A DNA stretch of 52,669 nt from positions 1-52,669 of the forward strand of contig JBBRUX010000026.1 in assembly GCA_038247415.1 (NCBI GenBank), given 5' to 3'. Below are positions 1 to 52,669 of this stretch, piece after piece; position 1 is the stretch's first letter, and each line of letters begins with the position of its first letter. A model generated the notes under the pieces. The model did not search any database. It was not told the origin of the DNA and saw only the letters and a list, made by a program, of their open reading frames with translations. The DNA comes from Chitinivibrionales bacterium (GTDB lineage: Bacteria > Fibrobacterota > Chitinivibrionia > Chitinivibrionales > WJKA01). A program made the translations under genes and the position numbers.

Positions 1-49
1 ATACAAGCGATAATTAAACGCGCTAACGGTTACAGAAACAGAGAACGTC

Positions 50-352
50 TCAAACGGGATTTATACTTCCATCTTGGAAACTTAAACATGTACCCTGACG
101 TTTCTCTATGAGAAAATCACCCGAAAATGTCTGAAGCACCAGTTTTATAAACAGGGAAATTTTAAGAGACGAGATTGTTTTTCCTGCGATACTATCACCA
201 CAGTAGCTGCGCGTGTTGGACAATCCAAGCTTTTTGCAGATATATGCTTTGGTAAACTCTTGATCAACACTATGGCGATAATCATAGTAATCGCATAGAT
301 AAGCTCTGAAATTATTATAGTCGTAGATAACGGGTTTTTCGTTCATATTCAT
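50..352 (-). pseudogene. TIGR02147-family protein, N-terminal fragment only
   Basis: Start 'PVIYDYNNFRAYLCDYY' parallels 'PSIFDYTDYREYLRDFY' of the 6273-7151 paralog. Similarity ends after ~70 aa (near nt 140); the paralog is ~290 aa. Confidence 0.7.
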
Positions 353-704
353 TTCATTGTCTTAGGTTGTATTCGATCAATACAGGTGCGACTCTTACAA
401 TTGTCTTCTGTTATAAGAATAGCTCATAGCAGGCGATACTGCAACCTACTGGATGTGCATTTATTTGAGTACATTGCTATAACCCCTGCAACTCGATGTG
501 CAAAATACACGATGGAGCCAGAAATAAAGTCCAAAAATGGCACAAGCAGCATAGAATGTGGCTTTTAACAGTTCCTGTAAACGTGCCTTGCGCGGGATCG
601 AACGTAGTGGATTGGCGTTCTTATTCGGTGAATTCTCGCCGTAAACTCGCACCGCAGGGGATTTTATGCTGTTGCGGAATTTTTTTAAGATAGAAAACTA
701 TATA

Positions 705-737
705 GGGAAAGCCACAAACATGCGTTTCTGGCTTCCC
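705..737 (-). terminator. Putative intrinsic terminator of the ArsR/CoA-disulfide reductase operon
   Basis: Imperfect stem GGGAAAGCCA...TGGCTTCCC about 20 nt past the stop at 759. Confidence 0.45.
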
Positions 738-758
738 ACAACAAAAAAAACATACTTA

Positions 759-3209
759 TTAGACAAAAATATTATAGTTGGCACCATCCGCTTTATCGAG
801 ATAATACGAAACACCGCCAAATTCGATACCATCAATAAGCTCTTCCTTTTTTATTCCCATGATATCCATTGACATCGTGCAAGCAATCATTTTGATACCA
901 TTTTTTTGAGCGGCAGCCATAAGATCAGGCAGCGATATAACATTTTTCTTTTTCATCTCCATCTGCATCATCATGGTACCCATGCCTCCCATATTCATCT
1001 TCGAAAGCGTAGTTTTTTTAGCACCCCGCGGCATCATCATCGAAAACATAAATTCGGTAATTGATTTTTTAACCTTAACGGCGGCATCTTTACGCAAGAG
1101 ATTGAGTCCCCAAAAGGTAAAAAAGAGGCAGACTTCACTTCCCATTGCTACAGCGCCATTTGCAATAATAAAAGCAGCCATCATTTTATCGAAATCATTT
1201 GAAAATATCACCATTGTTTTCCGATTTTGACCACTTTCCGGCACTTTGCAGACATCGCGCGTTCCCCCTTTTTTAACAACGGCACTAAAGATACCATCTT
1301 TTTGAACCAGTGAAATAAGGGAATTATTGGTTCTAACGCACCACGCAGGTACATCGGCCGCAAAGCCCTGATCTGTTGCACGAATTTCGAGTGACTCTCC
1401 ATCTGCCAGTGAATCAACGCCCGTTTTAAGCTTCATGATAGGCCCGGGACATTGCATTCCGCATGCGTCAACAACTTTTGAAGGTGTAACAATCTGGGTA
1501 TCAACCGACACAGACGAACACGCGGCCTCTCGAACAGACTTGACATATGTTGAATCATAGCTTACCGTTTGCGCAGTAGAAAAAGTTTTGTATCCACCAG
1601 AAAGGTTTCGAGCTTTGAACCCATTTTGAAGCAGAATACGCGCAGCTAAATAGCCCCGCAACCCAACCTGACAATACACCATAATTTCTTTGCTCTTGTC
1701 GAGCTCTTGCAAACGACTCCGTAAAGCATCAATCGGAATATTAAGAGAATTGTCGATTGCACCTTGCTCATGCTCTAGCTTTGTTCGCACATCAAGAAGG
1801 ATTTGCGTGGCCGGATTTACAGAAGAAATATCTTCGGCATAAAAAGCACACATTTTTCCACGTAAAATATTTTCGGCAACAAATCCTGCCATGTTTACAG
1901 GGTCTTTTGCACTTCCATAAGGTGGCGCATACGCCAGTTCCAATTCCGAAAGATCAAAAACTGTCAAGTTATGACGAATCGCAGTGGCAAAAACATCTAT
2001 ACGTTTATCAACCCCATCCTTACCTATTACCTGAGCTCCCAAAAGACGTCCCGTAGCAGGATCAAAGAGAATTTTTATAGAAATCGGGAATGCACCCGGG
2101 TAATATCCCGCATGGCTTGATCCGTGAGTATACGATTTAACAAAAGGGATTGCCCATTTCCGTGCATTTTTCTCATTGAGGCCGGTAACCGCTGCCGTAA
2201 GATCGAATACCTTGCAGATAGCTGTTCCTTGAGTATTTTTATAGGTAGAGTCGATTCCGCAGATCACATCTGCAGCAATCCGACCTTGCCTGTTTGCGGG
2301 ACCAGCAAGCGGAACATGCACTTTTTTGCCAGAAATAAAATCCACGACTTCGCATGCATCACCAACAGCAAAGACATCAGGAGCAGAAGTTTTCATGGTA
2401 TTGTCAACAATGATGGTGCCCCGGTCGGAACATTCGATGCCGGAATTCTTTACAAATACAGTATCGGGTTTAACACCGATAGCAAGAATTATCAGTTCGG
2501 TTGGTATTCGTTCACCACTTTTGAGAATAAGCTCAGCTTTGTCGGCACCCATATCTTCTATGCCGTCTACCCCATCGGAGAGAATGAGCCGTACTCCGCT
2601 CATGGTCATATGCTGATGCAAAATGGTAGCCATTTCCTTATCTGCAGGCATAAAAACCTGATCCATAAGTTCAACGAGCGTAACATCCATTCCTCTATGG
2701 CGCAGGCTTTCGGCCATTTCTAAACCAATAAAGCCTCCGCCCACAACAACTGCTCGTTGAGCGCGCTTAGAATCTACATAGGCCTTGATTTTGTCGGTAT
2801 CGGGAATTGTTCTAAGAGTAAATACGATTGGAGAAGCAATGCCTTTTAAAGGCGGCTTAATAGGTGCGGTTCCTGGGGACAACACCAAAGAATCGTATGA
2901 TTCTGTAAACGTTGTTCCTTTATTCGAAACTGTAACTGTTTTGTTTTTTGTATCAATTGCAGTTACTTCGCATTCGGTACGAACGATAACATTAAATCGC
3001 TCTTTGAATTTTTGCGGAGTTTGAATTATGAGATTTTCGCGATCTTTGATTGTTTCCCCGATGTAATAGGGCAAGCCGCAATTGGCATAAGAGATATACT
3101 CCCCTTTTTCAAACATCACAATTTCTGCTTTTTCGTCTAGTCGTCTCAGGCGCGCTGCACAGCTTGCCCCACCAGCCACACCTCCAACAATCACGATCTT
3201 TTTAGCCAC
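759..3209 (-). CDS. CoA-disulfide/persulfide reductase fused to rhodanese, TusA(SirA) and DsrE-like domains
   Basis: GGVAGG FAD motif, SYANCGLPY redox Cys, GGGFIGLE, YAPPY; rhodanese YCQVGLRG; TusA DACGMQCPGP; DsrE FFTFWGL/ACTMSM. GTG start with AGGAG RBS. Confidence 0.92.
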   Translation of the reverse strand: MAKKIVIVGGVAGGASCAARLRRLDEKAEIVMFEKGEYISYANCGLPYYIGETIKDRENLIIQTPQKFKERFNVIVRTECEVTAIDTKNKTVTVSNKGTTFTESYDSLVLSPGTAPIKPPLKGIASPIVFTLRTIPDTDKIKAYVDSKRAQRAVVVGGGFIGLEMAESLRHRGMDVTLVELMDQVFMPADKEMATILHQHMTMSGVRLILSDGVDGIEDMGADKAELILKSGERIPTELIILAIGVKPDTVFVKNSGIECSDRGTIIVDNTMKTSAPDVFAVGDACEVVDFISGKKVHVPLAGPANRQGRIAADVICGIDSTYKNTQGTAICKVFDLTAAVTGLNEKNARKWAIPFVKSYTHGSSHAGYYPGAFPISIKILFDPATGRLLGAQVIGKDGVDKRIDVFATAIRHNLTVFDLSELELAYAPPYGSAKDPVNMAGFVAENILRGKMCAFYAEDISSVNPATQILLDVRTKLEHEQGAIDNSLNIPIDALRSRLQELDKSKEIMVYCQVGLRGYLAARILLQNGFKARNLSGGYKTFSTAQTVSYDSTYVKSVREAACSSVSVDTQIVTPSKVVDACGMQCPGPIMKLKTGVDSLADGESLEIRATDQGFAADVPAWCVRTNNSLISLVQKDGIFSAVVKKGGTRDVCKVPESGQNRKTMVIFSNDFDKMMAAFIIANGAVAMGSEVCLFFTFWGLNLLRKDAAVKVKKSITEFMFSMMMPRGAKKTTLSKMNMGGMGTMMMQMEMKKKNVISLPDLMAAAQKNGIKMIACTMSMDIMGIKKEELIDGIEFGGVSYYLDKADGANYNIFV

Positions 3210-3237
3210 AATAAACTCCTTATCATAAATAGGTTAC

Positions 3238-3549
3238 CTATTGCATAAGCGCATTTAAATATATTGTCTCTGTTTGCACGCCAACAAGTTGTTTTTCAAC
3301 TTTACCGTTTTTAAAAATGAGAACTGTAGGAATGCCTGTAATGCTGTATTTTGATGCTGTAAGCGGATTCTCATCCACATTCATCTTGAATACGTTTGCC
3401 TTGCCCGCAGTCTTGTTCGCAACCACATCAATAATTGGCCCAGCAAGCCGACACGGGCCACACCACGGAGCCCAAAAATCTACAAGTACCGGTAATTCAC
3501 TCGCCAACACTTCGGTTGCAAAACGCCCATCAGTAGTTTCTAAAGACAT
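3238..3549 (-). CDS. trxA: Thioredoxin
   Basis: VDFWAPWCGPCR, 103 aa, GGAG RBS. Confidence 0.95.
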   Translation of the reverse strand: MSLETTDGRFATEVLASELPVLVDFWAPWCGPCRLAGPIIDVVANKTAGKANVFKMNVDENPLTASKYSITGIPTVLIFKNGKVEKQLVGVQTETIYLNALMQ

Positions 3550-3594
3550 ATAATACTCTCCTCTTAAAATAGATAATACATTATTGAGATCCCG

Positions 3595-3990
3595 TCACTT
3601 AACAACAGAAAAACCGGCTCTAGTCCAAGCTCCAATACCCCCTGAGAGGTTTTCTACATTAGCAAAGCCCTTGTTTTTGAGCATACCAAAGGCCATTGCA
3701 GACCGGTTTCCCGAATGACAATATACTATAATACGTTTCTGCTTAACCGTATCAAGTTCCGAAATCCGAGAACTCAATTCTCCCACGGATATGAGCCTGC
3801 TTCCTTTTATATGCCCACTCTTGAATTCGCCATCCGAACGAACATCCAAAAACACAACGTTGGAATCTTTGAGCAATTCCGCTGCAGATGTAGGTGATAT
3901 GTTAGATGTGTTTCTTCTACTAAATACATTGAGCAGGATGAAAGCCACAACAATTACAATTCCAATCACAATTCCCGTTTGCATAATCAT
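3595..3990 (-). CDS. Membrane-anchored rhodanese-like sulfurtransferase
   Basis: N-terminal hydrophobic helix, LDVR...GHIKG, active-site loop YCHSGNRS, GGIGAW. Confidence 0.9.
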   Translation of the reverse strand: MIMQTGIVIGIVIVVAFILLNVFSRRNTSNISPTSAAELLKDSNVVFLDVRSDGEFKSGHIKGSRLISVGELSSRISELDTVKQKRIIVYCHSGNRSAMAFGMLKNKGFANVENLSGGIGAWTRAGFSVVK

Positions 3991-4031
3991 ACTCCTTGGT
4001 TAATTTGCCTCTATTACAATTAATATTAATG

Positions 4032-4214
4032 CTATCTTCCCCATCCACCAGCAAAAACTGCCCCAATTAATGAGCCGTAGAGCGTGCTTACATAAGGATT
4101 GCTTGTAATCGGACACGTACCCGACGAACAGCCTACAATTTTATAATACAAAAATCCTCCAATACCACCAATCACCACGCCCAAAACAATTTTTAAAAAC
4201 ATTAACCCCTCCAT
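4032..4214 (-). CDS. Small membrane protein, DUF6132-like
   Basis: Two TM helices flanking GCSSGTCPITSNP; operon context with rhodanese/thioredoxin. Confidence 0.75.
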   Translation of the reverse strand: MEGLMFLKIVLGVVIGGIGGFLYYKIVGCSSGTCPITSNPYVSTLYGSLIGAVFAGGWGR

Positions 4215-4227
4215 GTTTAAATATTAA

Positions 4228-4249
4228 TATATTCTTATATTCATATATA
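4228..4249. promoter_or_regulatory. Putative ArsR operator, copy 1
   Basis: TATATTCTTATATTCATATATA; 20/22 identical to 4571-4592; immediately upstream of the 4214 start. Confidence 0.6.
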
Positions 4250-4262
4250 TTCAAGAAAAAAA

Positions 4263-4526
4263 TCATCTCAAACTAGAAACAACATTTTTTGCATCTTCGT
4301 TGCATACCATATAAAGAATTTGATTTCCAACTCGTTCCCCCGAAAGAACGCCAGCAGCTTTAAGAATGTTAAGGTGCTGTGAAACCGTAGGCTGAGGAAC
4401 CTTGGTGCATTCAACCATTGCCGCAACATTTTGTTCACCCGCCATTAGGCCCTCTACGATGCAAAAACGAATAGGATGTGCAAGAGCCTTGAGAATCGCA
4501 GCTTTTTTTTTGTGGTGGATGTTCAT
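4263..4526 (-). CDS. ArsR/SmtB-family repressor (possible persulfide sensor)
   Basis: LKALAHPIRF..., VSQHLNILKAAG winged HTH; three Cys; heads the sulfurtransferase operon. Confidence 0.9.
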   Translation of the reverse strand: MNIHHKKKAAILKALAHPIRFCIVEGLMAGEQNVAAMVECTKVPQPTVSQHLNILKAAGVLSGERVGNQILYMVCNEDAKNVVSSLR

Positions 4527-4570
4527 ATACCTGCTCTTGAGTTTAGATAAGGGAAAGTAATATTGTTTCG

Positions 4571-4592
4571 TATATTCGTATATTAATATATA
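4571..4592. promoter_or_regulatory. Putative ArsR operator, copy 2
   Basis: TATATTCGTATATTAATATATA, containing the dyad TATATT-N8-AATATA, 45 nt upstream of arsR. Confidence 0.65.
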
Positions 4593-4755
4593 CTAAAACG
4601 ATAAGAAAGTCAAATCCAAAAACTAAACTGCACATTGATCGCTTTAAGATAGCCGTCTGGGTAACGATTTACTCTTTCACAACAATTGCACCCCGTGTAC
4701 GCGCAAATCAACCGCACTCATTTTCGTGGATATATGCAATGAAGCAAGACTTCAC

Positions 4756-6114
4756 TCAACCAATTAAATTCTTCCCATTGGTTTTAATAACCGACCGATA
4801 CCAATGCGCAGAATCCTTTACAATTCGTTGTTGAGTTACATGATCAACATAAATAAGCCCAAATCGAGGAAAATAGCCTTCTGCCCATTCGAAATTATCC
4901 ATGAGCGACCAATGGAAATAGCCTCTGATATCTATGCCATCATTTGTTGCTTTTAAGAGAGTAGTTAGATATTTTTGGGTAAAATCAATTCTTTGGGGAT
5001 CATGAACTTTCCCATCCTGAGAGATCACATCGGTAAGTGCCACACCATTCTCTGTAATGTAAATAGGAAGTTTGTAACGCTCATAAAAAAACTTGGGGCC
5101 ATAATAGAGAGCTTCTGGCTCTATGCTCCAATGCATCAATGTTCGCGGCATATTAATAGGCTCAAGAAAAAATTCATATCCCCCATCCAAAGCAGCGCGA
5201 ACTTTTCTACCACTATAAATATTGGCGCAAAAATAATCGAGCGGCTGATGAATGATATCCATGTCACCGGATTGGACAAACCCAAGATATGGTGCATTAA
5301 CCTTTAAGCCATTTTTTGGATATTCCCCCAAATAAACAGGATCCATCCACCATGCGTTTGTAACTCCTTCATGCATCGGTGTATCAAATGTTGCAAGACG
5401 GGCTACATTGATAGCATCGACAGCATTAGTTTCCGGAATATTGACACAACCAACTGGTGCAAACCCAACCTTGCATCCAGGTTCCCCATACATGCGAATT
5501 GTTTGAACTGCATTTCCATGAGCGAGCAAAACATTATGCGACATGCGCAACAATTCGGCCCAATCATGATGTTCACCTGGTGCATGTACGCCGCTGTTAT
5601 ATCCTAAATGAATGAAGGCTTGCGGCTCATTAAAGGTAATCCAGTTTTTTGCCCGATCAGAAAGCTTTTCAATAACAATGCGTGTATATTCTGCAAACCA
5701 GTTACTGACATCCCTATTAAGCCATCCTCCCCGATAATGAAGTTCCAGTGGCAAATCCCAATGATACAGAGTAATAAAGGGGACAATTCCAGCTTCAAGC
5801 AGATTATCAACAAGTTTGGTATAAAAATCTAAACCTTTTTGATTTACCGTACCTGTGCCGTTGGGTAAAATTCGAGGCCATGAAATTGACATACGGTATG
5901 AATTAAGACCAACCTCCTGCATAAGCGCGATATCTTGACTAACTCGATTATAATGATCACAGGCATTGGTTGCATCGTGGTTATTCCAGATCGTTCCTTT
6001 TTTCTGAGAAAAATAATCCCATACCGACAGCCCTTTTCCATCTGTGTCCCAGGAACCTTCAACCTGAAACGCACATGTTGAGGCTCCCCATGCAAAATCG
6101 GGATTAAAGGCGAT
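4756..6114 (-). CDS. GH1 beta-glucosidase; homology extends to an ATC codon at 6114
   Basis: TFNEP and ITENG catalytic motifs. The frame stays open upstream of ATG 5922 with AFNPDFAWGASTCAFQVEG...ACDHY. AAGGA RBS lies 6 nt before the ATC, with an in-frame TGA just upstream. Confidence 0.85.
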   Translation of the reverse strand: MAFNPDFAWGASTCAFQVEGSWDTDGKGLSVWDYFSQKKGTIWNNHDATNACDHYNRVSQDIALMQEVGLNSYRMSISWPRILPNGTGTVNQKGLDFYTKLVDNLLEAGIVPFITLYHWDLPLELHYRGGWLNRDVSNWFAEYTRIVIEKLSDRAKNWITFNEPQAFIHLGYNSGVHAPGEHHDWAELLRMSHNVLLAHGNAVQTIRMYGEPGCKVGFAPVGCVNIPETNAVDAINVARLATFDTPMHEGVTNAWWMDPVYLGEYPKNGLKVNAPYLGFVQSGDMDIIHQPLDYFCANIYSGRKVRAALDGGYEFFLEPINMPRTLMHWSIEPEALYYGPKFFYERYKLPIYITENGVALTDVISQDGKVHDPQRIDFTQKYLTTLLKATNDGIDIRGYFHWSLMDNFEWAEGYFPRFGLIYVDHVTQQRIVKDSAHWYRSVIKTNGKNLIG

Positions 6115-6272
6115 GATGTTTCCTTTTCAAAATTTTAGATTCAATTAAATCGCTACTTTGAGCAATGAATAAAATAGACCATGCCCTGCATCACAAAAAC
6201 CGAGTAACATGAATGTGACCAATAAGTGTACCATTGTGACGATGCTCTTTCCATCGAATGAATGCGAATCTT

Positions 6273-7151
6273 CTAAAACAATTGCAGCAGCCCCGGGCAC
6301 AGTTCTAATTTTGTGTAATGAGAATTTAACACCAACGAATGATAAACTCGATCGGGTGATGTATCATTCTCTGCCATGAGCAGCAGCTTCTTACGCAATG
6401 CTGCCACCTCTTCCTTCATTGCAGTATAGGTTTTTGCCGAAACGCTCAACGTCAATGTTGACATGTCAAGTAATGAGGTTGGATGGCGATCGTAAGCTTC
6501 TTTTCCCAGGTCGACCATCGCGCGTTGAAATCGCATGACATTCATCGATTCGACTTTCTTATCGCCCGAAAGTCTGCCCGTGGTAATCGATGAGTTGACA
6601 AGAGAACACGTTCCATCCTCACACTTTTCTATGAACCCCAGCCGCAAGAGCAGTTCGATCGCCCGACGCACTTCATCTGCTGATATTGGTGGCATCAACT
6701 GCTTGCCAAGCGCCGCATAATCACCCGAGAACGCATAAAAGGAAATAAGGGCCCGTACGGCGCTATAATGCCAATGTGAATAGTACTCGAATTTACCGGA
6801 GACAATCACCACAGACGAAGCTTCACAACAGGCAAGCATGCGCTCGAAGAATAACTTACGCTCATCAAGAGTCTTCGCTTCGCAGAAATAAACCATATTC
6901 TCGAAGTATTCGGCTTGTCGTTTTGAGTGGCCGAGTGCCTTGGAAAATTTAACAACCAATGATCTGCCCAAAGATTGTCGTCCTTCGATAACGTCTTTGT
7001 AAAGACCTACGGAATTTATGCCGGCTTTATTCGAAAAGTAGCGATAGGAAAAAGCGGACTTTGTGCGTTTCTGCTGTGCATAGAAGTCGCGCAGATACTC
7101 GCGGTAGTCGGTATAGTCGAATATGCTGGGGACGCTTGGTAGTGTCTGCAT
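6273..7151 (-). CDS. TIGR02147-family (Fibrobacterota paralogous, HTH-containing) protein
   Basis: IFDYTDYREYLRDFY, FSYRYFS, YYSHWHYSAVR, MSTLTLSVS, DRVY. The tail after DRVYH looks atypical and may be replaced. Confidence 0.85.
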   Translation of the reverse strand: MQTLPSVPSIFDYTDYREYLRDFYAQQKRTKSAFSYRYFSNKAGINSVGLYKDVIEGRQSLGRSLVVKFSKALGHSKRQAEYFENMVYFCEAKTLDERKLFFERMLACCEASSVVIVSGKFEYYSHWHYSAVRALISFYAFSGDYAALGKQLMPPISADEVRRAIELLLRLGFIEKCEDGTCSLVNSSITTGRLSGDKKVESMNVMRFQRAMVDLGKEAYDRHPTSLLDMSTLTLSVSAKTYTAMKEEVAALRKKLLLMAENDTSPDRVYHSLVLNSHYTKLELCPGLLQLF

Positions 7152-7228
7152 CGCTTTTAGTTTCTAGAAAGTGTTTAATGATAATATAGCCATTTTTTTG
7201 TAAAAAAGGGGGACTAAAGTTTCTTTTC

Positions 7229-7248
7229 TGTTCCGATCACACGGAACA
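7229..7248. promoter_or_regulatory. Perfect dyad TGTTCCG-N6-CGGAACA, candidate operator
   Basis: In the divergent intergenic region; a second half-site CACGGAACA lies at 7352-7360. Confidence 0.45.
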
Positions 7249-7639
7249 TAGCAATATCAGAACTAGCTTACAATTTGTTGTGAAATAAATAAGTTATGAC
7301 AATAATAGCCTTGTAGAATCCAGAATTAAACGTACACAATAGCGAGCGATTCACGGAACAGTAGTAATCTCGATGGAAATGGCGGGAATGCCGCCTTACG
7401 AAAGACATCAGCCTGACAGTACCTCTTGTCCACCAAGTTTGCTAACACCACTTCTGAGGTGGTGGCATATATGTCACCTAATTTTGCCATAATCGAATGG
7501 TTTTTAAGCCCATTGCACCCTATTTGTGTGTATCTTTTGAGAGACAACTTTTAGTTTGCTAAATACAAATTTGCGCATTTAGAAATTAAACTTTGTTTCT
7601 TCGATATTAATTAATCACCAGTACAAGGAGGATCAAGAA

Positions 7640-9418
7640 ATGAAACGCTCAAGCACTCAAATCGGGCTTCTAGCATTGTTTTTGACACTTACTATGAACT
7701 CTGCTGCTCAATCTGCTAATGTGTGGGCAGTTGATGCTCATGGCAATATCACCCTTAACGGCTCGGTATTCTGCGTGAAAGGTGGATCTTGGTTTGGACT
7801 TGAAGGAAGGTATGAGATTCCAGGCGATGCTGTCAACCCAAGAGGCGCACCCATGGAAATGTTTATGGGGAATGTGTTTTGGAATCCAAGCAGTCGCACA
7901 CTCGCCTCTGATGCAGCCGAGATAAAAAAACTGGGATTCAATGCTATCAGATTGCCACTTGTTCCGCAAACTCTCGATGACAACGATCCGCAGGGCAAAG
8001 ATCCTGTCCTAAAAAATTCTCCTGGTGTGCGCGTTCAAGGCGCCTTTGCAGCACTCAAGGCAACGATCAAAGCATGTTCAGATGCTGGACTTTATGTTCT
8101 TTTAGACGTTCACTCCTGTTCTAACTATGTAGGCTGGAGGAAGGGTCGTTTGGACGCACGTCCACCGTGGTCAGACGCAACCCGTGACAACTACGATTAC
8201 AAACGAGAAGATTGTTCCTGCTCTGGCACAGGGAATCCCAGCACCGTTACTCGTATTCAGGCATATGATGAAACAAAGTGGTTGGCAAACCTTAAAACGC
8301 TTGCAGGTCTGGGAGCATCAATGGGTGTTGATAATATCATGGGTATTGACATTTTCAATGAACCATGGGACTACAGTTGGAGCGAATGGAAAACCTTAGT
8401 TGAGCATGCTTACACAGCAATCAATTCGGTGAATCCCAACATTCTATTGTATGTCGAGGGAATTGGTGGCTCGAATGGTAATCAGGATGGTACTCCAGCT
8501 ACAACCACTAAGACACCTCACGGGAATGAAACAATCACAAATCCCAACTGGGGCGAAAACCTGTATGAAGCAGGTGCGAATCCACCGAATGTGCCGAAAA
8601 GCAAGATCGTATTTTCACCTCACTGTTATGGTCCATCGGTTTGCCCACAGCCAATGTTTGCAGCACAAGGCGCTGATCTAAAGTGTCAAAGTGCGGTAGA
8701 AGATTCTTTCGGTAATTTAAAATGCCCAATGGTGATTGAACAAGACCGGCTTGAAATTGGATGGCAAGAGCATTTCGGGTATTTGAAAGCTATGGGATAT
8801 GCGATTTGTATTGGAGAGTTTGGTGGCAACATGGATTGGCCGAACAAGACCGATGCTCGAATTGCAAACCGCTATAGCTATCTCACTGACAAAACGCTTG
8901 ATCAACAATGGCAGAATGCATTTGTTAAATATTTAATCAAGATGGGAATTAATAATTCTTTCTACTGGTCGATCAATCCCGAGTCCGGCGATACGTATGG
9001 TATTTTTAACACAACCTACGATCCAGTCACTAATAAAAGTGGTTGGGGTGCATGGACAGACACAGATGCACGGAAGCTCGCATTGTTAAAGAAACTCTGG
9101 GATGCAGGTGCAACGGGAGTTGCACCTGGAGCCGAGGCTAAAAATGGTGCTGCTGTAAAGAGTTCTATTTTCCATGTATCAAGTACAGGGGTAATTACCT
9201 ATGTATTACCGAAAGCATCCGATGTGTCGCTTAGTCTGTATAGTCTAAACGGACGGGTACAGTCTGAAGTAATCAGTCAACGGCAAGATGCAGGCACTCA
9301 TACCGTTGAATTGCGTAAAAAGAACGCTACGACCGGACCTTGTATGGCTGTATTAAAAACTGGTGAAAGTGTAAACAAACAACTGGTCTACTTTACACAA
9401 AATAATTTTTCTCATTGA
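7640..9418 (+). CDS. Secreted GH5 endoglucanase-like protein with C-terminal sorting domain
   Basis: Signal peptide, GFNAIRLP, LLDVH, IFNEP, FSPHCYGP, IGEFGG, FYWSINPESGDT; tail LSLYSLNGR; AAGGAGG RBS. Confidence 0.9.
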   Translation: MKRSSTQIGLLALFLTLTMNSAAQSANVWAVDAHGNITLNGSVFCVKGGSWFGLEGRYEIPGDAVNPRGAPMEMFMGNVFWNPSSRTLASDAAEIKKLGFNAIRLPLVPQTLDDNDPQGKDPVLKNSPGVRVQGAFAALKATIKACSDAGLYVLLDVHSCSNYVGWRKGRLDARPPWSDATRDNYDYKREDCSCSGTGNPSTVTRIQAYDETKWLANLKTLAGLGASMGVDNIMGIDIFNEPWDYSWSEWKTLVEHAYTAINSVNPNILLYVEGIGGSNGNQDGTPATTTKTPHGNETITNPNWGENLYEAGANPPNVPKSKIVFSPHCYGPSVCPQPMFAAQGADLKCQSAVEDSFGNLKCPMVIEQDRLEIGWQEHFGYLKAMGYAICIGEFGGNMDWPNKTDARIANRYSYLTDKTLDQQWQNAFVKYLIKMGINNSFYWSINPESGDTYGIFNTTYDPVTNKSGWGAWTDTDARKLALLKKLWDAGATGVAPGAEAKNGAAVKSSIFHVSSTGVITYVLPKASDVSLSLYSLNGRVQSEVISQRQDAGTHTVELRKKNATTGPCMAVLKTGESVNKQLVYFTQNNFSH

Positions 9419-9497
9419 TTGATAGACATCTCGATTTTTCGGGGAAAATTCAGAACGTTGAGAACCCTCGTTGCCACACTCGATCGTGGCAACGAGG

Positions 9498-10760
9498 CTA
9501 TTCATTTTTGGCAAAGAGCAATTTAACAAAAGCAATAAATACTCCAGCGGTCCAACCCATTAATGATGGTGTTCCGTATTCTGATGCTGCCTCGGATGTT
9601 CCCGATAAGCAATTATATTTCTCCCACAAATTGCCCGTTCTCTCGAATTCGTTTGAAACAAGTGCGACATATTTTCTTGCAATTCGACTTGCATCTACCT
9701 CAAAACCGTATTTGTATAGTCCTTTGACACATGCAAAATGCAGCGGGGCCCATGCATTAGGGCTATCCCACTGATAGGTAATGGGTTGATCTGAATCTTC
9801 ACACACTGCAAGACCATACATTTTTTCGAGTACAGCGAGATGCTTCTTTACACCTTGGGCTTGTGCATCGGTGGCGCAGCCTGCCCAGAGGGGATAAAAA
9901 ATGGCTGCTGAAACCATACTTCCACGTCGCGATTCGATAAAATCATAATCGAAATAGCACTGACGTTCGTCATCCCAAAGAAATTCATTTATGAGCGCTT
10001 GACGTTTCATTGCCCGCTCATTCCAGATACTCTCTTCACCCGTAGCGAGAATAGCGCTAAAATCGGAAAAATTCTTTTCGTACCAAAACAAATTAGCATT
10101 GAGATCAACAGGACAAAAATGAGCGCATTTTCGCTCAAATCGAGGTGTAAAATCCCACCCCGATTCACACTCTGCGATAAGATGGGATCCTATTTCGATC
10201 CTATCTTCTTCGTTCTTCGATTCGAGGGAAAATCTTTTTGTAGTAACATACTCAAAGGTGTTGAGCAAGTCTTTAGCAGTACCATTGTGGAAATACCGAT
10301 TTAGGCCAATCGGCGTTATTCTACGGGTCATCCAAAAATCATATTCTTTTTTAAGAATAGGCACACACGCTGCAAGCCACTCGGCATCTTGAGTATTTTG
10401 AAACACCTCGCGCACCATCATTGACAAATGTGGCGGCTGAGACCGGCTCAGATACCCAGTCCGATTACCATTTGGAACATATCCAAACCTATTAGCAAGA
10501 TACAAGCAATTATCTGTGTTGCTTTTTGCCAAATCTTTCCGACCATGATCAATAAGACCTGTATTGGTATAATAGGTATCCCAGTAATACAATTCTTGAA
10601 ATGATTCTTGAATAGATGGAACTGTGTAGAGATGTGGCAAACCGATAATAGTATCGCTATCATCGGGTGTATAGCGGACTGTGGATTGCCAATTTTTCCT
10701 AATAAACGTGCTAGTTTTTTCGATTAAAGGCTGAGAAATTTTCAACTCCTTATACAACAT
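9498..10760 (-). CDS. Alpha,alpha-trehalase (GH37), no signal peptide
   Basis: ELYYWDTY, PNGNR..YLSRSQPP, ESGWDF, QWDSPNAWAP, EKYN, GWTAGV. Confidence 0.9.
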   Translation of the reverse strand: MLYKELKISQPLIEKTSTFIRKNWQSTVRYTPDDSDTIIGLPHLYTVPSIQESFQELYYWDTYYTNTGLIDHGRKDLAKSNTDNCLYLANRFGYVPNGNRTGYLSRSQPPHLSMMVREVFQNTQDAEWLAACVPILKKEYDFWMTRRITPIGLNRYFHNGTAKDLLNTFEYVTTKRFSLESKNEEDRIEIGSHLIAECESGWDFTPRFERKCAHFCPVDLNANLFWYEKNFSDFSAILATGEESIWNERAMKRQALINEFLWDDERQCYFDYDFIESRRGSMVSAAIFYPLWAGCATDAQAQGVKKHLAVLEKMYGLAVCEDSDQPITYQWDSPNAWAPLHFACVKGLYKYGFEVDASRIARKYVALVSNEFERTGNLWEKYNCLSGTSEAASEYGTPSLMGWTAGVFIAFVKLLFAKNE

Positions 10761-10920
10761 GTGTGCATGTACCCTATGCTATTGCTCTTACAATATAATT
10801 TCATGCTCAATTGTTCAATGATGCAGCCATCATTCACGATGTGCAGGGGCATATGCATTTTTCGCCGCACTAAAGGAAAAACCTCTTGCTCGCTCCCCTC
10901 TTATATGCAATAATGTAATC

Positions 10921-11652
10921 ATGACTATCAACCATAAAACCATAGACTTAAGCCTTATTATAGCATGCTATAATGAGGCAGGGCATCTCGAGAAAAGCAT
11001 TTCCGAAATAGCATCTACCCTCAAAAGGACTTCTTATAATTACGAAATTATTTTTATAGATGATTGCAGTAAAGACAGCACACGCGAAATAATTACAAGG
11101 CTCGTAGCGGATTCGCCTGAAACTCTGAAAGCATATTTCATCGAAAAAAATGGTGGCCGTGGCGCAGCAGTAAATAAAGGGATTCACCTGGCTACGGGCA
11201 GGTGGGTAGGATTTGTTGATATAGATTTAGAGATTGGGGCGCATCATATACCTTACTGCCTGGCTGAATTTGATAAGGGCGCAGATGTTGTAACGGGTTG
11301 GAGAATTTACAAGATTAATCCATTTCATTTATCAAGGCATATCCTCAGTCGCGGATACAGTCAGCTCGTTCGACTTATTCTTAAGCTCCCCTATCACGAT
11401 ACAGAAACAGGATTTAAATTTTTCAAAACGCAATCTATTTTAAAAATCATTGACACTATAAAAAGCAATGGCTGGTTCTGGGACACCGAAGTCATGGCGC
11501 TCTGCAATAAACATAATCTTACCGTAATCGAAAAACCATGCCTTTTTATTAGGAATTTTTCTAAAAAATCAACAGTGCGTCCGCTGCGCGATAGTATTCA
11601 ATACTTTATTTCGCTTCTGAAATTTGCCAGGAGCAAACACTCCAATGCATAG
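10921..11652 (+). CDS. GT2 glycosyltransferase, polyprenol-phosphate (DPM1-like) type
   Basis: IIACYNE, IDDCSKD, NGGRGAA, VDID, DTETGFK, WFWDTE. Confidence 0.9.
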   Translation: MTINHKTIDLSLIIACYNEAGHLEKSISEIASTLKRTSYNYEIIFIDDCSKDSTREIITRLVADSPETLKAYFIEKNGGRGAAVNKGIHLATGRWVGFVDIDLEIGAHHIPYCLAEFDKGADVVTGWRIYKINPFHLSRHILSRGYSQLVRLILKLPYHDTETGFKFFKTQSILKIIDTIKSNGWFWDTEVMALCNKHNLTVIEKPCLFIRNFSKKSTVRPLRDSIQYFISLLKFARSKHSNA

Positions 11653-13165
11653 CCCTGATTCAAATATTTACAAACAACGCACCATCAATGAAAGAGCAAA
11701 GCCCCTCGTTAAGTATGTCAACCAGAAGAAATTTTGGATCCCTGTTGTTGCTCTCTTATTCTTTTACATAGCCATTCGCGGTTCTGTCAAGCATGGTAGT
11801 GCTGCACTTTTTTTAATTACTCTCGGGATACTCCTCGAATCTAAAAATCTGCTTTTATCAGTTCAAATGCCTCGATGGGGCTACGTATTTCTTGGTGCCA
11901 TCGTCTTTATCACATCTGCCTTTCGATATTACTTTTTTAATGATTGCGGTGATGTTGACTTTTCATGCTATACCAACGTTTTGTGGAATACACTCAACGG
12001 CAATTTTATGTACCAATCATTTTTGGAACAAAATTTTCTTGCACTTCATTCATCTGAGTTGCTTCTCGGTTTTGTGCCATTTTTTTTTCTGTTTGGCAAC
12101 TATGGTCTTCTTTTAAGTCAAACTATGTGCTGGGTTCTTGCACTGTATCTCATTTTTTCTATACCTCACAAAAATTGCCGGCCACCTCTCATTGTTGTTA
12201 TAGCAATAGCACTTTCTCCGTGCCTTTTGCCAGCCCCATTTTTTGGTTTTCATGTCGATATTCTTTTCCTGCCTATTGCTGCATGGGCACTCCGATCTTA
12301 TACCCATAACCGATTTATTCAATTTTTGATCGCGATCTGCATGATGCCCTTGATTAAAGAAGTCTTTGCGCTTCCTGTTTTTATGTTTGGTATTATTGCA
12401 CTAATTGACAAAAAGTCTAAAAAATGGATAGTATCCCCGCTCCTCATTTCAATAGGCCTCAGCGTAATTTTTTGGTTTTTTCTAGTTCCTCTCCTTCACC
12501 ATAAACAAAGCCATACCTTTGCACCGCTCCTTCCACAAACAAGCTACGGCGCACTTGCACAACTATTTTCTAGGAATTCTCTCATTTACTTTCTTACACT
12601 CCTACTCGCGTACGGCCCCATGTGCTTTCTTGGAAAAATTAAATGGTTATTATTTCCAGTAGGACTGATGATTTTTTATTGCGCAATTCCCGACCCAAGC
12701 TTTCGCGAAATTTGGCGACATTATTCTGCACCAATAGGATTTCTCTTGTTATTCCCCTTGGCGTTTGCTACAACCGAAGCACTAAAAAAGATTAGCTACC
12801 CATGCTTTGTTATCGCATTATGTTCATTCCCAATTTGGATTGATTTATTCAAGCCCGATACCCAAGCCTTCAAGCAACATGAACATGTCACTACTATCAC
12901 GGAGTCAATACCAAAAGACAAATCGCTTTTGGTCCATGGAAGATTTTTAGCGTATACCGCACAACGAAGCAAAATTGCTAACTGGATTTATAAGCCCAAA
13001 AGCTGGGCTACCTTCGACTATATTGTTATAGACACTTCATTTAAGCCTTCATGGTGGGATCGCAAAGATTCACTTAAAGTTGATATAAGCAGGCTTACAA
13101 CGCAATCTGGGTATTCGCTCATTCAATCCAACCGTGAAATTCTTGTTTTTAAAAAAAGTATGTAA
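11645..13165 (+). CDS. Polytopic membrane protein, DUF2079-like (GT-C-type)
   Basis: Many TM segments; D...Y...LWNTLNG, LALHSS, GFHVD, IKE, HYSAP. ATG 11645 overlaps the GT2 stop. Confidence 0.7.
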   Translation: MHSPDSNIYKQRTINERAKPLVKYVNQKKFWIPVVALLFFYIAIRGSVKHGSAALFLITLGILLESKNLLLSVQMPRWGYVFLGAIVFITSAFRYYFFNDCGDVDFSCYTNVLWNTLNGNFMYQSFLEQNFLALHSSELLLGFVPFFFLFGNYGLLLSQTMCWVLALYLIFSIPHKNCRPPLIVVIAIALSPCLLPAPFFGFHVDILFLPIAAWALRSYTHNRFIQFLIAICMMPLIKEVFALPVFMFGIIALIDKKSKKWIVSPLLISIGLSVIFWFFLVPLLHHKQSHTFAPLLPQTSYGALAQLFSRNSLIYFLTLLLAYGPMCFLGKIKWLLFPVGLMIFYCAIPDPSFREIWRHYSAPIGFLLLFPLAFATTEALKKISYPCFVIALCSFPIWIDLFKPDTQAFKQHEHVTTITESIPKDKSLLVHGRFLAYTAQRSKIANWIYKPKSWATFDYIVIDTSFKPSWWDRKDSLKVDISRLTTQSGYSLIQSNREILVFKKSM

Positions 13166-13169
13166 TGCT

Positions 13170-13787
13170 ATGACGTTCTTAAGAACTATCTACCGTTTTA
13201 GATTCTCATTTTCTCTCTTTTTGTATGCACTCATACGTTTTCTGATATGTCCATTTTCAAAGATGCAAACCATCTTGAAAAACTCTGATACAATTGCTGA
13301 TATTGGCTGTGGCAATGGGGTTTTTGCACTATTTCTTGCGCAAAGCGGAGCAAAAAAAATTTTAGGATATGATATCAACGGAGAAAAAATTAAAAATGCT
13401 CAACGTGCGAGTAAAGGTATTGGTACTATCAACTTTGTCAATGCTGCTTACGAAAGTAGTCACAAACTCGATGCAGCAACCTTAAGCGATGTTCTTCATC
13501 ACATTGCACCATTCGAACAAGAGGCGCTTTTAAAGAGGATTAAGGCAGCTCTGCGCGTTGATGGCATGATTCTAATAAAGGAAATCTGCCACGAAGATGG
13601 ATGGCGGTTTAGCCTGAGTTCACTAACCGACAAAATTCTTTATCCTCGCGATGTGTGTCATTTTAGATCTGCATCGGCATGGAAGGAACTTCTGGATTCA
13701 TTAGGCTTTACCGTAAGTCATACTAAAATAACGTGGCCTTTTTTGTCTACAAATTTATTTATTGGAACAAAAAAATCCTGCCTATAA
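13170..13787 (+). CDS. Class I SAM-dependent methyltransferase
   Basis: IADIGCGNG, GYD, DVLHH. Confidence 0.88.
   Translation: MTFLRTIYRFRFSFSLFLYALIRFLICPFSKMQTILKNSDTIADIGCGNGVFALFLAQSGAKKILGYDINGEKIKNAQRASKGIGTINFVNAAYESSHKLDAATLSDVLHHIAPFEQEALLKRIKAALRVDGMILIKEICHEDGWRFSLSSLTDKILYPRDVCHFRSASAWKELLDSLGFTVSHTKITWPFLSTNLFIGTKKSCL
13773..13787 (+). repeat. Left arm of a 15-bp inverted repeat flanking the formyltransferase
   Basis: AAATCCTGCCTATAA; 14/15 match to the reverse complement of 14699-14713. Confidence 0.5.
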
Positions 13788-13811
13788 ATCAGCCTGCACT
13801 ATCTTTTTTTG

Positions 13812-14657
13812 TCAAAATTTCCTAAATTGCTCTTGCCACTGCGGATCTAAAAATTCGTGGATCTTAAAGAAAGAAAATCCAGATCTGTAAAATTGTCTAA
13901 CGGCTTTTTTGGTAGGAAGAGAGTTATAGGTACCTTTTTCTTTTGAACCCTGAGCAACCTCTCCCAATTGCCCGTTATTCAGATTATCAAACATGTTTTT
14001 GATCAATCTTACCGTAGCAACCGAACAATGCATGTAAAGCTCATGTTCTGATTTAATCTCATGTATTGGCACAGTTTCTTGCGCAATGATAGCACCAGTA
14101 TCGATAGTGGCATCAATATAATGAAGTGTACACCCATGGGTTTTCTCTTGATTAGCTAATGCCCAAAATGTGGGACTTACTCCCCTATAGGTAGGAAGCA
14201 TTGAGGGATGCACATTAATACACCCATAGCGAGGCAAGCTAATAATGTCTTGGGGTATGATTTCTTTTGAAAATACCGAAAGTATCAGATCTGGATTACA
14301 AGCGCGAATGCGACCTCTCGTTTTCATGGTTGTAACAGAGTCACCTTTTTGCAAAGAAACAGTACAATATTTACATGCTAAGAACGGATAATAAATATTC
14401 TCGACGTCTTTGCGTTGAAGCGCTTTTTTAGAAGCATTCGAAAAGAATTTTTGTTTAGCAAACTGGTTTAGAACATACCAAAACCCAGCCCTACGCAGAT
14501 ATACCAATAGCCCCAACAAAAAGGATTTTCCGGGAATGATACTTTTCTGTTCAAAGATGGCAACTTTATGTCCATCAAACATGCCAGAGCCAAACAAGGC
14601 TTTAAGCACATAATTTGCATAAATATGTTTTTTACTAGTAAGGATAAGAATGTTCAT
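13812..14657 (-). CDS. Formyltransferase (Fmt/ArnA N-terminal family), probably a sugar N-formyltransferase
   Basis: INVHPSMLPTYRG, GCTLHYID..IDTGAII. Likely start MNILILTS at 14657. Confidence 0.85.
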   Translation of the reverse strand: MNILILTSKKHIYANYVLKALFGSGMFDGHKVAIFEQKSIIPGKSFLLGLLVYLRRAGFWYVLNQFAKQKFFSNASKKALQRKDVENIYYPFLACKYCTVSLQKGDSVTTMKTRGRIRACNPDLILSVFSKEIIPQDIISLPRYGCINVHPSMLPTYRGVSPTFWALANQEKTHGCTLHYIDATIDTGAIIAQETVPIHEIKSEHELYMHCSVATVRLIKNMFDNLNNGQLGEVAQGSKEKGTYNSLPTKKAVRQFYRSGFSFFKIHEFLDPQWQEQFRKF

Positions 14658-14698
14658 ACGGTACAGCACAACCTTTTTAAATAACTCTTTAAAATTAA

Positions 14699-14713
14699 TT
14701 ATAGGCACGATTT
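14699..14713 (-). repeat. Right arm of the inverted repeat flanking the formyltransferase
   Basis: Plus strand TTATAGGCACGATTT, read on the minus strand as AAATCGTGCCTATAA. Confidence 0.5.
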
Positions 14714-14771
14714 GGTTTCGCAACTATTTGAGCCCAGGTCCGGAAGCCCTAACATTCCTGATCTTAAAGAT

Positions 14772-16754
14772 TTACTTATGCAACGGAAGTTGAGCATCAC
14801 CTTTTAAAAACAAGGGAATACGTTCTAAAGGAGCCTCTATCGATATTGTTTGTCCACCATTAAAGATATTTCCACTCCAGCTATCCTTCCAGGATGTTCC
14901 TTCTGGTAAATAAACAATTCTACTTACTGCCCCTTCATGCAATACAGGAGCCACAAGCAAATCTGGTCCAAACATATATTGATCGGCAATTGACCAGGTT
15001 TTATCATCATGGGAAAAATCATAAAAAAGAGGACGCATAGGTGGAGTTCCACGTGTGTGCGCGGCCTTCATGAGTTGCATAACATACGGACGAAGCCGTT
15101 CTCGCATCTCAAGGTACTTAACCAAGATAGCATATGCTTTTTCACCAAACGACCAGACTTCATTGGGGCCACCGGTATTAAAAAAATCGCACGGGTTGCG
15201 CGCTCCATGTAAACGAAAAAGTGGGCAAAAACACCCATATTCGAACCATCTGACAATTAATTCTCTAAAGCTCGGACTGTCTATATCTCCACCAATAAAG
15301 CCCCCGATATCGGTTGTCCACCAGGGGATGCCACTCATGGCAGCACTGAGTCCAGCTGGGATTTGGTTACGCAAGGAAGCAAATGTCGAGGGGATATCAC
15401 CCGACCATAATGCGGCGCCATAACGCTGACTGCCTGCCCAAGCTGATCTGCAGAGCGAAATTATATCATTCTCATTTTGACTCTTCAATCCATCAAAAAC
15501 CATTTGCGCTTGAGTTTTTGGATACAAACATGCTGTCTCGGCCCCGCTTCCGGCATAAAACGAAAGGTTATCATAATCTTTGTGAAGAATTTCAGGTTCG
15601 CATGCATCAAGCCAAAAAAACTTAATGCCATATTGTCCATAATTTTTTCTGAGTTTTTCCCAGACATACTCGCGAGCCTGTGGATTGGTGGTGTCGTAAA
15701 AGTATAGATGTTCCGGCCCGCTGTGACTCGAATCGACAAACCGGCCATGCACAGAAAACCCTTTGTTTGATCGCAGCAGAAAGCCGCGCTGTTCCATTTC
15801 ATCGAAATTCTCGCTGTGTACGGTAACCGAAGGCCATATCGAAACCATGAGTTCGATACCCATAGATTTTAGTTCGTCAACCATTGCCTGTGGATCAGGC
15901 CAGAATTCAGGATCGAATTTCCAATCCCCTTGTGCTGTCCAATGGAAATAATCGATAACAATAACGGACATTGGTAAACCACGCCTTGTATGCTCGCGCG
16001 CTACCGACAAAAGCTCTTCTTGAGAGGAGTATCTTAATTTACATTGCCAGAATCCCGATGCGAATTCTGGAAGCATGGGAGAATGCCCTGTTACATCGAC
16101 ATAATTAACCATAACCTGGGCTGGAGTATCCCCTGCTGTTACCCAATAATCTATTTGTTGTGATGAATCTGCAACCCACCGCGTATGATTTTCACTAAAT
16201 TCGACATGCCCTATAGCAGGATTGTTCCATAAAAAGCCATACCCAAGACTCGAATAATAAAAAGGAATTGTAACCATGGTATTACGTTGAACCAGGTCGA
16301 TGGTGCAACCCTTGACATCTAATTTTCCATGGCGGTGCTGTCCCATTCCGTAAATGTGTTCGTCGGCATGTGGTGCAAAAGACGAAGAAACACGATAACT
16401 CGATCCTGCTAAATGACTGTACGTCCGCGCATCAAGCCTTTCACACATGTCGGCTATCGGCAGCTCGGTAAGAATTTGTTTTCCGTTAGATAAAAAAGTA
16501 ATGAGCCCTTTTTGATTAACGCGAGCCTCTAAGGTTCCATTGATAATCGTTCCACTAACCTCACCATCAATTACAATTGCAACTCCTTTTGGAGGTTCTA
16601 TTTTTTCTTGCAAAGCATGAGGAAGATCATCTCGAACAAACCCATTACGTGTGGCTCGAATGCGAAGGCTATTTTTACCCCACGGCTCAATGCGCACGGT
16701 TTCACAAGCCTTAGAAAACACAAGCGCTGTATCCAATTTTTCAAAAAGTTTCAT
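14772..16754 (-). CDS. GH31 alpha-xylosidase/alpha-glucosidase
   Basis: IVIDYFHW, WLDACEPE nucleophile region, WSGDI, TDIGGF, FRLHG, QYMFGPDLLVAP; AGGAGG RBS. Confidence 0.92.
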   Translation of the reverse strand: MKLFEKLDTALVFSKACETVRIEPWGKNSLRIRATRNGFVRDDLPHALQEKIEPPKGVAIVIDGEVSGTIINGTLEARVNQKGLITFLSNGKQILTELPIADMCERLDARTYSHLAGSSYRVSSSFAPHADEHIYGMGQHRHGKLDVKGCTIDLVQRNTMVTIPFYYSSLGYGFLWNNPAIGHVEFSENHTRWVADSSQQIDYWVTAGDTPAQVMVNYVDVTGHSPMLPEFASGFWQCKLRYSSQEELLSVAREHTRRGLPMSVIVIDYFHWTAQGDWKFDPEFWPDPQAMVDELKSMGIELMVSIWPSVTVHSENFDEMEQRGFLLRSNKGFSVHGRFVDSSHSGPEHLYFYDTTNPQAREYVWEKLRKNYGQYGIKFFWLDACEPEILHKDYDNLSFYAGSGAETACLYPKTQAQMVFDGLKSQNENDIISLCRSAWAGSQRYGAALWSGDIPSTFASLRNQIPAGLSAAMSGIPWWTTDIGGFIGGDIDSPSFRELIVRWFEYGCFCPLFRLHGARNPCDFFNTGGPNEVWSFGEKAYAILVKYLEMRERLRPYVMQLMKAAHTRGTPPMRPLFYDFSHDDKTWSIADQYMFGPDLLVAPVLHEGAVSRIVYLPEGTSWKDSWSGNIFNGGQTISIEAPLERIPLFLKGDAQLPLHK

Positions 16755-17084
16755 CGATCCCTCCTTTTAATTATTATGCAATGGTTACTGATAAAAGAAT
16801 TCTTTTTCGTGTTAATTCTAATCGATAACTTCCGAATTAGGTATTTCGGTGATATTAAACAATGTATAGAATACTACTCGCAGAGACTTTAGGAAATTTT
16901 TCCTTAAACTTATACTTTTTTACCATATTTTAACTTTATGCATTAAGAGAGAACTGCTTTTTTTAAAGCACTTTGCATGTCGCACCCATACTTTATGTTT
17001 AATTTTTGAAAAAATCAGTTACTGCCTTTTAAATCTTTGTCAGAGGAACAAAACTAAGATACCCATAATTTATACTATTCAACT

Positions 17085-17438
17085 ATGAGAACTTATCAAA
17101 ATGGTCACCATGGGAAGCAATCTTACCGGTTTTTTAGATTTGGCGAAGAACCAATACACCCCTTGGAAGTCCCTATTGCAGTGCATTCACAGTGGGATAC
17201 AATGGACTTTCACGAAAGAGTAAACGCTGCCGAATTTTGGATTGAATTTGTTACCGCTGGAGAAATCATATTTACACAAGACACTCAAACGTATACCATT
17301 TTACCCGGGATGCTATTCTTAGCGAGACCTGGAACCACACACCATTTTTCTGTTGGCAAAAAAGGATTTGCCTGTAAACGTTCGATCTGCCTTCAAGGAT
17401 TATGCCTTGAAACTACTCTTCACTCACCAGCTGCCTGA
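17085..17438 (+). pseudogene. AraC-family regulator, N-terminal sensing (cupin) domain only
   Basis: IEFVTAG...YTILPGMLFLARPGTTHHF; ends at 117 aa inside the 3' end of the convergent gene; no HTH; divergent from GH31. Confidence 0.7.
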
Positions 17439-18673
17439 CAAGTCGTAAAAATAGCCAAATGCATAGCCCGTGCATAAAAATTTACCTGTACCGGTGATTC
17501 CCCCTCTAAATGGCATTCCAAGAAGTAGAATTTCAGCACCAAGTCGCTCAAAAGATAAAGCAGCATCAAGTTTAAATTGACGTACGTACGTAGATCTAAG
17601 GCTGTTATCTGGCATTTCGGTTGGTAAATCGTTCGAAATATAATCAAATACTGTTGAGTAAATGATTTTAACTTTTCGTGTTCCAAAAAAGTTCTTGATG
17701 CTTGTTGTATCAGCTATTCCTGTTTCAACATCATAGGTGATTGCTGTAGGGAAATCAGAGGGAGTTGCACTCAGATTCATTACTCCTGCAGGAATAGAAG
17801 GATTTACCCAAATATGAGCAGCCGATCCTGAAAAAAACTTCCCATTATTAAATTTGAAAACTTTTTTATCTGATACTCTAATTACATAACCATTTACATT
17901 GCCCACCACCATTTGCCCTATCAAATTCAAAAATTCCATGCAATCTCTAAGATTTACAGTATCCGGGGATGCCGAAACATTGCACATTTGCCTCCCGCGA
18001 TTAATTGATGTTATTCCGGAAATTAATGCACCACCTTGAACTGCATCTGTCTGAACCGAACGTCCCATACCATTAACAGCGCAAATTTTATAGCTATAAA
18101 TATTCTTTTGCAAACAGGCTGTATCAAAATACTCTATAGTAAAGACTTTACCAATGCTATCATAAGTGTTCGAAGTAGCATTAAGCCGAAATACTATAAA
18201 ATAAATGCCATCCGCATAAGGAGGTTCCCAGGTAAGCATAATGCTGGATTTAGAATATCCTTGAGCCAACAAATTTATTGGAGCATCTGGCAATTTTAGT
18301 TCGAGTATTAAAGCGGAACCCATAATTGCGATAGTTTCAACAGAACGCCCTACCCCATTGACTGCACAAATCTGTACTTATATACTTTTGATTGCAAGCA
18401 GTTTGTATCGATGTACTCGGTAGTAAAAGCTATACCAATGCTATCATGCACGTACGAAACGGCATTAGGTTTAAACACTATAAAATAATCAACATTTGTA
18501 GACTTAGATCCCCAGCAAAGTTTAATGCTCGTTGCAGAATTTCCAGTTGCCGATAAATTGATTGGAGCATCAGGAATGACCTGCACAGGAACAACACTAT
18601 CCGACCCTTTGCAGCCTAAAAAGAAGGATACATAAATACAGCCTAAAATGCCTAGTAGATATATTTTTCCCAT
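17424..18673 (-). pseudogene. Lipoprotein with tandem FN3 domains, frameshifted near 18372
   Basis: Lipobox FLGC; two PDAPINL..W..Y repeats. Restoring 1 nt turns YKYRFVQ into YKYxICAVNGVGRS, matching repeat 2 (YSYKICAVNGMGRS) and joining both ORFs. Confidence 0.8.
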
Positions 18674-19039
18674 TATTTTCCAGTTCTTAAATAGTTTCTA
18701 GTACTACAATAAACTCTCTAACAAAAAGAGAAAATATGCCGTTGCACCCGCTATGTCAAATTTAAAACGAAACTGCTTATCTTTCTTCGGTGGATGTTTC
18801 AAACGCGAACAATAGTGAATGCTCGAGGAGGCACCGGGATCTAGGTCATGGACGCAAAAGGCAAACGGTTTAGGAGTTTCAGGGCATTATTCTGATGATT
18901 TACATAGGCACAAGTTAACAAAGAAAGTACATTCACTTAGTCAACTTGACTGTAGCAACTGCAACGCCCTTGGATTAGGAATCAGTTATGGCTTTGATCA
19001 TGATCCAACCGATTCATGTAGAGGAGATCGCGCCGGAAA

Positions 19040-19421
19040 TCAGCTGGTTTTCCACTTCTTGAGTTTAACGATCTTCTTAACAGGCCGCTTTTTAGCGGGA
19101 ACAGCTTTTTCTGCCAAAACGGCAGGCAGTTTTTTTGGCGGGCGTCCACGCTTTCGCTTCTGGATGGTTGCGTCATCCTTGACGGGAGCCGGTTTTTCAC
19201 TTCTTGGGCATGAATCGTCAATGTCAATCCCAAAGAGGTCCGAAAGCTCTTCCTTTGGTGCGGCAATGATCCGAGCGCTTTTTGTTTTAGCGCGCGAAAG
19301 AATTTTTGTGCTCTCCTGCTTCACCATTGCGCCAACAAAGGTTTCGACCTTGATTCCCCTCAATGTAAAGAAGAGCTCCGGACGATTATCGAGCCGTGCC
19401 GAAACCCCATAGAGCGTTGCG
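19040..19421 (-). pseudogene. C-terminal remnant of a SWIM zinc-finger protein
   Basis: ATLYGVSARLDNRPELFFTLRG follows CKH in SNF2-associated SWIM proteins; LSDLFGID and a basic tail are present; the Zn finger is missing. Confidence 0.75.
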
Positions 19422-21891
19422 CTTTTGCCCGATACGATAGGCACGGTCGGTGGCTTGATTTTCAACTGCCGGGTTCCACCAGCGGTCGAAATGGATCACA
19501 TGGTTCGCTTGTGTCAGGTTGAGTCCCACGCCTCCGGCCTTGAGGGATAGGATAAAGTAAGGCACATACCCTACGCCGTTCTGGAACTGCTCGACCGCCT
19601 CCTTGCGCGCTTTGATCGAGGTTGATCCACTCAGGTGCACACCAGAAGCGCCAAAGAGCGATTCAAGATACGTGTGCAACGGATCGATTATCTCGGCAAA
19701 TTGTGTGAACACAAGGACTTTTTCCCGTTTGTCTCGAATGGTTTCGCACAGCTCGGCCAACCGGTCGAACTTGCCGCTACGCTCCGGATCGTAACCACCA
19801 GAGCCTGCGTAGTGATCGGGGTGATTGCAGAGTTGTTTACATTTAGTGAGATACCCCAGCACGATTCCCTTGCGCTGGATGCCCTCAACCTGCCCGAGCT
19901 CCCTTTCGAGGGCGAAAACGACTTCCCGGTAAAGCGAAGCTTGCCACTTTGACAATGTGTAGTAGGTCTTCATTTCCACCTTGCCGGGCAGATCATTAAT
20001 AATTGACTTATCGTACTTGACGCGCCGAAGAATGTAAGGATGCACGACCTTGCGCAAACGACCGTATCCTTCTGGATGATCGTTGAGTGTCTTGGCAAAA
20101 CGCTTGAATTCGGTGAATGTTCCCAGTAGCCCAGGATTAATAAAATTGAAGAGAGACCAGAGATCGGTGATCCGATTTTCCACGGGCGTTCCGGTCATCA
20201 CAAGGCGATGCGCACTTTTAAGATCCTTGACGGCAAGAGTTTGTCGGGTAGAGGGATTCTTTATCGCCTGCGCCTCATCGCAAATAATATAATTCCAGGT
20301 CCGTTTCGAAATCCAGGCGCTACGACTCAGCATTGCATAGGTGGTTATAGCGATGTCGCACGAGTCAATTACACTTTCGCTCTCATCAAACAACCCAGCC
20401 TGAGGGTGAATGATGACAGCTTTGAGATCGGGGGTAAATTTTTGTACTTCGCAATGCCAATTGTAAATTAGTGATGCAGGCACCACGATGAGGCTACAAC
20501 CGCCCTTGATTTTTTGCAAGAGTGCAAGAACCTGCACCGTTTTCCCCAAACCCATATCATCTGCAAGGCAAATGCCAAAACCAAGCGTATGAAGAAAGAA
20601 AAGCCAGTTGAGTCCCTGCTGTTGATAGGGGCGTAAGTCTGCCATGAGCGCGCTGGAGGGTGCTATGGAGCGAACGAGCGTCGGGTTTGTCATCTTATCG
20701 AGTATCGATTGTAGCCATTCGCCGCACCCGATCTGGGCTCCGGGAACCAGTAGATCGCTTTCAGTTTCTGTGCCCATCAGCATTCGCATTGCATCAGCAA
20801 ACGTGAGACCTTGAGACCGGGAAAGCGCTTTCGCTTGCGCGAAGGCTTCAAGCGTTTTTTTGAGTGACGCAGGATCGAACGCCACCCACTTGCCCTTAAT
20901 AAGCGCGAGTCCGGCGGATTGTTCCAGAAGGCTCTGAACTTCCGCCTCCGTCAATTCTATATCATCGATCTGTATCACCGGGCAAAAGTCGAGTAGAACA
21001 TTAACGCCGATTTTTGTTGGCGTGCCATTGCCCAGCCGAAGTGTTACCCCAGACTTTCGCACCCCCCGCCACCATCGCGGGATGCGGCACAGGATGCCGG
21101 CTTCTTCATAGGAAGGCACACCGCGCAGAAATTCGAACGCCTCACCTTGTGTCAACTAAATTGGATTAAAGAGCTCACCTGATGCATCAAAGGTGGCAAT
21201 AAGAGTGTTGTTTTTTGCCACTTTCTTGACAGTAGCAAGTAGTTCGAGGAGCTTTACCTGATCTTCACCAAATTCCTGTAGTGCCGATTTGAGAGGTAGA
21301 TGACGCACGCGCCCGTTCGCATCGATACGTACAGTGTAGGTTGCCAGGAATGCAAAAGGGCGTGATTCGTTCTTGCGGTTTTCGACAAGATGAAAGTGGA
21401 TCCGGTCGATATGGCGCGGCTGCGGCGTAAGCGACTCGAACCAGGCTTCCACAGAGCCTGCGGATTTTTTTATGGCCACCTGAAAATATTCGTTCAACCG
21501 CATCCAGAGCGCATTCAGAAACTCTAGAGTGATATGTTCAATGCCGGTCATTGATGGCATTATGTCAATAGTCGACTGAATGTGGCTATGGTCGGGATCA
21601 ATTGAAAAGGACTCTCTTTTTGTTTCACTTTCGGGATTAGTTCGAATACAGCAAACCCCAGGCAGCGGCGAAAGTACGCCAAAAATCAAGCGAAGGCGAA
21701 AGGGCGGTTGCAGTGTCGCAAAGCCCCAGCACTATCAACCAGTGTGGGACAGAGCTGTGACCTCCCTTTTCTATATCAAGCAGCATCGATTCCAGTCGTC
21801 GACGATGAGGATTTTCGGTGAGGGTGCACTCTTCCCATTCAAGCGCGATATGGCCGTCAAAGAAGATCGAGGCGTTAAGAATATTAGACAT
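19415..21891 (-). pseudogene. SNF2-family DEAD/H ATPase/helicase, disrupted three ways
   Basis: LADDMGLGKT, DEAQ, TGTPVEN, QATDRAYRIGQ. Extra G in GGGG at 21656-21659, in-frame TAG at 21156-21158, and C-terminus lost after GQKRN. Confidence 0.88.
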
Positions 21892-22028
21892 TGCAATAAA
21901 ATACTATTTAGTCGGGTTTGAAGGATTTGCAGCAACATTTATTCTTCAGGTATAGTCGCCAATTTTTTGGCATTTTCACCGATACAAAACATATCGTTTT
22001 GCCCGCGCCTTGCCGACCATAAGGTAGA

Positions 22029-22053
22029 ATCGGATAATAGCAAATTATCCGAT
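22029..22053. repeat. Perfect 10-bp inverted repeat (operator or hairpin)
   Basis: ATCGGATAAT-AGCAA-ATTATCCGAT, ~140 nt upstream of the SNF2 start. Confidence 0.45.
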
Positions 22054-22396
22054 AGTTTTGTAATTTTAAAGTCGTCCCAGCATGAAAAATCTCTGTAAGC
22101 GCTGTGGGCTTCGCAAACACGTTTGTTTATGATGTTCTTCCTGAATATTTATTCTGCTGCATCGACTATGATGAAAGGTTTCGGGCTATTATATTAAGAC
22201 AGCGGTTTGAATTCTAGAATAAAATGTCCAATAATCAATGGGCAAACCCTTCTTGCATCATGAACACAGGGAGCAATTTTCAATGAATTACTATTGCGAA
22301 CACTCGAAATTGACATAGCCACTCAAGTTCGATATGACATGACAAAAGAAAACTACCCCCACATTTGAATCGATGCACGAGTATACAAGGAATCAC

Positions 22397-23896
22397 ATGA
22401 AAAACTTTCAAGGGAAACTGTTGATCGCCAATATAGCGTTTATTCTTATGGTCATACCCGTCTGGTCCGACCCGGCTGCGATCATGGGCTCTGGTAACAT
22501 TAACGAAAACGTCACTGCATCAGAAATTGCCACCAAGCTCGTTATCCTCAAAAGCAACGGAGTCAAGATGATCCGGCTTGCCAACTCCGGCTATTACGAT
22601 CAATACGGCACGGGCGGAACCTCGGAAAAACGGCTCGATTCAGCAATGATCTGGTGCTACAGAGCGGGAATTACCCCAACGTTTCTCTTTGAATATTATC
22701 CTGACTTCCCCTACCCTATCAACATAAAGTCTCAGTGGATCGAGATCGGCAAAAACTTCGCGACCCGATTTCACCCAAACAGCGCCTGGCTAGTCTCTCA
22801 GAACATTCTCAACTGGGGCGTAACCATCTATCAGGCAATCAATGAACCTGATATCAATCAAGGAATTGACAAAAAAAAGTATCATGATGCGCTTGAGGGG
22901 CTTGCCGACGGTGTACACTCAGTTGACACAGCGCTCAAGGTGCTACCCGGCGGCTATGCCACACCCAACGCATACAGCAATTACACCTGCCAAGGATATG
23001 CCCAGGCGATTACCGATCTGCTCAACAATGGAAAACTTGACGGAATAGATCTTCATACCTACGCCAGTATCTGGGCGCCCTTGGCATGGTACTCGCACTC
23101 ATCACAACACGACTTTGATGCGGTCAAGCAGGCGTGCAAAGTAACCCGCGACATCAACTTCTACTGCTCGGAATTCAATTACAATAGGACAGGGGCCGAA
23201 GGCGTTCCCACTATAGCCAGCAGGATATCCCAGGATAAAGCAGCCCAATATTTCCTGACACAAGTATGGGATAACCTCGGCGTGGCAGGGAACAATGGTA
23301 CCGTTGTATCGAAGATGGTTTTAGCCTGGACGCTTTTTTCCACAGTCGAGCAAGACTCGGGCTACGGCTTGTGTGCTTCGCTCAATCCGTACTCCCCCGT
23401 TAGGCGCGCCGAGACCTATGCATTGGTTGCCCGCCTGAGCAGCGGAATGGCGTTTACACGCGCAGACCCCAAATCAACAGGGGAATACGAGCTCGAAGGA
23501 AACGGAAAGAAGCTCTGGGTCTTTCAGAATTTGCCAAATTGGACGAATCACTACGGAACAAAATTTACAATAAACAAGATTCCTTCAGGTTCGACAAAGC
23601 TTGAAATGTACGGCTGGGATGGTTTGCGAAAAACAATACCGATTGCCGGAAAAACATCCATTACTGTTGATAGTTTACAAGCAGAAACATATATGTATCT
23701 TTTCTCAGGAGTTCAAACGAGCGTAACAAATTACTACACAAAAAGCACCTCAAAGGCAGGACCATTTCAAAAAGTAGTTTTATTTGACACATCAGATAAA
23801 ATTCCCCAGCAATCGTTTGATCTCAGGGGAAAAAGAATCACTTCACAATCAATTAAAAAGTACCACTGCGCCGTTCTTGTCAGTAAAAATCTTTAA
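22397..23896 (+). CDS. Secreted putative clan-A-like glycoside hydrolase with C-terminal tail
   Basis: Signal peptide, GVKMIRL, AINEPD, GIDLHTY, CSEFN; tail FDLRGK; AAGGA RBS before ATG 22397. Confidence 0.65.
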   Translation: MKNFQGKLLIANIAFILMVIPVWSDPAAIMGSGNINENVTASEIATKLVILKSNGVKMIRLANSGYYDQYGTGGTSEKRLDSAMIWCYRAGITPTFLFEYYPDFPYPINIKSQWIEIGKNFATRFHPNSAWLVSQNILNWGVTIYQAINEPDINQGIDKKKYHDALEGLADGVHSVDTALKVLPGGYATPNAYSNYTCQGYAQAITDLLNNGKLDGIDLHTYASIWAPLAWYSHSSQHDFDAVKQACKVTRDINFYCSEFNYNRTGAEGVPTIASRISQDKAAQYFLTQVWDNLGVAGNNGTVVSKMVLAWTLFSTVEQDSGYGLCASLNPYSPVRRAETYALVARLSSGMAFTRADPKSTGEYELEGNGKKLWVFQNLPNWTNHYGTKFTINKIPSGSTKLEMYGWDGLRKTIPIAGKTSITVDSLQAETYMYLFSGVQTSVTNYYTKSTSKAGPFQKVVLFDTSDKIPQQSFDLRGKRITSQSIKKYHCAVLVSKNL

Positions 23897-24078
23897 GGCG
23901 CAACAGAAAATGCCCACATCAGGTAGCAGAACTTGAATCTGACTATTCAAGCATTTTCTTAGGTATTCTAGTATATTTATTGAGTGTAGACATCACTGAG
24001 GCTTGGATACTTAGAGACACTGTATTTAAATATATCGTTCATCAAACATGACCTAACCTGCAATTCTGGAGGATTCCA

Positions 24079-25539
24079 ATGTATTCTCACAAATCAGCAC
24101 CTCTTTATTATGCAACAACCTTTGTTATTCTTAGTGTTTTTGTGTTTGCATTATCTGCCCAAACGCTCGTTCGCACGATAACACTGTTTGGAAAAGTTCG
24201 CGATCAAAAAGAATATATGAATGGGAACACTACAATTCCTGGGGGAAACCCCGATTTTGAACATTGGTCAAATACTTCTTGCCAAGGCGCAGTTGAAAAA
24301 CGAATCGATACCACCGAAATGAAATCAAAGTTTCCCTACGATAATCGCGGACCAAAACTTAAAGGTATGGGATGTGGTGGAGGTTTTGCAGGACCGGAAT
24401 TTTTTAGAGTCTGGTACAACGACACCATTGCCCACGACACCGTTTCTAATAGGCCCTTTTTAGTTCCCTTGAAATTTAATTTCTATAGCGATTGCAAAAT
24501 GGTTTTTAGTGACAGTGTCTTTTTTCCTCTCGACAACAACAAACAAAAGAATTCTTTAAGCGATCCACCACAAGAATCGTTTGGCTACCTGCAAACAAAT
24601 AATAATAATCATAATTATTCATTTACGCTCGAATTCCATAGTCCCTTTACGTATGTGCAAGGATCGGGTCAAACATTTTCATTTGTTGGCGACGATGATG
24701 TATGGGTATTTATCAATGACAGTCTCGTAATTGATCTTGGCGGTATTCATGGAGCATTGTCTGCCAGTGTAAACTTAGATAATTTACCAAAGGGATTTTT
24801 AAAAAATAATGGCTCCTATATGTTTGATTTTTTCTCCGCCGAACGTCATGTCACCGAATCTAATATTCGAATAACAACGAGCATTGTATTTGAAAATCAA
24901 GAAAGCAACGGCGATACTATCATCACTTGTTTTGGCCAACCAACAACCATTTCAGAAGGAGTATATCCCCCAAGTTGGTTTGCCGATTGGAAAACGCCCG
25001 AAGTATTTGGATCTGCAAAAGACGCGCTAGGCAACCCAATTGTTGGAGCCACTATCGTTTTTTCTAACAAAGGGGATAGCGCATTCACTGATATCAACGG
25101 GAATTATACCATCCGATTACCGCTACATTGGTCGGGTACTGCAACCATATCTTCCCCAGACTATAAATTCTCTCCAAAGCAAGTAACTCTTACAGATATT
25201 ACTGCTGCGCGCTATCTCACTTTTTCGGGAACCGATACTCTCAAGGCAGGAATTGAGCACGCCGTCAATGCAGACATACCGCGCACTTTTGGGGTGCACT
25301 TAGTAAGATCGACATCGCAAACGGCTTTTAACGTAGCCCTTGAAAAACCTTGTACTTTCTCAATTGAAATAGTTGTGGCAAGCGGGAAGCTACTGTGGAA
25401 ATCCCCACCGCACAATGCATCTGCAGGCATGCATCAAATTACTTGGAACATGCCCAACAACCTCATGAAAGGCATTTATTTCATGCGCGTAATTCGATCT
25501 GATTCGCATTCACGAACTACACCAATAGCCCTCTTTTAA
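24079..25539 (+). CDS. Fibro-slime (PA14-like) domain protein with Ig-like and C-terminal sorting domains
   Basis: NPDFE, HNYSFTLE, FSFVGDDDVWVFIN..LVIDLGGIH, FFSAERH; TDINGNYTI; GIYFMRV tail. Confidence 0.88.
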   Translation: MYSHKSAPLYYATTFVILSVFVFALSAQTLVRTITLFGKVRDQKEYMNGNTTIPGGNPDFEHWSNTSCQGAVEKRIDTTEMKSKFPYDNRGPKLKGMGCGGGFAGPEFFRVWYNDTIAHDTVSNRPFLVPLKFNFYSDCKMVFSDSVFFPLDNNKQKNSLSDPPQESFGYLQTNNNNHNYSFTLEFHSPFTYVQGSGQTFSFVGDDDVWVFINDSLVIDLGGIHGALSASVNLDNLPKGFLKNNGSYMFDFFSAERHVTESNIRITTSIVFENQESNGDTIITCFGQPTTISEGVYPPSWFADWKTPEVFGSAKDALGNPIVGATIVFSNKGDSAFTDINGNYTIRLPLHWSGTATISSPDYKFSPKQVTLTDITAARYLTFSGTDTLKAGIEHAVNADIPRTFGVHLVRSTSQTAFNVALEKPCTFSIEIVVASGKLLWKSPPHNASAGMHQITWNMPNNLMKGIYFMRVIRSDSHSRTTPIALF

Positions 25540-25793
25540 ATACTTTTAAGCGCATCAGTCAATGCAAACGAGATGCAGCACGGTGATACAGGTGATTTTT
25601 CTATTGAGTGCCTGTTCAAAACTGATTGACTTTTGATATAATCGTTCATTGAGGCTCTCGAAATGAGCCTCTGTATATCCTCTTTGCTTTGCAATAAAAG
25701 TATTGGTAGATCGTGCAATGAATCCGCTTCTGCTGTCACCTTGTCGGCTTTAAATCATACCATTTGTACCTGTGGATACCAGCATAAAGCTCC

Positions 25794-25840
25794 AAAAAAA
25801 AGAGACCGTCTCGATAACAAATCATGTTATCGAGACAGCC
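25794..25840 (-). terminator. Intrinsic terminator
   Basis: 12-bp stem GTCTCGATAACA/TGTTATCGAGAC followed by a T8 run on the minus strand, just after the 25856 stop. Confidence 0.85.
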
Positions 25841-25855
25841 GATACTATTTCGGTA

Positions 25856-27664
25856 TCACGGTGCAAGGTAGGAGGTACCAGCGCCATTATTGGAGAAGCT
25901 GCACGATCCGACGTCAATCCCAGCCTTGCCATTAGTTGTAGCATATATGCCATAGTATTTATTATGGGTGAATGTACAATTTGCAACGGTCACAGGCCCA
26001 TCACTACTGAGGCCTTTGGTTGCATCTTGTATATCGCAGTAGGTGACAGAACTTGCGATTGTGGCATTTGAGGTGAAATAGAGCCCATAATTTGCAGAGT
26101 AATTCCCAGTACCATAATCCCGCCCCCAATAAGTACCGTTTGTTAACCCCTCAAATTTGATATGGTTTAATGGAGTGCCATTTGCTTTTAATGTGCCATT
26201 GCCCATCTGGATATAGGACCCATAGGTACCTGCTGTAAACTTGAATTGCGCACCGGGAGCTACCGTAATTATCACACCATTAGGATTACTGATGTTTATA
26301 TATGAATTGTAGCGAACGACATACGGAACATTCAGGGCTTTCCAAGTTCCGCTGGCGGTCACTATTTCCGGAACAACCTCTACCGCATTGTTTGAGTTGG
26401 TATTAAATGAAATGGAATCGGATAATTGTGCAAGAAAATTGGCAGAAATTACCAACGGATAAAAATCTGCCGTGGCCCCGTTGCCGATAAGGTTGATATC
26501 GATAAACGTGGTTGAATCGCGCGGACCGCTGGCGTTGAAATAGATACCCGTATACTTATTAAAACGAGCTGTGATATTGGAGAGAAGTAGACTATCTTTA
26601 CCAATATTGATTGCGGTAGTGGCAGAATCAACAACACAATGCTGGATGGTAGAGTTGGCATTTGCGCCCGTGGCAATACTTATTCCAAAGGCAGCCCACG
26701 GCGAAGGGGTTGAATTGGGATCGGCACCCCAGAATTGCCCTGGAGTCAAGTTCTTGAAATACACTGGCAATGAATCGGAGCCACGGATATTGAGCTGGCC
26801 ATCATAGGTTTCGATGCAGCCATCTTTACCCATCAGGAATACTGAACCAGAGTCTATCGATAGATTCCCGTGTACATAGATCTTTCCTTTGTTGATCACC
26901 AGAACTCGTTTTGCAAAAGTAATCGAGGCACCGACAGTGATAGTAAGGCTGCTTGCGGGAAGAAGATAGACCTTAGTTGTATCTTTGTAAACAATTGATC
27001 CGCTTACCGGATCGGTAATCCGGATAGTATCTGAGGTAGCCATTGCACCCGCTTTGACAACCACGGTTCGAGCTGTAGTATCAACAAGGCCGCCCTGATC
27101 CATGACGATGTAATAAAGCTTATAAGTACCAATAACAGGGCTCGCATAATTAAAAGTTCCGTAAACAACATAAATAGAATCTGATAAGTTTCCATCCTCG
27201 ACATCTGTGGCTGTTGCGCCTGGATCTGTGTAGGCTATTGCTGGTGGTATGGTATCGACAAGGTCGCCCATTAAAGTAATCTGAGGGGCATGATTAGTTG
27301 AATTGGCAGCAATCACGACAATCGTTCTATGTGCCGAATCGATTAACCCTTTACTATCCCGAACATAATATCGAGCAGTATACGTCCCGACAGAAGGGAT
27401 AGTATCGTTAAATGACCCATAGGCTACATAAATATCATTAATAGAGATAGCTCCATCTTCTGCATCGGTCGCGACAGCACCTGCCTCAGCATAGGCGACA
27501 CCGGCAACGGTTGTATCTGGATTATGCCCCAACAATGTAAGTTGTGGTGGATGATTACTAGGATTTGTAGTCTCTACGGGAAGGCTGCACGATAGCCCAA
27601 TCAGAACAAATAAGCCAAGACTTAGGCCAAAAAGACCTGCTGAAACGGGGTTACTACGCATCAT
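25856..27664 (-). CDS. Surface lipoprotein with two DUF5011-like Ig repeats and a beta-helix region
   Basis: Lipobox GLSC; repeats NHPPQLTLLG..GAVATDAEDG and NHAPQITLMG..GATATDVEDG; Asn/Gly-rich PbH1-like C-terminus; AAGGAG RBS before ATG 27664. Confidence 0.8.
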   Translation of the reverse strand: MMRSNPVSAGLFGLSLGLFVLIGLSCSLPVETTNPSNHPPQLTLLGHNPDTTVAGVAYAEAGAVATDAEDGAISINDIYVAYGSFNDTIPSVGTYTARYYVRDSKGLIDSAHRTIVVIAANSTNHAPQITLMGDLVDTIPPAIAYTDPGATATDVEDGNLSDSIYVVYGTFNYASPVIGTYKLYYIVMDQGGLVDTTARTVVVKAGAMATSDTIRITDPVSGSIVYKDTTKVYLLPASSLTITVGASITFAKRVLVINKGKIYVHGNLSIDSGSVFLMGKDGCIETYDGQLNIRGSDSLPVYFKNLTPGQFWGADPNSTPSPWAAFGISIATGANANSTIQHCVVDSATTAINIGKDSLLLSNITARFNKYTGIYFNASGPRDSTTFIDINLIGNGATADFYPLVISANFLAQLSDSISFNTNSNNAVEVVPEIVTASGTWKALNVPYVVRYNSYINISNPNGVIITVAPGAQFKFTAGTYGSYIQMGNGTLKANGTPLNHIKFEGLTNGTYWGRDYGTGNYSANYGLYFTSNATIASSVTYCDIQDATKGLSSDGPVTVANCTFTHNKYYGIYATTNGKAGIDVGSCSFSNNGAGTSYLAP

Positions 27665-27874
27665 TGCGAGCTCCTTTGTGATAATGTTTACTAAATTTAT
27701 AAGACAAATTGAGTTTATGAGCAAAGCAAGCGTTACCGCTTATTTGATCAAGCCAGGGGACTTTAATGAATATTATTATCTACAAAAGACTTGGCACATG
27801 TTGACAAGTAAATATGGCAAGCTAGTCGCGATTAACCGGATTTAGAATCAACTTTAACACGCCAGTATTGTGGT

Positions 27875-28552
27875 TTATCGAGTGCGAATTGGGAGGATTT
27901 TTGCACCGCAGACATTCTTCATCCAAGGCTTTATTTTTCCGTTTGCGACAATTATTGCGTGCTTGCAATATGTAAGTAAAGGCAGGTCATGCTTAGAATC
28001 TGCTATAGCGATCACTTCGCTAGCGCGAAATCGATTAACAATATTTAATTTAAAATCATTTATTTCTGAAACCACGACCTTTGGCTGATTGTTTACATCC
28101 CGTATGGTTATGCAATGATAGGCAGCACCAAAAAATGCAGCATACTGGTCTACCAGCGGGGAGATCCCCATCGATATCAATACGATCTCTAAACCCCGCT
28201 CTTTGAGTTTCGCTATGAGTTCGATAGTCTCGGGGATAAACAGATTTACAACTTCTTTACAGAAGTACTCTTTGCATAACATTGATAATTCTGAGTATTT
28301 TAATGTTTCGAATTTTTGGTAGAACCGCTTTAAAAAAAGATCGCGTGAAAAAAAATCTATGCATGCATAAACGGGTACTTTTATCACGATCAATAAGCCA
28401 AGCCAGAGTAGAAACGTAACCCTACTTTTGGCAAGCTTCCTTTTTATAAAGCAATAGGTTTTGATGATATTGGTACGCGAGATTGTGCCGTCTATATCAA
28501 AGATCGCGTACTTAACACCGCCAAGAGCTGGTAATTCTAGCTGATTGCTCAT
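27875..28552 (-). CDS. HAD-superfamily hydrolase (IB-like), possibly a lipid phosphatase
   Basis: FDIDGT, LIS, ADSKHDLPLL; ATGA-coupled to the acyltransferase. Confidence 0.85.
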   Translation of the reverse strand: MSNQLELPALGGVKYAIFDIDGTISRTNIIKTYCFIKRKLAKSRVTFLLWLGLLIVIKVPVYACIDFFSRDLFLKRFYQKFETLKYSELSMLCKEYFCKEVVNLFIPETIELIAKLKERGLEIVLISMGISPLVDQYAAFFGAAYHCITIRDVNNQPKVVVSEINDFKLNIVNRFRASEVIAIADSKHDLPLLTYCKHAIIVANGKIKPWMKNVCGAKILPIRTR

Positions 28553-29235
28553 ACACTGTCGGAATGTGAGAAGGAATAGTCCTGGCTACTGAGATGCGCG
28601 ATCTTTTTCATAACGAGTTCGGTGCATTCGCCCGCTGAGTTTTTCACCGATTCTGCGGATAGATTTACAGGTTCTCCGATGATGATGACGCATTTATAGG
28701 GCTTGGGAATCTTTTTACCTTTGGGTAATACTCGGTTAAAACCGGAAAGTCCGATAGGTACTATCGGGACATTCAGCGCACTTGCGATCCTCACCATACC
28801 TTCTTTGCCTTTAAGCATTTCTCCATCTTGTGAGCGAGTACCCTCTGGAAAAATACCGATAATCTTATTGGCGCGAACGGCCCGTATCATCTCTCGCAGA
28901 ATTTGCGGAGAAACTTTTTCTCGGTCAAGAGAAATCGATTGAGCATAATCCATGAATGGCTTCCAGCCGGGAGATTGGAACAACTCCTTTTTTGCTAAAA
29001 ATGAAACCTCTCGATTGAGCACAAGGTTGAATAAAGGGTACAGCATAAACCAATCCAAATGGCTGGTATGGTTCAAAGCAATCATGAAAGGCTTGTCGGC
29101 GAGGTCTCGTAAGATTTGAATATTTCTCACTTCGCCCTTGCAGAAAAATTTAAAGAAGAACCAGGTGCCATGCTTTACAACAATATCCAACACGATCTGG
29201 TTTATGAACCAATGTACTATCTTTTTTAAGCGCAT
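28549..29235 (-). CDS. plsC: Lysophospholipid (1-acyl-sn-glycerol-3-phosphate) acyltransferase
   Basis: NHTSHLD, FLAKKELF, IFPEGTRS, VPIVP. Confidence 0.88.
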   Translation of the reverse strand: MRLKKIVHWFINQIVLDIVVKHGTWFFFKFFCKGEVRNIQILRDLADKPFMIALNHTSHLDWFMLYPLFNLVLNREVSFLAKKELFQSPGWKPFMDYAQSISLDREKVSPQILREMIRAVRANKIIGIFPEGTRSQDGEMLKGKEGMVRIASALNVPIVPIGLSGFNRVLPKGKKIPKPYKCVIIIGEPVNLSAESVKNSAGECTELVMKKIAHLSSQDYSFSHSDSV

Positions 29236-29400
29236 TAAATTTGCTTTTTAGTTATGAGCTTTAACGGAACCAGACGTGTCTTGAGCAGGAAGACTTCTTT
29301 TCCATCTCGTATAAATTTATTTACAGCTCACATAGTTACCTGCCATACCAGCAGCTATTATGAGCGATTTTTTATATTTGACAACTAATAAGCAGTAGCT
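29235..29400 (-). pseudogene. Possible collapsed remnant of upstream operon gene(s)
   Basis: KKSLIIAAGM resembles a nucleotidyltransferase N-terminus. A different frame ends in TAA overlapping the plsC ATG (TAATG). Confidence 0.3.
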
Positions 29401-29940
29401 ATTTGGGGGCTGGGCGCGCAGATGCTCCTTAAATAGTTTAATTTAAAACTTATGTAAGGAGTTTAAACGTATTTAATAATTTGACTCAAGGACTAATATA
29501 CTTATAGGAACTGCAAAAAACAAGAGGGAGAGCGTGACTTTCGAGAAACCGGGGTGGCCTAACCCGATGACTGGTGCGATTATACTCTGAGGAGGTAGTC
29601 GAAGGGTGACTGAGAAGAGTTTTGCAATAACCTCTTATAAATTAGGATTGCTGCAGTCGAAAATAACAAGTACAGTACTGAATCTTTATCATAATGCATG
29701 AAATATGCAAAATTTCGACATAACGTGCGTTTTGTAAGAAAGCAATTCACGGGTTCTCTGCTGATTTTAGCCTAGCGGCGAACAATGCGCTTATTCCCTG
29801 TACACCAAGTCCCGGCACTTCACCGAAATATTGTACACGCCGGCACCAGCATTGAACAGTGCGCTCTCACCCTCTGGGCTTGCGTTAGCCCAAACTACCG
29901 CGCCATTCACCCGCATGGCGTTTTCAGCTTCCTAGAACCA

Positions 29941-30033
29941 CAATGTGGTGGTCAGCCCCATCCTAACATGCCCCCTTACAATTGCGTGACCTTTATTATT
30001 GCATTACAGGGAATTTTTCCAGCCCGAAATTGA
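29941..30033 (+). pseudogene. C-terminal remnant of a tail-collar (MdpB-like) protein
   Basis: GGQPHPNMPPYNCVTFIIALQGIFPARN matches the family C-terminal signature GGxQPHxNxxPY...FIIALQGIFPxR. Confidence 0.7.
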
Positions 30034-30045
30034 CTTGGAGTAATT

Positions 30046-30366
30046 ATGTATAAATTTCTCGTAACGGTTGCCGCCTTGCTTGGGCTATCGATGAGCAGCA
30101 CTGCTTCGACGATCGCATGGATTGAATCGGATTTTTCTGTTCCCCTACTGATTACCGCCAACGATTCAGGTGCGATAGCAAGACAGCTCAATCTTGCCCC
30201 GAGTTCTCAGCCGCAAGGATTAGCCTACGATTCTGCGTTCAACAAATTGTATTGGACGGAACTCATATTTGCAAATGCACGAATATTGTCTGCGCCAGGG
30301 ACATACATTTGTCGGATGCAATCTGAGGAATTTGTAAAATCTGTGCGATACTCAGTTGTTCGTTGA
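30046..30366 (+). pseudogene. Secreted beta-propeller-like protein collapsed by internal deletion
   Basis: Signal peptide and one YWTD-like blade (PQGLAYD..NKLYWTE) joined directly to the last strands of a sorting tail (PGTYICRMQS). Confidence 0.65.
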
Positions 30367-30450
30367 ACAGGCTGAACATGGTTTTTCAGAGTTATTCGGC
30401 ACCCTTCGACGTCAATCAAGGCAGGTTTACGCTTGTATGCCCTGTCCGGC

Positions 30451-31716
30451 TCAAGCATTTCCTGTCGGTCGTGTTGACATAATAAGCATCTGCAACCGGT
30501 TCTCGATATTTGCCTGGCTTGTATCGGCATCATAGTCGATGGGTAGAATGTGAATATGCGGAAACTTTTCTTTGAGTGATCCTATAAGCCCGCGACCGGT
30601 TACCTGATTGGGCATACATCCAAACGGTTGAATAATCAGGAATGCACTAACGCCATCCTGCGCATACGACATGATCTCGGCAGGAACCAGCCACCCTTCG
30701 CCAGCCATTATGGAAATATCGACAAAGCCTTTAACCTGATCGGCAAGCTCATTGACTGTTTTTCCCTTATGATACCCCGTAAACTTTTTATAAATTTTGT
30801 CAACCCTGTTGAAAATATGTGAGTACAAACAATCACTTAATTCTGAAACGAGCGTGGTAAGCAACGGATTCTTAGCCATACCCCGCTTAACACGATCGCG
30901 ATCGGCAACCACCGAACGCCAGAAAAATGTAACGATATCGGGCAGCAGTACTTCGAACCCGTGCTTCTCCAGATACCTCACCACGTGACCATTGGCCGAA
31001 TCGTGGTAATTCATAAGTATCTCGCCAATAACGAAACAGCGTGGGCGAGAAACTTCTTTTTTGACCGAAAAAAAGTTGAATTCGTCAACAGCATGCCGAA
31101 ACGCTTGCAGGCACTTCTGCGTGGATTTTTCGAGTCCACTTGACACTGCGTGCAAGTGCTTATCATAAAGGATATCGGCTGAACCGGGAATATTTTCGTA
31201 TGGGCGCACCGAAAGAAGCATGCGATGCAGGGCATCGGTAACAATTATCCCCCATACAATGTAGAGGTTCCACCGTAGTCCCATCTTAAAACCAGGATGC
31301 ATTTTTTTAGTATCGGTGCCAGTAGTAACAATAGCAACATCAGGATATCCTGCCTCGTCAAGTGCTTTGCGCGCCAAAGCCGAATATTGACCAGCGCGAC
31401 AATCAGCACAGTTTTTGGCAAGTGCGATAGCAACCTGCGATGGGGGAACCTTTCCGGCTTCCAGCCAGGCTAGAGCTTCGCCAATATTAATTTGCGCAGG
31501 ATAGCACATATCGTTATGAACAAACTTTTTACCCAGCTCCTTGGCACGTGCTCCTGCCATGGGCAGAGGAATTGCCTTGAAACCGAGTTTACGCATGACC
31601 GCAGCCGCAATAACCGAAAAACCAACCGAGAGGTTAGGAACACAGACAGTTCGTTTTTTTGCATCAATGCGATTAAAAATCACTTCAAAAGGGCGAGGAA
31701 GTTTTGGGGCATTCAT
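30451..31716 (-). CDS. 2-hydroxyacyl-CoA dehydratase/reductase-like subunit, PlsR-like
   Basis: NDMCYPA, CADCRAGQY, GEGW, QPFGCMPN, DYDADTS.AN.ENR. Confidence 0.8.
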   Translation of the reverse strand: MNAPKLPRPFEVIFNRIDAKKRTVCVPNLSVGFSVIAAAVMRKLGFKAIPLPMAGARAKELGKKFVHNDMCYPAQINIGEALAWLEAGKVPPSQVAIALAKNCADCRAGQYSALARKALDEAGYPDVAIVTTGTDTKKMHPGFKMGLRWNLYIVWGIIVTDALHRMLLSVRPYENIPGSADILYDKHLHAVSSGLEKSTQKCLQAFRHAVDEFNFFSVKKEVSRPRCFVIGEILMNYHDSANGHVVRYLEKHGFEVLLPDIVTFFWRSVVADRDRVKRGMAKNPLLTTLVSELSDCLYSHIFNRVDKIYKKFTGYHKGKTVNELADQVKGFVDISIMAGEGWLVPAEIMSYAQDGVSAFLIIQPFGCMPNQVTGRGLIGSLKEKFPHIHILPIDYDADTSQANIENRLQMLIMSTRPTGNA

Positions 31717-31719
31717 AAT

Positions 31720-34700
31720 TTAAATTCCACGCCTGCGCCGTACCGACTCTACAAACGAGCGAATGCGAATGCCCAGCGCACCGCCTGCTTCACCTTCGTC
31801 AAGTTTTAGCACGAGGGGTTCCTTGTTCGAAAGCGTATGCATAATACGGGTAACTTCATCGGAGATAATGGCATCGTGACCGCATCCAAAACTTACCAGC
31901 TGCACAAGCTCCAGATTCGGATGCTGCGCCGCAAAGACCGCTGCACCATAGAGCTCATAGTGAAACGGATTGTAGAGCTCCGGACGTGTATTCCGTAAAT
32001 CCAATGCGTCAATACCTGGTAGTGCATCAACCGTGAGAAGCGGAATATCGAGTGATGAAAAGAGTTCGGGAATACCGTGATTAATAAGCGGATCGGTATG
32101 ATAAGGTCGACCGGCAAGAACCACCCCCATGCGATTGTTAAGACTTATCCAGTCAAGCACTTTTTTTCCCTGTTCAACCATCTGCGCCTCAAACGTTTTC
32201 TGCGCTTTGTTCGCAACATCAACCGCTGCACGTGCCTGACTTTTGGTACATTTGAAATTCGCCATAAGAAACGCAACTACCTGTTTGTTGCGCATGGCAA
32301 TGGTTTCCCAATTAAAGGCTGGCACATCGACAATAACCGTTTTTTCATGCAGATGAGGCTGATTCATTTCGTTAATGACCAGCGGATATCCTTGCACAAT
32401 GGGGCACGTATTGACAGCCTGAGTATGTGCCATAGCCGAGGGCACCGAACGCATGGCGGGAATAAAGAGACGGTCAATACCTTTGGCAAGGAGATGCTCC
32501 ACATGTCCATGCGCAAGTTTTGCCGGAAAACAGATGCTGTCAGATGCGGCAAAGCGAGCACCCAATTCATACAGTGATCGTGTACTCGGGGGCGATAGGA
32601 GCACGGAATGCCCGCAAGCTAAAAAGAGCGTTTTCCAGAACGGCAGGCTGTGGTAGAACTCGAGTATGCGCGGAATGCCAATGGTCATGGGATTCGCAAC
32701 AGTAAATATAGATTTTTCAATAAAATTCTGTACAAGAGAACAGTTCCGAAATCGCACTGCGCAAGGAACTTTTTCCTTATGCACGCCATCTCCGGCATCT
32801 TCTATCCTACTCTGAACAGCACCGCGTTCGCAACGATTACCTGTACAGTGAACCGTAGCATTGCTGAACGCGACAATAGTCCGTTTACAGCGGTTCGCGC
32901 ACTTTTCACATCGATCGTAGGTAACACCGGCCGTAGTGAGCTTGCGCAAAGCGTCGAACCCGATAAAGCTACTGGTTAGTACAGGATGCTTTAGTAAATG
33001 TTCTTTTGTTAAAAGTGCAATGCCCAACGCGCCCATTTCGCCAGGATGTGGGGGACGGAACACCTTGACATCGGTATATTGTTCAAAAGCCCGCAACACG
33101 GCATCGTTTTTAAAGGTGCCACCCTGAACAACAATACGATTGCCCAGCTGTGCAGTATCACGTACCCGAACCACTTTTGAAAAGAGATTGTCAACTACGG
33201 AACGGCACAATCCGGCAATAATGTCTTCGACAGTACAGCCATTTTTCTGTGCGGTTGTTACCGACGAATTCATGAAAACCGTGCAACGCGATCCGAGTGA
33301 TGAAGGATGATGCGCCTTGAATGCTGTTTCGGCAATTTTTACCAGGGGAACATTAAGCGATCCGGCAAGCGTTTCGATGAACGATCCGCATCCGGCAGAG
33401 CAAGCTTCATTTAAATATAAGCTGGTAATCACACCATCGTTTATGCGGATCGCCTTCATATCCTGCCCGCCAATGTCAAGAATAAACGAGGCATCAGGGA
33501 CAAAGAAAAGGGCAGCATGAGCATGTGAAATTGTTTCAACCGTATGATAATCGGCACCCAAAGCCGAAGCGATCAGGTTTTCGCCGTACCCGGTTGTGCC
33601 GACACCCAAAATTTCAAGTTTTACCTGAAGCGAAGCATACCGGTTGGCAACAGAAAGCAGTGCATCTTTTACAATGGTAAGCGGATCACCAGCATTGGCC
33701 GCATAGAATTTATCAACCACTTCCCCAGATTCATTCACCAGCACAAACTTCATGGTTGTAGAGCCAGCATCAATCCCTAAATAGACCCGAGCCACCGAAT
33801 TTGTTTCGTATACGTGTGGTGTAAAGGCTGGCACAGCATGACGTGCATCGAACACCGTGCGTTCTTCGCTATTTGAAAAGAAGAGTCCAGAGGTTGTGGA
33901 TCCGGCTTCCCGAACCTGCATACTGCGTTCCAGCAGCTGATGCGCAGCTGTTCTCCCGCGATATTTCAGATGATCAAGCGATGGAATGGAAAGTGTAAGA
34001 GCAGCACCCATGGCAGCCAGTACCTGCGGCTGCTCGGGAATAATAATATCATCGGGAGTAAGCTTGAGGTGTTCTGCAAAAACATGTATAAGCTGAGTGT
34101 TATAATAGAGTGGTCCGCCTGCAAAGAGCACCGGGGCCTTGATGCGTGCTCCTTGGGCAAGTCCCGAGATAGTCTGACGAGCAACCGCATGAAAAAGCGA
34201 GAGCGCCAGGTCTTCCTTAGGTACACCCATATTGACAAGTGGCTGAAGATCGGTTTTGGCAAACACTCCACAGCGACCTGATATTTCAAGTATCTTCTTT
34301 CCGTAAATTGCAAGATCGTCAAGTTTTTCAACAGGAATATTAAGGAGCGACGCCATCTGATCCAGAAAGGCACCGGTACCCCCTGCGCAGCAGCCGTTCA
34401 TACGCATATCGAAAACCGACGACTTCTCTTGCCCGGGGTCCTTTTGGAAAAAGAGGAGTTTGGCATCTTGTCCGCCAAGTTCAATACAGGTACGGGCAGC
34501 AGGGAAAAACTCGATGATAGCCTTGGCAGTTGCTACCACTTCCTGTACAAACAATCCGCCTATTTTGCGGGAAATTGGTTCAGCACCGCTACCACAAATA
34601 GCAGCATCGAAGTGCACATCAGGAAATTTTTCATGCACACGCGCAATGAGCTGCGCTACCGTTTCAGCCTGTTTGGCAAAGTGGCGTTGATATTTCCAGT

Positions 34701-34875
34701 GAAGGAGTTTATACGTTTTTGGATCGACAACCGCAACTTTTACGGTAGTTGAACCAACATCAATACCGAGCCAGAGCGTAGCAGTTGGAACCAGCTTCTG
34801 ATGGTGGGAGGTATGTATATCGAACGATTCCGGCTCAATTACCGGAGTACTCATATTCACGGGAATGGTGCTCAT
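31720..34875 (-). CDS. Two BadF/BadG/BcrA/BcrD activator ATPase domains plus a DUF2229-like domain, PlsA-like
   Basis: GIDVGSTT and GIDAGSTT, GGQD twice, CAGGTG and CSAGCG, ICFPAKLAHG, FGCGHD. Confidence 0.88.
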   Translation of the reverse strand: MSTIPVNMSTPVIEPESFDIHTSHHQKLVPTATLWLGIDVGSTTVKVAVVDPKTYKLLHWKYQRHFAKQAETVAQLIARVHEKFPDVHFDAAICGSGAEPISRKIGGLFVQEVVATAKAIIEFFPAARTCIELGGQDAKLLFFQKDPGQEKSSVFDMRMNGCCAGGTGAFLDQMASLLNIPVEKLDDLAIYGKKILEISGRCGVFAKTDLQPLVNMGVPKEDLALSLFHAVARQTISGLAQGARIKAPVLFAGGPLYYNTQLIHVFAEHLKLTPDDIIIPEQPQVLAAMGAALTLSIPSLDHLKYRGRTAAHQLLERSMQVREAGSTTSGLFFSNSEERTVFDARHAVPAFTPHVYETNSVARVYLGIDAGSTTMKFVLVNESGEVVDKFYAANAGDPLTIVKDALLSVANRYASLQVKLEILGVGTTGYGENLIASALGADYHTVETISHAHAALFFVPDASFILDIGGQDMKAIRINDGVITSLYLNEACSAGCGSFIETLAGSLNVPLVKIAETAFKAHHPSSLGSRCTVFMNSSVTTAQKNGCTVEDIIAGLCRSVVDNLFSKVVRVRDTAQLGNRIVVQGGTFKNDAVLRAFEQYTDVKVFRPPHPGEMGALGIALLTKEHLLKHPVLTSSFIGFDALRKLTTAGVTYDRCEKCANRCKRTIVAFSNATVHCTGNRCERGAVQSRIEDAGDGVHKEKVPCAVRFRNCSLVQNFIEKSIFTVANPMTIGIPRILEFYHSLPFWKTLFLACGHSVLLSPPSTRSLYELGARFAASDSICFPAKLAHGHVEHLLAKGIDRLFIPAMRSVPSAMAHTQAVNTCPIVQGYPLVINEMNQPHLHEKTVIVDVPAFNWETIAMRNKQVVAFLMANFKCTKSQARAAVDVANKAQKTFEAQMVEQGKKVLDWISLNNRMGVVLAGRPYHTDPLINHGIPELFSSLDIPLLTVDALPGIDALDLRNTRPELYNPFHYELYGAAVFAAQHPNLELVQLVSFGCGHDAIISDEVTRIMHTLSNKEPLVLKLDEGEAGGALGIRIRSFVESVRRRRGI

Positions 34876-35180
34876 CCTTTTACCTTTGAACTGCCCGGTG
34901 TTTTTAGGGCGCGGTCGCCCCTAAATTCCTAAATCTGCGCCTGCGTTCTGGGCAAGCCGTCGTGTAATGAACGAAAATAGTTTATGTCGACCTTGATGTT
35001 GACGATCCCCCGTTCCATGGTATGGGAATTATCGGAAAATCAGATGAATGTTTTGAGTTTAAATGCAATCCAGCTCATGGTATTCTTCGCAAGAAGTTCA
35101 ATGATCTTTTCGCAGGCAAATACGAGATTCGCCTTTGCGAGGAGGCATGCTACCCGGGGCAGTGATTATATCCCCTGACA
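34872..35180 (-). pseudogene. 3' remnant of a gene formerly coupled to the activator gene
   Basis: About 100 codons with two in-frame stops, ending in TGA overlapping ATG 34875; identity unclear. Confidence 0.3.
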
Positions 35181-35339
35181 CCGAGGCATCGAGCGCTTGC
35201 TCGTGGGCAGTTTCGCTAGCCGACTTACATCGCAATTGAAAATAATAAAATTACGGCAATTACGATCCTCATTAAATCGTATTTATGTATAACTAAAACA
35301 GTTCACACAATTGTGCATAAACAAATCAAAGGAGTCAAA

Positions 35340-35972
35340 ATGTCAAAGGTACTTGTTTTAAAAGCGAATCCTAAACCTGTAGCAACTTCCTATACGCTCC
35401 GCCTGAGTGAAGCTTTTGTCAATGCTTACAAGGCAGAACATCCAGGAGATACGATAATTGAGTTGGATCTTTTTAAAGAAAAACTTCCTGCTATTGATGA
35501 AATTGGGTTTGTTGCCTGGGGAAAACAGGGTGGATTCATACCTGCACCACCAACCCCCGATGAATCGGCCTGGATTGAAAGTAATGAAAAAATAATCGAT
35601 CAATTTTTATTAGTTGACAAAGTAGTACTGGCTGCTCCGATGTGGAATTTCAACTTTCCACCCGTGGTAAAAGCCTACATCGATAACATCATTGTTGCGA
35701 AAAAGACATTCATGTATACCGCAACGGGACCAGTCGGATTAGCAAAGGATAAGCCGGTGCTGCTTATCCAATCAAGAGGTGGTATATACTCAAGTGGACC
35801 TTTGGCTGGATATGAACATGCAGAAAGCTACCTCAGATCAATTCTTGGATTTATCGGAATTACGAGCTTTCAAACATTGCTCGTAGAAGGTGTGAACATG
35901 ACACCAGACAAAGCAGAAGATATTTTTGAAAGCGCAGTTGTAAAAGCTAAGGAGCTTGCAAAGAAGTTTTAA
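35340..35972 (+). CDS. azoR: FMN-dependent NADH-azoreductase
   Basis: MSKVLVLKANP, APMWNF, KAYID, SRGGIYS; AAGGAG RBS before ATG 35340. Confidence 0.92.
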   Translation: MSKVLVLKANPKPVATSYTLRLSEAFVNAYKAEHPGDTIIELDLFKEKLPAIDEIGFVAWGKQGGFIPAPPTPDESAWIESNEKIIDQFLLVDKVVLAAPMWNFNFPPVVKAYIDNIIVAKKTFMYTATGPVGLAKDKPVLLIQSRGGIYSSGPLAGYEHAESYLRSILGFIGITSFQTLLVEGVNMTPDKAEDIFESAVVKAKELAKKF

Positions 35973-35996
35973 TATTTGATTATCATGACGAAATAG

Positions 35997-36040
35997 AAAA
36001 AGACCTCCTGGATTTTACTTTTCGTGAGGTTTTTTATTTT
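35997..36040 (+). terminator. Putative intrinsic terminator
   Basis: AAAAGACCTC...GAGGTTTTTT followed by a T-rich tail. Confidence 0.5.
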
Positions 36041-36124
36041 AAGACGCATAATAAAAAGAACTTTTTTTAAAAGAAGAGACGCAACGCATTTTTTTTTGCT
36101 TTTCTTCACCCAATTTTCCCGCAT

Positions 36125-36262
36125 TCACCGCCAGGGATCATAGTCAATACCGTTGCAAAAAAGGTAGCCAGTCAGCTTGCCGGCATGCTGTTGTGCATGC
36201 CTAAGGCCGTAAATAAGTCGATGGTAAACCGAGCAAAAACCGTCTGGGCTATTATCATACAT
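36125..36262 (-). pseudogene. C-terminal remnant of a DinB-like protein
   Basis: LIYGLRHAQQHAGKL...GIDYDPW resembles the DinB HxxxHxGQL motif. Confidence 0.4.
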
Positions 36263-36325
36263 ACTGATGAAAATAGCGTTGCATCTGTATGAATATTGTG
36301 GTATATTTAGCACAGGAGGTTTGCT

Positions 36326-36580
36326 ATGACACGAACGACAATATCCCTGCACGAATCTGTTTTCGAGAGTGTCCGCAAGGTTGCACACGCATCGCACACG
36401 ACCCTTGGGGAAACCATCACCGAACTTCTCACTCTGGGGCTTGCCGCGAAGAAAACACTGCAGCATCAACAGGGTCAGTCTCATAAATTCCTGCTGAAAA
36501 CATATTCCCTGGGAGTCCCCACTATCCCGCTTGAAGACAAAGACGCTATTAATACAGTCTTGGATCGGGGTATCCATTGA
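36326..36580 (+). CDS. vapB: VapB-type antitoxin (RHH)
   Basis: MTRTTISL RHH start, AGGAGG RBS, stop overlaps the toxin TTG. Confidence 0.85.
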   Translation: MTRTTISLHESVFESVRKVAHASHTTLGETITELLTLGLAAKKTLQHQQGQSHKFLLKTYSLGVPTIPLEDKDAINTVLDRGIH

Positions 36581-37017
36581 GTTTTGTCGTTGACGCCAAT
36601 ATATTGATTTATGGAATTAACCAGGACTCGGAATTCAATGCCGGGGCCAAAAAATTCATCGAACAGTGTGCGGTTATTGATGAACCATGGTTCATGCCCT
36701 GGCCAGTCATTTCCGCCTTTATCCGAATTTCCACCCATCCGGCAATACTTCCCCATCCGTTATCAACTCCGCAAGCGGTGGCAGCAATGGACCAGATTCT
36801 TGAGTTACCGAATGTCGTAATGCCTGGCGAGGACGGGGGAAACCTTTGGAAAAGATTTTCAAAAGAAATCTCAACCCTTCATTGCAAAGGAAACGTCGTC
36901 ACCGACGCTTTAATTGTTTGCATAATGCGCGAACATGGGATAACGAAGCTTTATTCAAAAGACCGGGACTTTTTAAAATTCCGTGGAATTAAAGTGATTG
37001 ATCCGATTGACGTGTAA
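36577..37017 (+). CDS. vapC: VapC PIN-domain toxin
   Basis: VVDANILIY, FIRISTHP, GNVVTDA, SKDRDF. Confidence 0.9.
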   Translation: MSFVVDANILIYGINQDSEFNAGAKKFIEQCAVIDEPWFMPWPVISAFIRISTHPAILPHPLSTPQAVAAMDQILELPNVVMPGEDGGNLWKRFSKEISTLHCKGNVVTDALIVCIMREHGITKLYSKDRDFLKFRGIKVIDPIDV

Positions 37018-37058
37018 GAATAGACATTTCCGCATTACCTTTAAAAGAAAGAATAAAA

Positions 37059-37339
37059 ATGACTCAAGACGAAAATCAATTTTTAGATGCGTTGCAGAAT
37101 ATTGAATTTGCATTAAAGACTCAATACGAATCCAATGAAAATCTAACAGATTCAAAAGTTACTATTGCATTGGAAAATGCAACAATCGATGTAAAGAAGG
37201 CTTTTGGTTTTGCAAAAAAAAACTAATCGATGATCCAGCTATTGAGGAAATACTTAAAATTTGTGTCGATATAGGAATGGAAAGAATTGGCAAAATTGAT
37301 AATTTAACACTAAAAGAATATTGCACTTCGAGCTCATGA
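37059..37339 (+). pseudogene. Hypothetical protein, frameshifted in an A9 run and probably 3'-truncated
   Basis: MTQDENQFLDALQNIEF...GFAKK stops just after A9 (37214-37222); protein-like LIDDPAIEEILKICVDIGMERIGK continues in a shifted frame. Confidence 0.55.
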
Positions 37340-37479
37340 ACGCCCTGATGACACCACGGTATTGAGTCCACACCGCACGATCGTTTCTGCCTTTGTCAAT
37401 CCCACGTGCACCTTGCAAATTCGTCTGCAACGATGCTTATACTCCGAGGTGAGGTAACAACCCATTTGTAGCCAATCCT

Positions 37480-38005
37480 TTATGGATTTACTACCATCCT
37501 CAAGCCAAGAAATAATTCTTTCCCCTGCGAACGAACAGTCACGGAATAAATGCCAGCCTTCAACCCGAAGCTATTAATATCCTGATATTTCAAAGCATTC
37601 ATGATTGTCTTAACGGTCATACCGACGGTAGTACGGATGATAATCTCACTGCCCTTAACAAAAGATTAATTGACAAAATGGCTAGAGTCCGCTTGATTCA
37701 ATCCGATCGGCTTGTCGGCGTAATCATTTTCGCAAGCATTTTGCTCATCAGCATAAAAGATATACTCTTTGTCCGCCAGGCATTTTGAATAACCGAACGT
37801 TGTGGGAATTTCCTTATAGTCGATGGAATAGCTGCCATGTGGTGGTAAGACCCGCACTATCCACCGAGTCGTTTATCCGGCCATGAGGCTGCAGCAAGAG
37901 GGCTCCGGTTCCATCCGTAGAGCGGATGTTTCTCGCTACAATTCCCGTTGTCATGCCTTTTGATCCACCGCTGGTAGTCGGGACCAAGGCCACGTCGGCC
38001 CCCAA
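37480..38005 (-). pseudogene. Decayed secreted protein with sorting-tail remnant
   Basis: Fragmented frames; after a stop at 37666 the frame resumes to LKAGIYSVTVRSQGK...VVNP*. Confidence 0.45.
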
Positions 38006-38414
38006 TTCAAATCTTAAAGTTATCCCGGAATTTTGATTTCACGGCTGCAGGTCGAGCGCATGAAGAAGCTCTCTTTACATCCGCAAGCATTATAAACTCT
38101 GGTTACAGACTCACTCTTCCGACAAGGCTCATTGTCGAAGATACATGTTTTGATGCTACGAATCAAGCACGTGACGGAAAGATGTACGGGAGTTTTCCGC
38201 TTTTTTTGTTGAATCGCTACAAAACGGAGAATTTCAATAGTAAGGAAAGTTTATTGCCCTGCATCATGAAAAATGGGACTCATTAATAGCATAGAGTAAC
38301 CACTGCCAATAGCGGCAATTAAGAAACCATGAAAGATTTGAGACAGCGAGTCTCGAGTGAATAATGTTGGATTAGCCCAAATTAAGTTCTCGTTTTTCAG
38401 AACATCTTCTGATC

Positions 38415-39116
38415 TTACTTGAAATTCTCTGCCGACAATCCATTCTTTTGTGCAAACTCTTTCCCTTCGGCTGCCCAAATAAATCCTCGTTTCATGATTT
38501 CGAGTGGCTCTGGTGCATCAAAGATGTCGGCATGGTGCCCTAATGAACAGTAGAATACCCGGCCAGCTGCCCACTTTTTTGTCCATGCAACAGGCATTTC
38601 AACTGTCCCGTTCGGGGAGTGCTACCAGGCGACATTCGGAAATGTGGTTGTTGCCAACACCGTAACTGCTGGATCTACATGCAGGTAATAGTGCTCGGAC
38701 TTTACGATGTAGTTTTCTATTCCATCAAGTACAGATGCACATTCTTTCTTGACATTGACAGAGTAGGTTACACCATCACCTCCCGGGTGCGATACCCAGT
38801 TGCCGCCGGTCATGAATTGCCACTGCACACTTTCGCGAAATGCATCGCACATACCACCATGACAACCTGCCATACCGGTGCCGTTTGCCACGGCTTCGCA
38901 TACGGCGTTTTCCTGCTCTCCCGTTAATTTGCCCATTGTCCATATCGGAACAATCAGATCGAGCTGTTTAAGCTTTTCCCCATCATTAAATGAATCTAGA
39001 GTTGTGGAAATCTCAACTTCAAAACCACTTTTAACAAGTGTTGTGTTGAAGACATTTGCCACTTTGTCCGGCTCATGGCCATCCCATCCGCCCCATACAA
39101 TAAGAGCTTTTTTCAT
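38415..39116 (-). pseudogene. ThuA-like domain protein with a premature TAG
   Basis: [36 protein letters not shown] in one frame, interrupted by TAG at 38622-38624. Confidence 0.88.
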
Positions 39117-39120
39117 ACTA

Positions 39121-39747
39121 TTACCACTCCTTTCCTTCGACAAGTCCGGCAGGCAGCGCCATTGGTTTGTCGCAGGTTGATGTAAGATGAATTGCTTTTC
39201 CGTTTTTTGAGGACTCTTCGAATGACACCATGACATCGAGAATATGTGCAGCCATAATGCCGGATGCCCGTAATGGGCGTTTGTTCTGGATGGCAAGCGC
39301 CATATCCGCAACGCCGATTCCTCGCGAGTTGTCTCCGTAGCTATGACTTGACAGAGAAACATCAACCCAGTCGGTATCATTGTGTCGGCGAATTTTTACC
39401 GGCCCACCAAATCCGTTGGGATCGGGAACCAGGAGCGATCCTTTGGTACCATGAATTTCTATGCGCGGTACGGTTGACGCCCACACATCGAAGCTCATGA
39501 CCATGGAGTTGACTTTCGCATGCAGTTCCGGTGTGGTAAGGTTGACCACTATGTCGATATCTTTGCGGGCTAGGAGCTCCTCGGTGGTACAACTGGCTAT
39601 ATTGAACTCTTGTGCCTTTGCCAAAGAGCGTTCAGCTGAAAGGTCGGAGCACGCAACAACGGTTACCCACGGGAATCGTTTGGTAAGATTTGTAAAGTAT
39701 ATGCTGCTGATGTTGCCACACCCGACAATACCGATTCTGGTTATCAT
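39121..39747 (-). pseudogene. Gfo/Idh/MocA oxidoreductase with an in-frame internal deletion
   Basis: IGIVGCGNIS...VNLTTPELH joined to MSFDVW..IEIHGTKG at ~39505. The AGKHVxxEKP motif and middle third are absent (208 aa vs ~360 typical). Confidence 0.85.
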
Positions 39748-39815
39748 GGAGAACTCCTTTTTATATGATATGTATCTTTTTCGTGATCGATATAAGTTAT
39801 CTATCGCATGTGTAA

Positions 39816-39855
39816 TAATCTACGATAGTTACTTTTAATGTACGATGGATACTAT
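39816..39855. promoter_or_regulatory. Tandem 20-bp direct repeat, candidate AraC-family site
   Basis: TAATCTACGATAGTTACTTT / TAATGTACGATGGATACTAT (16/20) between the divergent araC and gfo genes. Confidence 0.55.
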
Positions 39856-39865
39856 TTTCTAAGAT

Positions 39866-40726
39866 ATGGACTTTATTCGCAATTTTTCATCAAGAACCGG
39901 TGGTGATTTTTCCATCCATCTGGCGCCATATCATCGCACTACCGCCCATCCATTTCGCATTGCAACCATAGGATATATACCGGCAAAAAAAAACTGGACA
40001 GATTGGACATTCGACTCGCATAACTTTTCATTTATTCTCGAAGGAACGGGTAACTATCATGATCGGGGCACTGTTGTGCCGGTAACGGCCCCATGCGTAC
40101 TCACTCAAACTCCCCACGTACGTCAACAGTATGGCCCTTTAGACACCTGGAAGGAGCTTTACCTGATTTACCATGCAGAGACTGCCGAAAAATTCATTCA
40201 GAGAAAGTTTTACTCTGCCGAAAAGCCCAACTGGCCGATTTCACAACTGCCAGTAGTTTCTGCACGTATCGAAGAACTTATGGGACTTCTCAATAGGGTG
40301 GAGGAACCCTTTGTTATTGACAGAATAGATCTTTTGTGTGAAATGCTTATTCTCGAAAGTCTAACCTGCGGTGGAACACATCCCATGTCGCGTGAGGAAA
40401 AGATGGTTAAGGATATTGAGCGGCGCATGAGACGCGATCTTTTAGCTGAGTATGATTTCAATGATATTGCCAATGAATTGGGAATGCATCCTGCCACCTT
40501 CAGACGATATTGGGAAAAGTATTGCCCCATGACTCCCGGGCGATTTTTATCGCGACTTCGTCTGGAGGATGCTTGTAAACAGTTGGTTGAAACCAGACTA
40601 ACCATTGCCGAGATTGCCTACGCACTTAATTTCGAGGATCCCCTGTACTTTTCGCGCAGGTTTAGGAATGAGTTCGGCTGCACAGCCAGCGAATATAGAC
40701 TGCGAAATAAAGGTTTATTGCCATAA
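39866..40726 (+). CDS. AraC-family transcriptional regulator
   Basis: IAEIAYALNFEDPLYFSRRFRNEFGCTASEYR. Confidence 0.92.
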   Translation: MDFIRNFSSRTGGDFSIHLAPYHRTTAHPFRIATIGYIPAKKNWTDWTFDSHNFSFILEGTGNYHDRGTVVPVTAPCVLTQTPHVRQQYGPLDTWKELYLIYHAETAEKFIQRKFYSAEKPNWPISQLPVVSARIEELMGLLNRVEEPFVIDRIDLLCEMLILESLTCGGTHPMSREEKMVKDIERRMRRDLLAEYDFNDIANELGMHPATFRRYWEKYCPMTPGRFLSRLRLEDACKQLVETRLTIAEIAYALNFEDPLYFSRRFRNEFGCTASEYRLRNKGLLP

Positions 40727-40753
40727 ATCATAGAAATTGTGAGTGGTGAGCCC

Positions 40754-41130
40754 ATGTCAATCGCCATTGCATCGCCGGGCACCTATTACCTCAGGCTTCA
40801 TTGCGGTGCCGCGAATTCATCGCAGAGCTATTCCCTACAGATCGCCTCTCCTGGAGTAGCTATTGTCAATCGCAAGGATCAATTTCGGTAAATTCTCTGC
40901 TTAGTCCGGCGAATAGCAGGATCAGGTTCAGTTTGGCAAAGGCGGGTTACACGACGCTGAAGGTATATGATATGCAGGGAAAAACGGCAGCCACGCTTGT
41001 AGCCGGAAATCTTAAGGACGGCTCTTATTCTATTCAGCTGCAGGCATCGGCCTTTCCGTGCAAAGCATATATATGTCGATTGCAGAGTGGCGCCTTCGAC
41101 GCGACAAAACTTCTTACGTTTACGCACTAA
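40754..41130 (+). pseudogene. 3' remnant of a secreted protein (PPC-like strand plus sorting domain)
   Basis: PGTYYLRL..SYSLQI, then in a shifted frame IRFSLAKAGYTTLKVYDMQGK...AYICRLQSG; no 5' part or signal peptide. Confidence 0.65.
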
Positions 41131-41160
41131 AAACGCAGAGCGTTGAGGGAAAATAGCGGG

Positions 41161-41193
41161 GCGGATGTATGGAGAAAGTATCTTTACATCCGC
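41161..41193. terminator. Hairpin between convergent remnants
   Basis: GCGGATGTA...TACATCCGC 9-bp stem; weak T tail. Confidence 0.35.
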
Positions 41194-41327
41194 TTACATT
41201 ATACCGTAATGGCATGTGCTAGCGTGCATTTTCAGTCAAGAACATTTCCCCAAAAGACACGTTTTGATGCTCAAAATCAGTCACATGGGAAAGTGACTTT
41301 TCAGAACTCCCCCATTCAACCGCAACC

Positions 41328-41946
41328 TCACCAATTCTGAACAATTCTTCCTAACCGATGATTCTTCTCATCAACCCGTATCCGCACTCCCGACGCATCC
41401 GGACTTCGGTTGTGTGAAGGTGCAGCTGCGATTACCGGCCGTGGGATAAATCGTCCTGAAATGTCGAAATCTACAGCCTTTACATCTGAGTTTATCCCCG
41501 CATATTTAGGTACACTTTCCCTATTGGCAACAGCCCCACCGGTTGTTTTAAAAGTCTGATCGACACCATAATAGGTTATTCCCCCATTGGGCGTAAAAGT
41601 AAACCGCCAATGATATACAGTTCCCGGAGTAAGAGTAAAAGGCGACCAATCATCCCAGACACTTGCATGGATTCCCTACCCCCGAAACTACAACGTGAAC
41701 GTAATAGGTCGAATTTGGTGAGGGTTTCCCTGCATTGGGATCGGCATTAAAGCCTACGTAGGTTCCAACACCATATTCTACATTCCCAATAATGCAATTA
41801 TTTGTGAGATTCTCCTTGATCGCTCCATCATACCACGATAGCGCGGCTCTCTTTTCGAGCCCGTTGGGTGCGCTTACGCCGGGTTGGGCAAAGACCGTTG
41901 CTAAACAAAATAGTGGAATCATTTGAATGAAAACTCTTAGTCTCAT
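41328..41946 (-). pseudogene. Secreted protein with an internal deletion and a frameshift
   Basis: AGGAG RBS and signal peptide; frame switch at ~41665 to FN3-like LTPGTVYHWR; frameshift at ~41580 to TYYGVDQTFKT; tail FDISGR. Confidence 0.65.
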
Positions 41947-42297
41947 AGCTTTATCTCCTGCACAGTGTTTTAATATGAATGATTACCGACGGTTACTATA
42001 AACCTACGATCTATAATTAGCTGATATTGCCTTTGAAAAAAAATCATTTTGAGCTGAAAGGCGGTTTGATTTCTTGTTGAATAACAAGTAAACGCAATAC
42101 TACCTCACTGTCTAGGTTTCACATGTTTAAAACATTTCTAACAGCAGGGCATTCTTCCGTCTGAAGAATGTCGTATTACTAAAATTTTGCCTATTGAATG
42201 AGGCTCTTTAACTGTTTACATATAGACCATTATGCTATGTCTAAATAAACAGAAGAGGCTTGAGACAAGGGCTTATTTTCAAGCCAAAAAGTTAGAT

Positions 42298-42333
42298 TTG
42301 CTATTTTGAGAATTTGTTTTGCCAAATTGAGAA
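42298..42333 (+). promoter_or_regulatory. Candidate enhancer (bEBP) sites
   Basis: TTGCTATTTTGAGAA and TTGCCAAATTGAGAA, 21 bp apart, 75-110 bp upstream of the -24 element. Confidence 0.4.
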
Positions 42334-42407
42334 ATTGCACATGCAAAGCACTAAAAAATCTTTAAAAAAATATTAGATAAGCGCTTAATTAGGAACAAAT
42401 AGCGCGT

Positions 42408-42422
42408 TGGCATAGTTATTGC
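42408..42422 (+). promoter_or_regulatory. Sigma54 (-24/-12) promoter
   Basis: TGGCATAGTTATTGC fits TGGCAC-N5-TTGC with exact GG/GC spacing and points toward the 906-aa gene. Confidence 0.65.
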
Positions 42423-42504
42423 GAAATTACCCATCTCTCGAAATTTCAAACAGTTAGAAACCTCTAAAAACGACGACTCAACGTCACACCCATGTATTAT
42501 TGTT

Positions 42505-42690
42505 TCATTTATTGCAGTATTTCCCGTTTGTTTTCATTATGTACCATTTGTTTCAATTGATTGCAAATTCTTAACGAAGGAGCATTTATATGATAAAAGC
42601 ATCGTCACGTTTAACACATCATTTATTGTGTATTTCACTTGTTTGTCATTTTCTTAACAAAGGAGCCGTGATATGAAAAATGTATCGTCT
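42505..42690 (+). repeat. Degenerate tandem duplication of leader/RBS/start, creating a 28-aa upstream ORF (42590-42676)
   Basis: TCATTTATTG..TATTTC and TTCTTAAC(G/A)AAGGAGC...ATATGA...ATCGTC each occur twice; the uORF TGA overlaps ATG 42673. Confidence 0.55.
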
Positions 42691-45393
42691 TATTTTGTGC
42701 GACACTTGGTAGCAGGCGCCGGCCTCATTTTTATGATGGCTGGTGGAGTTTTTGCGATTGGCGGATTTGTTGACGACCATCTGGATGGCCTCCTTAACGG
42801 ATGGGACATAGTTGGAGTTTGCCCATGGTCAGAAGACGATGGTCTCATGAAACCAGAAGATGATTTTGGGCAATTAGGTTATTTGCTAACAAAATATCCG
42901 TGCTCTGATAACGGTACATTTGTCACAAAAATGATTGTTGATAGGAAAAGTGGTCCTTCTGCAGGAGTGGTTGTTCGTTGGACGAGTGAAAATAATTTTT
43001 ATTTTTTCACTCTAAAACCTGCAAACAAGGCTTCCACCTCGATGCTTTACTACTGCAAAAACACAACGGATATAGGATCAGGTACAGTTGTTGCAAATAA
43101 TTTTCCTGTTGGTACCACATTCTCCCTAAAAGTTGAGGTGAGGGGCAATCAGCTTTTTGTGTCAGTTGACAATGTGCTCAAGGCTACTATTACCGATGCT
43201 ATGGAGCCTAATGCCTATGGGCGTGTTGGATATGCACATTCGAGTCAAAATATTGCTCATAACACATATTTCGACAGTTCATCGTGGGTGGATGCTGTAA
43301 ATAGTCCATCGACAGTAGATTCCTTAATAAGAAATCCTCCGTTACCTGTTTATGGAGACATTAAGGTTTGCTTTGTAGACGAGGCCTATGGATCGACAAC
43401 TCTTGTTAAGCCTCGAGTATATGTCGAAAATACTGGGCTCATTCCATTACGAGGGTTTGTTGTTTACTACTACATTACAGTAGAAAACAACAAAATGCCT
43501 GTTCTCGAAGATTATTCGAGCCCGAACTGTTTGGTCTCAATGAGCTGGCTCGGGGATGCACGGTATCGTGTTACACTGGACTATACCGGAAGGGTGCTTG
43601 CCCCTGGGGAGATAACCTCGTTTGCAAACAGCACAAGCTTCGGAATTCATTACGACGATAATTCACCATTTGATAACTCTAATGATTTTTCTTATATGCC
43701 ATCTCAAACATGCACTACCAATCCAAATATGCCTGTTTTTTCGTTACCCTTGCCGGTTGCTGCTCCAGGCGTAGTGACACCTCCTGTTAATCCTCCTATT
43801 CCACTACCAGCGCCACAATCATTGTTGAGTGGACTAGCTTTGCCAGTTGTCTATCAGGTATATACTCTTACAGTAGTAAATATCCATTGCTATGAAACAG
43901 AAAGCATTTTTTCATCTGACCATTTGTTGCTTGATTCAAAAGTAGATGGAAGCTTAAGGGATAGCTATCGTAGACATCTTAATGATGGGGAAGATTGGGC
44001 GCTAAATGCTTCCTACATGTTTAGAAAGCAAGCTGTTCTTACACTAACTGACGATGATTGGTTGGATCCAGATGACCCCTTAGGAACTGTTGTGATAAGT
44101 ACAACGCCAGGTTTAAATCAAATAATAGATTTCACTGGACATGGGTCTCATTACAGGGTAACCTACAATGTCACCGTTTCTGATACGTCGGAGCCATCTG
44201 TTAGAACCGCAACATATACGGTAATTACACTGAATAATTTGCGTTGTTCGACAACAGAGGATAACTTCGGCGAAGATGAGGATAGATTGACATTTGTAGT
44301 CGATAAAATCCAGGCTGCGCAGTTCGAATTTAATCTCAACAGCAAACAAGACCACTATCTGAATGCTCCCTTCGCATTCGAATCGCCTTTAGATGCCAAA
44401 GTTAACCTTACCGAGCTTGACAATCCAAGTATAGGCGATGAAAATGATGATTTAGGAACAAAATCCCTTGATCTTGCCATAGGAGATCACTCTGTAAAAT
44501 TTAGGGGATCTGGTTTTAATTATACCTTGTATTATACTATTTCCACCGTGTCTCGTACTGTGTCGATAAAAAGCGATGAGCAAGTTGCCCTCGACAACTT
44601 TGCTGCTTCAACAAAACCAGGGTTATGGCCACATGTCGACAAAAATGCACTCATTAACGATATTACCCGGAAGATTGGTCCTAAACCTAATGCAAATCTA
44701 TTTAAATACTGGCCCAATCAACAGCAGACTGATTTCTGCGGACCTGCGGCTATTATGTACGATCTGCTCAAACGAGATCCTTTGCGATACGTTGACTTTT
44801 GTAGAAAAGTATTTGAGGAAGCAAAATTCAATGGCCGCACCAGAACCCTCGTTGTTGATAAAGATCAAGATGTGCTCAAGAGTAAGGTTCCAGCAAGCTT
44901 TGGTGGCCCCCTTGATCCTGAGGAAAATCAAGCTGATTGGATGACTATGGCATTTTTGCGAGATGAAGCGAATTGGGCATGGGACGTTGATGCCAATGGA
45001 AATGGGATAACAAACGGCTTCACAACTCCCGCTGAAATGGAAACGTGGATCATTGATGTGTTAGGATTCTCAAACTCTAGCTCCGAAACTACTTGGATCT
45101 TTGGAGAGGTTAGTGCTATTGACAGAGCTCGTCAAACCATAGAAAATAAGGGTGGCGTTTCATATGCGATGATAAAGTCGGAATTAATACAAAATTCGAC
45201 TATTCCTTTGTGGCCTTGGCCAGACCATTGGATAGCAGTTATTGGTGGTGTGGTCCTAGACCATGGAACGTGGTACATCCATGATAGCGGTCGGGTGCAA
45301 TTCCAATTTTTTACTTGGGGTTACATTGACAATGTCAATCTAAGTGAGAATAAATTCGAGTCTGGCTTTTATGGTGTAGCATTGGGTGAGTAG
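42673..45393 (+). CDS. Secreted multidomain protein: lectin-like beta-sandwich, CBM3-like, Pro linker, two Asp-rich beta repeats, papain-like Cys-His domain
   Basis: Signal peptide; KPRVYVENTG...FDNSNDFSY (CBM3-like); repeats with DDPLGT/NDDLGT; QQQTDFCGPAA...DHWI...FTWG. Confidence 0.75.
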   Translation: MKNVSSYFVRHLVAGAGLIFMMAGGVFAIGGFVDDHLDGLLNGWDIVGVCPWSEDDGLMKPEDDFGQLGYLLTKYPCSDNGTFVTKMIVDRKSGPSAGVVVRWTSENNFYFFTLKPANKASTSMLYYCKNTTDIGSGTVVANNFPVGTTFSLKVEVRGNQLFVSVDNVLKATITDAMEPNAYGRVGYAHSSQNIAHNTYFDSSSWVDAVNSPSTVDSLIRNPPLPVYGDIKVCFVDEAYGSTTLVKPRVYVENTGLIPLRGFVVYYYITVENNKMPVLEDYSSPNCLVSMSWLGDARYRVTLDYTGRVLAPGEITSFANSTSFGIHYDDNSPFDNSNDFSYMPSQTCTTNPNMPVFSLPLPVAAPGVVTPPVNPPIPLPAPQSLLSGLALPVVYQVYTLTVVNIHCYETESIFSSDHLLLDSKVDGSLRDSYRRHLNDGEDWALNASYMFRKQAVLTLTDDDWLDPDDPLGTVVISTTPGLNQIIDFTGHGSHYRVTYNVTVSDTSEPSVRTATYTVITLNNLRCSTTEDNFGEDEDRLTFVVDKIQAAQFEFNLNSKQDHYLNAPFAFESPLDAKVNLTELDNPSIGDENDDLGTKSLDLAIGDHSVKFRGSGFNYTLYYTISTVSRTVSIKSDEQVALDNFAASTKPGLWPHVDKNALINDITRKIGPKPNANLFKYWPNQQQTDFCGPAAIMYDLLKRDPLRYVDFCRKVFEEAKFNGRTRTLVVDKDQDVLKSKVPASFGGPLDPEENQADWMTMAFLRDEANWAWDVDANGNGITNGFTTPAEMETWIIDVLGFSNSSSETTWIFGEVSAIDRARQTIENKGGVSYAMIKSELIQNSTIPLWPWPDHWIAVIGGVVLDHGTWYIHDSGRVQFQFFTWGYIDNVNLSENKFESGFYGVALGE

Positions 45394-45422
45394 ATTGCAT
45401 AGAACACTTTATAGTACATAGC

Positions 45423-45460
45423 TAATAGTCCCTGTCAATTCTCATTGACGTGGACTATTA
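45423..45460 (+). terminator. Hairpin after the 906-aa gene
   Basis: TAATAGTCC..GTCAAT-TCTC-ATTGAC..GGACTATTA. Confidence 0.55.
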
Positions 45461-45753
45461 TTAGAAAAGGTACGCGTTATGTCACCTCATAAAGGGTCGA
45501 ATATTTTAATGGTTCTTCGTGGATTGTAGTCGACTCAGACAGCCCTGCAAACCGGTTTCTTGGTACTGGATGGAATGATGGATTGTATAATAGTCGGGTA
45601 ACACCTTCAGAAGACAAATGCGCATTTAATACATTTGAAAAGACCGGATTATAGGGAATTATTGTTTAGCTTATTTGCATTTGGGAGCAGGTTTGTGCTC
45701 CCCTATTACGACGCTAGCCAAGAGTTTGGGTTACTTTCGAAAGGCGGGAACAA

Positions 45754-45950
45754 TTACCGTCTTGATAAGAGCTGCAAGACGAGGCAGCTCTTTGGCAAAC
45801 GCTGACCAGCAGCATTCACAGCAAGTCGGCCCGATGATCTCCCAAAGTCGTGCGGTGCAATTTTGCCAGCACATGCTAGCGGTTCCGTAGCTGTTGCTCC
45901 GTACTCAAATAGCCCACTATCAGGCTTGCTTCCCTGAAACGGAAGCCCCC
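45754..45950 (-). pseudogene. 3' remnant of a secreted (PL9/beta-helix-like) protein
   Basis: GLPFQGSKPDSGLFEY resembles the GLPxxGxxPDLGAFE terminal motif; short tail VNAAGQR. Confidence 0.4.
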
Positions 45951-45989
45951 ACAGTTGAGTTGGAAATCTCAATAGATATTGGGCTATTG

Positions 45990-46470
45990 TCAGCAACCAG
46001 AGCGTGAACTGTAATAGTGACCGACATCTTTAAATTCTTCACGAAGCAGGAACTCAGCTTCACGGTATAGCGCCGCGTACTCGTCAAGAAAACACTCTCT
46101 GATATTCATCTCAACTGAGCGGTTCTGATTAAAAAACCGCATGTACAGCGGAATTCCGCCGCACAGGAAATAGATTCGGGCTTTGTCTTCGAGCGAATAG
46201 CCGGGATGAAAAAGCCCAGATTCGATAAACGAAAATGGTTTTAACAATATCTGACCGGTTCTTCTGCCGTACAACGGGCTTTTTGCTCCAAGAACCTCCC
46301 GTTCCATGAACCCGATATACGATCCGCAGAGAAGCAGCACCATGCTCCCTGCTTTGCTCGACTGCATGTCCCAGAGCTGCTGCAGGACCGAGGGAAGCTC
46401 TGGACTTGATTCTACCATCCATTGGTATTCATCAAGCGCCAGCACGATCTTTCCGCGCGCATCGACGTTC
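45990..46470 (-). pseudogene. Internal fragment of an archaeal-type AAA ATPase (DUF234-associated family)
   Basis: LALDEYQW, LQQLWD, LCGS, SPLYGRRT, GGIPLY; Walker A and C-terminal half absent. Confidence 0.8.
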
Positions 46471-46657
46471 GCACAAACCGTTTCAAAATGTGATTTCATG
46501 ACGGTAAGCGAACAGGCAAAGAGCACCACGGATTGGCAATCGTTGACCTCGATGCGATATGTTCCCGGATCCACTCCGCTGATCTCGAATTATAAAGCCC
46601 TGAATCAAGAGAATCAGAAAGTAATCTTTTGGCAGTTAGAGCGGTGTCTCCATGACG

Positions 46658-49285
46658 CTATTCGCCAAACCTGCGATAAAACCAAGACTTTACGAGCTGC
46701 GTCAGGATTACATAGCACACCATCATACCCGCCAAAATAGCCCAGTAAAGGGGTGGAAGTGGAACAAATCCGAGCATATCCGCCAAGGGTGATACTGTCA
46801 ACAACGCTCCCAAAACGACAATTGTTATCGAAGTGATGATGAGTGGTCGACTTGCCCAACTTTGAAAAAATGGAATCTTATTAGTTCGGATAACATGAAT
46901 GATAAGCGTCTGCGTGAAAAGCGATTCAACAAACCAGCCAGTTTGGAACATGGCAGGATTGTCAAGGCACTTGAACACATGTATCATAATAAAAAATGTT
47001 ATGTAATCGAAGATCGAGCTGATCGGCCCGATAAAGAGTATAAAGCGAAGAATACCACCAATTTCCCATTTGCGAGGCTTGGTAAGCCACTCTGCATCCA
47101 CTTCATCGCTGGGAATTGTCGTTTGCGACAAATCATACAGAAGATTATTAGTTAAGACCTGTATCGGTTTCATGGGAAGGAACGGGAGAAATGCACTTGC
47201 CCCAACAACGCTAAACATGTTGCCGAAGTTTGAACTTGCCGCCATTTTGATATACTTGACAATATTGCCAAACACTCGTCTACCTTCGAGTACACCTTGT
47301 TCTAATATCAATAGACTGTTTTCGAGCAGAATGATATCTGATGACTCTTTGGCAATGTCAACCGCAGTGTTGACCGAAATCCCCACATCCGCGGCTTTTA
47401 GTGCGGGTGCATCGTTAATACCATCGCCCATAAATCCAACCACATGCCCTTTTTTCTGAAGCGCTCGAATAATGCGCTCCTTGTGGGCAGGGGCCAGCCG
47501 CGCAAAGACACTGGTTACTTCTACCGCTTCGGCAAGCTGCTCTTCGTTCATGGCCTCTATTTGAGAGCCAAGCAAGAGATTCTCGACGGGCAAGCCTACT
47601 TCTTTGCAGATGTATGCAGTAATGATCTCGTTGTCACCTGTCAAAATCTTAACACCCACGTTCAGACCATGAAGTCGCTTGAGAGTCTCGGCTGTGGTTT
47701 CCTTGGGCGGATCGAGGAAAGCCATAAAACCCAGGAGTATCAAGTCCGATTCATCTTTAACAGAGTAGGTAGGATCATCGGTTGCTCCGGGCATTTGTTT
47801 ATAGGCAAGGGCAATTACGCGAAACCCCTGAGCGTTAAGGCTATCAGCCAATTGCCGTCGTTTGGCGTCGTGTTCGGGAAGGACTTCGATGACTTCTCCC
47901 TGGACCTCAATGCGCGTGCATTGCGAAAGAACTTCTTCAACGGCACCTTTACAAATAAGTGTATTCAATCCTGTAGAATCTTCGACAATCACCGACATGC
48001 GCCGACGGATAAAATCAAAAGGGATCTCATCAATCTTGCGGAATTTCTCTTTTGCTTTCAGGCTCTGTTCTAAGTCCTCATGGTTACGGATGGCTTCGTC
48101 GAGCAAGTTCTTAAGTCCGGTATGGTGATAGCTGTTTAGATAGCCATACTCTAGCACTTTATCGCTGGGGTCTCCATGAGCATCCAAGTGTTTTTCCAGA
48201 ATAATTTTGCCTTGCGTAAGAGTCCCGGTTTTGTCGGTGCAGAGCATATCCATCGCGCCGAAGTTCTGGATCGCGTTTAACCGTTTGACAATAACCTTAA
48301 TGCGCGCCAATGCTAGTGCGCCCTTGGAAAGGTTTACCGTCACGATCATCGGCAGCATCTCGGGAGTGAGCCCAACGGCAACCGCCATTGCAAACATGAA
48401 GGCTTCTAACCAGTTATGCTTACTCAATCCATTGACAAAAAAGACTGTGGGGACCATAACAGCAATAAAAGAAATCATGAGCCAGGTGAACCGATTAACG
48501 CCTTTGTCGAAGCTTGTGAGTGTGCGCTCACCGACAATACTTGCTGCCAGCGTTCCGAAAAAAGTTTTCTCACCGGTAAGTACTACAACTGCCGTGGCAG
48601 AGCCACTCTCCACATTGGAGCCAAGAAAACAAATGTTTGGCAGCTCCAACGGATTAGGTATGTCGATTGACATCTTCTCAGCTTTTCTCTCCACGGGCAA
48701 GCTTTCTCCAGTAAGTGCCGTTTGGTTAATAAACAAATCCTTGGCAGAAAGCAAGCGTACATCGGCGGGAACCATATCTCCAGCGGATAATCGGATAATA
48801 TCGCCTGGCGTCAGCATCTTGAGAGGAAGATTCACTTCTTTTCCATCGCGAATTACGGTAGCTGTGTTGCCAACCATCGCCTTGAGTTTTTCGGCGGCAT
48901 TATCAGCCCGCGTTTCTTGAAAAAAACGCAACACCACACCAAGAATTACCATCACAAAAATGACCACAGCCGCCCGCATATCGCCGGTAACAATCGAAAT
49001 GGTACCAAGCGCAATAAGCAACAGAACCAAGGGATTCTTGATATTTGCCCAAAGTCGCATTAACGCCGATTGACGTTTCTCCCGAGCAATCTCATTAGGT
49101 CCATAGTGAGACAAACGAGAATCTGCTTGTGCCTGGGTCAAACCTTCTAATTTCGAGTCGAGTTCTTTGAGGACCGCCTCAGAATCGGCGCGCGCTTTTT
49201 CCCGCAACTGCTCAGAAACGCGCGTTGCATTCGCATGAAGGGGACTACCTTTACCTTTGGCCTGACTTTTGATGGTTGTTGGCAA
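46658..49285 (-). CDS. mgtA: Magnesium-translocating P-type ATPase
   Basis: TGES, TPEMLP, DKTGT, GDGINDAP, SSNFGN, FQTGWFVES; TTG start with AAGGGAG RBS. Confidence 0.95.
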   Translation of the reverse strand: MPTTIKSQAKGKGSPLHANATRVSEQLREKARADSEAVLKELDSKLEGLTQAQADSRLSHYGPNEIAREKRQSALMRLWANIKNPLVLLLIALGTISIVTGDMRAAVVIFVMVILGVVLRFFQETRADNAAEKLKAMVGNTATVIRDGKEVNLPLKMLTPGDIIRLSAGDMVPADVRLLSAKDLFINQTALTGESLPVERKAEKMSIDIPNPLELPNICFLGSNVESGSATAVVVLTGEKTFFGTLAASIVGERTLTSFDKGVNRFTWLMISFIAVMVPTVFFVNGLSKHNWLEAFMFAMAVAVGLTPEMLPMIVTVNLSKGALALARIKVIVKRLNAIQNFGAMDMLCTDKTGTLTQGKIILEKHLDAHGDPSDKVLEYGYLNSYHHTGLKNLLDEAIRNHEDLEQSLKAKEKFRKIDEIPFDFIRRRMSVIVEDSTGLNTLICKGAVEEVLSQCTRIEVQGEVIEVLPEHDAKRRQLADSLNAQGFRVIALAYKQMPGATDDPTYSVKDESDLILLGFMAFLDPPKETTAETLKRLHGLNVGVKILTGDNEIITAYICKEVGLPVENLLLGSQIEAMNEEQLAEAVEVTSVFARLAPAHKERIIRALQKKGHVVGFMGDGINDAPALKAADVGISVNTAVDIAKESSDIILLENSLLILEQGVLEGRRVFGNIVKYIKMAASSNFGNMFSVVGASAFLPFLPMKPIQVLTNNLLYDLSQTTIPSDEVDAEWLTKPRKWEIGGILRFILFIGPISSIFDYITFFIMIHVFKCLDNPAMFQTGWFVESLFTQTLIIHVIRTNKIPFFQSWASRPLIITSITIVVLGALLTVSPLADMLGFVPLPPLYWAILAGMMVCYVILTQLVKSWFYRRFGE

Positions 49286-49399
49286 ACCTGATCTCCCTTT
49301 TAATAACTATGGTGATTGCAGCACAAAGAATTCACCCCTTACCGGCACCACATTTCGATAAGCGTTTTTAGATGCTCATCGGTGCATGAAAGCATTGCT

Positions 49400-49710
49400 A
49401 ACGAGTGTAATTGGAACAATAAAGCAATATCCGAGCCAGAAGCGAGATACAGCGCACATCGCTCTTTTGCGGCGAATAAACTCATAAGAATTAGAATCTG
49501 CGAGGATCTGCGTGGTTCACAATTCGCAATAATGCGATGCGCTGTGAAGTTGATTTTCGAATTTGACGAAATCAAACGCGGCGGAAAGGGGCAGGGTTTT
49601 GCTGAGGGCGAAGATTACGATATACATGCTTCGACACAGCTTTTCACAATACTGGATCGAAGGAATGCGCAGAGCCGATCATGTTAAGTTGGGCATTCTA
49701 GATTTATCCC
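49400..49710 (+). pseudogene. Highly decayed tyrosine recombinase/integrase remnant
   Basis: Ordered motifs DLRGSQ (like GLRxSE), GGKG (49580), KITIYMLRHSF (~49612-49643) and frameshifted LG/GHS (~49690). Confidence 0.5.
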
Positions 49711-49877
49711 TTCCATTTTACAAAAAGCGATCACGCAGCATGTATGCGAAGATTTTGCAAATATCAAGATCCTTTTTTCCTGTATTCTGCCGAATACGCC
49801 TTTTTTACGAACTGGTCTGATTGTCAGTGGCGGTAGAGTGTCTTATAAAACAGGAACTGTCTTTACATGGAGGACTT

Positions 49878-50502
49878 ATGCGCACAATTCTAAAACCTGC
49901 CTTCTTGTCGTATCACATCCGCCCCGGCGCATCGTATGTGTGTACTCTGTCGGTAATTTCCAGCGGAACCTGTTCACCGCTATCGCACCTCATCATCCGT
50001 TGCAAATAGCGAAATCAATCTGCTTTACTGGAGATAATTATTGGCAGTCACAAGCGCTACCGGATCGTACGTAATAGACAGCGTACCAGTAATCGGTGTC
50101 AGCTCCCGCGGCATGGTTGTCGCCATGCGTGGCAGCGAGACATTGGCCATCGACACTATCACCTTTCTTCCTGGCAGCACTATCATAAAAAACTTCATTG
50201 TTTCCTCTATAACAATTTCTGCATCACAACCAATGCCGAACAAAAGACGTTCTGGACCAAGTATATTTACATTGAGCTATCGTGGAAAAAACCAAATCGT
50301 CGCATCATTCAACAATTTATCGCACCCGGGCCATTTAACACTCTTTGATGCATCGGGAAAAATTGTTGCTCAAAAGGCTTTCGCCGTTCATTCGGCACCC
50401 ATTGTTATTTCTTGCGGCACATTGGCAAAAGGTCCGCTTTTTGCACTTTTATCAAACGGAAGCAAGACTATCTGGCGCACAATAGTCGTTGTCGGCAATT
50501 GA
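49878..50502 (+). pseudogene. Secreted protein with sorting tail, 5' half frameshifted and stopped
   Basis: GGAGG RBS with ATG 49878 (MRTILKPAFL); broken frames to 50040; intact 3' part TSATGSYVIDSVP...LTLFDASGKIV. Confidence 0.6.
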
Positions 50503-50635
50503 ACATTGTGAAGCCTGTATTCTAAAAATATCGCTTTCTGAGCATTCCCATTGCTCATCTTTTAATCTTCAGGTATCTTTAGTAGTATAGTGCACTGGGG
50601 CTTTGCTGATTCATTTACCATAAAAGGGAGGTTGT

Positions 50636-52261
50636 ATGGTGGGTAAAAAATTTCTCGCAATCTTGGCTTTGCTGCTTGCGGGTTCGAGCTTATTTTCTGC
50701 AGATGCGGCAGTATCCATGCCGTACTATAATCCGTATCCGACAATCACTCTTTCCTCCTCGGGCGCGATGCCGATTTATTCTGGGAAGCCTCTGTGCACA
50801 CAAATAGTAAATCTATCACTTCTTGACAATGAGGGTGCAGCACAAAGTATTGATTCTGTCTTTTTTGTGAAAGACACATTGCATGTTGTCCCAAGAAATA
50901 GTATGGGGATTGTGCCCGATACCGTACTACCGAAACCAGATATAATATGGCCGGGCAGTTCTTATAAGCAAACAGTCTTTCATGCCTGGGGAACCTATGT
51001 CGTTGTGCTGCATGATGTTTTTGTTAAAACGCGCGTTACGAAAATCGGCACAGTTCTCATTTACCCTTCTTTTACAACCACCCCCTCGCTGCCCATCACA
51101 ACCGTTGCCACTCGTCTCGATCTCACTCTCGGGCAATCGCATACCCCATGCAATCCGACATATGGGAACATGCAAACAAGAATCAAGGGAGACACCATCA
51201 CGCTCAAATATACCGAGGCACTCTTTTCTGACCCCTGTATTGCTATCTATCTTATTGATCCGGTGTCGTATGGAACTTCTTTCGATTTGGGACTCCTGAA
51301 TACAGGCACCTATGTCGTCAAGGTTGACACCATGACCTTGGGCGCCATTACCATAGCTGCAGGGTATCCCATCATCGGCACAGCAACAGCCATGAAAAAT
51401 CCTCTTTCCTTGGCGCCAACTGTGTCTATTGCAAATGCATTAGTTAGTGGCATTGTTTACAATGTGTGTCCTTTCTATAGCTATTCTCCTTTAGTATTTG
51501 ACACGGTGACAACAACCACCAATGCAAGCGGATCATTTTCCATGCTTTTGCCTCGCGCAAACAAAGAATACACAATCAGTGGCGAAAAAGCCGGCTATTA
51601 TACCCAACGCTTACCTCTCGATGCATCACAATCTGCCAAGCCTCTTTCTTTTCAGCTTATTCCCACAACCATGGATACGCTTGGAGCATTTTCCATGATA
51701 ATAACAAACAACGGTTCTCCTGTGGAAAGCGTTTATGTTTCTTTAAACCCGGGCCGAATGCCGGTACTATGCCCGATGTATGACAGGGCGTTATCGAAGC
51801 AGGCCGCGCTGCAGACCTCAATGAGCGGATATACAAATCGTAATGGATCAATTTCGCTGGACGGGATTTCCTTAGTGCCATTTATCGATTTTGCCTATTC
51901 TGCTGGGTATTACAAGAATGGGCCTATTCTTGAGAAATATGGAAGGGTTCGGCTTAATCCTTTTACGACAACAACGATCACAATGGATTTTGGAGCAACC
52001 CCTGTTTCACAAAAAATCCGCCTTCAATCAAGGGAAATTACCAAGAATATTATTGGTAGCATATTGACAATTAGCGATATCTATCGCACGTATGGAAGTG
52101 AGACTGTGATGACAATTTACAATGCGCAAGGAAGAAATACCATGCGCATGAAAGTAAATGAGACTGCGAGTGTCAATCTGTCGTCGCTTGCACCGGGAAG
52201 CTATGTGCTTCGAATCGTGGGATCAAAATCGACAACGACAGGAAACTTTGTTCTTCAATAA
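50636..52261 (+). CDS. Secreted hypothetical protein with Ig-like domains and C-terminal sorting domain
   Basis: GGAGG RBS, signal peptide, TTNASGSF, tail IYNAQGR...LAPGSYVLRI. Confidence 0.85.
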   Translation: MVGKKFLAILALLLAGSSLFSADAAVSMPYYNPYPTITLSSSGAMPIYSGKPLCTQIVNLSLLDNEGAAQSIDSVFFVKDTLHVVPRNSMGIVPDTVLPKPDIIWPGSSYKQTVFHAWGTYVVVLHDVFVKTRVTKIGTVLIYPSFTTTPSLPITTVATRLDLTLGQSHTPCNPTYGNMQTRIKGDTITLKYTEALFSDPCIAIYLIDPVSYGTSFDLGLLNTGTYVVKVDTMTLGAITIAAGYPIIGTATAMKNPLSLAPTVSIANALVSGIVYNVCPFYSYSPLVFDTVTTTTNASGSFSMLLPRANKEYTISGEKAGYYTQRLPLDASQSAKPLSFQLIPTTMDTLGAFSMIITNNGSPVESVYVSLNPGRMPVLCPMYDRALSKQAALQTSMSGYTNRNGSISLDGISLVPFIDFAYSAGYYKNGPILEKYGRVRLNPFTTTTITMDFGATPVSQKIRLQSREITKNIIGSILTISDIYRTYGSETVMTIYNAQGRNTMRMKVNETASVNLSSLAPGSYVLRIVGSKSTTTGNFVLQ

Positions 52262-52289
52262 ACAATTGCGATAGTAAGAATATTTTGAC

Positions 52290-52318
52290 CCGGAACACCT
52301 TACGGGTGTTCCGGCTTT
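52290..52318 (+). terminator. Intrinsic terminator
   Basis: 10-bp stem CCGGAACACC/GGTGTTCCGG followed by CTTT. Confidence 0.7.
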
Positions 52319-52669
52319 ACGTGGTCGAAATTACTAGAAGAAGCATGAAACCCCCAGACCTGCCTACGGAAACGAATCCGACTATAAGTCTTCTGGGAAT
52401 CGAATCATGGTATGCTACGCTCCCCTATTATTGACAATAGATACTTCGGTAGCAGCTCGAGGACTCTGTCGCCAGTGATAGCCCGATAATTTAAGGCGTA
52501 CCCGTGCCGGATGTGATACCGTCTCGTTTGGCCCCATGGCATCCTCAAAACCCAATCATCACAGCATTCTAAGCTCAAAATGATGTAGATGCCCTTGAGC
52601 TCAAAATAAGATTTTCGAAGCATACATCGACTTAAAAAGGTATATTATTGCAACCCTTTTAAAGAAACC

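What the first reader, a model, noticed from the sequence alone, without database searches (positions are those of the whole stretch)
50..50502. Pervasive gene decay in a Fibrobacterota-like genome
Seen: about 20 broken genes or remnants among about 27 intact genes. Lesions include nonsense codons (21156, 38622), 1-nt frameshifts (18372, 21657, 37218, 41580) and large deletions; no transposase is recognisable. Known: such pseudogene density typifies lineages in early reductive evolution. Inference: this may be a host-restricted or bottlenecked member of a phylum known mainly for gut and free-living polysaccharide degraders. Losses fall on secreted accessory proteins, regulators and SNF2/ATPase genes.
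Basis: partly seen in the sequence, partly recalled or inferred. Interest (0 to 1): 0.75.

Follow-up and report, generated by a model that had tools for sequence, protein, structure and literature searches.

The report
Cluster of decaying genes, Fibrobacterota contig
This 52.7-kb contig from a poorly sampled Fibrobacterota-like bacterium really does carry many broken genes and gene stumps among its intact genes, but one contig cannot show whether the whole genome is decaying.

Summary
The observation largely holds, though the count is too high. The window is a whole contig. It has 27-28 intact-looking genes.

Of the six named lesions:
- Confirmed in place and type: TAG nonsense codons at 21156 and 38622, and 1-nt frameshifts at about 18374 and about 21650.
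- Plausible but unverifiable: 37218, an A9 run in an orphan ORF.
- Wrong in type and place: 41580. The real lesion is a 177-codon internal deletion with a frame change at about 41661.

Two lesions suggested by profile coordinates or by an in-frame stop turned out to be intact genes: the trehalase and the split CoA-activase pair.

Intact genes cover about 63-65% of the contig, broken ones 18%, and 16% is unassigned. I found no transposase, no repeat family, no stop-codon recoding and no fall in GC in the broken genes.

The lesions range from very recent (SNF2 has 2 lesions in about 2.5 kb) to near-erased stumps, and they fall on accessory genes. Decay is concentrated after 16.7 kb; the first third of the contig is nearly normal.

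The decay looks real and has been going on for some time. Genome-wide reductive evolution or host restriction cannot be tested here. A local graveyard of dispensable, possibly foreign genes fits about equally well.

The parts
50..352 (-). Stump of a TIGR02147 (Fsuc_second) paralogue. It is 100 codons long, matches only profile positions 4-65 of 272, and ends with a stop at 50-52, just 49 nt from the contig end.
   Evidence: NCBIfam E=2.7e-12, below the curated cut-off. It aligns to the first ~75 residues of the intact paralogue at 6273-7151 at 33% identity. No continuation is visible in any frame.
4756..6126 (-). GH1 beta-glucosidase. The frame is open for 456 codons, but there is no ATG, GTG or TTG before 5922. 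ATC ATC sits after AAAGGAAAC where the start is expected. This is either start-codon loss or a rare ATC start.
   Evidence: Pfam and NCBIfam matches start at profile positions 67 and 63 for the ATG-started ORF. The L039 GH1 aligns from 6108 to 4774 in one frame. Sequence read.
17085..17438 (+). 117-aa ORF with only an AraC_binding/cupin domain and no HTH. It is either an AraC stump or an intact stand-alone cupin; status uncertain.
   Evidence: Pfam AraC_binding E=4e-5. The nearest Atlas clusters are stand-alone proteins of 108-137 aa.
17424..18673 (-). Lipoprotein gene with two FN3-like repeats, split by a 1-nt frameshift at about 18374. The downstream part also lacks two blocks (about 57 and about 88-97 residues) that are present in its only homologue.
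   Evidence: Internal repeat at 52% identity. The frame switch is mapped to 18374-18376. P0002 (402 aa, 63% identity) aligns in three blocks: residues 32-79, 137-231 and 320-401.
19088..19423 (-). C-terminal remnant of the SWIM-type partner gene that follows this SNF2 helicase in other genomes. The first ~170-180 codons are gone.
   Evidence: Downstream ORFs of 69 of 80 loci match only this stretch, through their residues from ~170 onward. There is a weak Pfam SWIM match in the L001 and L041 versions.
19386..21894 (-). SNF2-family helicase pseudogene (DUF3670 + SNF2 + Helicase_C). It is nearly full length and has two lesions: a frameshift between 21647 and 21658, and a TAG at 21156-21158.
   Evidence: Pfam. 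tblastn of L001, L004, L005, L029 and L080 homologues. In the alignment the TAG falls at a G/A/Y column.
30046..30366 (+). Possible internally deleted secreted protein: a signal peptide, about 60 residues, then a tail that resembles the end of a sorting domain. Weak, by eye only.
   Evidence: Translation. No TIGR04183 match at E up to 10.
37059..37336 (+). Orphan small ORF downstream of vapC. It is broken at an A9 run (about 37210-37218); its two pieces lie in adjacent frames.
   Evidence: Sequence and translations. The homologue search found only the ORF itself.
37483..37872 (-). Possible remnant of the C-terminus of a secreted protein, with an in-frame stop. Weak, by eye only.
   Evidence: Translation. 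No family match.
38418..39116 (-). ThuA-family gene with an in-frame TAG at 38622-38624.
   Evidence: Pfam ThuA profile positions 1-160 (E=1.5e-28) and 165-209 (E=3.7e-13) lie in the same frame on either side of the TAG. Read-through with X.
39121..39747 (-). Short Gfo/Idh/MocA oxidoreductase of 208 aa. It has an N-terminal Rossmann part and only a weak trace of the end of the C-terminal domain. The middle, about 140-150 residues, is probably deleted in frame.
   Evidence: Pfam GFO_IDH_MocA positions 2-81 of 120 (E=1e-7), and the C-terminal domain positions 114-216 of 218 only at E=0.037. PDB chains of 357-367 aa match only residues 28-107.
40750..41127 (+). Isolated T9SS C-terminal sorting domain. 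It is the tail of a secreted protein whose body is gone; the araC-type gene ends at 40726.
   Evidence: Pfam Por_Secre_tail E=0.016. TIGR04183 E=0.0066, comparable with the tails of intact proteins in the window at 0.014 and 7e-4.
41331..41946 (-). Secreted-protein gene with a 177-codon internal deletion and a frame change at 41660-41662.
   Evidence: P0154 (378 aa) residues 1-101 map to 41946..41662 in frame -2, and residues 279-377 map to 41660..41376 in frame -3. P0152, P0161 and P0190 agree.
45480..46589 (-). Eroded AAA ATPase (Pfam ATPase_2, PADLOC PDC-S27-like). The N-terminal ~92 profile positions are missing, and the recognisable part is followed by several stops and frame changes.
   Evidence: Pfam profile positions 93-221 of 225. 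PADLOC PDC-S27 positions 93-253 of 474, E=5.8e-25. Translations.
50038..50499 (+). Probable isolated T9SS sorting-domain remnant.
   Evidence: TIGR04183 E=0.076, below the cut-off. Translation.

Best explanation
The contig carries a real excess of dead and dying genes, produced by ordinary mutation. The lesions are two TAG nonsense codons, single-base frameshifts, a probable start-codon loss, and deletions both in and out of frame. Insertion sequences played no part.

The lesions span all stages of erosion:
- Nearly full-length genes with one or two lesions: SNF2, ThuA and the FN3 lipoprotein.
- Genes with large internal deletions: the P0154-like secreted protein and Gfo/Idh/MocA.
- Multiply disrupted fragments: the AAA ATPase.
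- Stumps of about 100 codons: the SWIM partner, T9SS sorting tails and TIGR02147.

They hit dispensable genes: T9SS cargo, a helicase/SWIM pair found across many phyla, an ATPase that resembles a candidate defence protein, and a sugar-oxidoreductase pair. Operons in the first 16.7 kb are nearly untouched.

Shown: the lesions themselves, their spread of ages, and the absence of IS elements and of recoding.

Inferred: these genes are under relaxed selection and dead DNA is removed slowly, so decay has run for a long time in this stretch. Whether this is local turnover of accessory or foreign genes or a sample of genome-wide decay stays open. On the present evidence I lean slightly to the local reading.
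For: - Homology maps each lesion.
- TAG ends 7 of 28 confident genes, TAA 12 and TGA 9, so stop codons are not recoded.
- No transposase appeared among 60 ORFs and 213 extra segments. There is no repeat family beyond chance-size pairs.
- Intact genes cover 62.8% of the contig (plus 2.6% for GH1), broken ones 18.3%, and 16.4% is unassigned. Ten spacers between intact genes exceed 300 bp.
- SNF2 has only 2 lesions in about 2.5 kb and still aligns end to end at 44-56% identity. The neighbouring SWIM gene has lost about 170 codons.
- By my count, 9 of 36 gene-like sequences is 25%. The published background is 1-5%, and M. leprae reaches 36.5% (PMC522871, abstract and section 6 read).
- For the local or foreign-gene lean: relatives of SNF2 at 46-59% identity occur in many phyla. 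GC3 of SNF2, SWIM, Gfo, one sorting tail and the ATPase is 0.50-0.56, against a mean of 0.41 for intact genes. Only 2 of the 15 candidates lie in the first 16.7 kb.
Against: - No reads were available, so none of the lesions is checked against raw data.
- One frameshift lies in an A9 run and one in a G4T3 context. Such runs are error-prone in some sequencing chemistries (my knowledge, not a call).
- Several calls rest on a single homologue of 37-63% identity. The two internal gaps in the FN3 gene could therefore be insertions in the homologue.
- The GC3 difference between broken and intact genes is not significant (p=0.096).
- No tRNA, integrase or other island boundary marks the decayed stretches.
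- The crude long-ORF cover of 0.73 is matched or undercut by 4 of 56 ordinary loci.
- Profile coordinates misled me once, on the trehalase, so the Gfo and AraC calls, which lack close homologues, may also be wrong.
Confidence: 0.55

Rival explanations
1. This is genome-wide early reductive evolution. The organism is host-restricted or bottlenecked, selection is weak everywhere, and this contig is a typical sample of a genome with an M. leprae-like pseudogene load.
For: - The local pseudogene fraction is 25-34% and intact coding is 63-65%. The published background is 1-5% (PMC522871).
- Stumps and long unassigned spacers are retained, which suggests slow purging.
- Lesions of many ages imply a long-running process.
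- Metabolic genes are also affected: GH1 start, ThuA and Gfo.
- The lineage is scarcely sampled. The best protein relatives are 50-63% identical, and one family has only 2 members among 5.8 billion sequences.
- The best SNF2 relative is from Chitinispirillaceae, a family with a clade described as endemic to termite guts (bioRxiv 10.64898/2026.10.06.756956, passages read).
Against: - Only one contig was seen.
- The first 16.7 kb, with 14 genes, is almost intact.
- GC is not low (0.43) and the broken genes are not AT-shifted.
- There is no IS expansion, which I recall as typical of early stages in Shigella or Sodalis.
- Long-ORF cover lies within the range of ordinary loci.
- The termite-gut paper has 0 occurrences of pseudogene, coding density, genome reduction or frameshift in its main text.
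- Nothing ties this contig to a host.
Confidence: 0.3
2. This is a sequencing, assembly or binning artefact. The lesions are consensus errors, collapsed strain variants or chimeric joins in a metagenome assembly.
For: - The window is a whole draft contig.
- One frameshift sits in an A9 run and one in GGGGTTT.
- No read data could be consulted.
Against: - Two clean in-frame TAG substitutions, a frameshift outside any homopolymer (about 18374), a 177-codon deletion and stumps of about 100 codons are not typical base-calling errors.
- There are no repeats that could drive mis-joins.
- The 27 other genes, up to 1051 codons long, are uninterrupted in the same assembly.
Confidence: 0.1
3. This is recoding rather than decay. 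The in-frame TAG codons are read through (a suppressor, or pyrrolysine-like), or the frameshifts are programmed, so the genes are functional.
For: Both confirmed nonsense codons are TAG.
Against: - TAG terminates 7 of 28 confident genes.
- The SNF2 TAG falls at a variable G/A/Y column.
- Recoding cannot explain the deletions and stumps.
- No tRNA gene lies on the contig.
Confidence: 0.03

Closest known systems
Massive gene decay of the Mycobacterium leprae type
   Same: There is a high local share of pseudogenes: 25-34% here, against 36.5% genome-wide in M. leprae (PMC522871, section 6 read). Intact coding density is low, and lesions include point mutations and deletions.
   Different: Only a 52.7-kb sample is available. 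The first third of the contig is normal. There is no evidence of host restriction. The broken genes are accessory rather than spread across all functional classes.
Early host-restriction decay (Shigella, Sodalis glossinidius)
   Same: Many genes carry just one or two inactivating lesions and are still nearly full length (SNF2, ThuA, FN3 lipoprotein). 'Gene decay as an incipient stage of host adaptation' is the theme of PMC3218036, which I saw only in a search listing.
   Different: I recall that those cases show marked IS expansion. No transposase or repeat family was found here. Old stumps sit alongside fresh lesions, so this is not only an early stage.
Failed horizontal transfers as a source of prokaryotic pseudogenes (Liu et al. 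2004, PMC522871)
   Same: The broken genes are accessory. The SNF2/SWIM pair has relatives at about 50% identity across many phyla, and several broken genes have higher GC3 than most intact genes.
   Different: The compositional difference is not significant (p=0.096). No integrase, tRNA or other island hallmark was found. Lineage-specific secreted proteins (T9SS tails, TIGR02147) are also affected.

Membership tests
Genome in reductive evolution (pseudogene-rich, host-restricted lineage) | Pseudogene fraction far above the 1-5% background across the whole genome | not testable with these tools
   Locally the fraction is 9 of 36 to 14 of 41 gene-like sequences. Only one contig is available, and its genome is absent from the genome collection.
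Genome in reductive evolution (pseudogene-rich, host-restricted lineage) | Low intact coding density (about 50-75%) | tested here: inconclusive
   Intact genes cover 62.8-65.4% of this contig. The first 16.7 kb is dense, and cover by ORFs of at least 150 aa (0.73) is matched or undercut by 4 of 56 ordinary loci.
Genome in reductive evolution (pseudogene-rich, host-restricted lineage) | IS or mobile-element expansion (early stage; feature recalled, not from a call) | tested here: not met
   No transposase family passed threshold in 60 ORFs and 213 segments. No repeat families were found.
Genome in reductive evolution (pseudogene-rich, host-restricted lineage) | AT-biased drift, with dead DNA more AT-rich than live genes | tested here: not met
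   GC is 0.459 in broken genes and 0.438 in intact ones. Only the unassigned DNA is lower, at 0.395.
Genome in reductive evolution (pseudogene-rich, host-restricted lineage) | Loss of repair and recombination genes; host association | not testable with these tools
   No such genes lie on this contig, and no metadata were used.
Failed-HGT or accessory-gene graveyard in an otherwise normal genome | Broken genes are compositionally atypical | tested here: inconclusive
   Mean GC3 is 0.451 in broken genes and 0.406 in intact ones, Mann-Whitney p=0.096.
Failed-HGT or accessory-gene graveyard in an otherwise normal genome | Broken genes belong to accessory, widely exchanged families | tested here: met
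   SNF2 relatives at 46-59% identity occur in Desulfobacterota, Bacillota, Nitrospirota, Planctomycetota and others. The ATPase resembles PADLOC candidate PDC-S27. T9SS cargo tails are affected.
Failed-HGT or accessory-gene graveyard in an otherwise normal genome | Island hallmarks (tRNA, integrase, flanking repeats) | tested here: not met
   There are no tRNA genes, no integrase or transposase and no flanking repeats.
Fibrobacterota | Lineage-typical paralogous families (TIGR02147, TIGR02148 fibro-slime) and T9SS sorting tails | tested here: met
   TIGR02147 scores E=9.3e-80 at 6273-7151, with a stump at 50-352. TIGR02148 scores E=3.3e-31 at 24079-25539. TIGR04183 is present at 50636-52261. 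No marker-gene phylogeny was possible.
Alternative genetic code or stop-codon recoding | The recoded stop is not used as a terminator | tested here: not met
   TAG ends 7 of 28 confident genes.

The most novel reading that the evidence does not exclude
The contig is a fair sample of its genome. On that reading, a deep-branching, barely sampled Fibrobacterota lineage is undergoing IS-free, deletion-dominated, M. leprae-like gene decay. This would be the first reductive or host-restricted genome described in a phylum known for free-living and gut fibre degraders. Searches for Fibrobacterota or Fibrobacteres with 'pseudogenes', 'genome reduction' or 'gene decay' listed no such report (titles and abstract openings of the listed papers seen only: 3 of 4, 12 of 37 and 10 of 449 hits). 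In that case the T9SS cargo and helicase/SWIM losses would record which functions became dispensable first.
Probability: 0.27. Interest if true: 0.7.

Novelty: new member of a known kind. Interest (0 to 1): 0.4.

Why it matters
If the decay is genome-wide, it marks a change of lifestyle (host restriction or a severe bottleneck) in a phylum where none has been described. It would also offer an IS-free example of early-to-middle genome erosion, with lesions of graded age that show the order in which functions were lost.

If it is local, it is an ordinary though unusually dense graveyard of accessory genes. It still matters for annotation. At least 9 "genes" on this contig would be miscalled as short hypothetical proteins, while two apparent truncations are in fact intact genes.

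Tried and rejected
1. Trehalase 9498-10760 as an N-terminally truncated gene. Pfam starts at profile position 77, and the PDB match begins at chain residue 104. Rejected: the 120 best homologues are 399-458 aa long and cover 93-99% of the query.

2. CoA-activase pair 31720-34875 and 30451-31716 as one gene split by TAA. They share a frame, and a fused 1445-aa homologue (L026) aligns across the stop. Rejected as a lesion: the stop lies in a variable linker and is followed by ATG, and the nearest Atlas clusters are stand-alone proteins of 426-437 aa.

3. TAG recoding. Rejected.

4. An M-box or other leader RNA to explain the 750-nt gap upstream of mgtA. There was no Rfam match at gathering score on the whole window, nor at E up to 1 on 49200-50100.

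5. IS, MITE or repeat-mediated rearrangement. Only chance-sized repeat pairs were found.

6. A home-made three-sequence HMM of sorting tails. It was uninformative: it scored even the Pfam-supported remnant at E=8.7.

7. A promoter and terminator scan of 36-52.7 kb. Counts equalled those from shuffled sequence.

8. The listing of cluster members for ten window proteins.

9. Homologue search for the orphan ORF at 37011-37223. It found only the ORF itself.

10. The AraC_binding-only ORF. The Atlas shows stand-alone clusters of similar length, so I downgraded it from remnant to uncertain.

11. PDB search of ThuA read through with X. No match.

Full report
WHAT THE WINDOW IS

The window has 52,669 bases, no N, and a GC content of about 0.43. 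The protein search lists 52,669 as the longest contig carrying the window's own proteins, so the window is a complete draft contig.

It looks Fibrobacterota-like:
- It has one intact TIGR02147 paralogue (6273-7151, E=9.3e-80) and a stump of another.
- It has a TIGR02148 fibro-slime protein (24079-25539) and T9SS sorting tails.
- The best relative of its SNF2 helicase, among 600 confirmed matches of which the best 80 were kept, is a Chitinispirillaceae MAG at 59% identity.

The genome itself is not in the species-representative collection. Its proteins have no close relatives: the best trehalase homologue is 52% identical, and the FN3 lipoprotein family has only one other member, at 63% identity, among 5.8 billion sequences.

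HOW I CHECKED

- I listed ORFs and chose a non-overlapping set.
- I scanned 60 ORFs and then all 213 remaining stop-to-stop segments of at least 40 aa against Pfam.
- I scanned 61 ORFs and segments against NCBIfam.
- I fetched 80 SNF2 loci and mapped their ORFs back on the window with tblastn.
- I used the three homologue searches, the one exhaustive search and the two Atlas calls on the most doubtful cases.

THE SIX NAMED LESIONS

- 21156: confirmed. TAG at 21156-21158 interrupts an SNF2 helicase that otherwise aligns end to end with five homologues. The TAG falls at a variable G/A/Y column.
- 21657: confirmed. L001 residues 24-103 map to 21894..21658, and residues 107-858 map to 21647..19410 in a different frame. 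The switch lies in ...TGGGGTTTGCTG....
- 38622: confirmed. ThuA profile positions 1-160 and 165-209 lie in one frame on either side of TAG 38622-38624.
- 18372: confirmed. The gene encodes a lipoprotein signal and two FN3-like repeats. Repeat 2 aligns to repeat 1 at 52% identity down to about 18375 and then continues at 70% identity in the next frame from 18374. This site is not a homopolymer.
- 37218: plausible only. Two small + strand ORFs downstream of vapC would be joined by a 1-nt change in an A9 run, but the ORF has no homologue other than itself.
- 41580: wrong in type and place. The frame is open across 41580. Full-length homologues found by the exhaustive search (365-378 aa) show that residues 1-101 and 279-377 abut at 41660-41662 in different frames. 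That is a 177-codon internal deletion.

OTHER BROKEN GENES

Well supported:
- A TIGR02147 stump at 50-352, matching profile positions 4-65 of 272.
- The SWIM-type partner gene that follows this helicase in 69 of 80 loci. Here it is reduced to its last ~100 codons at 19423..19088.
- A 208-aa Gfo/Idh/MocA gene that keeps its N-terminal Rossmann part and little else.
- An isolated T9SS sorting tail at 40750-41127. Its TIGR04183 score (E=0.0066) matches the tails of intact proteins in the same window (0.014 and 7e-4).
- An AAA ATPase fragment at 45993-46589 covering positions 93-253 of a 474-position PADLOC profile, followed by stops and frame changes.

Moderately supported:
- GH1. The frame is open for 456 codons, but ATC ATC stands where the start should be, just after AAAGGAAAC.
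- A sorting-tail-like remnant at 50038-50499, with E=0.076.

By eye only: 30046-30366 and 37483-37872.

The FN3 gene also lacks two blocks that are present in its only homologue. With a single homologue, I cannot tell a deletion here from an insertion there.

CORRECTIONS IN THE OTHER DIRECTION

- The trehalase looks N-terminally truncated by Pfam and PDB coordinates. It is in fact full length for its subfamily: all 120 best homologues are 399-458 aa long.
- The CoA-activase pair is in one frame across a TAA, and a fused 1445-aa protein aligns through it. However, the stop lies in a variable linker, an ATG follows two codons later, and stand-alone clusters of 426-437 aa exist. I treat it as a natural two-gene form.
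- The 117-aa AraC_binding ORF may be a stand-alone cupin.

HOW MUCH, AND IS IT MORE THAN CHANCE

- Intact genes cover 62.8% of the contig (65.4% with GH1), broken genes 18.3%, and 16.4% is unassigned. Ten spacers between intact genes exceed 300 bp.
- There are 9 to 14 broken genes among 36 to 41 gene-like sequences, or 25-34%. Liu et al. report a background of 1-5%, and 36.5% for M. leprae (PMC522871, abstract and section 6 read).
- Against a 5% background the binomial p is 5e-5 for 9 of 36. This ignores that the contig was chosen for looking odd and that pseudogenes cluster.
- In the crude control, cover by ORFs of at least 150 aa is 0.73 here against a median of 0.83 in 56 comparison loci of at least 10 kb, and 4 of the 56 are as low or lower.
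- The excess is real but not beyond anything seen in ordinary genomes. It is also uneven: only 2 of the 15 candidates lie in the first 16.7 kb.

WHAT IT IS NOT

- Not recoding. TAG ends 7 of 28 confident genes.
- Not IS-driven. No transposase was found and no repeat family.
- Not explained by structured RNAs or tRNAs.
- Probably not base-calling error. Only one frameshift lies in a long homopolymer. Substitutions to TAG, a 177-codon deletion and stumps of about 100 codons are not typical errors, and 27 other genes of up to 1051 codons are clean. Without reads, this stays an inference.

HOW IT MOST LIKELY CAME ABOUT

The lesions form a series of ages. SNF2 has two lesions in about 2.5 kb and no others. 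By my rough reasoning, not a computation, this implies very recent inactivation. Its partner gene has already lost about 170 codons, the ATPase is multiply disrupted, and several genes survive only as tails. So genes in this stretch have been dying over a long period, and dead DNA is removed slowly.

The victims are dispensable:
- secreted T9SS cargo;
- a helicase/SWIM pair with relatives of about 50% identity in many phyla;
- an ATPase that resembles a candidate defence protein;
- a ThuA/Gfo pair.

Broken genes are not AT-shifted (GC 0.459 against 0.438). Several have GC3 of 0.50-0.56 against a mean of 0.41 for intact genes, although the difference is not significant overall (p=0.096). That pattern fits the "failed horizontal transfer" source of pseudogenes described by Liu et al. 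at least as well as it fits genome-wide erosion.

VERDICT ON THE INTERPRETATION

The inference of a host-restricted or bottlenecked lineage in early reductive evolution cannot be tested on one contig.

My estimates are:
- about 0.55 that this is genuine decay, best read for now as relaxed selection on accessory genes in this stretch, with the wider scope left open;
- about 0.3 that it samples genome-wide decay;
- about 0.1 that artefacts account for much of it.

LITERATURE

Searches for Fibrobacterota or Fibrobacteres with "pseudogenes", "genome reduction" or "gene decay" listed no report of a decaying genome in this phylum. I saw only the titles and abstract openings of the listed papers (3 of 4, 12 of 37 and 10 of 449 hits).

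A 2026 preprint on termite-gut genomes describes a Chitinispirillaceae clade endemic to the guts of higher termites. The words pseudogene, coding density, genome reduction and frameshift each occur 0 times in its main text (passages read). Its supplements were not consulted.

WHAT STAYED UNCHECKED

- Read support for any of the lesions.
- The rest of the genome.
- Close relatives.
- The content of the 8.6 kb of unassigned DNA.

Noticed in passing
window 759-4526 (-): An apparently intact sulfur-handling operon. It holds an 816-aa fusion of CoA-disulfide reductase with rhodanese, TusA and DsrE-like domains, followed by thioredoxin, a rhodanese, a DUF6132 protein and an ArsR-type regulator.
   Followed up: no
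window 36326-37017 (+): An intact VapB/VapC-type toxin-antitoxin pair (TIGR00028 E=1.2e-24 for VapC). It sits at the edge of the most eroded stretch, and the orphan ORF with the A9 frameshift lies directly downstream.
   Followed up: partly
window 19088-21894 and loci L001-L080: The SNF2 (DUF3670) helicase is followed by a 240-390-aa partner gene in 69 of 80 loci from many phyla; two of three versions scanned with Pfam (L001, L041) show a weak SWIM match. The helicase domain scores against PADLOC ZorD and DpdE models, but the partner matches no PADLOC model.
   Followed up: partly
window 17424-18323 (-) and P0002: The C-terminal domain of the FN3 lipoprotein belongs to a family with only two members (the window's own protein and P0002) among 5.8 billion sequences in the length range searched.
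   Followed up: partly
window 46658-50037: An intact MgtA-type Mg2+ P-type ATPase (TIGR01524, 1162 bits) has about 750 nt of unassigned upstream DNA. No M-box or other Rfam match appears there, even at E up to 1.
   Followed up: yes
window 10921-14723: A compact, intact glycan-modification cluster: a GT2 glycosyltransferase, a DUF2079 membrane protein, a SAM methyltransferase and a convergent formyltransferase-like gene. The formyltransferase match starts only at residue ~102-128.
   Followed up: no
locus L080 (Fibrobacter sp. MAG), 747-1586 and 4872-5729: Two TIGR02147-like paralogues, 25-28% identical to the window's copy, lie within a few kb of that genome's SNF2 gene. This echoes the presence of the family on this contig.
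   Followed up: no
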